This document shows positions 1 to 64,000 of a stretch of DNA of 64,000 nucleotides, one piece after another. Each line of letters opens with the position of its first letter. The stretch's first letter is position 1. The stretch is from Tubulanus polymorphus. Its lineage: Eukaryota > Animalia > Nemertea. Both the position numbers and the translations under genes were made by a program. The notes beneath the pieces were generated by a model. The model was not told the DNA's origin, ran no database searches, and saw only the letters and a list, made by a program, of their open reading frames with translations. The DNA is taken from contig NC_134027.1 in the NCBI RefSeq assembly GCF_964204645.1, positions 23,770,560 to 23,834,559 on the forward strand. Reading direction: 5' to 3'.

Positions 1-744
1 TATATGGTTTTCTGTGACGTCATAGTAACTGGTTGCTCAATATCATTTCAGTGACCGACAGTATCAATTTAAACGTTATTGTTTCTTTTTCTGAAGGCGA
101 TGAGATTTATAAACTGTACGGTTATGCCTGCCTTGTGGACAACGCTTGTGGAGAACACACATAGTTTCACCAACCTTTGATTCATTTTCTTTGGAGCAGT
201 TCAAGACTCAGGAAATGTTCCAGAGATGTGGTCTAAAGGCGTCATCAAACCCAATTTCAAAAGGAATGGCGATCCCACAAACTCTGATTAATAAAAGAGG
301 TGTTACCTTAGTTAGCTGTCGATCAGAACATATCGCTAAGTCCAATCAAGTCATTAGTTTTGATCCAAAGATTACGTGCATGAATGTCTTAACCAATGTT
401 TAAGTTTAATTGACGAGTGAAAAAATTCATCAATTTTTAAAGAGAAGTTAGTTTGACGAATTGACGTATGGGTTTTTAGACACTATGGGGTCCTGGGGCC
501 TTTAACAATATAAAATGTTACCTATTATGGCATATTACTATGGTGGCTGATTCGGACCATACTAAAAGAATTTTCTGTACGGCTAAAGGAACGATAAAAA
601 TATTTTCACATTTGCCAATTTTTGGTTTTCACGCGCGAGAAAACTAAGCGTTACCGAAAATGTGAATGTATGCGATACAAAACTATCAAGTACACATTTT
701 ACAATTGATTTTCCATTTTTCCATTTCCATTTTAAGCTTCATGT

Positions 745-1240
745 GGATGAACATTGAGATCGCACTGAACAAACTTTAATTACGGGAATCACGCTGTTTT
801 TTGGTAAAGTTGCAGCTGGACTCCGCGACAATCAATGTTCGCTGTTTGTTACGTCAATGGACATTGAGGGATTTGAGAGTCAGGGATATTTTGAACCAAA
901 TTATGATCATTTGACCCAGAGTCGATCACGTCTCATTAGATTCATACGGATAATGAAGATCGAACTGAACAAACTTTAATTACGGGAATCAAGCTGTTTT
1001 TGAAAGTTGCATAGATGCAGGAAGTCCGCGAGTAGATCAAGACATATAGTTTGTAAAGTACACGTCAATGGTCAAATATACCTGAGAGATATTTTGAATT
1101 AGATTATGATCATCAGTACCCTGAGTGGATCACATCTCATTAAATTCGCGTGGAATATCGAGGTTGTGCTGAACAAACTTTAATTACGGTACGCTGTTTT
1201 TAGAAGTAAAGGTGCAGCTGGACTCCGCGACCAGATCAAG
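745..1240. repeat. Degenerate tandem repeat, about 200-bp unit, about 2.5 copies
   Basis: GAACAAACTTTAATTACGG...GCTGTTTTT...GCAG...CCGCGA recurs at about 768, 968 and 1172. Confidence 0.8.
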
Positions 1241-1544
1241 AACTCAACATCGGTTGTATAAATATCAATTAAACTTTATCTAATGAGCTGAAACCGCACG
1301 AGGGCTGTCACCAAATATAACCATATCAGTAACACTTTACAGTTTGCCACTTGATCGAGACAAAACTGCATTAGAAGTTAGTGTGCGAACATCGAAAAGG
1401 TAGGCTACACTTTCAATATTCTATGACCGGTTCGATCGTTCTCATCTTTACTAAGAACTTGTTATCTTCGTCGCTTTTAGCATCCCGAACTTCAACATCA
1501 TCTTTGTTTTGTTTTCATATTTTTCTAGTTTTGATTCGAGCATC

Positions 1545-2794
1545 ATGTTGAATGAAAAACTATTTTGCGCTTTGGTAATCTTATTTGTCGTAAGCAGCGC
1601 TTCCGGATCCGTCGTTCGAGGTCAAATCGTAAATGCCGATGAGATTCGTGTCTAAAAATCATTGATCATACCTAGAATTAGTTATCTTATTTCTAAACGC
1701 AGAAGGCGGCGATGATCTGAACGTTTTGGACCGGATCTTGAAGGTTAACGGTGAAATCGATGAGCGATTAGTGAAAAGAGACGCAATCGAGGAAAATGAA
1801 AATGAAAACGCAGACGATGTCATTAACAGAATCAATATAGGTGACTGACTATCTTCTGCGTAGATCATTCAGAAAATAGATTTACATCTTCAATTGAACA
1901 TGGATGATGAATCATCAATGATGCTCATTGTTAATATTTGTTTTCACAACGACAACGTTCGACATAAGATAGATTTAATGATAAAAGAAAATTTTGTAAA
2001 AAAAAAAAACATGAGGAATACTCGTCTATGTACGTCATTATAAGTGACGTTTAAATAGATGATTCCCAATTCAACGATCTTCGTGTTGTTCCAGAATTAG
2101 GTTTGTCATTGTTCGAGGGTGATATCGCTATCTCTGATGGCGAAGGGCAAGAAAATGGTGTCAACAAACGAGCAGTGTGAGTGCGATTCCGTGCGAGTTT
2201 TAGACAGCTCCTTTTCATACAGTAAGTGAAATGCTTGTTTTAGGCCAAACAGTTTGTTAATTATTGCTCCCTATTTTCGCGAGTTTGTCAAATCGCGTCG
2301 AACGTTATCTACATAGAAAAAGACATGGTAGAACGTGTCTCTTTGTCGGAGGTAAAAGTTTTTGCAAGAATGGAAAAATTATTCTTCTTCCGACTCTTGG
2401 AAAGGCCCGTGTTATGGGTCTTTATGCAGGATCCAGTGCTAGGCTAGAACCATATCAAATCTCTGGTGTATCAGACAACCAGATAACAGACCATCGAATT
2501 CTGAACATTTTTCCACTGTCGGTGGAGACCTAGAGAAACGTATTTGAGACGTTATGTTTCCATTTCAATAAATGTTATCGGATAAAAGAATTCTATTGTG
2601 GGACTTTTTTATTTATCTACATATCTTTCTACGAGTGTGTTGCTATCATGTATTTTTGTTATTATTTCAGCACAGCAAGAAAGCGCCTTATCTCCCGTTA
2701 TTTCTGGGCTTATTCTGTTGAATCTTGGAGTAATCATTTGTCAAATGATTACTCCAAGGTTGAATTGAGAAGACTCATGCAACTGAATGAATAG
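1545..2794 (+). CDS. Small secreted protein (139 aa) with an astacin-type prepro region but no protease domain; exons 1545-1620, 1703-1840, 2095-2176, 2671-2794
   Basis: Signal-peptide-like MLNEKLFCALVILFVVSSASG, then an acidic pro region, LFEGDIA (astacin propeptide FEGDI motif) and NKR/AVTARKR. Exons total 420 nt in frame with GT-AG borders and stop TAG at 2792-2794. The first donor (gtcaaa) is weak and the last exon is least certain. Probable 5' UTR exon ending at 1399. Confidence 0.65.
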
Positions 2795-3932
2795 TTTTGA
2801 ATAAACTGAATCAATAGTTTTGAAATCATTCCTCATAATTCCTCCACGTCAATCTTTCTATGCGTACATCTGTCAAATTGCCGTGTTTTAATGTTTTCTG
2901 TGTGTATGGAATGTTAAATGCCCTAATTGTCAAGTGTAAATGACCTGAGTTTATTAGAAATGAAGAAGTGTTATGTTCTGTAGCGATTTTCCAGATGTTT
3001 CAACATGGACGGTATGAGACCGGTAGCGTTCGCTGAACTTGAAACTAAAACGAGTTTGCAATTCCGACCGAAAAAAGCGGGGAGAACAGATGGAAGGCAC
3101 ATAGTTCCCTTTGTCATATCTCGTCTCGACCGTCTCGACCGGCACCGATGACGTTGAGACCCGCAAAAGCATTGATTTGAGGAAACTTTTCAAAGCTTGC
3201 AGTTTTATCCTGTTTGTCGTGTCACTGGGAAAGGCTTCATTGAAAATAATTGAGAACATGTTTGAAGAGATGAATTTATTTGGCGGTATAGGCCCGAATC
3301 ACAGTTCATTGGAACGAGAGACGTTTAGTCGCCGCTGCAGAAGACTGGAAACAGAGGTTGATTGAACTGATAGAACCCGGTTACTGCTCACAGTTAGAAA
3401 CCCGTTATCGATTAGAAACCTCGCTCGGGGGTTTACGAGTTGTACAAGTTTGGGAATATTGTAATAGGAACAGAGCAAAGATACACCTTCGATATTACAA
3501 AGTGGTGCACCTGACACTAGACAGGAGGTAACACGTAAACTCTGATGCCGTTTCATCTATACATGCCGTTACTCATATACAAACTTTATATATATACATG
3601 CCGTTATATATATGCCGTTTCTTCTGTACTAAAATTCTTCAAGTACCCGAGTAATAATTATTGAAATTTTACCAATAATAATTTGTTATATAGAAGTAGA
3701 TGATATTGGCAACCCTGACCATGAAATATCTAGCTGTGCTCTAACGGTTTATCCTCATTTCACAAATTCGTATCCTCATTTCACTGTAACTCGTGGTTTG
3801 CTAGGTTCTAACGATGCTGTATTCTCCGATGTGAGTCGTCCCCGAGTTCTATGAATCCCTCCAACATGTAACCAGACCTCCTCGCGACAACTGAAACGCC
3901 TCCAAATATCTCAAGATAAAACGAAAACCACT

Positions 3933-5129
3933 TCATCGGCCACCGCCGCACACGAACACTCTCAGGAAACTTCTTCTGAGGAATTTGGCAATTTTTCTAG
4001 ATTTCCCTACAACGAAATGAACAATTTTGGATTTTCTGCCATCGACTTGAAAACTAACTTTTTTTCTTGAGTCCACGATTATACGAAAAAAATAACTACC
4101 AGCAATAGACGCTAGATCAAAAACCGCTTTGGACTGGTAGCCAGGTGCCTGCCTCCAGTGAATGTAATGTAACTATCATTACACTTCCCTGCTGCCACTA
4201 ATCAGGTTTGTGATTACACGATGCTTACTTTTGAATCCAGTAGAGCCTTTCATATTTGTTTCGACATTCGTAACTTTATCGCGAACTGTTACGATTCTTT
4301 CTGGTTCGGATTCTTTGCGTGATTCCTTAACGTTGCAAACTTCCTTTTCTTTGTCATACTTTTCTACTTCCGAATTCGACTCATCCGATTTTTCTAAAAT
4401 AGAATTAGGGTTGCGTAATCAATAGAATTGTTAGTATTTTATCATAATGAGCGAATAAAAGATATTCACCTTCCTGATGATAAGGTAAAACCTGTACGGA
4501 CCCGAATCCCCACTGTAGAAAATGAATACCGGGTCGTGAATCGATAAACCGAACTGCTTTAGGCTCCGACTTGATTTCGATGTCTTCCTTGTTAAATACT
4601 GATAATTTCAAAGGTGTCGGGAGCTCATTTTCGTTCAGTTCTATTTTCCACCAGTTTGATTTGTCGAAGATCCTGGTCATGGCACGCCCGGTATCCCATC
4701 CGATCGACCTTCCAATAACTTTAATTTGTTCAGACAGATTTGTGGGGTAATTGGTAAAGAGGACCGTGTTACGAGGCGCCGATACCCACAAGTCTTCGGA
4801 AATGCCTACAATTCATACATGAAAAATATAACTCAAACGGCAGCTTTTAAAAACAGTCGTTGAATGGTTGAAAACCGAATGTTCTAATTACCGGGTATGG
4901 TATGAATGTTATAAACTGTGTACATTTTACCATCGAGGTAAAATTCAGGATCTAAAAAGGTAACATTCAATCTTTTTCAAACACGCCTTCTAGAGCATCA
5001 AAATCTGATCAAAACAAATTCTGTTATGAATAATAGTTGCTTCATCGAACTAAAATATTTACCATCCATAAATACTTTCGATTCATCAATCGTCGCCCAA
5101 TCGGGGAATTGAGCTGGAATTGTGTCCAT
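3933..5129 (-). CDS. Uncharacterised 213-aa protein with a degenerate CBM20 (starch-binding)-like domain; exons 5129-5063, 4805-4470, 4393-4229, 4006-3933
   Basis: Four exons with canonical donors (gtaaat, gtgaat, gtaagc) and acceptors total 642 nt in frame. Exon 2 (TVLFTNYPTNLSEQIKVIGRSIGWDTGRAMT...WWKIEL...SEPKAVR...QWG) resembles the CBM20 pattern by eye. The C-terminus is charged, then basic (RKSRKIAKFLRRSFLRVFVCGGGR). Confidence 0.7.
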
Positions 5130-5174
5130 CTCTACCGCTGAGAAGTAGCAACAAGTGCTGAAAGTGACCCGGTA

Positions 5175-5235
5175 GTAACCGGCAACCAAAAACACCGAGT
5201 TACCTAGTAACCGTTTTCTGTGACATCGTAGCAAC
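5175..5235. promoter_or_regulatory. Cluster of RFX X-box-like sites upstream of the CBM20-like gene
   Basis: GTTACCTAGTAAC at 5199-5211, plus GGCAAC/AGCAAC half-sites at about 5181 and 5230, 50-100 bp upstream of the ATG at 5129. Confidence 0.55.
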
Positions 5236-5586
5236 TGGTTGTCCAATCACTGCTCCGCACATCGCCCCAGTTTACTTCGAAGTCGTTTCGTATTGCTCGA
5301 AATTATCTCGTTATAAAGAAATACAATCGTGTGTAAGAAATTAAATTTGTTTTGAAACAGGGGTTTTATGATTTTTGAAATCGGAAATCGAAGTAGGCCT
5401 ACTAATGTTTAGTACACGTTATTAATGCTCGTTTGATTCTAATGTACCTCCCAGCATATTTCTCCCGAATCTGTGTTAATCACAGAATGCAATCTGCGCA
5501 TAATAGAATATATTTTCGTCGAACAATGAATCAACTACTTCCGGTCTCGGATACAACGATTCATCGGATATGATAAATAATTTCAC

Positions 5587-5965
5587 ACTGGATATAACGG
5601 TGAACTATCGGTTATAACGAACAGATCTTCTGCTCTTCTGAAGTTCGCTGTAACGAGGTTCCATTGTAATTTCTTACTGGATATAACAGTGAACTATCGG
5701 TTATAACGAACAGATTTTCTGGTCTCCTGAAGTTCGTTGTAACGAGGTTCCTTTGTAATTTCTTACTGGATATGACAGTGAACTATCGGTTATAACGAAC
5801 AGATCTTCTGCTCTTCTGAAGTTCGCTGTAACGAGGTTCCATTGTAATTTCTTACTGGATATAACGGTGAACTATCGGTCATAACAAACATATTTTCTCG
5901 TCTCCTGAAGTTCGTTGTAACGAGGTTCCACTGTAATTTCATACTGGATATAACAGTGAACTATC
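5587..5965. repeat. 89-bp tandem repeat (about 4.3 copies) derived from a MITE arm
   Basis: ACTGGATA(T)... starts at 5587, 5676, 5765, 5854 and 5943. The unit contains CGAGGTTCCA(C/T)TG, the TIR of the element at 61586-61732. Confidence 0.9.
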
Positions 5966-6356
5966 AAACAGATTTCTAAGCACTGACATTAAAAATGATG
6001 TCGTCGTAGAGATCTTTAACGGAAGAACTAATCATTTTCGTATATGTGCTCAGAATATTGCTATTTTGTTTATTTCGGTATTTACGGTTTTTCTAAACGG
6101 TTAAACGAAACAAAACAATAAACAATATAACAACTAATGCGATTGTGACATTGTAGATTTATATGGTATTTTATCATTCAGCAAAGTATGAAGCAGCACA
6201 GAAAATCGTAGGGTAGGACCTTACTCAAATAGGCTCATTTATTCCCACACTGAGTATTCTGGTTGTTTCATAACATCTTTCGCTATCTTCAAAAACGTGT
6301 CGTATTGTTCTGGAATGAAACGATTGCAAGAAAGTAGTTAAATGTAAGTTAAAAGT

Positions 6357-6513
6357 ACCGAGTCCCGGAGGTGACATGGTAAGAAATACATTTTTTCGTG
6401 GGAACGAAATGTTTTTCGTTCGAATGAAAAGATTATTTCGAGTCCACGAAAAACATTTCTATCATCCCGCGAAAAAAGATTATTTCTCACCATGTCACCT
6501 TCCGGGGCTCCGT
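6357..6513. mobile_element. MITE with about 30-bp terminal inverted repeats
   Basis: ACCGAGTCCCGGAGGTGACATGGTAAGAAATA ... TATTTCTCACCATGTCACCTTCCGGGGCTCCGT; no coding capacity. Confidence 0.7.
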
Positions 6514-6769
6514 TAAAAGGAATATAGTAAAATTTATGAAAATGTTTTGGGTCGTTTGTTCATATCCTAATTTTCCAAATAAGCAAGATTCGTAGGCTAC
6601 AGGGTTGGTCAATATTTTATGGTTTTTCAAATTTAAAACGAACGGGTAGGTGGGTCGATATCGGACTTTAGAATCCCGGGAAACAAGGTATCTTATAATT
6701 CATATCTAAAAACCCCACAATATTGAACGAAACGAATCTATTTCGCTACGCTGCTGATGTTTCGGATGT

Positions 6770-7987
6770 TCACCAACCTTTGTAAGTTGGAGCGGAAACA
6801 CATACGAATCCCAGAAAACTACCAATCCCACCTCCTGGGTATTTAACTTGGTCTTCTGGTTTATACCAGAGCTGCACCTCTGGATGACATTTCATCGCTT
6901 CCAGATCTATAAGATTACCAACTTTATCCGTGGCGAAAGTCGAAAGATATCCTATCATCATGCTTCTGCCGTTTGGCGTAGGTGCCTTTGGTACTATCCC
7001 TTGACTGACTTTTAAAAGAGCGTCAAAACAGTCACCGTTATCGAGGCAAGCTCTAAACATTGGTATCGATTCGGTAGCAATTCTATGATTCACTTCAATT
7101 ATCTTATGGTTTCCATCTTTCATAACCACAATTTCCAGAAATACAAATTGATTGTTGAATCCGTGATCAATCATTCTACGAACGACAATATCAAATGTTT
7201 TCCATATGTCTTCTTTAATATCTTGCCTTTCCTTCGACGGGTACGACAGGCTCGATAACAAGAGGGGATCGGTTTTCCAGAAGTTGAGGTCGAACATCGC
7301 CCAGTTGATTATCTGTCCATTGGCAACCAGTCCCATCACAGCTAAAAACGCATCGAAATCTTCGAATTCTTCTACTATCAGCGCATCTTCGGGACAAGGA
7401 GCTCCTACCTTAGACAAAAACCCCTCATTGAAGCGTTCCCATTGCTGCTTAACCTTTAAAGCGTCGTAAACCTGCTGGTTACCTCGAAAATCATCCGCAC
7501 TCTCAATTTTCATCGCACCGACGGAAAGTGTACCGGAGCAAGGCTTTACAAAACAGGGAAATCCCACCTGGTTGAGGACAGCATGTATTTCAGTAGGTGA
7601 AGCGTCATACCACAATAGTCGATAATTAATTCCACCTTGTTCTTTAGCGAAATATAAACGAGTGTAATATTTATGTAAAGCGATCGCTACTGATTTCAAC
7701 GATGGTCCAGGTATATGAGGTAACCTTTCGCAGATTGCAGCACTGATTATAGCCGCAATATCACGTAGTCCTAGCACGCCGGTTATTTGTTCACTCTTCA
7801 CTATATCGATACATCTCTCCGTGAAATCAAATATATCTTCATCTGCTGAACGGATTATATTCATAAACTCGTAACATTCCTTCACTTCTTCTCTTAAACC
7901 ATCGGTGCATATCTTAGCTGCTCCTTCGCCTCTTGGTTCATAGCAAATGACTGCCACTTTTACCTTAGAAATTTCTACCACATCCAT
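6770..7987 (-). CDS. Intronless ATP-grasp domain protein (L-amino-acid ligase / carnosine-synthase-like superfamily), 405 aa
   Basis: Motifs HKYYTR, GFPCFVKPCSGTLSVGAMKI (B-domain), LIVEEF and EIVVMKDGNHKIIEVNHRIA (ExNxR). Single long ORF; the C-terminus may be slightly truncated. Confidence 0.85.
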   Translation of the reverse strand: MDVVEISKVKVAVICYEPRGEGAAKICTDGLREEVKECYEFMNIIRSADEDIFDFTERCIDIVKSEQITGVLGLRDIAAIISAAICERLPHIPGPSLKSVAIALHKYYTRLYFAKEQGGINYRLLWYDASPTEIHAVLNQVGFPCFVKPCSGTLSVGAMKIESADDFRGNQQVYDALKVKQQWERFNEGFLSKVGAPCPEDALIVEEFEDFDAFLAVMGLVANGQIINWAMFDLNFWKTDPLLLSSLSYPSKERQDIKEDIWKTFDIVVRRMIDHGFNNQFVFLEIVVMKDGNHKIIEVNHRIATESIPMFRACLDNGDCFDALLKVSQGIVPKAPTPNGRSMMIGYLSTFATDKVGNLIDLEAMKCHPEVQLWYKPEDQVKYPGGGIGSFLGFVCVSAPTYKGW

Positions 7988-9033
7988 GTTGTATGCGGTT
8001 GTATTTTTTCGATCGTGTTGATAAAGATATATATGTATATATAATGTGCACCGGTGGAATCAATGATGGTTCAGAGAGCATTAGCCTGATGAAACAAACA
8101 GTGTGGCCTGGCTAACGAATATAGTGCTATTCATTGACACTGACCTGATAAAAATTACAATCAACAATAACGATTTTTACAGCGCTTCTCTAAATAAGGA
8201 TATCATCATTCCAGGAAAAGTAAATATTGGTGACCTTAGTCACCTAACAACTTGGTCAGTAACAATAGATAATAGGGTTCATGATAAGTAGTGATTACCT
8301 GCATTATCAGTACAAAACCAATCGAAACATAGGCAAAACATATCATCTTATACTCTAAAATAGACTGTTTTATCATAACATAATTTGTGACATTTATTGT
8401 GCGGCATAATTATCCATCGATAAGGAAGCTAAATTATTAGCCCAGGTATCTAAATCTTGTCGTGTTGTTCTGAAATTGAATAATTTAAAAACATTTAATC
8501 CCATCTCTTTGTTCGATCAATAAGTTAGTTATAAAGTTAGATTAGGTAATTCTGGGAATGGTTAGCGTATCAAATTTCAACCTTTCCAAATGTTCACTAA
8601 CCTTTCTAAGTTGGAAAGTTTCTAAGACACAACAATCCGTCCTCTTGAGTATATTACTTATACTGTGGGTCAAACCAAGATGTCTGATAATGACCCTTAA
8701 CGACCAATTGTTTATCGGAACTTTATAGCGGATAAATAAATATTATCAACACAAGGTATTTCTGTGATATGTTGAATTTATTTGCAGTTCAAATTTAGCG
8801 CCGTTCTCTGATCTGAAACAATAGAGCAGTATTTCTGCATAGGTTTACAACTTTGATGACGAACTCCTGATTACATCAGAATTTCACGGGAATAGGCAGC
8901 TTGTGCAACACAATGAAATGGCAGATTCAACTCTGACTCCATTCACTGAAAGTTTTGCTGGTGAATTGGTTCAAGTTAAACAAAATAGAATAATCGAACT
9001 GTTTTACAGAGATTGCGGCCTGAAATTAATGAG

Positions 9034-9324
9034 ATGTTTGATATAAACGTTACAAGTTCTACTGCGACAACGCCTCGAATTATGTCAGTAGTTTTATTCT
9101 TTATTAGTTGTGGAGGTTTTGGTTTTACCAACCGTTTACGTGATATGAGATATTTTCCCAGTTTTGCGGGTAAGAGACAAATAGCGTTGGGATTTTCCAT
9201 CGTCGATTAGTCAGTAAACTTCATCGTTTATCGTGTAACAAACGAAAAATTCAGAAAAGTAGCTTTTGAGGTTTTTACTAAATTCTGCTACAAACAACGA
9301 AGTTCGATAAAGCGCATACATTAA
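9034..9324 (+). pseudogene. Internally deleted GPCR pseudogene, paralog of 19780-20826
   Basis: MFDINVTSST (cf. MFVNNVTSAT) is joined directly to TM6-TM7-helix 8 (RQIALGFSIVD*SVNFIVYRVTNEKFRKVA cf. RQIALGFSIIDSSANFIVYCVTNDQFRKVA). In-frame TAG at 9208-9210. The upstream TAGAATAATCGAAC is also shared. Confidence 0.9.
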
Positions 9325-10276
9325 ACTGAACCGCTCAGAACCTTCTACGAATCAAAGAATTTTCGTTTCATAGCGTATTTGAATAACTAAAGGTGGTAAC
9401 GGCCACTGGCATGTAGGTAAAATGTCCCGGGGACTAATGTCGCCGGGAAAAATGTCCCGGAAAATGTGTCCCAGGCAAAAATCTTTCTACTCAGTGATTG
9501 GTATTGTTTTCGTTAACGATTGAATATTCATAAGAGAGTTCATTTGGGGATTCATCTTGAATTGAAATATAAAAAGAAATTTTTAACGCGTGTAACTACT
9601 AGCAAACCTGGTGGATCCTTATTCGCCACAAGTTGAATCCTCGATTGCCACAGAAGCATTGAAACTACTCCCCATTAGCCCACCTGTCCCGGTGGGCTAA
9701 TTGGGAGTAGTTCGCTACTGGAACATGAGACAAAAGGATTTTGACCCCAGAATCCTAGGTACATTGTATAAAAAGTCTTTTCATATATAGCACCTAGGAT
9801 ACTGGGGTCAAAATCCTGTGTTAGATCCTTGTGCATAGCCAGTCCTAACGGAACCAACGAACGGACAGAAACCGCAACACCCGAACATCCGAGACCGTGT
9901 TTTAACACTACCTAAAGAAGGATTTACTGATAACCGTGATTTATCGCGCGCGTCATTGCGCAATCACGCGTGGAGAAACAATATGGCGGTCGACGCGTGG
10001 CGCGCGGTGCGCGGATAGCTTTTATTGCTACTCTCTGTCGTCAGTGTTTAGTGTCGCGGGTAACGCACGCTCGTGTCACAATTACCGTCGACAGTTAGAT
10101 AGAAACAAGGAATAAGAACGACTTTCAACCCAGCAATTTGGGTTTTTCTTCGTATCTTCTTCAGCCCGATTGACCGCAGGCTGAGCTGAGGCTTTCTAAA
10201 AACTCGAGAATTCCGAAGGCGAAGGATCGGCCCAACGGCAACAGCCCATTTATAGGGGTTCGGATATATAAAAAAG

Positions 10277-10405
10277 ATGTCGGAAACTCACGCGGATACG
10301 ACTGGACATCACGGTCGTGGCCGACACGCTACTCCTTCTGAAAATAAACCGGCCAAGTCGAGATTAGCCGGCGTGGGACCTTTAGAAAATATCAAGGAAA
10401 AGCAG
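10277..10405 (+). CDS. Candidate alternative first exon A of the dynein heavy chain (MSETHADTTG...LENIKEKQ, 43 aa)
   Basis: AAGATG start with an in-frame stop upstream, CAG|gtaagc donor in phase 0, and a CpG-rich region at 9945-10080 upstream. Linkage to the dynein is inferred. Confidence 0.6.
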
Positions 10406-11017
10406 GTAAGCCTAATAATGAATTCGAATATAATTGGTTAACTTAATTAAGAAAATTTGATTTATTATGACGAATGTAATTATGACAATTTTTTTAACAA
10501 AAAAAACTTTGCTAATGAGATGAGGTTGATTTGATTTGTGAACCAGTTAAGACGATTAGTGTAGTCTAGTCTGGCACTGGTTAATAGTTGCCTAATTGTT
10601 GGTGGTAAGCTTTTTATGATCGGATGGGCTTATACCAATGTGGTTTTGTGAAAAATATCCGATTGTGAAACTAAACCAGACAGGTTACTGACTAGTCTGG
10701 CACAGGGCGGATCCAGAAATTTGAGAACTTTTCCCAGATATGATATAACGAATTTGTGCATTACCTACACTATACAGTAATTTCTGGCAGCTGCCGAAAC
10801 AGATTTTAGTTTCTTCATAATTGATTCTAACAGAACATTTTCGCACATGTAGTAGGGTAGGGGGTAGAGACCGCCCATTAGATCGCCCCTGCCACACAAT
10901 ATTCGTATTCAATTTTCGGAAAATATGTCTAAGTTCATAGTTTGTCAAATTCACCTCGCGTTCGATTCACCTTTTGTCGGACCTAAACAAATTCTTCTAG
11001 AAAAAGACTCGAGATAA

Positions 11018-11182
11018 CAGTGTTTTCAATAAGAAATTAACAAGCCAGGTCCCTTTGAAAAACAGGAGGGTGACATAATATGTCACAGTCCCGGAAATGA
11101 AAGCTGCTTTGAAAAAAACAGGCGGGTCCTTTACAAGCGACAGACGGGTCTGGGACCTTGGACCTGGCTCTTATTGAAAACC
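11018..11182. mobile_element. hAT-like MITE copy, right end damaged
   Basis: Near-identical to 33726-33887; begins with CAGTGTTTTCAATAAGA. Confidence 0.75.
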
Positions 11183-12027
11183 AATTTCTAAAATTTCTAA
11201 TTCTTGTTCCAATATCAAACTCAAATTCATTGAAATCATAGAGTACCTACAATTTTTTTATGGCATGTGTTTCATTCAGTGCCAATTTTCACCGAACTCT
11301 TCAAAATCTTCCCGACGACAATCTAACTGAATTCTTGGATGAAAATATAATTTTCTCTGGTCTAAATGGTAGCGTTATTGGCGTCAGGGGCTCAGAGTTA
11401 TTGAAAGAACCTGAAATTTATTAGTGCCCACTCCTTTTAAAGACACTTTTTTTAGAATTTGCACCGCAAAAAAAATCGCAAAAGGGCAATCAATTTCTAT
11501 GAAACAAGTTTACCTGTTACCCAGGTAATATGCAATGGAGTTGAGGTAAAAAAAAACCCTGGTGAAAATCCCCCCCCCCCCGTATCCAATTTTCTATTGA
11601 ACTAGAGTAGAAAAAACTAGATAAAGCTTTTACAACAAGATTTAGGAATACATAAGTACATGGACATTTTATTATCACTTTTTTAAAACTCGATTTCTTT
11701 AAAGAAAGTGAGCGCTAGCAGTGGTAACTTTCTATAAAGACCAGGGTATTTTCACCGGGGGGGAGGGGGGGTTAGTTGGGTGGATTTTTACCAACATTCA
11801 TACGCAATATTCTGTACACTGGATACATACAGCCACACGGATATTATGCGAGCTTTGTATCATTCTACTAGTACCGGCCGCGTTAACAATAGAAACATTT
11901 TAATTAATTTACAATTCGTCAATGTTGCGATGTTTACATTCACCGTGCAATAGCCGTGCGCCGCGTATCGATCGATGAAATCAACCTTTCTCCGTGGATT
12001 ATGTGTTAATTAGCGTTCTTCTGTCGA

Positions 12028-12281
12028 CAGGGGAGTTCCGAGGGTTCTGGAAAACCGTCGAGTTTTGTCTCTGTCACTTGGAGGTGCCCCTAAATTCATG
12101 GATTTGACGTAAAATTGCCCTCGTTTGGCATGATTCGGCGTAGTAAGTGCCCCTGAAAACCACAAGTTTGAGTGCCCTTTTTTTCCGTGATTTGACATAG
12201 AAAGTGCCCTCGCCCATAATATAGTCGGTGCCCTTATACAATTTGGAACCCCCTCGAGATAGGGCCCTGGCTCTGCCCCTG
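12028..12281. mobile_element. Dispersed non-autonomous element (CAGGGG...GCCCCTG ends)
   Basis: Clearly homologous to 52291-52560 (GAGGGTTCTGGAA...AAGTGCCCCTGAAAACCACAAGTTTGA...GGGCCCTGGC). Confidence 0.7.
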
Positions 12282-12790
12282 GTTGAGTACCGGACTACCA
12301 TTACTATTTGAGAGTAGTTTTTTTTTAGAGCTCAATTGTACTACCAAAATTATCAAAATATTCTCGAAATCCGAATGATTTTTAGTTTGTTTTCAATCGA
12401 ACTGCTATTTTCTATGTCAATTTGTGGTGAAACCTACTACACTAGGAGACACTAATGAATTTTGGTCTTTTATTAGCTCTTCCGGCCTATAGAAGCTTCA
12501 GGATTTGAGGAAGTTAACATATTAACATATAAATTAGTAATTGACATACAATTAGGTTTTACCAGTACTGCAGCCTCAGGATATGGGAATAATGGGGACG
12601 TTGACATACAATCAGTACCAGGTGATGGGAATTTCCACGTCAAAAGGGAAAACTGCCCCTTTTTATTAATGTGCCCTTACACCTTCGCTGAGATCCTTTA
12701 ATCTTGCCCAAGGCTCTGCCCTTGCATAAATTCCACGCTAACCTATGGCAAGGGTCGGCCTAAACTTGTTTTTTCTTGAACTTTTCTTAA

Positions 12791-13078
12791 CCCTTTCAGT
12801 GCGTCTACACCGCAGTGCGGTGTACAAATCAGTGATGGATTTTGCTAGTACACCGCACTGTGGTGTATTGATTTAATTAGTAATTTCTAATTATCTCTAT
12901 TGAAAAATGGCAGCACCTGTCAAACATAGTGAGATATTAGTAACTAACGATACACCGCGCCGCGGTGTAGACGCACTAAAGCGGTCAGCCCGTTATTCAA
13001 CACACTAGGGTGGAATTTTTCAGAATTTTCAAATTATCTTCAGCACTATAGGGTATTAATTAGCCAGCACTGAAAGGG
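12791..13078. mobile_element. piggyBac-type MITE
   Basis: TTAA|CCCTTTCAGTGC ... GCACTGAAAGGG|TTAA: TIRs plus TTAA target duplication; second copy at 42408-42686. Confidence 0.9.
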
Positions 13079-14807
13079 TTAAACCGGAGTTTGGTTTCGT
13101 ATAAAGTTTTCAATTTCGAATGTTCGGTTCGTTCAAGAGTTTGTCGGGTTCGTTGGGTTCTTCATGCGAATTAGCTGACGGGACTATTGTGCGTACGCGC
13201 CAAAAATGCATGATAGGCCTATATTGTCATTGATTTTTCCATTGGGCAGATCCCGGGGCCTGATCTGCTGGTCGTCAAGAATCCATTGATCGCTAAGGGA
13301 ATTCTGGCAGCAGTGCCCTTTTACATGTTATAGGAAAAAAATACACGTGTTTCTAGAACTTACAAAATCATGCCTTTTACGGAAAGTGCTTTTTTTATTC
13401 AGGATTTTGAAGCGCCGTTTATGAATCTAAATGGGGCACTCGATATTTTGAGGGTTTATGAAAACCTCGTAAGACCCCACAGGCGGGGGGGGGGGGGGTC
13501 TTACTCGATGAACAGAAAGTAATAATCTTAAAAGCGAGAAACTTTCAGACGGAAAGCTTTTTAAATTTCCATACGAACGCTTATTGAATGTAAACCTTTT
13601 TAAATACTTTCCACCGCCGATTTTCTTCTACGATATGCGCGCATTCAAAACCCGACCGAAACCAACTTTCGATACAATATATAATTAAACCGTCCCGTGG
13701 AGCCTTACAATTCGCTTTACAAGACGTTCGCAGCGTCGTACTTAAGTCATCGAAGCAGTCGATTTCTTTGATAATCGGCGAGAAAGTGTTTTATTCGCCG
13801 CGCGCACATAACGAGTCGACTTCAATGAGGTTTTGAATGAGAGTGAGTCGCGAGTATTCAAGATTTCGATATATACTAATACAGCGTCTATAATTGAAGT
13901 GAGGGGCGTGCGTAGAATTTTAAACAGCGATATACATACGCGTTGTTATATTGTTCCTATCGGACTGATTTCGGAAGTCTTGGCAACGGCGTTTCGAATT
14001 ATAGCTGGAAAATATACGAACAGTTATCGTTGTTCCGGCCGAGGTTTTATTTTCGTTTTTTTCTTTTACGAATGGGGAATATCGCACTTATGGGTTTATA
14101 AGTTTTAAAGCCCCCCCCCCATCTCTTGTTCCACTCCCCGCTTATGGATTTATGACTGGAGACTGTGTAGAAGATTTTGCCAGTGTCAACACCGAGCCGG
14201 AGTCAAATTGGGCGCGTGCTGCTAAATCCGAAATTGCATTCATGCGTAAATCACTAATTCGGCCACGCATTCATGCCAGATTAGGCCCGGGCCAACTGCC
14301 CTATCTATAAAAAGCCACGGGCGTATTTTGATTCTGGTCTAGCCCGGACCATTTTGCCCTGGTGTAATCGCGGCTTATGTCTTGACAGGGTTGCTCCGAC
14401 GGCCAATATACATCAATTTCGTTTGGAATTCTCTTGCTGTCAAATATTTAGGGGCCTATGTAGCGGCGGTCTAACTGGGTGCTAAAGACCGAATTGAAAA
14501 CGACTATTCGTAGCGTTTCATATCGCGATGTCATAAAGCAGAAAAAAAACATTTGATGATCCGAAACTTTAAGTGAATTTGTCCTCGTATTCGTTGAGCG
14601 GTACGAGTACTGCACCGTCGTACCCGCAACACCAGCTATCCCACCAGATGGCGTGACGAGCAGTAGGTTCATTTTCGATGAACTTTGAACTGAAAATTTA
14701 CATTCCTGAATCCATAAATTCATTATGAAATGAATTCACTTTTCTACTGGGATATCGGTATAGTTTTCATCGATGATTGATTACGCTCTACGTATTCAGG
14801 AATAGCG

Positions 14808-15220
14808 TAATCTGTTGACCTGACAGAAGCGGTCGGTAGAAAGTTTGTAATCTGTCGACCTGATAGAAGTGGTCGGTAGAAAGTTTGTAATCTGTCGACC
14901 TGATAGAAGTGGTCGCTAGAGAGTTTGTTATCTGTCGACCTGATAGAAGGGGCCGGTAGAGAGTTTGTAATCTGTAAACCTGATAGAAGCGGTCGGTAGA
15001 AAGTTTGTAATCTGTCGACCTGATAGAAGGGGCCGGTAGAGAGTTTGTAATCTGTAAACCTGATAGAAGCGGCTGGTAGAGAGTTTGTTATCTGTAAACC
15101 TGATAGAAGCGGCCGGTATAAGAGTTTGTAATCTGTAAACCTGATAGAAGAGGCCGGTAGAGAGTTTGTAATCTGTAAATCTGATAGAAACGGCCCCGGT
15201 AGAGTAGAGAGTTTGTAATC
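14808..15220. repeat. 40-bp minisatellite, about 10 copies
   Basis: Unit TGTAATCTGTCGACCTGATAGAAGCGGTCGGTAGAAAGTT. Confidence 0.95.
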
Positions 15221-15579
15221 CTATACGAAACTGGAATACATTCAATGGAAACTGGGCTTCAGGTCAAGGTCGTTAATCGTGCGAGCGTTACGAGCAGACG
15301 GCCTTTTTTCGAATGTGGATAGTCGATGAAATTTCGATCAATTTTCTCATCATCCGATGGCAATAAAACTCGAGTAGTTCGACGGATGAATTGGATGCCA
15401 GGGTTGAACGGATGTTTCAATTATCAGTCGGCTGTGTGTGAATTGCTAGGTTACGCTGAACACATCATAGTTTTATGAATGAATGAATGGATGATTAATC
15501 ATGTTCTGATGTTCGTTCGTGTCGCGGTGAGGTCGTGTTTTCCATAATTCTTCTTCATAATCAGAGAGATTAATCACAG

Positions 15580-16305
15580 AACCAAAATTGGCTTAAGTTT
15601 GTTTTAGATTGGTTATGGAACCAAACAAGGCTTAGACTGGTCTTAAGTAGTTAGATCAACTATGAACCAAAATGAGCTGAGTTTAGACTGGTCTTGTATT
15701 GTTAGAATGGCTATAGAATCAAAATGAGCTTGGACAGGCTTTAAGTTGTTAGATTCGTTATAGAACCAAAATGAGCTGAGTTCAGACTGGTCTTTAGTTG
15801 ATAGATTGGCTATAGAACCAAAATGAGCTTGGACTGGTCTTAACTTGCTTGATTGGCTATAGAACCAAAATGAGCTTAGACTGGACCTAAATTGCTAGAT
15901 TGGCTATAGAACCAAAATGAGCTTGGACAGGCTTTAAATTGTTAGATTTGTTACAGAACCAAAATGAGCTGAGTTCAGACTGGTCTTTAGTTGATAGATT
16001 GGCTATAGAACCAAAATGAGCTTGGACTGGTCTTAACTTGCTGGATTGGCTATAGAACCAAAATGAGCTTAGACTGGTCTTAAATTGCTAGATTGGCTAT
16101 AGAACCAAAATGAGCTTGGACAGGTCTTAAATTGCTAGATTCGTTACAGAACCAAAATGAGCTGAGTTCAGACTGGTCTTTAGTCGATAGATTGGCTATA
16201 GAACCAAAATGAGCTTGGACTGGTCTTAAGTTGTTAGATTCGTCATAGTACCAAAATGAGCTGAGTTTAGACTGGTCTTAAGTTGTTCGATTGGTTATAG
16301 AAAAC
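15580..16305. repeat. 43/48-bp satellite array (family S1)
   Basis: Unit TTAGACTGGTCTTAAGTTGTTAGATTGGCTATAGAACCAAAATGAGC; other arrays at 22885-23300, 28985-29950 and 31535-31815. Confidence 0.95.
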
Positions 16306-18651
16306 TCGTAACCAATCAGGGGCTGTTGAAATGAAATTCCGCGTCGATATTTTCCACTACCATGGGAATCGTACTTATAGCTACGAATCTATACGAATCT
16401 ATTTCGTCATTTTGTCGAGACAAGAAAATTATTTTATTGCTGCGACCGCGACTGGCACCCGTCCCTTGTATGTTCACACGGTTTAGACGGCTACATTGTG
16501 TTCATTCACTCACGCGAACAAAAAACCCATAAAAATCGTCCTGTTAACTGTTGTATACACGTACAATGGTGTTGAAGTAATTTTTGGGAAAAAATTCCGG
16601 CCGCACACAGGGAGATATATCGAACCCGATTTGTTGACAAAGAAATGTTTTTCCAGCTGGTTTCGTAACTTAGTGCGTCGCTCGCGGAAACGCGCTTTAT
16701 ACCGAAGACGATGTTTCTTGTTTCGAAGCGACGTGTACACACACAGTCGCGAAATGTATCTTCGGGTTCGTATGTCCTGCTGTGAGTACAGAAAAGAATC
16801 CCGCTTTAAGAAAAAAACTTTATGTAAATATTTTTTAGCTGTATACTTAAAAAGCCGGCTAATGTCATACTGAAAGAAGCCCCTGATCATACGGGCGGTT
16901 TTTGCCCACGCCAAACCGTTCACACAGGTGCCGAATGGGCCCAAATTTGGCCCGACCAAAAATCAGGCCTGAGCCAAATTTTAGCACGGGGCAAATGATT
17001 GTATATATGAAAAAATGTCTCCCTTCGCTTTGTTTAAGCGTTGTTTAGTATGGAGTGAGTGGTAAACGCGATTTCTCTAATTAGGCGCGGGCCAAATTTG
17101 GCGGTTTAGCCCAAAAGTTGGTTATACTTGTGGATAGTCGACATAGTGACGATTAAAAGTTCATCTTTACTGTGATGTTTTAACCAACTTTTTAGTAACT
17201 GTTCCCAGGTAATATATTCAAGTCTAAACGTTGGAGATATATCTCGTCACGTCGTGTTCATACGTTATTAACTGCTTTATTCGTTGATAGATGTCGCTAG
17301 CGTTACTACCGTGTTAGTCTACTATACACGCTGAAGATGGCAGCACCGAGCTGAGATCCGGAGACTCTAGTTACTCCCTGCTCAAGCTACTCCGCATCTG
17401 TTGCTTTGCGCGATGAAATATATTCAATGTTTGCCGAACGTTTTTCATCAATCACTTGTTGTGAATGTCGCGATGCAAGCAACATCGATATGATTAAGAT
17501 CGATGTGTCTGGTTCGGCTCGTGTCTTATAGAAACGAATTGGACTATCGTCATAGATAACGAGGCCTAACGTTAATTAATGCCTCGATCAAATAACATGT
17601 ATATATCGCTTAAAATTATTGAGAACGAATAATATTATACAAATCATTAGGATCAATAAAGTTATTTTGGAGAAAATCAATTGATTCAATCGAATTGACC
17701 GGCAACTAGCCCTGATATATCTCAAAATTATCAAAATTTATCGAAAATGAAAAAAAAGAGTTACGAAATATATTTAACTATGAAATAAATGCCAAAATAA
17801 TGCACAATTGCACAATTGACAATTGTAATTGTTTTATTGAAATTCCAACATTGATGATGTAGCACACAGTCATGGACTCATACAGAACAACCCCCTTGTA
17901 ACGCTTTTTACAGCATCAATATATGTATATGTATATGCATATGCATATGCATATGCATATGCTTTGCGCGAATTAAACCCGCTTTATGATCGCTATCGAA
18001 AGCAATGATGGATGCTATCGCGTGCGCGGTCGCTGCGCTGCTCCGCGTTTATTAATGTTTCGTGAAATTGGCCGATTTGTATACACATACGGCCTGATAA
18101 AGCCTTTTAATCAGGCGATGTCATAAATAATATACGCGTTCTATAGAGAATGAGAGAAAGAGAGAGTGAGGGCAGGTGAGAGCAGGTGAGAGACGAGAGG
18201 GAAAGTAACCACGTTAAGCCGTATACGGAATTATACATCACGAAAACTGAAAGCTAGTTCGTAGTACGGACCGACGAAAACTGAAAGCTAGTTCGGCGTA
18301 CGGACTGACAGACGGACGGACGAACGGAGTCTTCATTCTGACGGAATAATGATTTTGTTTTCCTTGACGACTATATTGGACGAGCAGAAACCTCGATTGT
18401 GAAGAGCTGACGAGAGGTGCTGTTATTTCGAGAGAAAAAAAAGGCTCGCGAAATTCAGTCGAAATATCGCGACTTTCTTAGTTTTTTCGTCAGCGTTGAT
18501 TACCCGTCATGGTCGGTTTAGAAACTGTCTTTTAAGCGTCTGAACTTTAAAACGGCGCCTCTCCTCTCGTGTTACGCGATTATAGACTCTTAACTGAGTT
18601 GTGTTCGGATAGATAGCGTCCAGGTTTGGATTTGTATTAGGGGGAGATATA

Positions 18652-18738
18652 ATGTTGGCCGCCTCGGGATTGGCGAAATGGAAAAGTCTGATGAAAGTAA
18701 AACGGAAACCGAAAAGCAAATTGATCGTATTCAATCCG
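18652..18738 (+). CDS. Candidate alternative first exon B (MLAASGLAKWKSLMKVKRKPKSKLIVFNP, 29 aa)
   Basis: ATAATG start and CCG|gtgagt donor in phase 0. A GA-repeat/CpG-rich region lies upstream (18000-18580). Confidence 0.65.
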
Positions 18739-19435
18739 GTGAGTAGTGGACCGTGGTTTTTTTTGGGGGGGGAAATATCTTTGTCGTGCTGCCCCCTCCC
18801 CATCAAACTTTCAGTGCGCGGTCGACTTGACGGATTATTTCATAAAATTTCATTTCGTCATAAAAATTTCAAATAGCAGTTTTATTTTTGCTTTTTCATA
18901 TAGAAATGAGGAGAAAAACCCGGCGCTAGATGGCTTGTTTAAATGGCAGCGCCCGTTAGTTTGTTTTATGCTGCGTTTTTTTTCGGTGTTGCATTTCAGA
19001 ATATTTGAGTTTTCTGCATGCGTTTGAAAGTTGTGGGCACCTTTCCGGAAATGGCAGCATTTACTAAACAGAGGTCATGTGATCTAATTGTAAGCTCATT
19101 TTCTAATCATGATTAGCCCTACCCATTTATGATTTATATTTCTCACAGTAGGCAAAATATTCCATTGTCAGCTGTTAGCTGATGCTAAATACCCTATTTG
19201 TTATTTGTAATTAGCTCATTTGCATAAGATATAGGTCACTTTCAGTAAGAAAAATGATTGCCAAGATTTTCTAATGGAACCTGGTACCCTACAAACTTTT
19301 CAATTACCATAACGCTCTATCTCTTACAGTTTCCACTCGATGGAGCTCCCAAGTCACTACTGATTTTCCTTCTTTTTAGTAAAAAATGATGGGCGCTCAT
19401 TGGGGATTTTCCCAAATCACACATATTTTGGGCTC

Positions 19436-19695
19436 CTGGGGCCAGTTGCGCAGTCGTGACTTCGGTCCAAAAGCGGTTTTAAATCTAAAGATTTGTTGTT
19501 AGATCGGCTATAGAACTAAGTTGAATCCATTTAAATTAAAGCCATCTTAATTAAATCCATTTAAAACTTTGATACTCTGGATAATGTTTGAAATCTGAAA
19601 TATTTAAAACCTGGATAGATGAATCTACGTATCAATGGTTAAGTCGGTCTAAGACTGGTCTTAAGTCCAAGCCATGACTATGCAACCGGCCCCTG
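19436..19695. mobile_element. MITE (GGGGCCAGTTG...CAACCGGCCCC TIRs) with internal insertion
   Basis: Same family as 50866-51009 and 63821-63964. Confidence 0.75.
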
Positions 19696-19779
19696 GCTCC
19701 ATGGTCATTTTTGAGAAACCGAATCAAGCACCCATGTAAGGCGCTACAGGTTTGGACTTCAACCGTATTTGGTTCAGAT

Positions 19780-20826
19780 TTATTTTGTTTTATGAAATGA
19801 TGAGTTTAAAATATCAACGGCTACTTTTCTGAATTGATCATTTGTCACGCAATACACGATAAAGTTTGCTGACGAATCGATGATAGAAAATCCCAGCGCT
19901 ATTTGTCTCAAATAGGCTACGGAAGAAACTATTCGATCGATGAAACCGAAACCCTCGCAAATAATAAACAACGAAACTACCGATAAAACCATCCTTAAAA
20001 CCCTCATTTCCCTTCTAGACGATTCATCGGTTACACCGAGCTCTGAACGTCGAGTAACCCGACGCAAAAATGTCGCCGAAATAAGAATAACGTTGATGAC
20101 AATCAAAAAGCAAATCGGAAATATTGCCGTGAAATACAGAAATAGATACTTTTCAGAAATAACGTAAAACCACTCGGACAGTTTGAATCGAATGAAATAC
20201 TGATACTTCTTAGTACGCAATGTAATGTAAGGCCAATTAACGGGGCAGTTCAAGAATGCAAGTTGACGTTCAGGGAGAAATTGAATGAAATGTCCACAAA
20301 AACTAAACAGTGAAATGAACACCATCGCCCACAATGAAATCAACTTCTTCGGAAATTTACGAGATTTTATCGGAAACAATACGACGATTAACCGCTCTAG
20401 ACGGAGCAGTACAGTGCACCAGTTACGCGTCATCTGAAATATATAGAAAAACGCTGTGGCGACTGAGATGAAAATCCAACCGAAATTCCAGTCGTTCTTG
20501 CGAAACACGATGTCGCCCAAAACGGCGTAAACGTACGCGGTTCTCAGCGGATACAGAATGAATGTAGCGACCATGAACAGAAGGTCGTTTACGGCTAGAA
20601 TTTTGATGAGGAAATAAATGTCAGATTTGAATCGTTTCAGAACTAACAACGTGAATGCGTTGAATATTATACCCAGCACAGACGCCGGTAGATACCAGCC
20701 TAGATACATTAGAACGGTGAATTTGTTGATCCATCTAATGGGAAGGGTTTGAAATCTCTGACACGGGTTCGGTTGCAGAGTTGTCGTCAATGAGACGGTT
20801 GCGCTAGTAACGTTGTTAACGAACAT
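19780..20826 (-). CDS. Intronless class A (rhodopsin-family) GPCR, FMRFamide/peptide-receptor-like, 348 aa
   Basis: Seven hydrophobic segments; GIIFN (TM1), LAVND (TM2), RNWCTVLLRLERLIVVLFP (TM3/ICL2), DSSANFIVY (TM7) and FRK helix 8; N-glycosylation site NVT. ATG at 20826 is preferred over the track's TTG at 20850. Confidence 0.9.
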   Translation of the reverse strand: MFVNNVTSATVSLTTTLQPNPCQRFQTLPIRWINKFTVLMYLGWYLPASVLGIIFNAFTLLVLKRFKSDIYFLIKILAVNDLLFMVATFILYPLRTAYVYAVLGDIVFRKNDWNFGWIFISVATAFFYIFQMTRNWCTVLLRLERLIVVLFPIKSRKFPKKLISLWAMVFISLFSFCGHFIQFLPERQLAFLNCPVNWPYITLRTKKYQYFIRFKLSEWFYVISEKYLFLYFTAIFPICFLIVINVILISATFLRRVTRRSELGVTDESSRREMRVLRMVLSVVSLFIICEGFGFIDRIVSSVAYLRQIALGFSIIDSSANFIVYCVTNDQFRKVAVDILNSSFHKTK

Positions 20827-21135
20827 CCCCCGTAAGCCGTAAAGCCGCAAAATCTCTAGAAAACTGTTCGATTATTCTATTACCATACTCCGAGAACTAT
20901 GTTCGTCGATCAAATTTTCTGAGTTAATTCAATTTATCGTCAATTTGTCTTGTTCATTCTTCACCATTGTGCTTACGGTTCTGGCTGAAGTCATCAATTT
21001 CACAAACATTATTGCTTCATGTCTACATAGGTGAATAACGTTTTTCTGAAAGTTAGCCTAGGGTATGGCATTAGGTTATGTGTTCTTCAGAAAAATTGAT
21101 AATATCACGAGAATATTCTCATATGGAATGAGAAA

Positions 21136-21295
21136 CAGTCAAGCCCCGATATACCGCCCACATCGGTGCAGAACGATTTTGGCGGAGAGTATGGCGGTAT
21201 ATAGGAGGTGTTTTACTATGTATTTGTATTGAGATGTACATTGAGAAAGGCGGGGGAGGCGGTGAATGGGAGGGCGGTATATCAGGGGTTCACTG
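21136..21295. mobile_element. Tc1/mariner-pogo-type MITE
   Basis: CAGTCAAGCCCCGATATACCGCC ... GGCGGTATATCAGGGGTTCACTG imperfect TIRs. Confidence 0.7.
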
Positions 21296-22274
21296 TGTGC
21301 TCCCAATTTCACCACTTTCGAAACAAAAATCTTCGGTTATTATATCCCAAGGTCAATCAGCCAAAAGGAAGGGGCACCATTTGGACGATAAAAGGGGCTT
21401 GCGGACCCCTGCGCCCCCTGGATCGGCCACCGGATTGAAACCCGCATTCAAACTTAGACTGAATGAACCGTTTTTTTTTAACATTAGTTATTTTACCAGC
21501 ATCGTCTGAAAATGCCCGAAACCCGCATTGATAACCAGCTTTCAAACCTACTGAATGACTTAGCTTTTTTAAATCGGTATATACCACTGCGCAAACATCA
21601 GACACGCAACAAATAGATTAGATCAGTGATGTTTGTTTTAAGTCTGTTTTGAGTTATTAAATCATATCAGTCGACAGTAGTGTATATCGACAGTAATGAT
21701 CGCGTCGCAAATTGTCCGTATTGTCGGCGTGTTGTTGATGGGTTTTCGTTAATGAAATATTCAGTAACTCAAATTCATCGAAATCTCGTCAGTTTTCATA
21801 CGGATACTGATACAACGAACGCGTATTTTCCGTGGTGTACCGCGTTGCGCTTTTCGTAAGTCGAAGCAAAAATCGTGAAATTGTTCGGATACATTTATAG
21901 GTGATTTTGGCAAACCTTAATACGATATAGTTACTCGTGTTAGTTCTGGACCATATCGCTTGCATGGATCGACATATTTGAGAATGCGTTGTTGTGATGG
22001 TGTAGCGTCGAGACTGCTGTAAATATTTCACTGAGTTGAGAATCTGGGAACTTAATTGAGTTTGGACCGCGAATATTTCACCGAGTTGTGGATCAGGGAA
22101 CTCGGTATTCAGAGAGTTGAACTGTGAATATCTTGTTTAAGAAACGGGCAAGTAGTTTTTGGTGGGCCGTCGATATTTTTTGCGATGAATTATTCAATTG
22201 TTTGAAGTCACTCAGAACTGTGGAACTGAATCGAAATTACCCCCGACACGACAGGTCGAATTGTGGAAAAACAG

Positions 22275-22322
22275 ATGGTAGGAAATATGATCAAAAACGT
22301 TGTTAAAAAACAACAGCAATTG
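22275..22322 (+). CDS. Candidate alternative first exon C (MVGNMIKNVVKKQQQL; may start at ATG 22287)
   Basis: TTG|gtaagt consensus donor in phase 0, in-frame stop at 22227 and a CpG-rich leader upstream. Confidence 0.55.
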
Positions 22323-22884
22323 GTAAGTTTTCAGCAAAGTTCAGCATTGAGAAAATATCTGCGATCATGCAGAGACGATTTGGCGCCCGGGCCAAATTGG
22401 CACGGACCAGACCCGAGTCAAATTTGGCCCATGCCTAATTAGAGAGTGCGTTCACACATAAACCATTCAAGTGGGTCATTTCCGTAACCAGTTTTAATTC
22501 ACATGCTTTAATTTGGCTTGGGCCTGGTCTTATGTTTTGGTTGGATCAAATTTGGCCCAGGCCCATTTGGCACCCATTTGTGTGAACAGTTGTTCCGGGG
22601 CAAATTTGGCCAGTACCATAAACTGATTGCTGATCGAGGCTTATGTGTGTTATTTTTGGGAGAGGTTGATTGAATGAATGTGAAGTTTATCGACAGGATT
22701 ATTATGATTATTATTATCAGTGATTTAATTAAGAATGTGGGCAATACTTGAGTTTCTATGCGAATGTGTCGTTCACACTCATAAACACTTGGGTTTTTAG
22801 ATAAAATATGAGGCTCTACAAGGGCTGACCAAAATACACATTAGCACACACACTGGTGTACATATCTAAATCCTCTCACCTCGG

Positions 22885-23300
22885 TTTCTATAGCCAATAT
22901 AGCAACTCAAGACCAGTCCCAGCTAATTTTGATTTTATAGCCAATCTAGCAACTTATGACCAGTCTAAGCTCAATTTGGTTCGAAAGCCAATCTAGCAAA
23001 TTAAGACCAGTCTAAGCTCATTTTGGTTCTATAACCGGTCTAGCAAATTAAGACCAGTCTAAGCTCATTTTGGTTCTAAAGCCAATCTAGCAATTTAAGA
23101 CCAGTCTAAGCTCATTTTGGTTCTATAACCGGTCTAGCAACTTAAGACCAGTCTAAGCTCATTTTGGTTCTATAGTAGATCTAAGTATTTAAGACCATTC
23201 TAAGCTCATTTTGGTTCTAAAGCCAATCTAGCAACTTAAGACCAGTCTAAACTCATTTTGGATCTAAAACTAATCTTACAAACGAAGACCAGTTTCATCA
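22885..23300. repeat. Satellite family S1 array, reverse orientation
   Basis: TTAAGACCAGTCTAAGCTCATTTTGGTTCTATAGCCAATCTAGCAA, about 43-bp period. Confidence 0.9.
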
Positions 23301-23874
23301 TGGTTCTTTGTTTTCACTCTATAAAGTCAATCTAAGAAATTAAATGCTAGTCTAAAACCAATTATAAAGCCGATCTCACAGCTAATGACCGGTCTAATTC
23401 TGGTTGCTGAACTTCTCCTAGCCGAGTGAATCCCCTCGGGAAATCAGCGCGGCCTAACGCGATGATTGCGGCGGCTTTCTCCGTCGTAAAAAGTACATCG
23501 AAAAAAAAAAAACCCGAGCAATTTTTCTCTCGCAATCCGGCTCTCCGCGCGCGCGGAGGATTAGCCGCGGCGATCTTCCGTCTGTGGCCTCGTGATAAGT
23601 GCAGTCAATATTTAGTATATAAATGCTCTCGTCTGTTGGTTATTTGAAGTGGACCACGATTTGTGCGTGGTGGCGATAGTTAAACGTTTGCTTTCCGCGC
23701 GTGGAAAAGTTACCGTCATCGCCCGTCCCAATTCATGCGGTCGGATTCGTTAGTTGGATTTGTTAGTTTTCTCGTGGATTACAAACAAATAGATTTAGCC
23801 GATTTGTTAGTTTTCGCGATCGTAAACATTTCGACGGCGGTCACGTCGTAGAGAAGGTCGAGAATATTTCGGTA

Positions 23875-24054
23875 ATGGCTGACGGAGGCAGTAATGTCGG
23901 CGGCGGCAGTGGAGGCACCGAGAGGTCGGGCGCGAATTCGAGTTCGGGTTCGTTGAAGGCGTACGTGACGATCAAGCCGGCGACGAAGCCGAAAAAAGCC
24001 CTGTGGAGGGTCACGCGGCATAAGTGGAAACATCAAGGAGTTCTGAAGTCACTC
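23875..24054 (+). CDS. Candidate alternative first exon D (MADGGSNVGG...ALWRVTRHKWKHQGVLKSL, 60 aa)
   Basis: GTAATGG start and CTC|gtaagt donor in phase 0. The KWKHQGVLKSL end resembles the end of vertebrate DNAH5 exon 1 as recalled (LWKHSVTRVLT, followed by QRLK). Confidence 0.8.
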
Positions 24055-24309
24055 GTAAGTTTTTTTCAGAAGGAAAAAGTGGTTAAATCTGGGGGGGGGT
24101 GTTTGATTAATGTTTGATTAATCTATATATGTTTGAAATGAAACTAAGGGTGTTTGAAAGTCTTCAATCTTTGATCTCTTTGTATTGAATATTCTTCAGA
24201 CTCATTGTAGATGATTTAGATCGGTTTTGTTTAGGTATCATCGGTTCAATTGTCTTCAAAATCGATCAAAGCTTGACAGAAGAAGTCATGTTTTAATTGA
24301 AACTATTGA

Positions 24310-24786
24310 AAATTTGTCACTCTTCGGTCCCGGTTTGAAAGTCGTCACTCTTCGGTCTCAGTTTGAAAGTTGTCACTATTTGGTCTCAGTTTGAAAGTCA
24401 TCACTATTTGGCTGCAGTTTGAAAGTCGTCACTCTTCGGTCTCAGTTTGAAAGTTGTCACTCTTCGGTCTCAGTTTGAAAGTTGTCACTCTTTGGTCTCA
24501 GTTTTGAAAGTCGTCACTCTTCGATCTCAGTTTGAAAGTCGTCACGCTTCGGTCTCAGTTTGAAAGTCGCCACTCTTCGGTCTCAGTTCGAAAGTCATCA
24601 CTCTTCGGTCTCAGTTTGAAAGTCGTCACTCTTCGGTCTCAGTTCGAAAGTCGTCACTCTTCGGTCTCAGTTCGAAAGTCATCATTCTTCGGTCTCAGTT
24701 TGAAAGTCGTCACTCTTCGGTCTCAGTTCGAAAGTCATCACTCTTCGGTCTCAGTTTGAAAGTAGTCACTATTTGGTCACAGTTTG
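24310..24786. repeat. 28-bp minisatellite, about 17 copies
   Basis: Unit GAAAGTCGTCACTCTTCGGTCTCAGTTT, contiguous with no spacers. Confidence 0.95.
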
Positions 24787-25639
24787 TATCGATGTGAATA
24801 TTCTTCTGACGGAGTTTGTAGATGATTCGGATCAGGTGTTCATAGAAATGAGAAAGTTACGCGGTATCATCGGTTCAGTTATCTTCAAAATGAATCCATG
24901 GAACCATGTTTTAAGTGAAACTTAAGCCGCGTTCACACGATCATCACAGATGAATGGCGCGGATCAGTGGGAAGATTGTTTCGTTTCGAGCTCTCGCTGA
25001 AAGTTTTAGAAATATTATTCACGACCGTGCGTCTTTGCAACTGAGTTGCGGAAAAAGCAACCTCAATTTTTGTTTGAAAATAATCAATCAGGTGGTTGGA
25101 TTCGGGAATTTTGAATTAGGGGGAGGCACCAAATACATTCAAGGCCTAGTCGTATACGTATATGTTTGTACATGACAGTTAAAAGTCCTCAATAGGGGTT
25201 GATGGATTTCTTAGCGCGTATCGTGATTCTAGAACAAAATGGCCTGCAATAATTTGTCACTGTTTATAACTTTCTTAAGCCCGGTTTTGTATTTGGAAAA
25301 AATAGGGGGGGGGGGTCTGGACCAGGCTGCTTCAACCCCCCTTTCGACCTGCCTCTTATGAAAAAGGTAGAAACATCATCTTTGATGGTCATTTTCCTTC
25401 GAATTTTTCAATATAAAAGATTTGTTTAAGACTATCTCATGTAGGTGTATATATTTTACATGTATATAGCTGTAATTATGCGTCTTATCTTGAAGTTTTA
25501 CAAGTATAAATCAGGTGCAATAGAAAGAATGACATACATTAATCGCCCTATTTCCTTCGTAACTGATAAAATGTTTGCCCAATTTTTTTTTTAGTCTCAA
25601 GGTCTGAACACTTAAATGCGTTTCGACATTTCTCATTGG

Positions 25640-25845
25640 TGGACTCAGTTCCACAGTTGTGGTTTTAATTTGACTCTGAATCCAGATCCACAGTTTTGTG
25701 GGTTTAATTTTACTCTGGATCCAGTTCCATATGTTGGTTTATGTTAATTCTGGATCCAGTTCCACAGTTGTGTAGAATAAATTTGACTCAGGATACAGTT
25801 CCACAGTTGTGTGGGTTTAATTTGACTCTGAATCCAGTTCCACCA
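25640..25845. repeat. 39-bp satellite family S2, reverse orientation
   Basis: CTGGATCCAGTTCCACAGTTGTGTGGGTTTAATTTGACT; reverse complement of the 46030-46510 unit. Confidence 0.85.
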
Positions 25846-26122
25846 CAGGCAACCTAATTTCTTCCAATTGAAGGTCGCTTTCGACCCTAAGTTAAGATAT
25901 TTCAACGAGGTCCTGGTTTACTCTTATATCGTATACACTTAGTTTAAAAATTTAATCTACCCAAGTGATAATGCAGTTGAAGGCCCTTGATTTACCCAAT
26001 TGATGAAACACTATTCCGTGTTGTGGCGATAAATAGAAAATCCCATATTAACATAACGAAAGATTAAGTCCAAAAGTGTCCTTGAAGCTATAAATTTAAT
26101 TCTATGTCTATGAAACCGGCCC

Positions 26123-26187
26123 CTGATGTTTCTACCATATCCTAAAGATTCCTAAAGATGACTGATAGGATATGGTCGAAACATCAG
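26123..26187. mobile_element. Penelope-like palindromic remnant with degenerate hammerhead core
   Basis: CTGATGTTTC.ACCATATCCTA ... CTAAAGATGACTGATAGGATATGGTCGAAACATCAG, followed by AATAAA and (TA)n. Confidence 0.5.
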
Positions 26188-26243
26188 AAGAATAAATTTG
26201 TAGGAACCTTTTCAGACATTATCTTTCGTTACACTAGCGTGGG

Positions 26244-26414
<171 letters not shown>

Positions 26415-28517
26415 TCACAACACCGGACAGTGTTTCACCAACTGGTTATTTCACTACTAGTTCTTGTAGGCACCTATAGGTGGAACTATCAGCGATTTCA
26501 TACGGCCAGCGTGGCCAGTGTGCAGGATTCCCCTACTCGCTATTACCCTGGAAATGATTTAGATTCCCTGTATATGCCCTTTATTTACCTCGGTATTGAT
26601 CGATATTGCATAAACGTCTATTTAATAAATGATATATTTCGTATATATTCAGTATTATATCAGTGGGTAAGGTGTAAGAGAAAGTGTTTCTATTGTATTG
26701 GGTTAAGTATCGCTGGTTTATCGCTTCACTGATTCCGTTATGACAGACGTACTCGTGTTCTCTCCGTGTTTGTTTGTCGGTCGGTATGACGACCGAAAGT
26801 AAAAAGGCTTCAGCTACCGGTGCCATCTGTCTTTGATTATCCGAACTAAGTGCCTGCTCCGCATTCCGCAATGAAATGTCAACCCGTTGATTACGTTCAT
26901 ATCATTCGATGATCTTTCTCAGAAATCGCGTTCTTTCTGGTTAAGGCTTTTTTCTTCAATTACCCGAAGAATGTTTTGTTTTGAATTCATAAAACAATGG
27001 AAGGTTGAAGGGAATAGATATTAAAAAGTTTTCCTATTTGAGACATGAAAGGAACATGGTGAAGAGAACGAAAAGAAAGATTTTTTCCTTATGGGAGTAT
27101 TTTCCACATGGAATTTTAGATCGCGTAAAAAGATTAGAAAAAAGGAGTTCAAACTGTTTGACCAAGAGAATTAAGACGGAAATAGGAAGAAAAATTTTTT
27201 TGGGGGGGGGGGGAACAACAAAACGGGTTATGGAATTTCGGGCAGCGGAATGAAATTTATTTTTTCGTGGATTTAAAGCTAAAAAGATACTCAATTTTAG
27301 ACTCGCTACAGACCAACGTTTAGTTAATAAGATAACCGAAAATAACCAAAATAGCTCTAAGTTGATATCTGATCGAAAGCTTTGTCCACAGCTGGAATTA
27401 TACATTGATATGCGGTACGTCTTCGAACGAGTCCACAATCCACGATCTATTTTCTTTTCTCGATAGAGAGCTTCGTTTATACGACATAATGATTAATCGT
27501 ACAAAAATTCATTATCAACGCTGTGAAAACTGTGAACACCGATAACACATATCGAGGGCTTAAACAAGGTGAAAATGTTTATTTTCGAAAAGCTTTCGAC
27601 GTGGTCCTCGTTTATCGGCGACCATTTGTATGAAAATATTCAACTCCGAATGTGTTCAACATCAACGTTGTTTCAAATAAACTTACAAGTTTTCCATTCT
27701 TAAAATACCGAAAATCCCCATTGGGTTCAACAAAGAACCCTTAGTTCTAAGAGTGTATTTAACTTTATCTATTAAAATAAAAACGTAATCTCTTCTCTTA
27801 TCAAATTGAGTAGATTTTTTGGCGCAGTTTGCTCAATGCGGAACGAAAATGATAGAATATGATGGTTCATTCAAACTTGACTATCTTACCGGTCGTTTTG
27901 ACACTCCAGTTAAGAGTTATCTACTCAAATATTCCGCAGAATACCCCCCCCCCCCGTAAAAACTTAGAATTGGAATAGAAAATAGACACAAAAAAAAGAT
28001 AGATTCGAAAGTACCCGTTCGAGTCATGCGTTCACTCAGAACGCCTCTTTTCAACTCCCACGTGCATCGGGCTGGTCGTATCTACATTTCAGTCATCCAT
28101 ATGTATTTGTCTTTTTTTTCGCAAATGCTATTCGCATTCCGAGCCACGCCGAGATATTTCGAAACTTCGATTTGAAAATTTGAACCTTTTTACCTGTCCT
28201 ATTGTGCGAGTAACTTTAATTGATAAACATACACATACATATATATGCGTGTGTTTGTACGACGACGACGCGTCGTCACGGGGCTGTGCGTGTCTATGTC
28301 GCCCTCCGAAAACGAGAGAAAACCATTCGACTGTCAATTTGATAATTGCTGTAAGACGCTTGTAAGCCGTTTAATCCGTGGAGATCTTCACGGTGTTTAG
28401 AGTCGTTAGCGTTGGTAACAAATAGCAGACGCACGCGCAGTATACGAGACCACTTTCCAAATATATATTCTCGGGATCTGTCGGTATCCTCATCCGTCGC
28501 CCGCTACGGATATTGCG

Positions 28518-28580
28518 ATGTCGTCGAATAAAAAGTGGCGCGGCGCCGTCGCCAAGCCCGTTACATCGACCAGTTTAGTG
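28518..28580 (+). CDS. Candidate alternative first exon E (MSSNKKWRGAVAKPVTSTSLV, 21 aa)
   Basis: GCGATG start, GTG|gtaagt donor in phase 0, CpG-rich leader. Confidence 0.7.
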
Positions 28581-28984
28581 GTAAGTGGGCGTTTTTGACG
28601 AGACTGTTTCTTTTTCAAGATGAAGTTTTTTGAATTTTTGGCGTATTTGATATGGGTCCAGTTGTGCAATGATGAATGAAAAAGGTTTAATACTGGTTTT
28701 AGTTGTTGCTAGATTGGCTATCGATCCAAATTTGACTTAAATAAGGATAATTATGATAATGATAAGTGATAATCTATAATATGCTTGTTGGCTTAGAAAA
28801 TATGATTAAAATGGTAAAACATCAGTTGGACACAAAACATCATTTAACAATAAGCTACAGTAAACAGATGTGTTTTGATTTGAGATTGAAAAGCATGTAA
28901 AGATGTTGACTAAAATTGGTAATTGGTAAGGTAACTTATTCCAAAGAAATGGCGCACAAAAGTAAAACACTGAAATCTCAAGTT

Positions 28985-29950
28985 GTTGACTGGTCTTAAG
29001 TTGTTAGATTGGTTATAGAATCAGAATGAGTTTAGTCTAGTCTTAAGTTGGTAGATTGGTATAGAACCAGAATGAGTTTAGTCTGGTCTTAAGTTGGTAG
29101 ATTGGTTTAGAACCAGAATGAGTTTAGTCTGGTCTTAAGTTGGTAGATTGGTTTAGAACCAGAATGAGTTTAGTCTAGTCTTAAGTTGGTAGATTGGTTT
29201 AGAACCAGAATGAGCTTAGACTGGTCTTAAGTTGTTGGATTTGTTATAGAACCAAAATGAGTTTAGACTGGTCTTAAGTTGGTAGATTGGTTTAGAACCA
29301 GAATGAGTTTAGTCTGGTCTTAAGTTGGTAGATTGGTTATAGAACCAGAATGAGTTTAGTCTGGTCTTAAGTTGTTGGATTGGTTATAGAACCAGAATGA
29401 GCTTAGACTGGTCTTAAGTTGTTGGATTGGTTATAGAACCAAAATACACTCAGACTGGTCTTAAGGTCTTAATTTGTTGAATTTGTTTAATTGTCAATAT
29501 CAGTTTATACTTCTCTAAGTTGTTAGATTGGTTTAGAACCAGAATGAGTTTAGTCTGGTCTTAAGTTGTTGGATTGGTTATAGAACCAGAATGAGCTTAG
29601 ACTGGTCTTAAGTTGTTGGATTGGTTATAGAACCAAAATGCACTCAGACTGGTCTTAAGGTCTTAATTTGTTGAATTTGTTTAATTGTCAATATCAGTTT
29701 ATACTTCTCTAAGTTGTTAGATTGGTTTAGAACCAGAATGAGTTTAGTCTGGTCTTAAGTTGTTAGATTGGTTATAGAACCAGAATGAGCTTAGACTGGT
29801 CTTAAGTTGTTGGATTGGTTATAGAACCAAAATGCGCTCAGACTGGTCTTAAGGTCTTAATTTGTTGAATTTGTTAAATTGTCAATATCAGTTTATACTT
29901 CTCTAAGTTGTTAGATTGGTTAAAGAACCAGAATGAGTTTTAGACTGGAC
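28985..29950. repeat. Satellite family S1 array with about 195-bp higher-order unit in its 3' half
   Basis: 42/43-bp units; the block GGTCTTAATTTGTTGAATTTGTT...CAGTTTATACTTCTCTAAG recurs three times. Confidence 0.95.
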
Positions 29951-31125
29951 AGGATCGGGGTAAATTCCCTTTCCGCTTATTAATACGCCACCCTTGAATT
30001 CGAACGATGTAAATGAAATGATTTGTAGATTCGAAAAGTAATTTTTCATAGATTTAGGAATTTTCACTTGTCTCAGGCTGAAAGAAAGTAAAAGTCGCAA
30101 TCGCGAGAGCTTTTTCGACGCATGCATAAGTTTGGCCTGTGCCACATAAGGCCTCGGCCAATTGTTCCTACTTTTGCCAAATGGGTCCGTGCCTGTTCGA
30201 CACAGGCCACATTTGGATCAGCAACAGTACAACAGTATTGGATCAGGCCCACGCCATATCTTAGCATGGGTCAAATTATTCCATTTCGTTACTCTCCTCG
30301 CTTGCCGTAGCATAATTTTGATAGCATTCTAGCGAGCGAGTAATTGCGAATGTCTCTTAATTAGGCACAGGCTCTTTTTCTAGGGACTGATTAGGCACGG
30401 GCTAAGTATAGCCGCGTTCAGCGCTTTTGGCCCACGCCGAATTGACCGGGCCCCATCCGGGTCAATTCGGCCCTTGATAAATCATCTCCGCGCGATCATG
30501 GTTTACGATCCCCGGGGTCCGTTCTGGATTGACACGATCGCCTATATATCGAGCTGACGCGCTTGTTATCTTAACCTTCCAAATTCTCGAGAACTCTTCA
30601 AATTTACTATTCGTAACTGTACGGAGAATCCGTCGGCCTCGGTGGTCGTCACTTGTCATCGAAGTTCAAACAAAAATCCGCGATAAGATAAACTTTGCGC
30701 GCCGCGGCCGGCCGGTGATCATCGTGACCCATCGTCGAGTCGTTACAGTTCAAATACGTAAGATTATATATCAGCGAATAACTCGCGGTCTTGTGGACGT
30801 GTCTTGCGGTCGCTTCGCGAGGATTAATTAAATCCGCACGAACGATAATATTATTGCGAGAAACTCGTGAATTTCACGCTCGACGATTTCTTTTAATTGT
30901 TAAAAGCTTTGTGAACGTCGAGAAACGTTTGTACGTTGCGTACGAGTTGTTTTTGCATTAAACGGCGTATTTAGTTACTGGGCGTACGTCGATTCCGATG
31001 CACTTTTAAGAAGCGTCGCGAGTTCGGAATCTATTTCCGATTCGATGTGAATCTTATTTCGCGATCCAATCTACTTGATTTCGGATTTCGATTTAAACGA
31101 TTTGTGGTGAAAGATCTTCGATAAA

Positions 31126-31407
31126 ATGGCGTCAAACGAGAATACTACGGATACGACTGCGAAGAGGCCGTCCGTCGGAGGTCAGAGGCCATCCGTCGGA
31201 GGTCAGAGGCCATCTGTCGGAGGTCAGAGGCCATCCATCGGAGGTCAGAGGCCGTCCATAGGAGGTCAGAGGCCATCCGTAGTAGAAGGGCCGCCGAGGC
31301 GAGTTTCTACGATGAGTAACGGCGGGCGTAAGATTTCGAACATCAGTCTCGGCGGGCGTCGGATATCTGTCGCGATGGGACGGACGATTCTGCCAGAATT
31401 CAGTAAG
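31126..31407 (+). CDS. Candidate alternative first exon F (94 aa) with RPS(V/I)GGQ heptad repeats and RRxS motifs
   Basis: AAAATGG start, AAG|gtaaaa donor in phase 0, and an in-frame 21-nt tandem repeat at about 31163-31281. Confidence 0.8.
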
Positions 31408-31534
31408 GTAAAAAAGATTTTCTAAAAATGACGACGATTTACGAGGAGAAAAGTTTTACTCAAACTTTTGGTTTTTCGGTTTACGAACTTAAAAGGTCAA
31501 TATTGGGTCCCCGTTGCAGGGTGAGGTTAAAGTC

Positions 31535-31815
31535 TTTTGGTTCTATAGACAAACTAACGACTTAAGACTAGTCTAAGCCAATTTTGGTTCAATAAATAAT
31601 CTAACAACTTAAGACTAGTGTAAGTTAATTTTGATTCTAGAACTAATCTAACAACTTAAGACCAGTCTAAGCTCGTTTGATTCTATGGCTAATCTAACAA
31701 CTTAAGACTAGTCTAAGCTCATTTTGGTTCAATAACTAATCTCACTACTTAAGACTAGTTAGTCTAAGCTCATTTTGGTTCCATAACTAATCCAGCAACT
31801 TAAGTCCAGTCTTAA
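31535..31815. repeat. Satellite family S1 array, reverse orientation
   Basis: CTAACAACTTAAGAC(C/T)AGTCTAAGCTCATTTTGGTTC repeats. Confidence 0.85.
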
Positions 31816-33668
31816 GACCGCAGTTACTAGTGTTCTGTGTTAATTCCCTCATTTAAACACTGACTGCACGATACAAGTAGAATATTTGGAGATTCTTTAT
31901 CTTTAGGGTATCTTTGAAATTGTCAATCCTAATCATTGCATAAATACTTGTAAAAACCAGTCTTTATTAGTCGGCTACTATCGTTAATGGAGCTACATTC
32001 AGAAACGAAGAGCGTAAAAAATGTAGTGTTTGCCAAACAGAAAAAACAACTTCCCGCTTGGAAAACGCTTTATGCCTAAGAATTACGGAAACCTAGCAAC
32101 TAATGGCGCGACGACGACAGCAGCAGACGGATTTATCTGACGGCGGTTTTTTTACGTCTGTCGTTGTGACACAGTTGATTAATTCGCCGTGAAACTGTCA
32201 ACAAAACACGAACCTCCTCGACGACGACGGACGACAGACGAGGACTGAGGATTATCGAGGAAATCCAGGCACGTTCGTTTCCGAATCGGAATTCTTTGCG
32301 CATATACGCAGCGAGTACAGAACGAGGGTTTCCGCGAAACGTTCCGGTTCCTAGTCGAAATTCAAAATTCAAACCGAGCTCATCTACGTAAGAGTTAATG
32401 AAAATGCTAGTTAACTGGGTGAAGGTTTTGGATACGTGGACTTAGTTGGCGTCTGCGAACTTGTCACAGTTTTGTACATCGATTCTTGATTTTCTTGTAT
32501 CGGATATACCTGCGACTATTGCATAACCATCATGGATATCATCATGATAATAATCTACTTGGACCGCTCGATTTTGTGATGGTTTTGTGCATTGATCTGA
32601 CATGCTAATCTGCAAATCGTGGATACATCTTATCGTAATTTAGATGCTGTTTTTATTAGGACTAAAATTCTGGCTGCTGGTGTAGGTAGATAGCGCGCTG
32701 GTTTTATACGCAGGTTCTTGCTTTTTTCGGTTGCTAGTTCTAAGAAAAAGCCAATCCTGTTGTTCATCTTTGAACCAGTTCTACAATTGTTGCAGCTTGC
32801 GTCCACGACGTAGACCCTGTTCTGTAGTTGCTGCGATTCATAGATTAAGTATCGAAATGCGGAGTTGAAAATCGGTTCTTTTCGAATGATTTCAATTCTA
32901 AATTCATTGGCTCGAGATCAAATCATAACGGGACTCGTAAAACTGAAGCATAAAACCGACGAAGAAGATACACATTTCGATTGTTTTCTAGATACCAGCG
33001 ATATTCATATACAGATCGTATGTTCACGATAGGATTCGCATTGTCTTGGACTGAAGAAGCTGAGCCGTCGCGCATTGTCAATCAATCAATTAACTCTATT
33101 GATTTACTTAATGAAGTATGGATTGTAATTTGAGATACTTATGTATACACGCATAATACAATATATAGACGTAGCACAGGTGGAAGTTATCAAGCCCGGC
33201 CATTCCGTTGTTCACACCTCTGTACAGAACCTTCTGAGGTCCCCGCTCCTTGCTTTTTCGATGCGCACTTGCTGGTAAACTGTCGGGATTATCTCTCTTG
33301 GCAACTTGGAAGGATTAGCTCATAATCCCTTACAGGAAGGATTACCTAATCATAATATCTTAAGGAATATTTCACGGATTTGTGTACAACTTGAATTATA
33401 TCATTATTGAAATATTTAGAATCAAGTAAAGTGGACTTTTTGAACATTTTTATAACTTAAATCATTTCAATTTCGTAGTGAAAACTAACGCGCGAACGAT
33501 GTAGATCATTTTTCCTTGTTCTGAACTAGTCGAGTGGTAGAATTGAACGGACGTTCGTCGAAGTTGAACATTAGTTTATAGACGATCAATTGAAACGTTC
33601 ATTTTCGTTGAACGCTACTGCGGGATATTATAGCGCGATCGGTCGTTAATTCGACGATCCGCAAAAAA

Positions 33669-33716
33669 ATGACGAGTCAAAGAAGAGGATCTTTACTAAT
33701 CAACCCGAAAATAACC
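33669..33716 (+). CDS. Candidate alternative first exon G (MTSQRRGSLLINPKIT, 16 aa)
   Basis: AAAATG start and ACC|gtacgt donor in phase 0 (the same donor hexamer is used at 48357 and 53870). Confidence 0.55.
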
Positions 33717-33725
33717 GTACGTATT

Positions 33726-33887
33726 CAGTGTTTTCAATAAGAAATTAACAGCCAGGTCCCTTTGAAAAACCAGAGGGTCCCATAATATGTCAGTCCTAGA
33801 AATGAAAGCTGTTTTAAAAAACAGGCGGGTCCTTTACAACGACAGACGGGTCTGGGACCTGGGACCTGGCTCTTATTGAAAACACTG
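33726..33887. mobile_element. hAT-like MITE, 162 bp
   Basis: 17-bp TIR CAGTGTTTTCAATAAGA / TCTTATTGAAAACACTG, flanked by a CGTATT duplication. Confidence 0.85.
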
Positions 33888-34092
33888 CGTATTTTGAGGA
33901 AGATATCGACGAGCATTTCGGAAATTCTTTCCGGGTCAACGCGGAACCATTTGTCATTTCGTTGAAGTATGGGGGCGACTTGAAAAACACATTCATTTCA
34001 CGTCAATTTTTCCGAATGACATTTTATTTACGGGTAGGTTATTTATAGGTAGGCAACGTAGCGCGCTTACAGTGCGGTATGACGCTATCGGA

Positions 34093-34116
34093 GTTGCCAT
34101 GGCGATGCGTAAACAA
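34093..34116 (+). promoter_or_regulatory. RFX X-box next to a forkhead (FoxJ1-type) site
   Basis: GTTGCCATGGCGAT (34093-34106) then GTAAACAA (34109-34116), upstream of a motile-cilia gene body. Confidence 0.65.
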
Positions 34117-34455
34117 TGTTCGACGCCGCGGGACCGCAATCTAAATACGTCCTGTTTTGCGCTATTCACAATCTCGAGTGGAGATCTCGTGTCCCCATAG
34201 TAAAATCATAACATAGTTTTATTCGAGTATGAAATGAGTTAATGATTGTAATGAATAAATAATCTGAAGCCACTTGGAAATAAATCTAGATATGATTTAA
34301 GAATCGATAATAATAATAATAATTTATTGAGCCTACAATATTATATACATTCAGTATGAAATGAGTTACCTAATTCTAGGAATGATAGAAATACCCTGGC
34401 CTCTCTTTTAAGCAGGGAGGGAGTGAGGGTTTCGTGGGAATATAGATTAGGTGGA

Positions 34456-34677
34456 GAGGAGAGAATCCCACAATGATAATAAAAAGTCCGAAAATGAAAC
34501 TTCGAGATAGTAGTTTATTTCAACGTTTCGACTATATCCTAATAGTCATCTTCGAATGTTATAGTCGAAACGTTGAAATGAACTACTATCTCGAAGTTTC
34601 ATTTTCGGACTTTTTATTATCATTGTGGGAGTCTCTCCTCATCGCGTCAACACGGATATAGTGTTCTACCAATCGTG
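34456..34677. mobile_element. Penelope-like palindromic insertion with 14-bp target-site duplication
   Basis: Inverted repeat 34456-34640 with about 80-bp arms; direct repeat ATAGATTAGGTGGA at 34442-34455 and 34678-34691. The minus strand reads GAAGATGACTATTAGGATATAGTCGAAACGTTG. Confidence 0.7.
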
Positions 34678-34864
34678 ATAGATTAGGTGGAACTTATTTA
34701 TGGGCGGGAACCAATTTGGGAAGTTCGGGATCCTACCGATAGAAAACTTTTGAAGATTTTTAGGAAGTGTTTTAGGTTTAATTTGGCAGTGATTTTAAGA
34801 GGTACTCAATGAAGGAACAAACAAATGCTGGACTGTGCGGGACAATCAGTGATGATAAGATGTA

Positions 34865-35037
34865 CAATAGAATCCGCTTAAATCGGATCATCCCGGGGCC
34901 AACAAGTTTCATCCGGTTTACAGGAAATCCGGATTAAAATTCATTTCTTGTATAGTAATGAACAAATGTACTGAAAATAATGCCCGGATTAGATCATAAT
35001 CCGGATTAAGCCGATCGGGATTAAGCAGGTTTGACTG
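34865..35037. mobile_element. Tc1/mariner-type MITE, degenerate
   Basis: TA|CAATAGAATCCGCTTAA ... TTAAGCAGGTTTGACTG|TA. Confidence 0.6.
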
Positions 35038-35883
35038 TACTCTAAAAATCTTCTTTGATTAAAGATATTGGATCTCAGGATTTTTTTTTTGGGGGGGGGG
35101 GAGGCGCTTTTATAGCCAACGTGTACCTTAGAGAAAATACTTGACCCCACGGGATCCGAGGTAAACCAAGTCTACTGACGTTACTAATGACCACCTGATA
35201 ATTCAATCGATTCAGTATAATCAAAATTTGCGTATTCGAATATTTGATCGGCGCGCATTCACGGCAAACGTACGTGTACCTTATCCGGCAAATATTGCTT
35301 AAATACAGTTGAAATAAGCCTAAAATTCAATACCGACCATAGAATGAGAACTGTCGACGAATACCAACAAAATAAGGAGGGAACGTGTTATATTTACTTA
35401 GAAATCTAAGATTTTAGTAAATTTTATGTATTTACACGCGTATAGTGTTTGCCATTCGACCTCTTGCAGTAAATTTCCTATATTTATACGCGTATGCTGT
35501 TTGCTTATCGAAGTACTCGAATAAAGCGCCGACTCGAAGGGGAGCGCGTTGTCGTCGGTAAGCGCAATCGAGTCTAATACGAAACTATTAACGCGACTGT
35601 CGGATCTGTCGCTAATCGATTCCGATTGCCGGAGCCCGACGAGAGAGAGAGAGTCGTATTCATTATTCTCACTTCGCCTGGTTGTTAAGTGACGACTGCT
35701 GCTACGATTTAGGAGATTTATACGCGTATTCGTTAGCGCTGGATAGCGAAAAAAGCTTATTCGATATTTCTGCTTTCTCGATTACGCGGAATGTGTTGTT
35801 GAATTGTTTCTTTTTTTTCGTTCGGGGATTCGGTGATATTTTTTGTGATTTCTTTGACCGAATAAGCGATAGAATCGGCGAAT

Positions 35884-35922
35884 ATGTCTTTGATTACTAA
35901 AAAGGATATCAACGAATATAAA
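35884..35922 (+). CDS. Candidate alternative first exon H, most proximal (MSLITKKDINEYK, 13 aa)
   Basis: AATATG start with an in-frame TAA at 35863, AAA|gtaagt donor in phase 0, and a (GA)n/CpG-rich leader at 35520-35750. Confidence 0.75.
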
Positions 35923-36477
35923 GTAAGTGCTCGGTTGGAGAAAATGTCGAGATTGGTTTTCGTGGATGTTAAGTTCGTTCAGGTATATGATCAGATCGTC
36001 AGAGGCGTCTGTTATGCTTCTGTTAGTGAAACTAAGATCGTTTGAAAGTCATTTACAGTTTGCATCGATGATATTTTACACGACGAAGTAACATCAGTTC
36101 ATTCTTCTAAATGAATCATACCATGTTATGAGGGAAACTAAGTGTGTTTGAAAGTAGTCACTCGGTCAGTTTTTTTTTTTTAACACCCTCATTCTGCTAA
36201 GCGCCATATCAAATCCGTCTTATTTCAACCAGAAAATTACGCAGTATCATCGTGTGGATTGTCGGTTCAAAATGAATCATTGCATGAAGCCATGCATCCG
36301 TTATCCGATAAGGGGACCTGAAAATATCAGCAAATGACAGCACTTGGCACTGCGGACTCAGTTTTGGTATCCGCAAAGATGAAGCCAGCTTCGTGATTGT
36401 CGCAGGCATCTGTAGCGCTATGTTTTCAAATTTGTCTCTATATAGCGTAATTTGTGCGAATTCGAATGTATTTTCAG

Positions 36478-39400
36478 CAAAAACTGAAAGAGGAAAGAGA
36501 AGCCAAAAGAGCTCAGTTGGAACACACGCATAACTATGTATTGCAAACGGTTGCGGATAGTCTGGGCATCGAAAGGTCTGAAGTGGAGGATGCTATACTC
36601 GAAGGAACTCAGGTAAGGGATGATTACTGAAGTTTGTCGGTGCAGGTATCAATCTCAGACATTTGATACTTTTCATCACGGTTCTTCCAATTTTTGATTG
36701 CCCACACTTCACATGCTTTCAGCGACTTAACCTAAGACATTTAGATTGAAAGTGAACTACAAACACCAGACATAAGACATTTTACCTGCACACTTTCAAA
36801 AACTAATCGGCCACACTTCACATGTGTTCAGAACTTCACCTGAGACATTTTTAAATGAAAATGAACTACAAACACCAGACATAAGACATTTTATCGGCAC
36901 ACTTTCAAAAACTGATCGCCCACGTCATTTCACATGTGTTCCGAACTTCACCTGAGAGATTTTTAATTGAAAATGAACTACAAGTACCTGACAGATATTT
37001 TATCAGCACACTTTCAAAAACTAATTGTCCAGACTTCACCTGAGACATTTTCATTGAAAATGAACTAAAAACATTCGAAATTTGATCAGCACACTTTCAA
37101 AAACAGATCGTCCACACTTCACATCTATTCAGGCCTTCACCTGAAACATGATTTAGTTGAAAATGGACAACGAACTCCGCATATTTGACATTTTATCGAC
37201 GAACACTCACTTTCAAAAAATGATTTCTCATCCTTCGCACTACAACGGTGAATGTCTTTAAGCTGTGGATTCATACACCTGAATATTGATGTTTGATATG
37301 AGACATTGTCTTCTGTCATACTTCTGTACTATTTATTTTAATTCATTTTATTTATTATAGTGACATGCACATTGTCTATGAAAATAAACAGAATATAAAG
37401 GTTTGGTGCCCAGCCCTAATTTAGACTTATAAGTCACTTTATACTAACGCATGACATAATATTACGAATATTCATAAATCTGCACATGTGTATACATATA
37501 AACATACATACATACTTACATACACACGCACACATACGCATACACATGTATAAAGATATTTCTACAAAAAAAATAAATGGTTACAAAATTGGGTTCAAAA
37601 GTAAATTTCTTTTTGACCACGCAGCAAGGAGAAAGTTGGAGAGTAAAATTTGATGACTAGACATAATTTGTATTAATTTAAAATGTTATAATCTGGGCAT
37701 ATCTCGGTTTTTTTTTTCAGATCGAGACGATGAACAATTTTTTCAAGGCAGACGGAGATCGTCAATTACTGTTTTATTACCAGGAACCGGAGCCAGAACG
37801 AGAAGCCGGTAAATAGATTCCACCGACTCGGAAGCTAACGCTGTTTTACTCATTTTATAATATATGAAACGTTACTAAAAGATCTATTCAAGTAAGAAGC
37901 TTCCAAAAATAATGATTGGATCTATGATTTGAGGTTTTAGGCAAAACTCACAAGTCGTAATCAGTTCGTTTTTGTTTAGCTCAGTCAAGCGTGAACCATG
38001 AACTCAAGATTGTTGTTGAACTGAGTCCTGGATCAGACCTGACTGTAGGTCAGCTCTGAATTCACAATTCGTTCATTTCCAATCGCTTTAACTCTTTAGG
38101 ATCAAAATGAACTCACACCTGCATCCTGTTCCATAGTCGGGAGTTGGATTTAATTTTGTAGATTGAAATCAGTTCATTTCTAGTGGCTTAAACTCGTTAG
38201 AATTCAATTCAAATCATGACAATGGAATTGGGTGCAAGTGCGAGTTCAATAATATGAATATCAATTTTTCTTCGTTTTGAATGATCTTTGATTGGTACAA
38301 TTTAACGATAACAAATATATTATACATATATATAGGTTTTGATAGAATTTTTTACTTAAACATCAATTTTATACTTAATTTTTCGTCACTTTTTTGCATG
38401 TTTTTTCTGATGTTAACTTTTAAAACGGTGTTTTTGCTTTTTAATCTAATGCTACATTCTCAAGAACTGCTCATCAACACAATTCTGTGAATGTTACGAT
38501 ATATCGGAAATTTGGTGATATGAAATTTTCAATCAAGTTTTCGGAATACATACATGTCAGCTCCTCCCAGTGACTAAAACAGACACTTGATTTTTATGCC
38601 TAGTGCGCAAAGCAAGAAATTAACATGAAACGTGTTTATTGGTTTGTTCCGTGGCTGTTTGCATCGCTCCGATACAAGACACAATGTTTATTGAAACATC
38701 CAATTGCTATATGCGACATCAGAGCAGCTGAAATAGAAACACCAACTCAAAAGCCAATCAGCGATAAGGAATGGATCACATGACTGATAGAAATAAGCGC
38801 CATTTAGAAATCATGTGAAATTATTACTTCTCATTAATAGGTAGTGCTGTAGGTTTGTTTTGGTGTTTCTTGTTTCCATGCATGCGATAGTGGGTGAACT
38901 AAACACAATATCTGTTTCTCATTTCGAGGTTAGGCTCTAACGAATTCGACGAGCAGTTCTTGAGATCGGTTAATTCGTAATCGTTTGTTTTTTTAACCCG
39001 TGATTTGGCTTAACGTTTCAGCGGTAGAGTTCCGAATTACTCAAGCTGAATCTTACACTAGACGCAAATCCCAAAGTAGGAACTCACTGGAATTTTATAT
39101 ATATATATACTTGATATTATGTACATCATTACATATCGCATAGTCAAATATACATATCTCTATCACCAAAAATGAATCTGACGATTTCTCCTGCTGTCAC
39201 TTAAGGATTCGCTTCTCTTTCTTGCACCCTTTCGTATTATCCCCTTACTCTGTTGTGGGCGTGGTTTAATTCGAGGCATAACGAATAAAGGTTTTTTGCC
39301 TCGTCATTCGTGCCCTGATTGTCACCTCGATTGCGAAATGCTATCCTACTCGGTACAGTTTTAAATCGCTTTAGATAAGCCGTAGTGTTCATGGATTTTG

Positions 39401-42400
39401 TGAAAGTTTCTTTTATTGAAACATCTTATTATCAAAAATGAAATTATTTTGCTTATTGATAGCAATCAGAAAAATCGATTGAATATGTGATTGTCTCATA
39501 TAGCCTTACCTAGTGATTCAATCTCTTTTTCGTACTGTCTTTCCTCCTCCCCTTCCTTTTCTCTTTTCCTCGCTTTTTTTTGTATCCTTCATTCGTGTTT
39601 GAGACTGGTGCACTGGTTGAGTAAAATATAAAATGCACTTTCAGCATTTTTCCTCTTTGATATGGACAAATAATCTTTTCGAAAAATGATAAATCCTCAA
39701 AATCGAGACATTTTTCCATTTTGTCATCGTAGTATTTGATGTAAGAAGTCCCCAGGCCTGTACCATGGGAGGTTCGAACACCATCGAACACCATTTTTGA
39801 TTCAAATATGCATTTAGTGGCACGAAGTAGCCACCATGCAACAAACATTAATTGAGCATCAAATTTTCAAGATCCCCTTTTTAGTTCCAACCAAGTTTAG
39901 AACGAACCAACCCACAGAATCCTCACGCTTTAGGCCTGCGTCCTTGGAATTCAGAATTTCTACGATATACGAAAATTAGAATTTAAAAATTGTGAATGAA
40001 AATTATCAATTTCGTTTAGACCGCCTTGTTAAATCTGGACAAATCCAAATTAATCCATGACAAATTTTATGTGTAAATTAACTTTAATTTTTGTTTTGAT
40101 TCGAATAAGATTTAGATTTTATTTCATTGAATTTTCAATATTGATATTTACGGTTTTCTTTCATTTCATCGTAGTCGACCATTTGCGTTTGGGCCCGCCG
40201 ACCAATCGGCCGCTGAAGTCGACGAAGCCGAAGGTTTTCGTCACGTCCGGCAGAGACGCGCCGCTGCACGGGAAATGTTTGATATTCGTCAGAGATAGTC
40301 CCGGGACTGTCATCAACGACCAAAACATCACCAAGGTAACGACTCCTGTGAGCTGGCCTGAAAATTGCGCGCTCGACAAATTGCCCTTATACTTTTAATG
40401 GTTCTTGGTTCGAACTTCAAACTGTAGTTATCATTTTTTGTTGCTGTTTATGCCCTGTTGGATAGTGACAGGAATACAAAACGCGTAATTTGAACATAAA
40501 TATGAAAGACTTTACTGAGTTTCTTAGCGTTACAATTAGGGTTGAATACTGTTTAATTTGAACGGAACTGTGAAAGGTACAGCTGACCTGACTATAGGAC
40601 TACACTATTTGAGGGTTGAAGTTACTACTGTTTTGGGAGCTTATGATTACTCCTAAGAACATCAGATCTTAGTAAAATCATAATGGTTTTTAGTTCATTT
40701 TCGATTAAACTATTTTTAGATGTTTAATTGTGGTAAAAACTAGATAGTGTATTTAGTTAGGTCTAGTATACTATACTATAGGGCTCATTTCGGTCATGCC
40801 AACTGATGTTATCGAATTTTGACCCAAAAGTCAGTAGCTGGGTTCCGCCCCGGGAGCTGGGCCATAACTTAGTAAAAGAGATGAATAGTTAGGATGCATA
40901 ATTTCATTTCCAATTTTGTTCATAATGGGTTTCAATCTTACTGTACTGTATATTTGCAGGATGTGACGTTCACAGTGTTGGACACGTCTGCCGGTACGAA
41001 CGGACACGGACTGCTGAAAGGCGTCGAGAGTTTGTTGTCGAGCGTTTTCATTCCGTCGCTGCGAGAAATGGAGAAAGGTTGGGGCAGTCTGAGCGGGCCG
41101 GAAACGCTTCAAATTCGAGCCGATTTCCTCAACACTTTGGACTCTTTTGTCTCCGTCCTGATTGGTAAGTATCGGTTATCCTGGAGCTAAAACTCGCATA
41201 CAGTTCCGCTGTGAGTTGTGAGCTTGACTAATCACTCGAAAGATCATTTTTGATTACTTGAACTTCTAGAATCAAATCTGCCAACTGTGAACGGATATCA
41301 TCGAGTCATATATTTAGCCGATTCCTATGACAATGTATTGGTTTTGATAACGAGTCTTGACAGTGATATTCGGAATTCGGTGTTTTTAGGTGCGCAGGAA
41401 AGTTTGGACGATAAAGTATCGTTGAAACCGTGCGAGACTTACGATCTGTCCCGTCTGCAGACTCCGTCCGATTGCATCGCCGTCGCGAACAGCACCGAAT
41501 CGCTGAACGCTATTGAAGATTGTATGGCTGTCTGGATTAAACAAATTGAACAGGTATTGAGTGAGACATAGGGGGAGAGGTGAACAACAGCTGATTGGTC
41601 ACTGATCTTTAAAATCCTTATGGCAGCATAATTTCTTGGTTGAGTGTTCTTCTCTGGCCTCTTCCCGGGAACATGAAACTTGAACTTGCTGATAATGGCC
41701 CATGGACTCTCAAACGAGTTGTAGAGTTCATGAGTGGCCTGAGTGATTGAAGGGGAAGATACCTCAAACCGGTTAATTATGCCGTGAGTGGCGCTCAGCA
41801 GGTTGAAGGGGGAAAAGAAACCTCAAACCTGCTAATAATGCCCTAAGTGGCGCTTGGCTGGTTGAGGGATGTTGATAAGATTAAGGTTAGCTTCAGATTA
41901 GGAGTTAAGAAGTTAAGGTTAGCTTAAGAGTTTAGAAATTAGAAAACTTTGAGTGTATTCTTCTGAATTATGCCCTCATTACAAGCAGAATTTTCAAACT
42001 GTTCTTAATTTCAAGCTGTACACATATTATTGATTTTTCATATGTAGCCAACATGATAGATCGTTTATTTTATCGCAGGTTCTAGCCGAGAGCGAGCAGA
42101 TGAGACGCGAGGCAGACGACATCGGACCGCGAGCCGAACTCGATCACTGGAAAAAACGAATGTCCCGTTTCAACTACCTGCTCGACCAAATCAAAGGTCA
42201 AGAGGTCAAGGCCGTTTTGGGCGTCTTACAAGCTGCCAAGTCGAAGACGATTCGGGTGAGCATGGTCGGGCCTTAAACGAATAACTTGAGCATGGGCTGT
42301 GGTTATGTTTCACTCCTAGTGTGGTGGGTTTGTAAGGGGCACCGAATCAAAACAAATCAGACCAAGTGTACCAAACAAATAAGAAATGCGAACAGTCCCT

Positions 42401-45400
42401 ATTTTAACCCTTTCAGTGCGTCTACACCGCAGTGCGGTGTATAAGTCAGTGATAGATTTTGCTAGTACACCGCACTGCAGTGTATTGATGTAATTAGTAA
42501 TTATCTCTTGAAAAATGGCAGCACTTGTCAGACATAGTGAAATACTAGTAACTAACGATACACCGCACCACGGTGTAGACGCACTATAGTGGTATTCCCG
42601 TTATTCAATACACTAGGGCGGAATTTTTGAAAATTTTCAAATTATCTCTAGCACTATAGGGTAGTAACTAGTCAGCACTGAAAGGGTTAACGCAAAATAA
42701 AAGACTTTTTAGTGATATCCATGGTGGCTTAAGAAAATTAGATTTGATCGTTGAAACAGCGGTCTAACTGTATCCCCATACGTGGTAAAGAAAAGTTAGT
42801 AATTTAGATATTTCATTTCAGACTTGGCAAGAGTTGGATCGTCGAATCACTGACGCGGCGAACGAAGCGAAAGACAACGTGAAGTTTTTGTATACGTTGG
42901 AACGTTTCTGCGATCCGCTGTACAACAGCGATCCCGTAAGTATTTCCAACTCGTCAACTAGTCTTCATAACCGTCGGGGCCAAATTCAGTTTTCGTATCT
43001 AGTCGACTAGTGGTCGGAACTAATAACCGAATGTGTTTAATTTACGAACTATTTCTGGAATATAGGTCCGACTAACTGAAATTCGGTTTCACTTATAGTT
43101 CGACTATAGTCATCTAGCTTTGATAACTGAAGTTGGCCCAGGGTGTCGCTCGGGCTGGTGTTATGAGAGAAAAATTTAACCCATAACTGAGGATCTGAGT
43201 CAAATTCAACCTAAAGACACAACTGTGGAACTGGGCTTCGAGTCGAATTAAGCCCGCACAACTGTGGAACTGGATTCCAAGTAAAATCAACCCCACACAA
43301 CTGTGGAACTGGATCTACAGTCAATTTAGCTCTCGCGACTCTGTGGAACTGTCAGAGTTCAGACCACTGCGTGTTAGAGTGTTTTGAAGATGTTTCTGAC
43401 GATTTCGTCCTGATGATTGTTCCATTCTAGGTTGGTATGTTGGAGGGAATTCCTGGATTGATCAACGCTATTCGAATGATTCATAGTATCTCGAGGTACT
43501 ACAACACGTCGGAAAGAATGACATCTTTGTTCGTGAAGGTAAGAAATTGTCTACTACTAAATCAGCTTGTTACAAAACAGTAGAACCTTGTCCCAACAAA
43601 CCCAGGTATACCGAATTTATGAGAATCTGAAAATTTTGAACCAAATTTGTGACAAACCTTAATCGATTTCATTGGTTTTGTACTAACATCGTCTTCAATC
43701 AAGACTGGTGACTGGTCTTAAATTATTAGATTGGTTATAGATCCACAATGAGCTTTGACTAGTTTTGGGGTAGAATGGCCCTAGATTTTCTCACATGTGC
43801 TTCATAGTTTGTTGTGATGAGGTTGCACCATTGCATAAACAAAGTGAGATAGTTACGTTTTGGAATAAACACAAGTTCACAAATCGAATAATCTATTCAT
43901 ATTCATAGATCACATAGCAAATGATCACTTGAATTTCATATGGGCTCAATCACAAAGAATTTAATGGCGCATGCTTTCTGTCCATATTTATAGATCACAG
44001 ATCAAATGATCACTTTACTTTACTCTTATGTATATCCATGAATCACAAAGCATTTGATCACATGCGTTCTATCCATACTTGTAGATCACAATCAAATGAT
44101 CGCTTGCATTTTATATGTACTTAATCAATCACAAGGCATTTAATCGCACGTGTCCAATCCGTATTTGTAGATCACGAATCAAATGATCACGGCATGCAAA
44201 GCTTACATCACGAACGATCGCTCGGAAACCGTCTGGTCGCAGCCGACGACGGACGTCATCGCGAAACTCGAAGATTCGATCAAACTCAACAAAGAGTATC
44301 AACGTTGTTTCCATAAGACGAAAAAGAAACTCGAAGAGATACCAAACGAACGGCAGTTCGAGTTTTCGGAGATGTACATTTTCGGCAAATTCGACACTTT
44401 TTCACGTCGATTGAACAAAATCATCGACATGTTTAACACGATGGAGGTTTATTCACATCTTTCCGATTCGAAAATCGAAGGTAATTCAGCTCAGCTAAAG
44501 AGCACGAGGTTCGAACTCGGGTTATATAGTTCAGACTCTGTTAAACCTAGCCACAACTATGAACTGAGGAGTACAAACAAAACCGACAACTGTAGAACTG
44601 GGTCCTGACTCAAATTGATTAAACCCAGCCACAACGATGGACTGAAGAGTCCAAACAAAACCGACAACTGTGGAACTAGGTCCTGACACAAATTGATTAA
44701 ACCCACACAACTGTGGTATTCGATCCAAACCCAAATTGATTAAACCTTGTAGTAATCACGCTGATTACTCCCAAGAATAAACCGACACAACTGTGGAACT
44801 GGATTCAGAGTCAAACTCCCACAACTGTGGAACTGAATCCAGAGTCGAATTAAACCCATGCAACTGTGGAACTGGATCCAGATTAAGATAAAGTTAGTTT
44901 ATTTCTATTTGTTCATGTGTAGGTATGGAAATGATGGCTGCTAAGTTTAACGTGATCGTCACGTCGATGAAGAAGAAACCGTACGACTATTTGGATCATC
45001 GTAAGATGGAATTCGATCAGGACTTCGAAGATTTCAAACGAGCCGTTGCCGAAATGCACGTAAGTTCGTTTTCACGCCGACATCGCAGTTCATTCTTAAA
45101 AAAGGGCGCTTAGGGAGGCTCACTGCAAACTCGGCCTTACTTAACGGTGTGTTTCTCTTTCCCCACCAGCGACACCAGTTGCAAAGAGTTGCGCATGTTC
45201 TATTTTCCTGGGTTTGGTACAGAGGACTTGCAGCCATCTACATCCGGGATTCTACATCCGGGGTTCTACATCCGGGATTCAACGACGCCATATTGTTGCT
45301 AAACCTACATTACTTACATATGCCAAACCTTCATCGTTATGTAAATCCTCTGATTATCTTTTCTGGTAATATATTGCCAGTCTCCGGAGCTGATTGGCAA

Positions 45401-48400
45401 ACAAGCTATGACGCAACGTGTAAGACCTCTATACAGAGTAAATTTTATAGATTAAAAAAACCTCTAAATGCTGAATATCTTCATGCTCGGACTTAGTCAT
45501 CAAGAATATTTTAAAAAAAAACCAAATGTGGCTAAATCAGAAAGCCTCATTTCGCAGACAAATTCTTATGATGTGACGAAATATTTGCAGAGTTGACTAT
45601 TTGTTGTTATGCAGAGTTGTTACTATTTTACTGCTTGAAATCATTTCAAATAAATTTCATTTCGGCAGGCGAACATCGTCGCATTCATGGATCAACGATT
45701 CGAAAAGATCTCCAGCACGCAACGGGCATTGTGGTTGCTGCGTAAATTCGAACACCTGAATCTGCCGAATCTGGGAATTCAGGATAAGTACGCGCGCATC
45801 ATGTCGCATTACGGACGCGACATCGAAATGGTGTCGAAGATCTATCAGAAGAACAAAGCTGATCCGCCGGTCGCCCGCGATCTGCCCCCGATTGCCGGTG
45901 AGTCTTCGTTTTCTGGTTTATTCGTGCCCAGCTGCATATATAAATCTCAAACGCGACTGGGAGTTAAATAGATTCATGAAAGTTGAAAACTAACTAGATT
46001 CAAATTTGATTTAAGTTTGTCTAATGCAAAAATGTGGAACTGTGACCCGAGTCAAATTAAACCCGCAACTGTGGGATTGAATTCAGAATCAAATCAAACC
46101 CACAAAACTGTGGAACTGGATCCAGAGTCAAATTAAACCCACACAACTGTGGAACTGGATCCAGAGTCAAATTAAACCCACACAACTGTGGAACTGGATC
46201 CAGAGTCAAATTAAACCCACACAACTGTGGAACTGGATCCAGAGTCAAATTAAACCCACACAACTGTAGAACTGGATCCAGAGTCAAATTAAACCCACAC
46301 AACTGTGGAACTGGATCCAGAGTCAAATTAAACCCACACAACTGTGGAACTGGATCCAGAGTCAAATTAAACCACAACTGTAGAACTGGATCCAGAGTCA
46401 AATTCATCCCACATAACTGTGGAATCAGATGGAGAGTCAAATTAGACACAAACAACAGTTGTATTGGATTCACATCCACAATCAAACCCACAAAACTGTG
46501 GAACTGGATCATTTTTGAAACGCTAAGATTTTGCTTCTGCATTTTACAGGTAAAATTGCCTGGGCTCGTCAGTTGTTCCGACGTATACAGGAACCGATGG
46601 ATATGTTCCAGCAACAAGTGCCGAACATCTTACAGGGAAGCGACGCTCGCAAACTGATAAAAAACTACAACAAACTGGCGAAAGTTTTGCTCGAATTCGA
46701 AATCCTCTACCATCGAGGCTGGCTTCGACAGGTAATGCGTAGTACGCTTGAATGATGAGAAGTCATGAAATTTTCTTTTACTCAAATTTTTAATACGTTC
46801 AAGCCGAGTTTAGTTACAAGGTTTTAACCAAATGATGAAAATGTTTGATTCTTAACGAATTACTCACAATCTGCATGCTCAGAATCAAAATACTTTAAAA
46901 TATTCCCTGCTGGCTTGATAATACGGTGCCGCCCCCAAGTGCCACATGAATACAGTCATAGATTGGCACTGTTACAAAGTAAGCCTTTGCTCGTAATTGA
47001 CCAATGATCGCATTGAGAATGAAGCAGAGTTTGGTCACATTGCCAGCCATTTAGGAACTGCGTCCTTCTTATATGCCAGAGTGCGAATATCTAACCGTAA
47101 AAAGGAAAAATTGGCTACAAACATATTTTTAGTGGCTCTGGTGTCGGAACCGGAAGTACATTTATATAGTATATAACGGCGAATGTGTTGATTTATTTCA
47201 CAAATTTTTTTTATACGTATTCAATTTTTGATTACTTCAAAATTTTACAGGTCGACGCGTGTAAGTCGGGATTGTCGGCGTCGTTGTTGGTTCGACATCC
47301 CGAATCGTCGGAGCTGTACGTCAATTTCGACCCGCAGATTCTGACGTTGATCCGCGAGACGGAGTGCATGGCTCGCCTCGGTCTCGACATTCCGTTCGTC
47401 GCTCAGAACCTACGCGTCAAACAAGGCCTCTTCAAAGACAACTACAACGCTCTGCAGGTATGTAACGTCTTAACTCGGGTCGACTAAAATCCGATCAGAT
47501 CATAAGCAGTCAAATTTGCAATTTTTTAATCGGGAACCAATCGTGAACCAAATCATAAAGATAGAATAAGTTCTATTTCCTACGGCTGATATTAAAGATT
47601 TAGGAGGTAGATTTAGGAGTAGTCTACAGTTATTGGGATATGAAAGTGATGCAGACGCTTCCTCGAAATTCGAACCGTTTTCCTTTAAAACTCTTTGAAA
47701 ACTCCTTAAATTTGGTATTATCATTGTCATAACTATGGTTGTTATTATTATAGTAATCATTGTTATTATCATAATCATTATTACTCCTTTTACTATTATT
47801 GTATTCTATAACCTACTACATATCATTGAATTTGTTTTTCAAGGGGCCTGAACGTCCTAGTGATTGTACAGCCTTGATGGCTCTGTTCAGGCCCCTATCA
47901 TCAATCCACTAATTCTGTCATGTACCCTAATTTGTAATTTTGTATTCAACCTAATTGATGATGAAATAGATATTATCTATTATATTCAGGATGTGAAGGG
48001 ACCCTGCGTGTAATAATCGATCGGTTCTTTTCTAACAGATGATGCTTCAAGAAAACAAGCGAGTTCGCACGAAGATCCCGGTGGCGTACGACACGTTGAT
48101 GGCTCCGCACGTCGCCAAGGTCGACGAGGTGATCGAGCCGGGACTGACGACGTTGATGTGGACGTCGATGAACATCGGCAACTACACGACGAGCGTCTAC
48201 AAGGCGTTGTCCGATCTGGAGTTGTTGATGGACCGCGCGAACGACCTCGTCGAATTCCGCATCGACGCCGTTCTCTACGACATGGCGAACGTCACGCTCT
48301 GCGAACTACCCGAAGAGGAGCCGTGGACGGTCGATAAGTTCCTCGAAAATACGCAGGTACGTGGTGTGCACGTTTATTTTGGGTTGAGTTCAAATCCAAG

Positions 48401-51400
48401 ATTCACAAATTCATGCCACATTGAACTTGTCGAATTTATAAACCAGTGTGGCTACTTACCTGGAAATTAGTGAAAAATCAGGATATTTTGTAAAGGATAA
48501 GTGAGAGAGATATGTTGAGATCATCAAATTGCGCATAAAATCAAAAAATTTTGTTAATGTTTTACCTACTTGACTGTGTTAATTGATTTGATTCTTAGCA
48601 GATCAAGTCTGGGAAACAATGTGCACATCAGGGAAAAAATCAAATAAAAGTGGCCACCCTGAAAAATTAATTAACCATTAGAATTGTAGAATTTAGAGAA
48701 AAATGAAACATTGGTATCGATTAAGTTTGAAATTGGGCAGAAAACTACCTGTACTATTTATTTATTACGATTATCCTAAATTTTACAGGTTCTGTGCGCG
48801 AAGGGAGCGCAGATATTACAGTCCAGGAGCATCAATGTGGAAGACGCAGCGAATGAACTGATCAACATGTTGTGCAAATGCGAAGAACCGGAAGAAGAAA
48901 AGTACGAGGAAGAATTCGAAACCGAGCAGGATGAAGACGGTAAGAGGATATTGGGGGTAGTTTCCGAAGAAATCAGGGGCCGCCTATAGAGAACAAAAAT
49001 GGGGGTAGTTTAGAGATGGAATCAGGGGTAGCTTGCAGAAGAAATCAGGCGTAGCTCATAGAAGAAGAAAGTGGTAGTTTAGAGAAGAAATCGGGTTAGT
49101 TTAAAGAAGAAATTGAGGTAGTTTAGGATTCAGGGGTAGTTTGTAGAAGGGAAGCTTACTGAAGAAATTGGGAGTAGTTTAAAGAGGAAATCTGGGTTGT
49201 CTAACTGAAAAAAGGATAGCTTAGAGTTTGAAAATTCTACACTATCAAAACCTCAATTACTGTAGGAATAATGTGCTACTTTTCATCAGCCTTATATCCA
49301 GTTCATTTTTGATTGAATACAGTTTCAATAAAAATATCTTATGTGTCGTCTGCATCTTTTTGGGGAGGTATGAAAGAGCATTTTATACTCGTTGCCCCTT
49401 TGTGTCATGAAATTTGGCAGTTTCTGATGACTGTTGGTTTAGTAAAACTTGCTTCCATTCTTGAACAAATTTGAATCTTTCTTGACATTCAGCCGAAAGC
49501 GAAGGTCGCAAAAGTCCGCCGGGATCGAACAAAGGCAGTCCGAAACAGTCGCGGCCGACGTCGCGTACCGAGCCGGAAGATCCGATCGCGAAGAAGAAAC
49601 GCGAGATGAAAGAAAATCTGGAAGAGGCAGCGATGGAGCTGTTGAATCATTTCAATCATCGAAATCTCGACGCGTTGTTGCGCGTTACGAAGAACACGCT
49701 GGAAACGTTGCGCAAGAGGATCACGTCCAGTTCGATGGTTCACTACATCGGTAAGTCTTCGGTAGAATCCGTCTGCTACCTGGAGCCACCCTCCTCAGAC
49801 ATTCAACAAAGTTGAAGAAAAAGCCACAATTATGAACATTTCGCCATTTTCGCCATCTTTGGAAGTGTTGCTAGAATTGAGTCAGTGCTCTCTTCGTTTT
49901 GTTTCATTATTGCGGATTTTCCCTCAATTGAATAACGAACAGTCACTTGCAGTATTTTGCAAGTAACCTGATGAAATTTCTAATGTGTTTCTAGGTGTTA
50001 GTTGGAATTATTTTCAATTAGAACTGTCTTGAGGTGAATGTCTGACGACATGTTGAAGTGTTGACGATTACTTTTTTACTCTGATGAAATGTCTAAGGCC
50101 TGGTGGTTTCAGTTAATTTTCAATTAAAAGTCTCTGAATTTCTGAACACCGGTAAAGTCTTGACAATCAAAGGTTGAAAGTTGGGTTCTCGGGGATAAAG
50201 TATCAAATGATACAGACAGAACTCCGCTGATTTAGTACCGGTGAGACTGATGACTGAAACCTGAGTCGATTTTTTTCAGACAATAAAGGCAGCGCGCAAA
50301 AAGACAACCATCCGTTCTTCCGAACGAACGCTGTTCTTCAAATACCGAATATCGTCATGCAGCCCGCTCTTGACGAGGTGCAACAAGCCGTCAACAAAGC
50401 CGCCCAGATGATCATCAGCGTCAGCAAGGGCGTGTCGCAGTGGAGCAAAGAACGCAAGATCGAGAAGGCCGAACGACCCGGCTCGAGCAGCGACCAAATG
50501 GACATGCGCCGCCAGAGCATCATGAGCGTTGCGTCGGAAAGTTCCAGGTCGGAGATGATGTCACGCGTCGGTCGCAAGGACGACTCGTCGTCGGTGCACA
50601 TGCAAGTTCAGGTGATGCCGAAAAACTATCACAAAAGCGTTTCGGAAAACAAGGAGATTTCGAAGTTGGGCTCGTTGCTGTCGACGTCGATCAATTCCAC
50701 GAAGAAGGTAAGAAATTTATTTTCAATTTTTGTTTTAAAAAACGCAGTTATGCGGTGGTGAGTTAAATTGAATTAACTTAAGGTCAACAATTTAACTCAT
50801 GACTTGATCTGAATCAAACTTGGAACTGGATTCTGGTTTTGGAGCATCTTTTTGTTGTTTGGGACCTGGGGCCAGTTCCATAGTTAAGACTTAAGTCAAG
50901 AAGTGGTCTTAAATCTTAAGATTGGTCTTTAACTGTTAGATTAGCTGTAGAACTAAGATGGTCTTAGATTGGTCTTAAGTCTAAGCCATGACTATGGAAC
51001 CGGCCCCTGGAGCTGGTTCCATGGTCATGGCTTAGACTTAAGACCGGTCTAAGACCAACTTAGTTTTATAGCCAATCTAACAACTTAAGACCAATCTCAT
51101 GATTTAAGACCATTTTTGGACACAAAGTCATGACTGTACAACCAGCCCCTGAGTAACGTTCTTAGTTAACATTTTACTTATAACTTTGCAAAACTATAAA
51201 AATGAACTCACAACTATTGAACTGGGTCCACGAAATCTTGAGCTCTTGTACAAAAAATACCATGTTTTCAGAAATATGCCGATATGAATTTTTAAACATT
51301 TTTCATGTTTTATGTTATAAAGGAAGTCACGACGGCTCTCGAAAACTTCGCGCACTACAACGTGATTTGGGAGAAAGATCGCGAAGAAGACCTCGTCGAG

Positions 51401-54400
51401 TTCATGAAAGACGACCCGAAACTGTCCGAATTCGAAGCTCAGATTCTTCACTACGAATTCCTCGAGATGAAAATCATGGCCGAACCCGAGTGGTACGACG
51501 TCGGAGCCATCGCTCTTTACACAGGTAGCTACGATACGGCTGCGTCCGTATGAATCCCTACGACATCATCGAATCAACGTGATTCATGATTCGCTTGGTC
51601 GGGTAACCAAAACCAAGTAGCAGGGGTGGATCGGAGGGAAGGGTGCAGGGGTGAGGGCCCTCGATAAATGTCAAGACACCCTTAAATTTTCGTCGAAATG
51701 AAAATGGAATTATTTAACTGATACTTAAAAAGTTTTAAATCGTAGCTTGTTTTCTGTATTTCCTAAAATGAGGTAATGTTTTCCAATGAGCTTTTTTTTT
51801 CGGGGTGCCCTTTTTGATTATATGATAATATAAGCTCTCCTCACTTAATCAAACCTTAGATCTATCCCTGAGTAGTGCCATTGGCGGAATTTATACAGCC
51901 ATCTTTTCCAGTGATAGTATTCTTGTGCGGTTGAATCCAGATTTCGAATTTAAACTTATTTCTACCTATCTCTCTTTATATAGAAAACCTGAAGTTCGGT
52001 TTGACGACCGAAACGAAAGCGTGGCGCATCCACTACGGAAAAGCTTGCAACACAAAATACCGCACGGAGATGGAGAACGTTTTCGACTTCATCGAAGACC
52101 ACAGCAAACGACTCGGCCGTCCGATCAAGGACCTCGACGATATTCGATTCGCGATGGCCGCTTTGAAGGAGATTCGCGAAGAAGAAATACGCATCGACAT
52201 GGGCATCGGCCCGGTCGAGGTTAGTTATGAAGGCCATAACTTATATGATTTAACTTTTTGGGTTACAGGCATGTGAACGTTACAGGGGCACAGGGGCGGA
52301 TTGACGGGGTTCTGAGGGTTCTGGAATACTGTTGAGCTTGTTTATGCCCCTTGGAGATAGATGCCTCTAAATCAATGGATTTGACTTAAAACTAAAATGC
52401 CATCGTTTTGCATGATCTGGCGTAGAAAGTGCCCCTGAAAACCACAAGTTTGATGTAAAATGCCCTTTTTCGCCGTGATTTGACACAGAAAGTGCCCTCC
52501 ACCATAAAAGTGAGTGCCCTTATATAATTCTGAATCCCTCGAGATGGGCCCTGGCAGGGGATGTGCAAATTCTTTTTTATCAAACAAGTCTATTAGATCA
52601 GAAAGATGAAAAGAATATACATGATATACGAAGTGCTGCAGGGCACATTTTAGGCATCGAGTCCAAATCATGTTCCTCAAATCTGTTACTGAGATTTATG
52701 CACAGCCAAGCTTCTAGAAAATTTCTCGACGGTTTCGAAATATGATTCATTCGATAAATACGAAACGATTGTTTTTCAGGAATCGTACGCGATGTTGAAC
52801 AAACACGAACTGCCCGTCGCTCGCGAGGAGGCCGAACGCGTCGACACGCTGCGCTACTCGTGGGAGAAACTGCAGGCGCAAGCGTCCGAGATCAGCACGC
52901 ACCTGCTGTCGATTCAGCCGAATTTCCGCGGCGACCTCATCGAAGACGTTAAGGTTTTCATCGTCGATTGCGCGTCTTACTACGACGACTACAAGAGCGT
53001 AAGTGCAACTTTGAAATTAGCAATCGGCAATTTTATCACTATCTAGTGTCTATTACTCCTCAGAAAATTCAAGGGAAAGTCCATGTTTATCACCAACCGA
53101 ATAGCTCATTTGCTGTTTATTTTCATGTATTAAAAGTTTGTGTTATCGCTATGCTTTCATATAAACCGCAATCACATGAGCATTTTTGGCCCGTGCCCAA
53201 TTTGGCTAGACTTAAAACGGACCATGCCCGAGGCAAATTTTAGCACGAGTCAACTGATTGCGTTTGAATTGTATCTGGTATGGGAAAATGACCCACTTCA
53301 CTTTGTTCAAGCATTGTTTAGTATTGAGTGAGTGGTTTGCTCTCTAATTAGGCACGGCCGAACTTGGCTCGAGCCTGATTCGTGCCAATTTGGCCGGGGC
53401 CAAATCATCTCCGTGTGATCGCGGCTATAGTCTGCTATAAGATTTGATGAGGTGGGCCATCAAAATCTTGACCTTTCGCTAGACTAGATGAATCCAGTGT
53501 CATCCGAATTAATTCGTAGCCTGATTCTTACTGATAAGCTATTTTATCGATATGTTGTTTGTTGTAGAATGGTCCGATGGTTTCAGGCGTTCAACCGCGC
53601 GAGGCGTCCGATCGTTTGATCATCTTCCAAAACCGATTCGACAACCTGTTCCGCAAATACGAGACGTACACCGGCGGCGAGGACCTGTTCGGCTTGCCGG
53701 TCACCGCCTACCCGGAACTGCTCGCGATCAAGAAAGAGCTGAATCTGTTGCAGAAACTGTACGGTCTCTACAACAACGTCATCGACACGGTGAACGGTTA
53801 CTACGATATAGCGTGGCTCGAAGTCGACATCGAGAAAATCAACGTCGAACTGCAAGACTTCCAGAACAAGTACGTATGGAAAGAGCGCCTTACGCTGTTG
53901 ATTTTCAACCCGTTGGTCCTTTTTTGGTCTTCAACATGAAAGTTTTCCTTGTATCAATGGGGAACCACAACATCGACAGTTCCATCACATCTAATGTACT
54001 CCAAATTAGTTTATTTTCGATCCATTAGTGATAAGTAGAATTTAGAAGTTTCAGTTAAAGTTTTGAAGATAAGTTATTGGATTTTGTTTGAAATGTAGAT
54101 GAAATTGAAGCATGGTGGTAACGGAGTAACTATTTTTTCATATCTGTTTGATCCTCGCTCGCCATAGTAGCTTTTACAATATCCATTTAATGACAAGAAT
54201 CACATTGATTTGTTCGTTCTCCGGTTCCCCAGTTTTTAGCTTAGATTTCACATTAGAATGAATTAACTTTCTGTGTCAATTCGTAACTGTGGAACCGGAT
54301 CCTGAACTAGAAAAAATATCCGTACAAGATGCGGCATTTCACACTCGACGTTTGGCTGACAATATCTGTATATTTTCAGGTGTCGTAAATTGCCGAAAGC

Positions 54401-57400
54401 CCTGAAAGAATGGCAGGCGTTCGAAGAGCTACGGCAGACGATCGACGACTTCAACGAGATGGTTCCGCTGTTGGAGCTGATGGCGAATAAGGCGATGAAG
54501 CCTCGTCACTGGCAGCGAATCGCCGAGACAACCGGCCACGTATTCGACGTGGAAGGCGACAATTTCACCCTGCGCAACATTCTCGAGGCCCCGCTTCTGC
54601 AGTTCAAAGAAGAAATTGAGGTTTGTATGCGCTGTATTTCAAACGGCTGAACATATCGCTATGTTGCTAAAGTTACTGCGGACACAGTTTCAGAATTATA
54701 GTTGTATCAATCATATTGTTAAAGTCATCAGGGAATACTGATCGTTGACGTAATTGAGCATGAGGTCGTCTCATTAGTAAATCATTATTTTACTGAATCG
54801 TTGAATTCATTGAGAATGAGACGGTTGTCATTAGTAGCTGATTACAATTTTACTGAATCATCGAAGTAATTGAGTATGAGAAGAACTAATCATAATTTTA
54901 CTGAATTGTTGAATTCATTGAGAATGAGACGGTTGTCATTAGTAGCTGATTATAATTTTACTGATCATTGAAGTAATTGAGTATGAGCAGAACTAATCAT
55001 CATAATTTTACTGAATCTTCAAAGTCATTGAGAATGAGGCTCATCATTCTTAACTAATCATAATTCCACTGAATTGTTGAAGTCGTTGAAAATTAGGTGA
55101 TAATCGTCATTTAGTAATCATATAACTAATCATATTTTTACTGGATTTTCATTGAAGTCATCGAAAATGAAAATCTCGATGTAAGTAATTGAGTAAGTAC
55201 GAACTACACGTATTTTTCGATAATCTTTACAAACAGGATATTTGTATCTCGGCCGTGAAAGAGAAGGACATCGAAGCGAAACTGAAACAGGTCATCGCCG
55301 AGTGGCAAGGCCACGATTTCACGTTCGGCAACTTCAAATCTCGCGGCGAACTGTTGTTGCGCGGCGACTCGACCGGCGAGATCATCTCGCAGATGGAGGA
55401 CTCGTTGATGATTCTGAGTTCGTTGATGAGCAATCGGTACAACGCGCCGTTCAAGAAGCAAATTCAAACCTGGGTCCAGAACCTGTCCAATTCGACGGAG
55501 ATCATCGAGAATTGGATGACCGTGCAGAACTTGTGGGTCTATTTGGAGGCCGTGTTCGTCGGTGGCGACATCGCGAAACAGCTGCCTAAGGTGAGATTTA
55601 GCTTCGCAGAAACAACTTTTCAAATTTCGGGGGTCAGTCGCTCGAAGGTTGGTGAAAGATAACCAGTGGATAAATACCATATATATGATGTAGTTTTCAT
55701 TATCACTAAGTCAACTATCCACTGGTTAACTCTAACCAACTCTTGAGCAACTGGCAACCGGGTCCAGATATGGTTTTCTTATTCGCTGGTTGGTGAAATG
55801 ACACCTAGTCGTCCTACCACGGAGCGTGTCTAACATTAGGACATATTCTATCAAAGCTTAGTTGATTTTGGAATAACTTTCGTCTTCATCGACCTACCAC
55901 ATCCATAAATTAGACAAACTACACTAGATAAACTCAAATTGATGTTAAGGGATGATACACATATGGCTCAATTTCTATATGTCGATGAGTTTGAGAAATT
56001 GCGGATAGATTTTGATTGAATCCGCGATGAAATCCGGCACGATTGGTGTCCTAGTGCGCACGAGCAACACCTGGTGGATCCTCACTAGCCACGAGTCCTC
56101 AATACCAGATTGATCGAGGCAGAATTTGAAAACCAAACCATACGCTATGTTCTCTCGATTGTAGGAAGCGAAACGATTTTCGAACATCGACAAATCGTGG
56201 ATTAAGATCATGACGCGTGCGCACGAGACTCCGAACGTCATCAATTGTTGCGTCGCCGACGAGACAATGAGTCAGTTGTTGCCGCATCTGTTGGAGCAAC
56301 TCGAACTGTGTCAGAAATCTCTTACCGGGTGAGTGCCGCTGACTTCTTGGAAACTCCCTGTCTTTCCCTGTGGTGAAAAACTTCCACTTAAATTTGGTAT
56401 AATAGAAATAGAAATCTTTCCTCAGTAGGCATTATCAGTGAATTTGAACACGAAATTTTTGACCTAAGATCTAGATTTCAAGTTGGCTTTGCCTAAATCT
56501 TAAAACGTTCTAGAACCAATCATTTTTGTTTGGGCAATGTAGATTATGATGTTTTAAGAATATTATTTTCTACTTCCCTGCATGATAAACGTGTCTCTTT
56601 ATAAACGTGCCTAACTCCAATGGGTACTAATAGATCGTCTGCTATCCATTAGATGAAGTCTCTGTCTTTCATGAAGTCTGAAAATCAAGAGGTTAATCAT
56701 GAAAACTATCTTCGCTAAATTTCTCCCCGAATTCTCTCTTTTTGCAGGTATCTCGAAAAGAAACGTTTGTTGTTCCCGCGATTTTTCTTCGTCTCCGACC
56801 CGGCGTTGTTGGAGATTCTCGGTCAGGCGAGCGACCCGCACACGATTCAGGCTCATCTGCTGTCCATATTCGACAACACGAATAAGGTGCAATTCCACGA
56901 GAAACAGTACGACATGATTCTCGATATTCAGTCGTGCGAAGGCGAGGTCGTCGAGGTAAGAGAAAGACGGTAGTGTTATTTCGGCAAATAGGGCCCATGA
57001 AAATGGACCTGACTATAGCTACTATTTGAGAGTAGTTTCGACTCTTTTCAAGAGCTGAACTTCTCGCAAAAATATCAAAATACAAGAACTATCATTGATA
57101 GAAGACCCACGATATTAATTTGAACAACTGTTATTTTTTTTCTTACGTTTTGGATTGATTTTCAAATAAACTGGAAGATGGGTGGAGGGATTCTACCTGA
57201 AGCATAAACAATAACAGTTGTGCAAATTGATATTGTGGTTTTCTCTCGATATTCATCAAGACTGAAAATAGTCTGAACTATTTGCATATCGAAATAACTC
57301 TTGAAATCGGAATGATTTCTAGTTCATTTTCAATTAAACTACTGTTTTTGATGTCAATATATATATTACGCTGATTTTTTGGTGAAATCTGCTACAATTC

Positions 57401-60400
57401 CGAGGTATCAGGTCTTCTGGTCTGTATATGTCTAATACTGGTATCAACGGAAATAGATGATCTGAGCTTTCTATGAAGTATAACAGTTTTGTACGAAGCC
57501 TGAAAGATAAAAGATCCTCCAAGATGGTTTTTTTTTCAATATGACTAATAGTTGCTTCTAGCTCGAACTTATCTATATTTGATCTGATGAAATTTTTTCA
57601 GTTGGAAAAACCGGTAAAAGCCGAGGGTAACGTCGAAGTGTGGCTGATGTCGCTGATGATGATGGCTCAGAAATCTTTACACGGCGTTATACGCACGGCT
57701 TACATGGCCATACAGGATACGAGCTTCAATCTGTTGGAGTTTTTGAGTATGTTCCCGGCTCAGGTGAGAACTTTTGAAATAAAATTTTAATCAGCCGAAT
57801 GTTTTGAAATATAAAGTGCCTATCAACTTACTCATTATCGAAACCTTCGCACTGTGTTATTGAAAACGATCTGGATTCAGTCTGAATTCAGTCAATTCAA
57901 ATCAACCGAGTATACCATGCCAGCGAAAAGTTCACTCTAAGTCGGTCGGTTTCATATTACGACCGGCCCATTTAGCCAGACCAAAGTGCCTGTTCCAGGT
58001 TTGGTATGAATTCTCTATTCTAGAATGGACCATTTCTTTTTGTGAAAAGTAACTTTGCTTTAATTTCCTGTCAAACGATGTTGCACCTTGCTGGACCAGT
58101 GATAACTGCTGAAAACGTCAGCATAACATTGATTTGATCTCAATTGGTCCATTCCATATAGAAGCAATAGTGTGAACTTTGCTTATGTGGTAATATTCCT
58201 ACCCAGAATTGCATTGTTTTTGTCTGCAGGTCGGTTTGCTGGGTCTGCAGTTGATCTGGACTCGAGATTCGACCGACGCGTTGACGAACGCTCGTTACGA
58301 TCGTAAAGTGATGCAGCAAACGAATCAGGGATTCCTCGAATTGTTGAACATTCTCATCGAGCAGACGACCAGAGATCTGACGAAGGTCGAACGAACGAAG
58401 TTCGAAACTTTGATCACGATTCACGTGCATCAACGCGACATCTTCGACGAAATGGTAACTTTTTTAGGCAGTTTTCATATTACGTAGCCATTTTCACTCC
58501 GGATCCAGTTTCACAGAAGTTGGAACTCTAGGGTTAAAAGGGTCTACAGTCACTGCAGTCACTACCTGTGACATTGGAATCAAAATAACTCTTAAACTGT
58601 GGAACTTGGTCCCAGTTTCTGGAAATTAGAAATCAAAATTTGCCTTCAAAGTCAAAATTCAATGATCTGCTGGGATATGCAGGGATAGAGAGCCAGTTTG
58701 AGCTCAGCTTTTGAGATTTTTTTCATTTTCAATGTTTTCTGTCATTGACCTCTGGAGATTTTAGACGTCATTTTACGCTTTTCAGCTCAAGCAAAGGCAG
58801 ATCTATTGGGGGGGGGGAGGGAGGTGGACCAGGTCGATTAGTCCACCACCTTAAGATTTCGAAAAAATTTTCAAATATTCCATTTCCTTTGCAACGCTTC
58901 TTCCTCTTGTAGTGTACGAAGCACATCAAGACTCCGGCCGACTTCGAATGGTTGAAGCAGACGCGATTCTATTTCGTCGAGGACACCGACAAATGTTTGA
59001 TTCAAATTACTGATGTCGATTTCTTGTATCAGAACGAGTTCTTGGGTTGTACGGAACGTCTTGTCATCACTCCGCTGACTGATAGGTGAGCAGCATCAAA
59101 AGTTATACTCATGCTCTGCAATTTTTGAAAAAATCTACAAAGGTCGATGAAAAGTTTTATCTGCAGAGTTGTCACTGATTTAGAAAACCTGAAAAAATCG
59201 GGGACTTCTTGGGTGATCTAATGAATATATAATTTAATCGATTTTTGCACATCTTAGAAATCAGGGATTACTCAGCGAATTTGAAAGATTTATTTTATAC
59301 CTTGAAAACTTTGCCTTCTAACGTGGAAAACTCAAAAGGAAATTCAGAAATTCCAAAAAGCGATTTAAAGTTTATTGAGAAAGTTTAGAGCATAAATCGA
59401 ACTCTCTCCAAAACTTCAATTCCCATTCTTTTTCAGGTGTTATATCACACTGGCTCAGGCTTTGGGCATGTCGATGGGCGGTGCACCGGCGGGGCCAGCC
59501 GGTACCGGTAAAACAGAAACCGTCAAAGATATGGGTCGATGTCTTGGAAAGTATGTGGTCGTATTTAATTGTTCCGATCAGATGGATTTCCGAGGTTTAG
59601 GACGTATTTTCAAAGGTAAAATATAGATTTTTAAATGAAGATTGTTTGAGTCACAGCTTGCATCACTGTGAATATCGTCGGTTTAATTGTCTTCAAAATG
59701 AATCATAGCATAAATCCATGTTTTACCCCTGTATTACTCCTACTCATTTAGCTCCTGTATCTAATATTTAGCTCTGCCAATATCTCAATAATTAGGACAT
59801 TTGGATAATGTTAAGGAAACTTTCAGTCTGTGTTTTAACAATATACAATAAAATCCCACAATAAGATATAAAATTTGAGCGCGAAATCTTTCCTTGAGAC
59901 CTTGAGATCTTTCCTTGTCTATTTTGACATTTTATTCTTTAAGTCATTTGGAGCCATCCCGTTCTCTACTTGCTTGCTACGACTGTACTTCATTTTAGTG
60001 CCGACTAAAAATGTCCCACACTGAAACTTAATTACTGATTGCCTGACTTCTGAATGGAAGTTTTGATTATTTGCGGTCGTTATTTCAGGTCTGGCTCAGT
60101 CCGGTTCGTGGGGTTGTTTCGACGAGTTCAATCGTATCGAGTTGCCCGTGTTGTCGGTCGCCGCTCAGCAGATCGCGATCGTTCTCACTTGCCGCAAAGA
60201 ACGCAAGAAGACGTTCATTTTCACCGACGGGGACAGCGTCATCATGAACCCCGAGTTCGGTATTTTCTTGACAATGGTTAGTAGATGAATGATTTGATTT
60301 TGAAATTCATAGTAGGCTGTGAAGTAAGACCACTCTTAAGACCATTGTTAGTTTTGCTTAAGAGTTTTGACCAAAATGGACTCGGACTGTACAGTGCATC

Positions 60401-63400
60401 TGTGGCCCCTGTTATTTCAATTCCTAGGGTACTACAGTTTACTCGAAAATATTTCCGTCCCCTATGCTGGTCCACGACATAAATTAGTTCACTTATTTGC
60501 AAATACCTATATCCCTGATTCTCATTTAAAGTCACAACTACTCTAGCCAATATGTAAGGCAGAGTTTACTCTAGCTATTATTTTGCTGTTGGTCAATCAT
60601 CTTGTCAACTTTTGTGCTGGCAACAGATTTGACTTCGAATGGAAACAGGACAAAATCTGTCTTTCAATTGATCTTTTAATGAAGCAATGATCCACAGGAT
60701 CCAGTTCCATAGTTCTGCGTTAGATTTGATTCTGGAGTTATAGCATCGAAAATGAACTGATTATAACTCTCCAAATCACGACTATGGAACCGAGCTCAGG
60801 TATCAAACTATTTGAACATTTCAGAACCCCGGATACGCCGGTCGCCAAGAACTGCCGGAAAATCTGAAAATCAACTTCCGTACGGTGGCCATGATGGTAC
60901 CCGACCGACAGATCATCATTCGCGTGAAGCTCGCCAGTTGCGGTTTCCAGGAGAACGTCGTGCTGGCGCGTAAATTCTACACGTTGTACAAACTGTGCGA
61001 GGAACAGCTCACGAAACAGGTGCACTACGATTTCGGTTTGCGTAACATTTTGTCGGTGCTGCGTACGCTCGGTGCGGCGAAACGCGCCAGCCCCGACGAC
61101 ACGGAGCCGACGACCGTGATGAGAGTTCTGCGCGATATGAACCTGTCGAAGCTCGTCGATCAGGACGAACCGCTGTTCTTGTCGTTGATCGACGATTTGT
61201 TCCCGGGAATCGTTTTGGACAAGGCCGGTTATCCGGAGCTCGAGGCGGCGATAGCTCGCAATACGGAAGACGCGAAATTGGTCGTTCATCCGCCGTGGAT
61301 CCTGAAAATTGTACAGGTAAATATGTTCTTTTCAAGCCACCTTCAGAATTTGGGAATTGCAATTTATCACGGCAACATGCACCAACCAACCCCAAACATA
61401 GTGGTATATGTAATAATGTACTATGGAAAGTTAGTAGGAAAAGAGATTCCCACAAAAGTAACAAAAAACAATATACAGTTTTGAAAATTTTCCATCAGCT
61501 AGAAGTTTATTCAAAGTTTCGACTATATTCTAATAGCCAATAATCATCATCAGGAATACTATTTTATGATGAATATTAGGATATACAGTGGAACCTCGTT
61601 GCTACAGAAAATCTGTTCGTTATAACTGATTGCTCACTTTTATATCCAGTATGGAAGTAATCGATATTTCCGTATTTAGGACGAAATTCTAGGTTGTTTT
61701 AACCGATAAATTGTTAAAACGAGGTTCCACTGTAGTTGAAACGTTGAATAAATTACTAGATGAAGGTAGAATTTTCGGGCTGTATTATTTCATTTCACTT
61801 GAAAGTATCTTAATAAGTACCCATCAGTCGGTCCTTGACAAGCATCTAAAACATGTTCGATCTATGAAATTGTAGTTGTTCGAGACGCAGAGAGTACGTC
61901 ACGGTATGATGGCTCTAGGTCCGAGCGGCGCCGGTAAGACGTGCTGTATTCACACGCTGATGAAAGCGATGACCGATTGCGGCGAACCGCATCGCGAAAT
62001 GAGAATGAACCCGAAAGCGATAACGGCGCCTCAAATGTTCGGTTTGTTGGACGTTGCGACCAACGATTGGACGGACGGTATCTTCTCAACTCTGTGGAGA
62101 CGAACGTTAAAAGCGAAGAAAGGTTCGTGTTTCATTCGTGATATGATATGATAACTCTCAAATTCTCCATTCCTTTTCCTCTACAAAGATGTCTGCTTGT
62201 GATAACCTTGGCATATTCATTGTTGCATTGACTGGAACTCACTTCATCGATGATAATGCATGAATGATGGAGCAGTCCCATGTGTTTTTTGGCACTTGAA
62301 GAGTCTGAAATTTTGACAGATTATCAAATCAAAAAGATGTTAATGTTTTCATTGTCTTGATGAATATTGATGACTTTCTTAGACTGACAAGTCATAAACT
62401 TATTTTCAATGCCAACCAGCCGTGAAATACGAATTTAGCTTTATAAGTTTTAATTGTATAAGAGTTTTGTACCGCGGCAGTCTCGATGCCATCAGGTTTG
62501 AATCCCCGCCGGGGGAAGATGTAGCGTTGGGACTGTAAATATATCACCGAGTTGAGAATCTTCTGTAAAACATTTAAATATTGATACGTTCTTGTTTTTC
62601 TCCAATCAGGTGAGCATATCTGGATTGTATTGGACGGGCCGGTCGACGCGATTTGGATCGAGAATTTGAACTCGGTTTTGGACGACACGAAGAAGTTGAC
62701 GCTGGCCAACGGCGATCGTATTCCGATGGCGCCGAACTGTAAAATCATCTTCGAACCGCACAACATCGATAACGCGTCGCCCGCGACTGTATCCAGGAAC
62801 GGTATGGTCTACATGAGCAGCTCGGGTCTCGACTGGAAACCTATTCTTCAGGTACAACCAATTTATCCATTCGATTCTTACGACAATTTCTAATCCTATG
62901 ATGCTGGGAGAAAAATACTATTCCTAACGAAATCCGGGGCTGGTTCCATAGTTGAGACTTAAGGTGGCCCCCTAAGTGGGCTTAACTCTTAAGATTGGTC
63001 TTAAGTTGTTAGATTGGCTAAAAGACTGACATGGTCTTAGATGAATCTTTAAGTCTAAGTCATAGTTTGCCTGACGGAAGTCACCAGGATCGTCATTCGG
63101 AACAACCATGGCAGCATCTGGTAGGGTAGACTTTAAAAGTGACATTGACGATAATGATGAAAATGATCATGAATTTTGTGCAATTAATTGAAACTCTGAG
63201 AAAATGGAATCAAGAAACAATGGAAACCTTTAAGGGGTTAAGGTTAGATGCCGTAAGAACCAGGTTTGAAATCTTACTCCGAATTTCAGGGATGGTTGAA
63301 CAATCGTCAAGCGGGCGAGGCCGATATCATCATGGATCTATTCGAGTCGTCGTTCCCAGCGATCTACCGCTTCTGTACGCAAAACCTGATCTTCAAAATG

Positions 63401-63674
63401 GAGGTTCTCGAAGCGTTCGTCATCAGCCAGGCGTGCAACATCCTCGAAGGTTTGATTCCGTCGAAGGACGAACGAGAGGGCGCCATCAGTCGGCAACATT
63501 TCGCGCGGTTCTACGTGTTCACGGTGATGTGGAGTTTGGGCGCGTTTTTCGAATTGGACGACCGCGCGAAACTCGAAGAGTTCATACGAAAGAACGACGA
63601 GTTCACGCTAGACCTGCCCGACACGTCGAAGGTCACCGATTCGACGATGTTCGATTTCATGATCAACAACGACG
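36478..63674 (+). CDS. DNAH5: Axonemal outer-arm dynein heavy chain (DNAH5/DNAH8 family, gamma-type), 34 common exons, 3'-partial
   Basis: Exons: 36478-36612, 37721-37808, 40175-40335, 40960-41164, 41390-41553, 42079-42255, 42822-42935, 43431-43538, 44171-44480, 44923-45059, 45669-45897, 46550-46731, 47251-47457, 48039-48356, 48789-48939, 49493-49750, 50280-50707, 51323-51524, 51984-52219, 52780-52998, 53568-53869, 54380-54620, 55237-55590, 56165-56328, 56748-56955, 57602-57763, 58230-58454, 58913-59085, 59437-59615, 60089-60276, 60825-61316, 61876-62122, 62610-62851, 63290-63674. All borders are GT-AG and phases are compatible. Starts [14 protein letters not shown]...EVEDAILEG (DNAH5-like); DHC_N1 and DHC_N2 regions; AAA1 [26 protein letters not shown]; AAA2 [26 protein letters not shown]. 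Confidence 0.97.
36700..37215. repeat. Degenerate tandem repeat, about 110-bp unit, intronic
   Basis: CTTCACCTGAGACATT...TGAAAATGAACTACAAA...CACACTTTCAAAAACT recurs about 5 times. Confidence 0.8.
39022..39075 (+). CDS. Candidate 54-nt cassette exon of the dynein ([18 protein letters not shown])
   Basis: tttcag| ... |gtagga; symmetric phase 1 matching the host intron 37809-40174; no stop in the required frame. Confidence 0.45.
42408..42686. mobile_element. piggyBac-type MITE, second copy, intronic
   Basis: TTAA|CCCTTTCAGTGC...GCACTGAAAGGG|TTAA; highly similar to 12791-13078. Confidence 0.9.
43890..44190 (+). repeat. Tandem duplication (85-91 bp) of an intron/exon junction
   Basis: TAG|ATCAC..(AT)CAAATGATC recurs after 43908, 43993, 44084 and the true acceptor at 44170. 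Confidence 0.8.
46030..46510. repeat. 39-bp satellite family S2, about 12 copies (also 43195-43350 and 44530-44880)
   Basis: Unit TGGAACTGGATCCAGAGTCAAATTAAACCCACACAACTG. Confidence 0.95.
48950..49200. repeat. Degenerate purine-rich tandem repeat, about 22-24-bp unit
   Basis: GAAGAAATCAGGGGTAGTTT-like units. Confidence 0.7.
50866..51151. mobile_element. Inverted dimer of the GGGGCCAGTT-TIR MITE
   Basis: Copy 1 at 50866-51009 and copy 2 inverted at 51007-51151, sharing CTG at the junction. Confidence 0.85.
52291..52560. mobile_element. Dispersed non-autonomous element, homolog of 12028-12281
   Basis: Shared internal sequence and CAGGGGCGGAT end. Confidence 0.7.
54740..55170. repeat. Degenerate AT-rich tandem repeat, about 50-60-bp unit
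   Basis: TTTACTGAAT...GAA(T/G)T(C/A)ATTGAG(A/T)ATGAG recurs about 8 times. Confidence 0.75.
61586..61732. mobile_element. Tc1/mariner-type MITE, 147 bp
   Basis: TA|CAGTGGAACCTCGTT ... AACGAGGTTCCACTG|TA. Confidence 0.85.
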
Positions 63675-63820
63675 GTCAGTACGCTTTCAAATTTTCAAGT
63701 AAACTCCAGCACTGCACATTGTTATGTTCTAACAGTCGAGAAAAGACTTGAAGAAAATACCAAGTGCTAAGATTTTAATGTTTGTTAACCCCAGTGCCGA
63801 CTAATTATCATCCCAATGTG

Positions 63821-63964
63821 CAGGGGCCAGTTGCACAGTCGTGACTTAAGGCAAAAAGTGGTCTTAAATCTTAAGACCGGTCTTAAGTTGTTAGATTGGC
63901 TATAGAACTAAGTTGGTCTTAGACTGGTCTTAAGTCTAAGCCATGACTATGCGACCGGCCCCTG
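63821..63964. mobile_element. MITE, 144 bp (partial copy at 62934-63066)
   Basis: CAGGGGCCAGTTGCACAGTC ... GACTATGCGACCGGCCCCTG; the interior contains the S1 satellite core. Confidence 0.85.
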
Positions 63965-64000
63965 GAGATAATTTGAAAACATTTCCATGCCAGTGTATTA

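Follow-up and report, generated by a model that had tools for sequence, protein, structure and literature searches.

How can one conserved axoneme serve ciliated cells that differ in their beat and in their sensitivity to cAMP? The question is raised by a locus in a 64,000-nucleotide stretch (the window) of contig NC_134027.1 of the nemertean Tubulanus polymorphus, in which the original prediction had placed an array of alternative first exons upstream of an outer-arm dynein heavy chain. We regard it as likely that the 5' end of this DNAH5 gene holds at least five, and probably seven, alternative first exons that splice to a common exon at 36478, giving one heavy chain with several unrelated N-termini of 13-94 residues. 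A set of interchangeable, conserved N-termini where the main outer-arm motor docks would be a direct, testable handle on differences in beat and in cAMP sensitivity.

Gene identity and the common exons

The DNAH5-like protein of Tubulanus polymorphus at NCBI (P0054) is encoded in the window and maps exactly, with 0 mismatches over 2,565 residues. It is the single NCBI model for the species, and its N-terminus is the segment 7 peptide (see below) joined to exon 36478. DHC_N1, DHC_N2 and AAA_6 are found in the constant body by Pfam. The named homologs among those listed are DNAH5 or DNAH5-like, and the constant region matches human DNAH5 in PDB 8j07. These domains, homolog names and structural match identify the predicted product as DNAH5, the outer-arm gamma-type heavy chain. 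The common exons are as follows.

36478..36612, + strand: first common exon, 45 aa; phase-0 acceptor predicted to be common to all isoforms; start of the dimerization domain.
37721..63676, + strand: later common exons for the DNAH5-like heavy chain, of which 34 were mapped via P0054; the end of the last exon is uncertain and the gene continues past the window.

A sequence check confirmed that the first common exon opens in phase 0 without an ATG, and its acceptor is normal. It aligns to human DNAH5 residues 20-64 (PDB 8j07), and the position of its acceptor is identical in five of the six loci fetched. Among the further exons, one of 54 nt at 39022-39075 had been overlooked in the first inspection of the DNA.

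Eight candidate first exons

All eight ATG-to-donor segments of the original prediction lie at the coordinates claimed for them; each begins with ATG and runs without a stop, over a multiple of 3 nucleotides, to the donor described. A purine occupies position -3 in seven of them; segment 3 has one at its second ATG, 22287. All eight lie outside repeats.

10277..10405, + strand: segment 1, 43 aa, distal first coding exon; its class is conserved most widely and ends in ...SRLAGVGPLENIKEKQ.
18652..18738, + strand: segment 2, probable first exon with a basic 29-aa peptide; strong donor, weak homology.
22275..22322, + strand: segment 3, doubtful first exon, 16 aa; good donor, ordinary CpG leader, no significant homology.
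23875..24054, + strand: segment 4, first exon of 60 aa, rich in G/S at first and basic thereafter; matches Lineus X1/X2.
28518..28580, + strand: segment 5, probable first exon, 21 aa; donor, CpG-rich leader, rank 3 for Lineus X8.
31126..31407, + strand: segment 6, long first exon, 94 aa; 7-codon repeat, four [RK][RK]xS motifs, clam matches.
33669..33716, + strand: segment 7, first exon, 16 aa, one RRGS motif; start of the NCBI model.
35884..35922, + strand: segment 8, proximal first exon, 13 aa; amphioxus and fish matches; a longer form may extend to another phase-0 donor, 35982.
13403..13468, + strand: 66 nt following segment 1, in frame; by its open frame and acceptor strength a possible cassette exon, or else a pseudo-exon.

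The last of these features runs against the claim that no other + strand coding exon could receive the segments, being an open stretch between AG and GT that is in phase 0 at both ends. Its acceptor is the strongest of 1,596 in the region and its donor is fair; it has no repeat copy within the window, and no homolog support was seen. Also overlooked was an intronless, 7TM receptor-like open reading frame, which lies between segments 2 and 3 on the minus strand.

Donor strength and reading phase

Chance was assessed over 8001-36477, with block shuffles, the other phases and the minus strand as controls. A simple donor pattern gave 10 phase-0 segments on the + strand, against 3.65 +/- 1.93 in 200 block shuffles, none of which reached 10. 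The same pattern gave 5 segments in phase 1 and 3 in phase 2 on the + strand, and none in phase 0 on the minus strand. Trained on the 34 internal donors of the DNAH5 gene itself, a donor matrix placed seven of the eight segments in the top 18 of 1,781 GT sites (segment 1, rank 3; segment 2, rank 4; segment 5, rank 9; segment 3, rank 14), and segment 7 at rank 56.

The segments might nevertheless be chance products of a search for phase 0, with only segments 1 and 7, or fewer, being exons and the rest accidental ATG-donor pairs. Such pairs do arise, at 1-4 per phase on the minus strand and at 3, 1 and 3 in 18.7 kb of internal introns. However, at a donor score of at least 7, phases 0/1/2 hold 10/2/0 segments on the + strand and 1/3/0 on the minus strand, so that phase 0 has 10 hits against 0-3 in the five control classes. 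Ten of 12 + strand hits in phase 0 correspond to a binomial p of 5e-4, the hits not being fully independent. The ten comprise seven of the predicted segments and three extras (12583-12621, 31428-31520 and 35884-35982, the last being the longer segment 8). These extras count on the side of chance, as does segment 3. Shuffle tests against foreign N-termini found no significant homology for the additional phase-0 segments 13370-13468, 19051-19089 and 31428-31520. Chance is also opposed by matches described below, those of segments 4 and 8 anchored at the junction and that of segment 6 to clam N-termini, and we consider chance as the general explanation highly improbable. The original caution that weak members may be accidental may hold for segment 3, which lacks homology support, whereas the phase-0 excess on the + strand only speaks against it for the set.

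Homology of the segments

We compared 484 ATG-GT segments with 221 foreign N-termini under two scorings, local and junction-anchored, with 200 shuffles each. The foreign isoforms are automated annotation models. Segments 1, 7, 4 and 8 took ranks 1, 4, 5 and 7 of the 484 (hypergeometric 1e-6, or 4e-5 without segment 1, nested segments not being independent). Segments 4, 6 and 8 were significant in one of the two scorings only, and one of seven decoy segments also reached 2/200 in one scoring. Individual rankings used 34 query N-termini chosen by eye after the sequences had been seen, the Lineus set alone being complete. In that complete set, all five distinct kinds placed one of the eight segments in the top 5 of 484. 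Segments 1, 4 and 7 ranked first for X4, X1/X2 and X9 (likewise 16 aa), respectively, segment 5 third for X8 (22 aa) and segment 2 fifth for X5.

Conservation is clear for five of the eight segments (1, 4, 6, 7 and 8), weak for two (2 and 5) and absent for segment 3, and the claim of several alternative first exons on a constant DNAH5 is supported to that extent. Segment 1 (0/200 shuffles) has an ending that recurs in molluscs, amphioxus, sea cucumbers and a hemichordate, and vertebrates have a related one. Segment 7 (0/200 shuffles) ranked 1-5 for four bivalve N-termini and did not match the two gastropod N-termini tested. Segment 4 reached 0/200 shuffles when anchored and 90/200 locally. It also weakly resembles a phase-0 segment upstream of the common exon in metagenome locus L002 (5/2,000 shuffles; not the top among the 484). 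The six metagenome loci with the common exon hold just 0.2-2.4 kb of upstream DNA, too short to reveal an array.

Segment 8 (anchored 2/200, local 72/200) ranked 1, 2, 1 and 2 of 484 for the ...ISN[SE]QITA[FL]K N-termini of amphioxus, eel, cyprinid and bichir. With four mollusc N-termini of segment-7 type as queries, its longer form to 35982 ranked 1-3, a probable chance match, since segment 7 already fills that class. Segment 6 (local 2/200, anchored 158/200) ranked first of 484 for all three long clam N-termini (Potamilus, Dreissena and Mercenaria), which carry 5, 5 and 7 [RK][RK]xS motifs against 4 in segment 6. Its 21-nt repeat is in frame, and its variant codons number 3 synonymous and 2 non-synonymous, against 1 and 3 in the other frames, one of which contains a stop.

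Support for segment 2 comes from 4/200 local and 21/200 anchored shuffles and rank 3 for two oyster N-termini. Shuffle tests were not significant for segment 5 (12/200 and 97/200) or for segment 3 (34/200 and 104/200). Segment 3 ranked 5, 6, 32, 37 and 51 for five mollusc N-termini of the ...NRELQM type, a common mollusc class with no clear counterpart among the Tubulanus polymorphus segments. Pfam found no domain in the five segments scanned (1, 2, 4, 5 and 6) or in the first common exon.

Exchange of N-termini at the same junction

In other animals, the annotated DNAH5 isoforms swap their N-termini precisely where the common exon is joined. Within a species the exon-2 peptide is constant while the N-termini vary, with 5 kinds in 9 records in Lineus, 5 in 10 in Mya and 5 in 8 in Mercenaria. 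In a hybrid amphioxus, six records hold six N-terminal kinds and an identical exon-2 peptide. Non-mammalian vertebrate models have up to three kinds at this junction. Conservation across species supports the array because these foreign isoforms swap related N-termini at the same junction.

The array had been thought unusual for an axonemal dynein. It is less unique than that, since human DNAH5 has one alternative first exon. Automated annotations of molluscs, Lineus and amphioxus already contain up to 5-6 N-termini. A larger conserved array of DNAH5 first exons was not found described in the literature searched, which covered few subscription papers. Alternative first exons are an ordinary mechanism; we found no account of so large an array, nor of several peptide classes being conserved across phyla. 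Single-model annotations, as in Tubulanus polymorphus, are suggested to hide most of the 5' structure of DNAH5.

Promoters, leaders and upstream splice sites

Each of the probable first exons may well have its own promoter, so that promoter choice would pick the first exon, and each would join the common exon by a predicted phase-0 splice. As originally proposed, promoter choice may also give particular ciliated cell types an N-terminus of their own. CpG-rich leaders, claimed for all eight segments, were found for six, all within the top 10% for CpG; segments 3 and 7 have ordinary leaders, matched in richness by 51% and 33% of 400-nt windows. The six are as expected of separate promoters. They argue against an arrangement in which the segments are mutually exclusive internal exons with their own ATGs, fed by one non-coding or trans-spliced leader, so that splicing selects the N-terminus. 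Donor 10059 and acceptor 10165, which delimit a possible 5'-UTR intron (10060-10164), suggest a non-coding exon upstream of segment 1 and would suit such a leader, as would two strong donors, 18175/18185, upstream of segment 2. Yet the best acceptors within 400 nt upstream of the eight segments score 3.3-6.1, which is not above background (136 of 280 random windows hold one of at least 6). We consider the shared leader improbable and prefer separate promoters.

The leaders have no shared motif above the level of random windows (best 7-mer in six of eight, 8-mer in four of eight), although a degenerate one could escape this search. RFX X-box and forkhead-like sites are not enriched near the starts. 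One good X-box adjoins a forkhead site at 34093-34115, between segments 7 and 8. Three sequencing runs over 30000-41600 cover introns and have no exon joints; they are DNA-like and were left out of the splicing evidence.

Possible roles of the N-terminal peptides

P0012, an abalone-like isoform of class 1, was modelled with AlphaFold: residues 1-24 have pLDDT below 50, and a helix at 28-45 spans the exon junction at 34/35. The fold matches outer-arm heavy-chain tails, best of all 8j07. The variable peptides are predicted to be flexible and to lie ahead of the dimerization domain near the docking complex. The chosen peptide would extend that domain's first helix and be flexible for most of its length. 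Two reports place the domain near the docking complex (PMC7817835) and within the tail-to-head interface (PMC8500839), and it would adjoin both the docking complex and the motor of the neighbouring dynein. Basic peptides might then tune docking or arm-to-arm contact.

Conserved RRxS-type motifs, which by their consensus are candidate kinase sites, occur once in segment 7 and as a cluster in segment 6. In cells using such RRxS-rich peptides, cAMP-dependent phosphorylation may act directly on the arm. Judged from sequence, the predicted kinase sites on some first exons could tune ciliary beating by cell type. PKA is tethered in the axonemes of mammals (PMC11779644). Against a direct role of the heavy chain, one paper on cAMP control of an outer arm points to a light chain instead (PMC2120150).

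The exons could also be real and the peptides immaterial, with promoters alone controlling the place and time of DNAH5 production, while a flexible terminus tolerates the peptides as passengers. The predicted disorder of the first 24 residues suits this, as does the lack of relationship among the eight peptides. Several classes are lineage-limited or fast-diverging (segments 2, 3 and 5), and multiple first exons occur in thousands of human genes (PMC1885805). Against it, the class 1 peptide motifs recur in nemertean, sea cucumber and amphioxus, the types of segments 6 and 7 persist in bivalves and that of segment 8 in amphioxus and fish, and the repeat variation in segment 6 is mostly silent. 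We therefore hold this reading to be unlikely and favour peptides with a role of their own.

Comparison with known systems

In plectin, exon 2 can be joined to any of about a dozen alternative first exons (PMC8468861). The DNAH5 locus has the same layout, with several one-phase upstream coding exons ending at donors and one common second exon without a start, and it too encodes a very large cytoskeletal protein with short unrelated N-terminal peptides on a constant body. The two proteins are unrelated, and isoform expression and function are experimental for plectin but inferred for the DNAH5 array. Of the analogies first drawn, plectin fits, whereas the clustered protocadherins and UGT1A do not, their variable exons being mutually similar. 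With GCNT2, these loci also splice tandem one-frame first exons to constant exons (PMC1885805). Their variable exons are large, encode whole domains and share an upstream motif, while the DNAH5 segments are short and unrelated, with no detectable motif. None of the 28 protein pairs of segments fell below 36/1,000 shuffles, and the DNA pairs (segments of 39-282 nt) scored 17-25 against a random 95th percentile of 27.6.

In mammalian sperm, outer arms contain DNAH8/DNAH17 in place of DNAH5/DNAH9 (PMC11779644). There, too, different cilia receive different outer-arm heavy chains, but by whole-gene replacement, whereas the DNAH5 array would place an N-terminal tag on one motor.

Human DNAH5, of the same gene family, is described as having one alternative first exon. 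The point of exchange is at the same intron position, because the common exon aligns to human residues 20-64; there are two alternatives in human against up to eight segments in Tubulanus polymorphus. RRxS-rich classes were not seen in the vertebrate records examined, unlike in the nemertean. It is conceivable, though we would not favour it, that DNAH5 carries an ancient bilaterian set of interchangeable N-terminal control tags (a helix extension in one class, basic patches in others, and kinase sites in the two classes of segments 6 and 7), in which the choice of promoter would decide whether cAMP/PKA directly switches the outer arms and which would survive in smaller form in vertebrates. In this human ciliary-dyskinesia gene, the second first exon may be a remnant of an old regulatory system.

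Probable Alternative First Exons of the Dynein Gene

The DNAH5-like outer-arm dynein heavy chain gene of Tubulanus polymorphus probably has a real array of alternative first exons at its 5' end, with at least five and probably seven members, several of which are, judged by sequence, old. The downstream exons encode the Pfam domains DHC_N1, DHC_N2, and AAA_6, and human DNAH5 residues 20-64 (PDB 8j07) align with the common exon. The NCBI protein P0054 ("dynein axonemal heavy chain 5-like [Tubulanus polymorphus]") maps to 36 exons in the window, 2,565 residues aligning without a mismatch, and starts with segment 7. Its cluster has one member, and the other seven segments are absent from that record. 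Three sequencing runs aligned to the region behave as DNA and show no exon joints, and the support for the array is comparative. The NCBI model also includes a 54-nt common exon (39022-39075). Its omission would leave the frame open, making it a possible cassette exon in the loop of the dimerization domain.

As originally predicted, the eight segments begin with ATG, are stop-free, have lengths divisible by three, and end at the expected donors. A purine occupies position -3 in seven; segment 3 has one at its second ATG. The common exon indeed lacks an ATG and begins in phase 0. CpG-rich leaders, predicted for all, precede six segments but not segments 3 and 7. The statement that no other plus-strand coding exon was seen that could receive the segments needs correcting: the phase 0-0 stretch at 13403-13468 is open, and its acceptor is the strongest in the region. 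No segment overlaps sequence that recurs at another place in the window.

Features of the 5' region (all plus strand), with rank among 484 segments in the forward test and shuffle count out of 200 (local/anchored)
10277-10405, segment 1: rank 1; 0/0
18652-18738, segment 2: rank 17; 4/21
22275-22322, segment 3: rank 109; 34/104
23875-24054, segment 4: rank 5; 90/0
28518-28580, segment 5: rank 148; 12/97
31126-31407, segment 6: rank 236; 2/158
33669-33716, segment 7: rank 4; 0/0
35884-35922, segment 8: rank 7; 72/2
36478-36612, common exon (exon 2)
Three decoys: 35/73, 11/18, 199/135

Since the original search had been for phase 0, all phases on both strands were counted across 8001-36477. With a simple donor pattern, the plus strand yields 10 phase-0, 5 phase-1, and 3 phase-2 segments; no phase-0 segment turns up on the minus strand. 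The phase-0 chance level in 200 block shuffles is 3.65 +/- 1.93, and 10 was never reached. A donor matrix trained on the 34 internal donors of the dynein gene places seven of the eight segments in the top 18 of 1,781 GT sites, with segment 7 at rank 56. At a donor score of at least 7, the counts for phases 0, 1, and 2 are 10, 2, and 0 (plus) and 1, 3, and 0 (minus); at 5.5 or more, they are 13, 6, and 1 (plus) and 4, 4, and 3 (minus). The internal introns, used as a control (18.7 kb), give 3, 1, and 3. The phase-0 excess of about eight matches the predicted number, and does not tell which segments are real.

Conservation of N-Termini

DNAH5 relatives were gathered in three similarity searches, two of which used the best 120 of 180 and the best 120 of 380; members came from 30 clusters, at most 15 each, so counts are lower bounds. 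Many species have isoforms that share one exon-2 peptide and vary only ahead of it. At least five N-terminal kinds occur in the nemertean Lineus longissimus (9 records), Mya (10), and Mercenaria (8), and at least six in an amphioxus hybrid (6 records), one just five residues long. These isoforms are automated models; nonetheless, the same peptide types recur in many species.

In the forward test, 221 distinct foreign N-termini were scored without gaps from the junction against 484 ATG-to-GT segments on both strands. Shuffle counts were taken under local and anchored (from the junction) scoring; in a separate decoy run, one of seven decoys reached 2 of 200 shuffles. In the reverse test, foreign N-termini were compared with the 484 segments with gaps allowed, using 34 queries picked by eye, with the Lineus set complete. 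Among the five Lineus N-termini, segments 1, 4, and 7 each rank first for one, segment 5 ranks third for another, and segment 2 ranks fifth for the last, with segment 4 at 6 there. Segment 6 is the top choice of all three long clam N-termini. Segment 8 ranks 1, 2, 1, and 2 for amphioxus, eel, cyprinid, and bichir N-termini ending in ISN[SE]QITA[FL]K. Segment 7 ranks 2, 3, 5, and 1 for four bivalve RR[GQ]S N-termini and only 138 and 139 of 484 for two gastropod ones. Five queries of the NRELQM type, which is common in molluscs, lack a clear partner, with segment 3 at 32, 5, 6, 51, and 37. Segment 4 ranks third for the vertebrate W-type N-terminus, a likeness that is only suggestive. Segment 6 contains a 21-nt repeat in frame whose variation is mostly silent, which is independent evidence of coding.

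By these comparisons, segments 1, 4, 6, 7, and 8 are well supported as alternative first exons, segments 2 and 5 are probable, and segment 3 is doubtful. The most widely conserved start, segment 1, lies 26 kb upstream; the entire interval is thus intron 1 of the longest form. A metagenome locus (L002, an animal contig) has a phase-0 ATG-to-GTAAGT segment at 647-754 that is weakly like segment 4 and lies 440 nt ahead of that locus's copy of the common exon.

Proposed Promoters and Known Systems

Pairwise comparison shows that the eight segments are not duplicates of one another. No word upstream of them is shared beyond background level, and the 400 nt before each ATG hold no strong acceptor. 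Together with the six CpG-rich leaders, this fits a separate promoter for each segment, with each first donor predicted to splice to the common acceptor; promoter choice would set the tag. In protocadherin and UGT1A clusters, the variable exons are similar and duplicated and share an upstream motif (excerpts of PMC1885805), so the proposed comparison with these clusters fails. The closest working parallel is plectin, with about a dozen first exons that encode short differing N-termini (PMC8468861, in part). In human DNAH5, a single alternative first exon is known. In the literature searched, which held few subscription papers, no account of a multi-exon DNAH5 5' array was found. According to excerpts of PMC10396302, which are silent on the DNAH5 isoforms, effector genes differ among the ciliated cell types of larvae.

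Other elements lie in the first intron:
34093-34115, between segments 7 and 8: near-palindromic X-box-like site with a forkhead-like site directly after, a candidate RFX/FOXJ1 element
33726-33887 and 11018-11181: short inverted-repeat, MITE-like element, copies 91% alike; inserted 9 nt past the segment 7 donor and flanked by a 6-nt direct repeat
15605-16302, 22886-23266, 28988-29948, and 31535-31812: arrays of a 47-bp minisatellite family, with very high depth in DNA runs (one array examined)

Possible Roles of the Tags

In the AlphaFold model of P0012, an abalone-like isoform of the segment-1 type (46-sequence alignment), residues 1-24 have low confidence, and a helix (28-45) spans the exon junction (34/35) into an alpha/beta domain. 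Its fold is like that of outer-arm heavy-chain tails and of the dynein dimerization domain. All eight peptides are basic (net charge +1 to +11). [RK][RK]xS motifs number four in segment 6, one in segment 7, and none in the other six. The three clam N-termini that pair with segment 6 contain 5, 5, and 7 of these motifs, and each bivalve N-terminus that pairs with segment 7 contains one or two. RRxS is a PKA consensus.

In published structures, the dimerization domain lies near the docking complex at the surface of the microtubule (PMC7817835, in part) and in the tail-to-head contact of neighbouring arms (parts of PMC8500839; bioRxiv 10.1101/2020.11.30.404319). In mammalian axonemes, PKA is tethered and linked to beat frequency (PMC11779644, in part), and cAMP control of an outer arm, as described in part of PMC2120150, concerns a light chain. 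A tag would tune docking or add phosphorylation control. That the first exons form an ancient set of regulatory tags, PKA-switchable ones included, is a tentative and rather unlikely extension.

Candidate Neighbouring Genes

Other probable coding stretches in the window:
20826-19783, minus strand: ORF of 348 codons without introns, for a 7TM receptor like those of the rhodopsin family (Pfam 7tm_1 at 30 bits, slightly below the cut-off of 30.5, E 4.5e-7); it lies antisense within the first intron of the dynein gene, between segments 2 and 3
7987-6773, minus strand: ORF without introns, 405 codons or longer, matching ATP-grasp_4 (E 2.9e-6); divergent from segment 1, about 2.3 kb apart
1545-2176, plus strand: three pieces reading as a signal peptide and acidic propeptide with a terminal dibasic site, presumably resembling an astacin-type preprotein
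4812-4408, minus strand: open stretch of 135 codons, protein-like in composition and lacking a Pfam match, probably an exon of another gene
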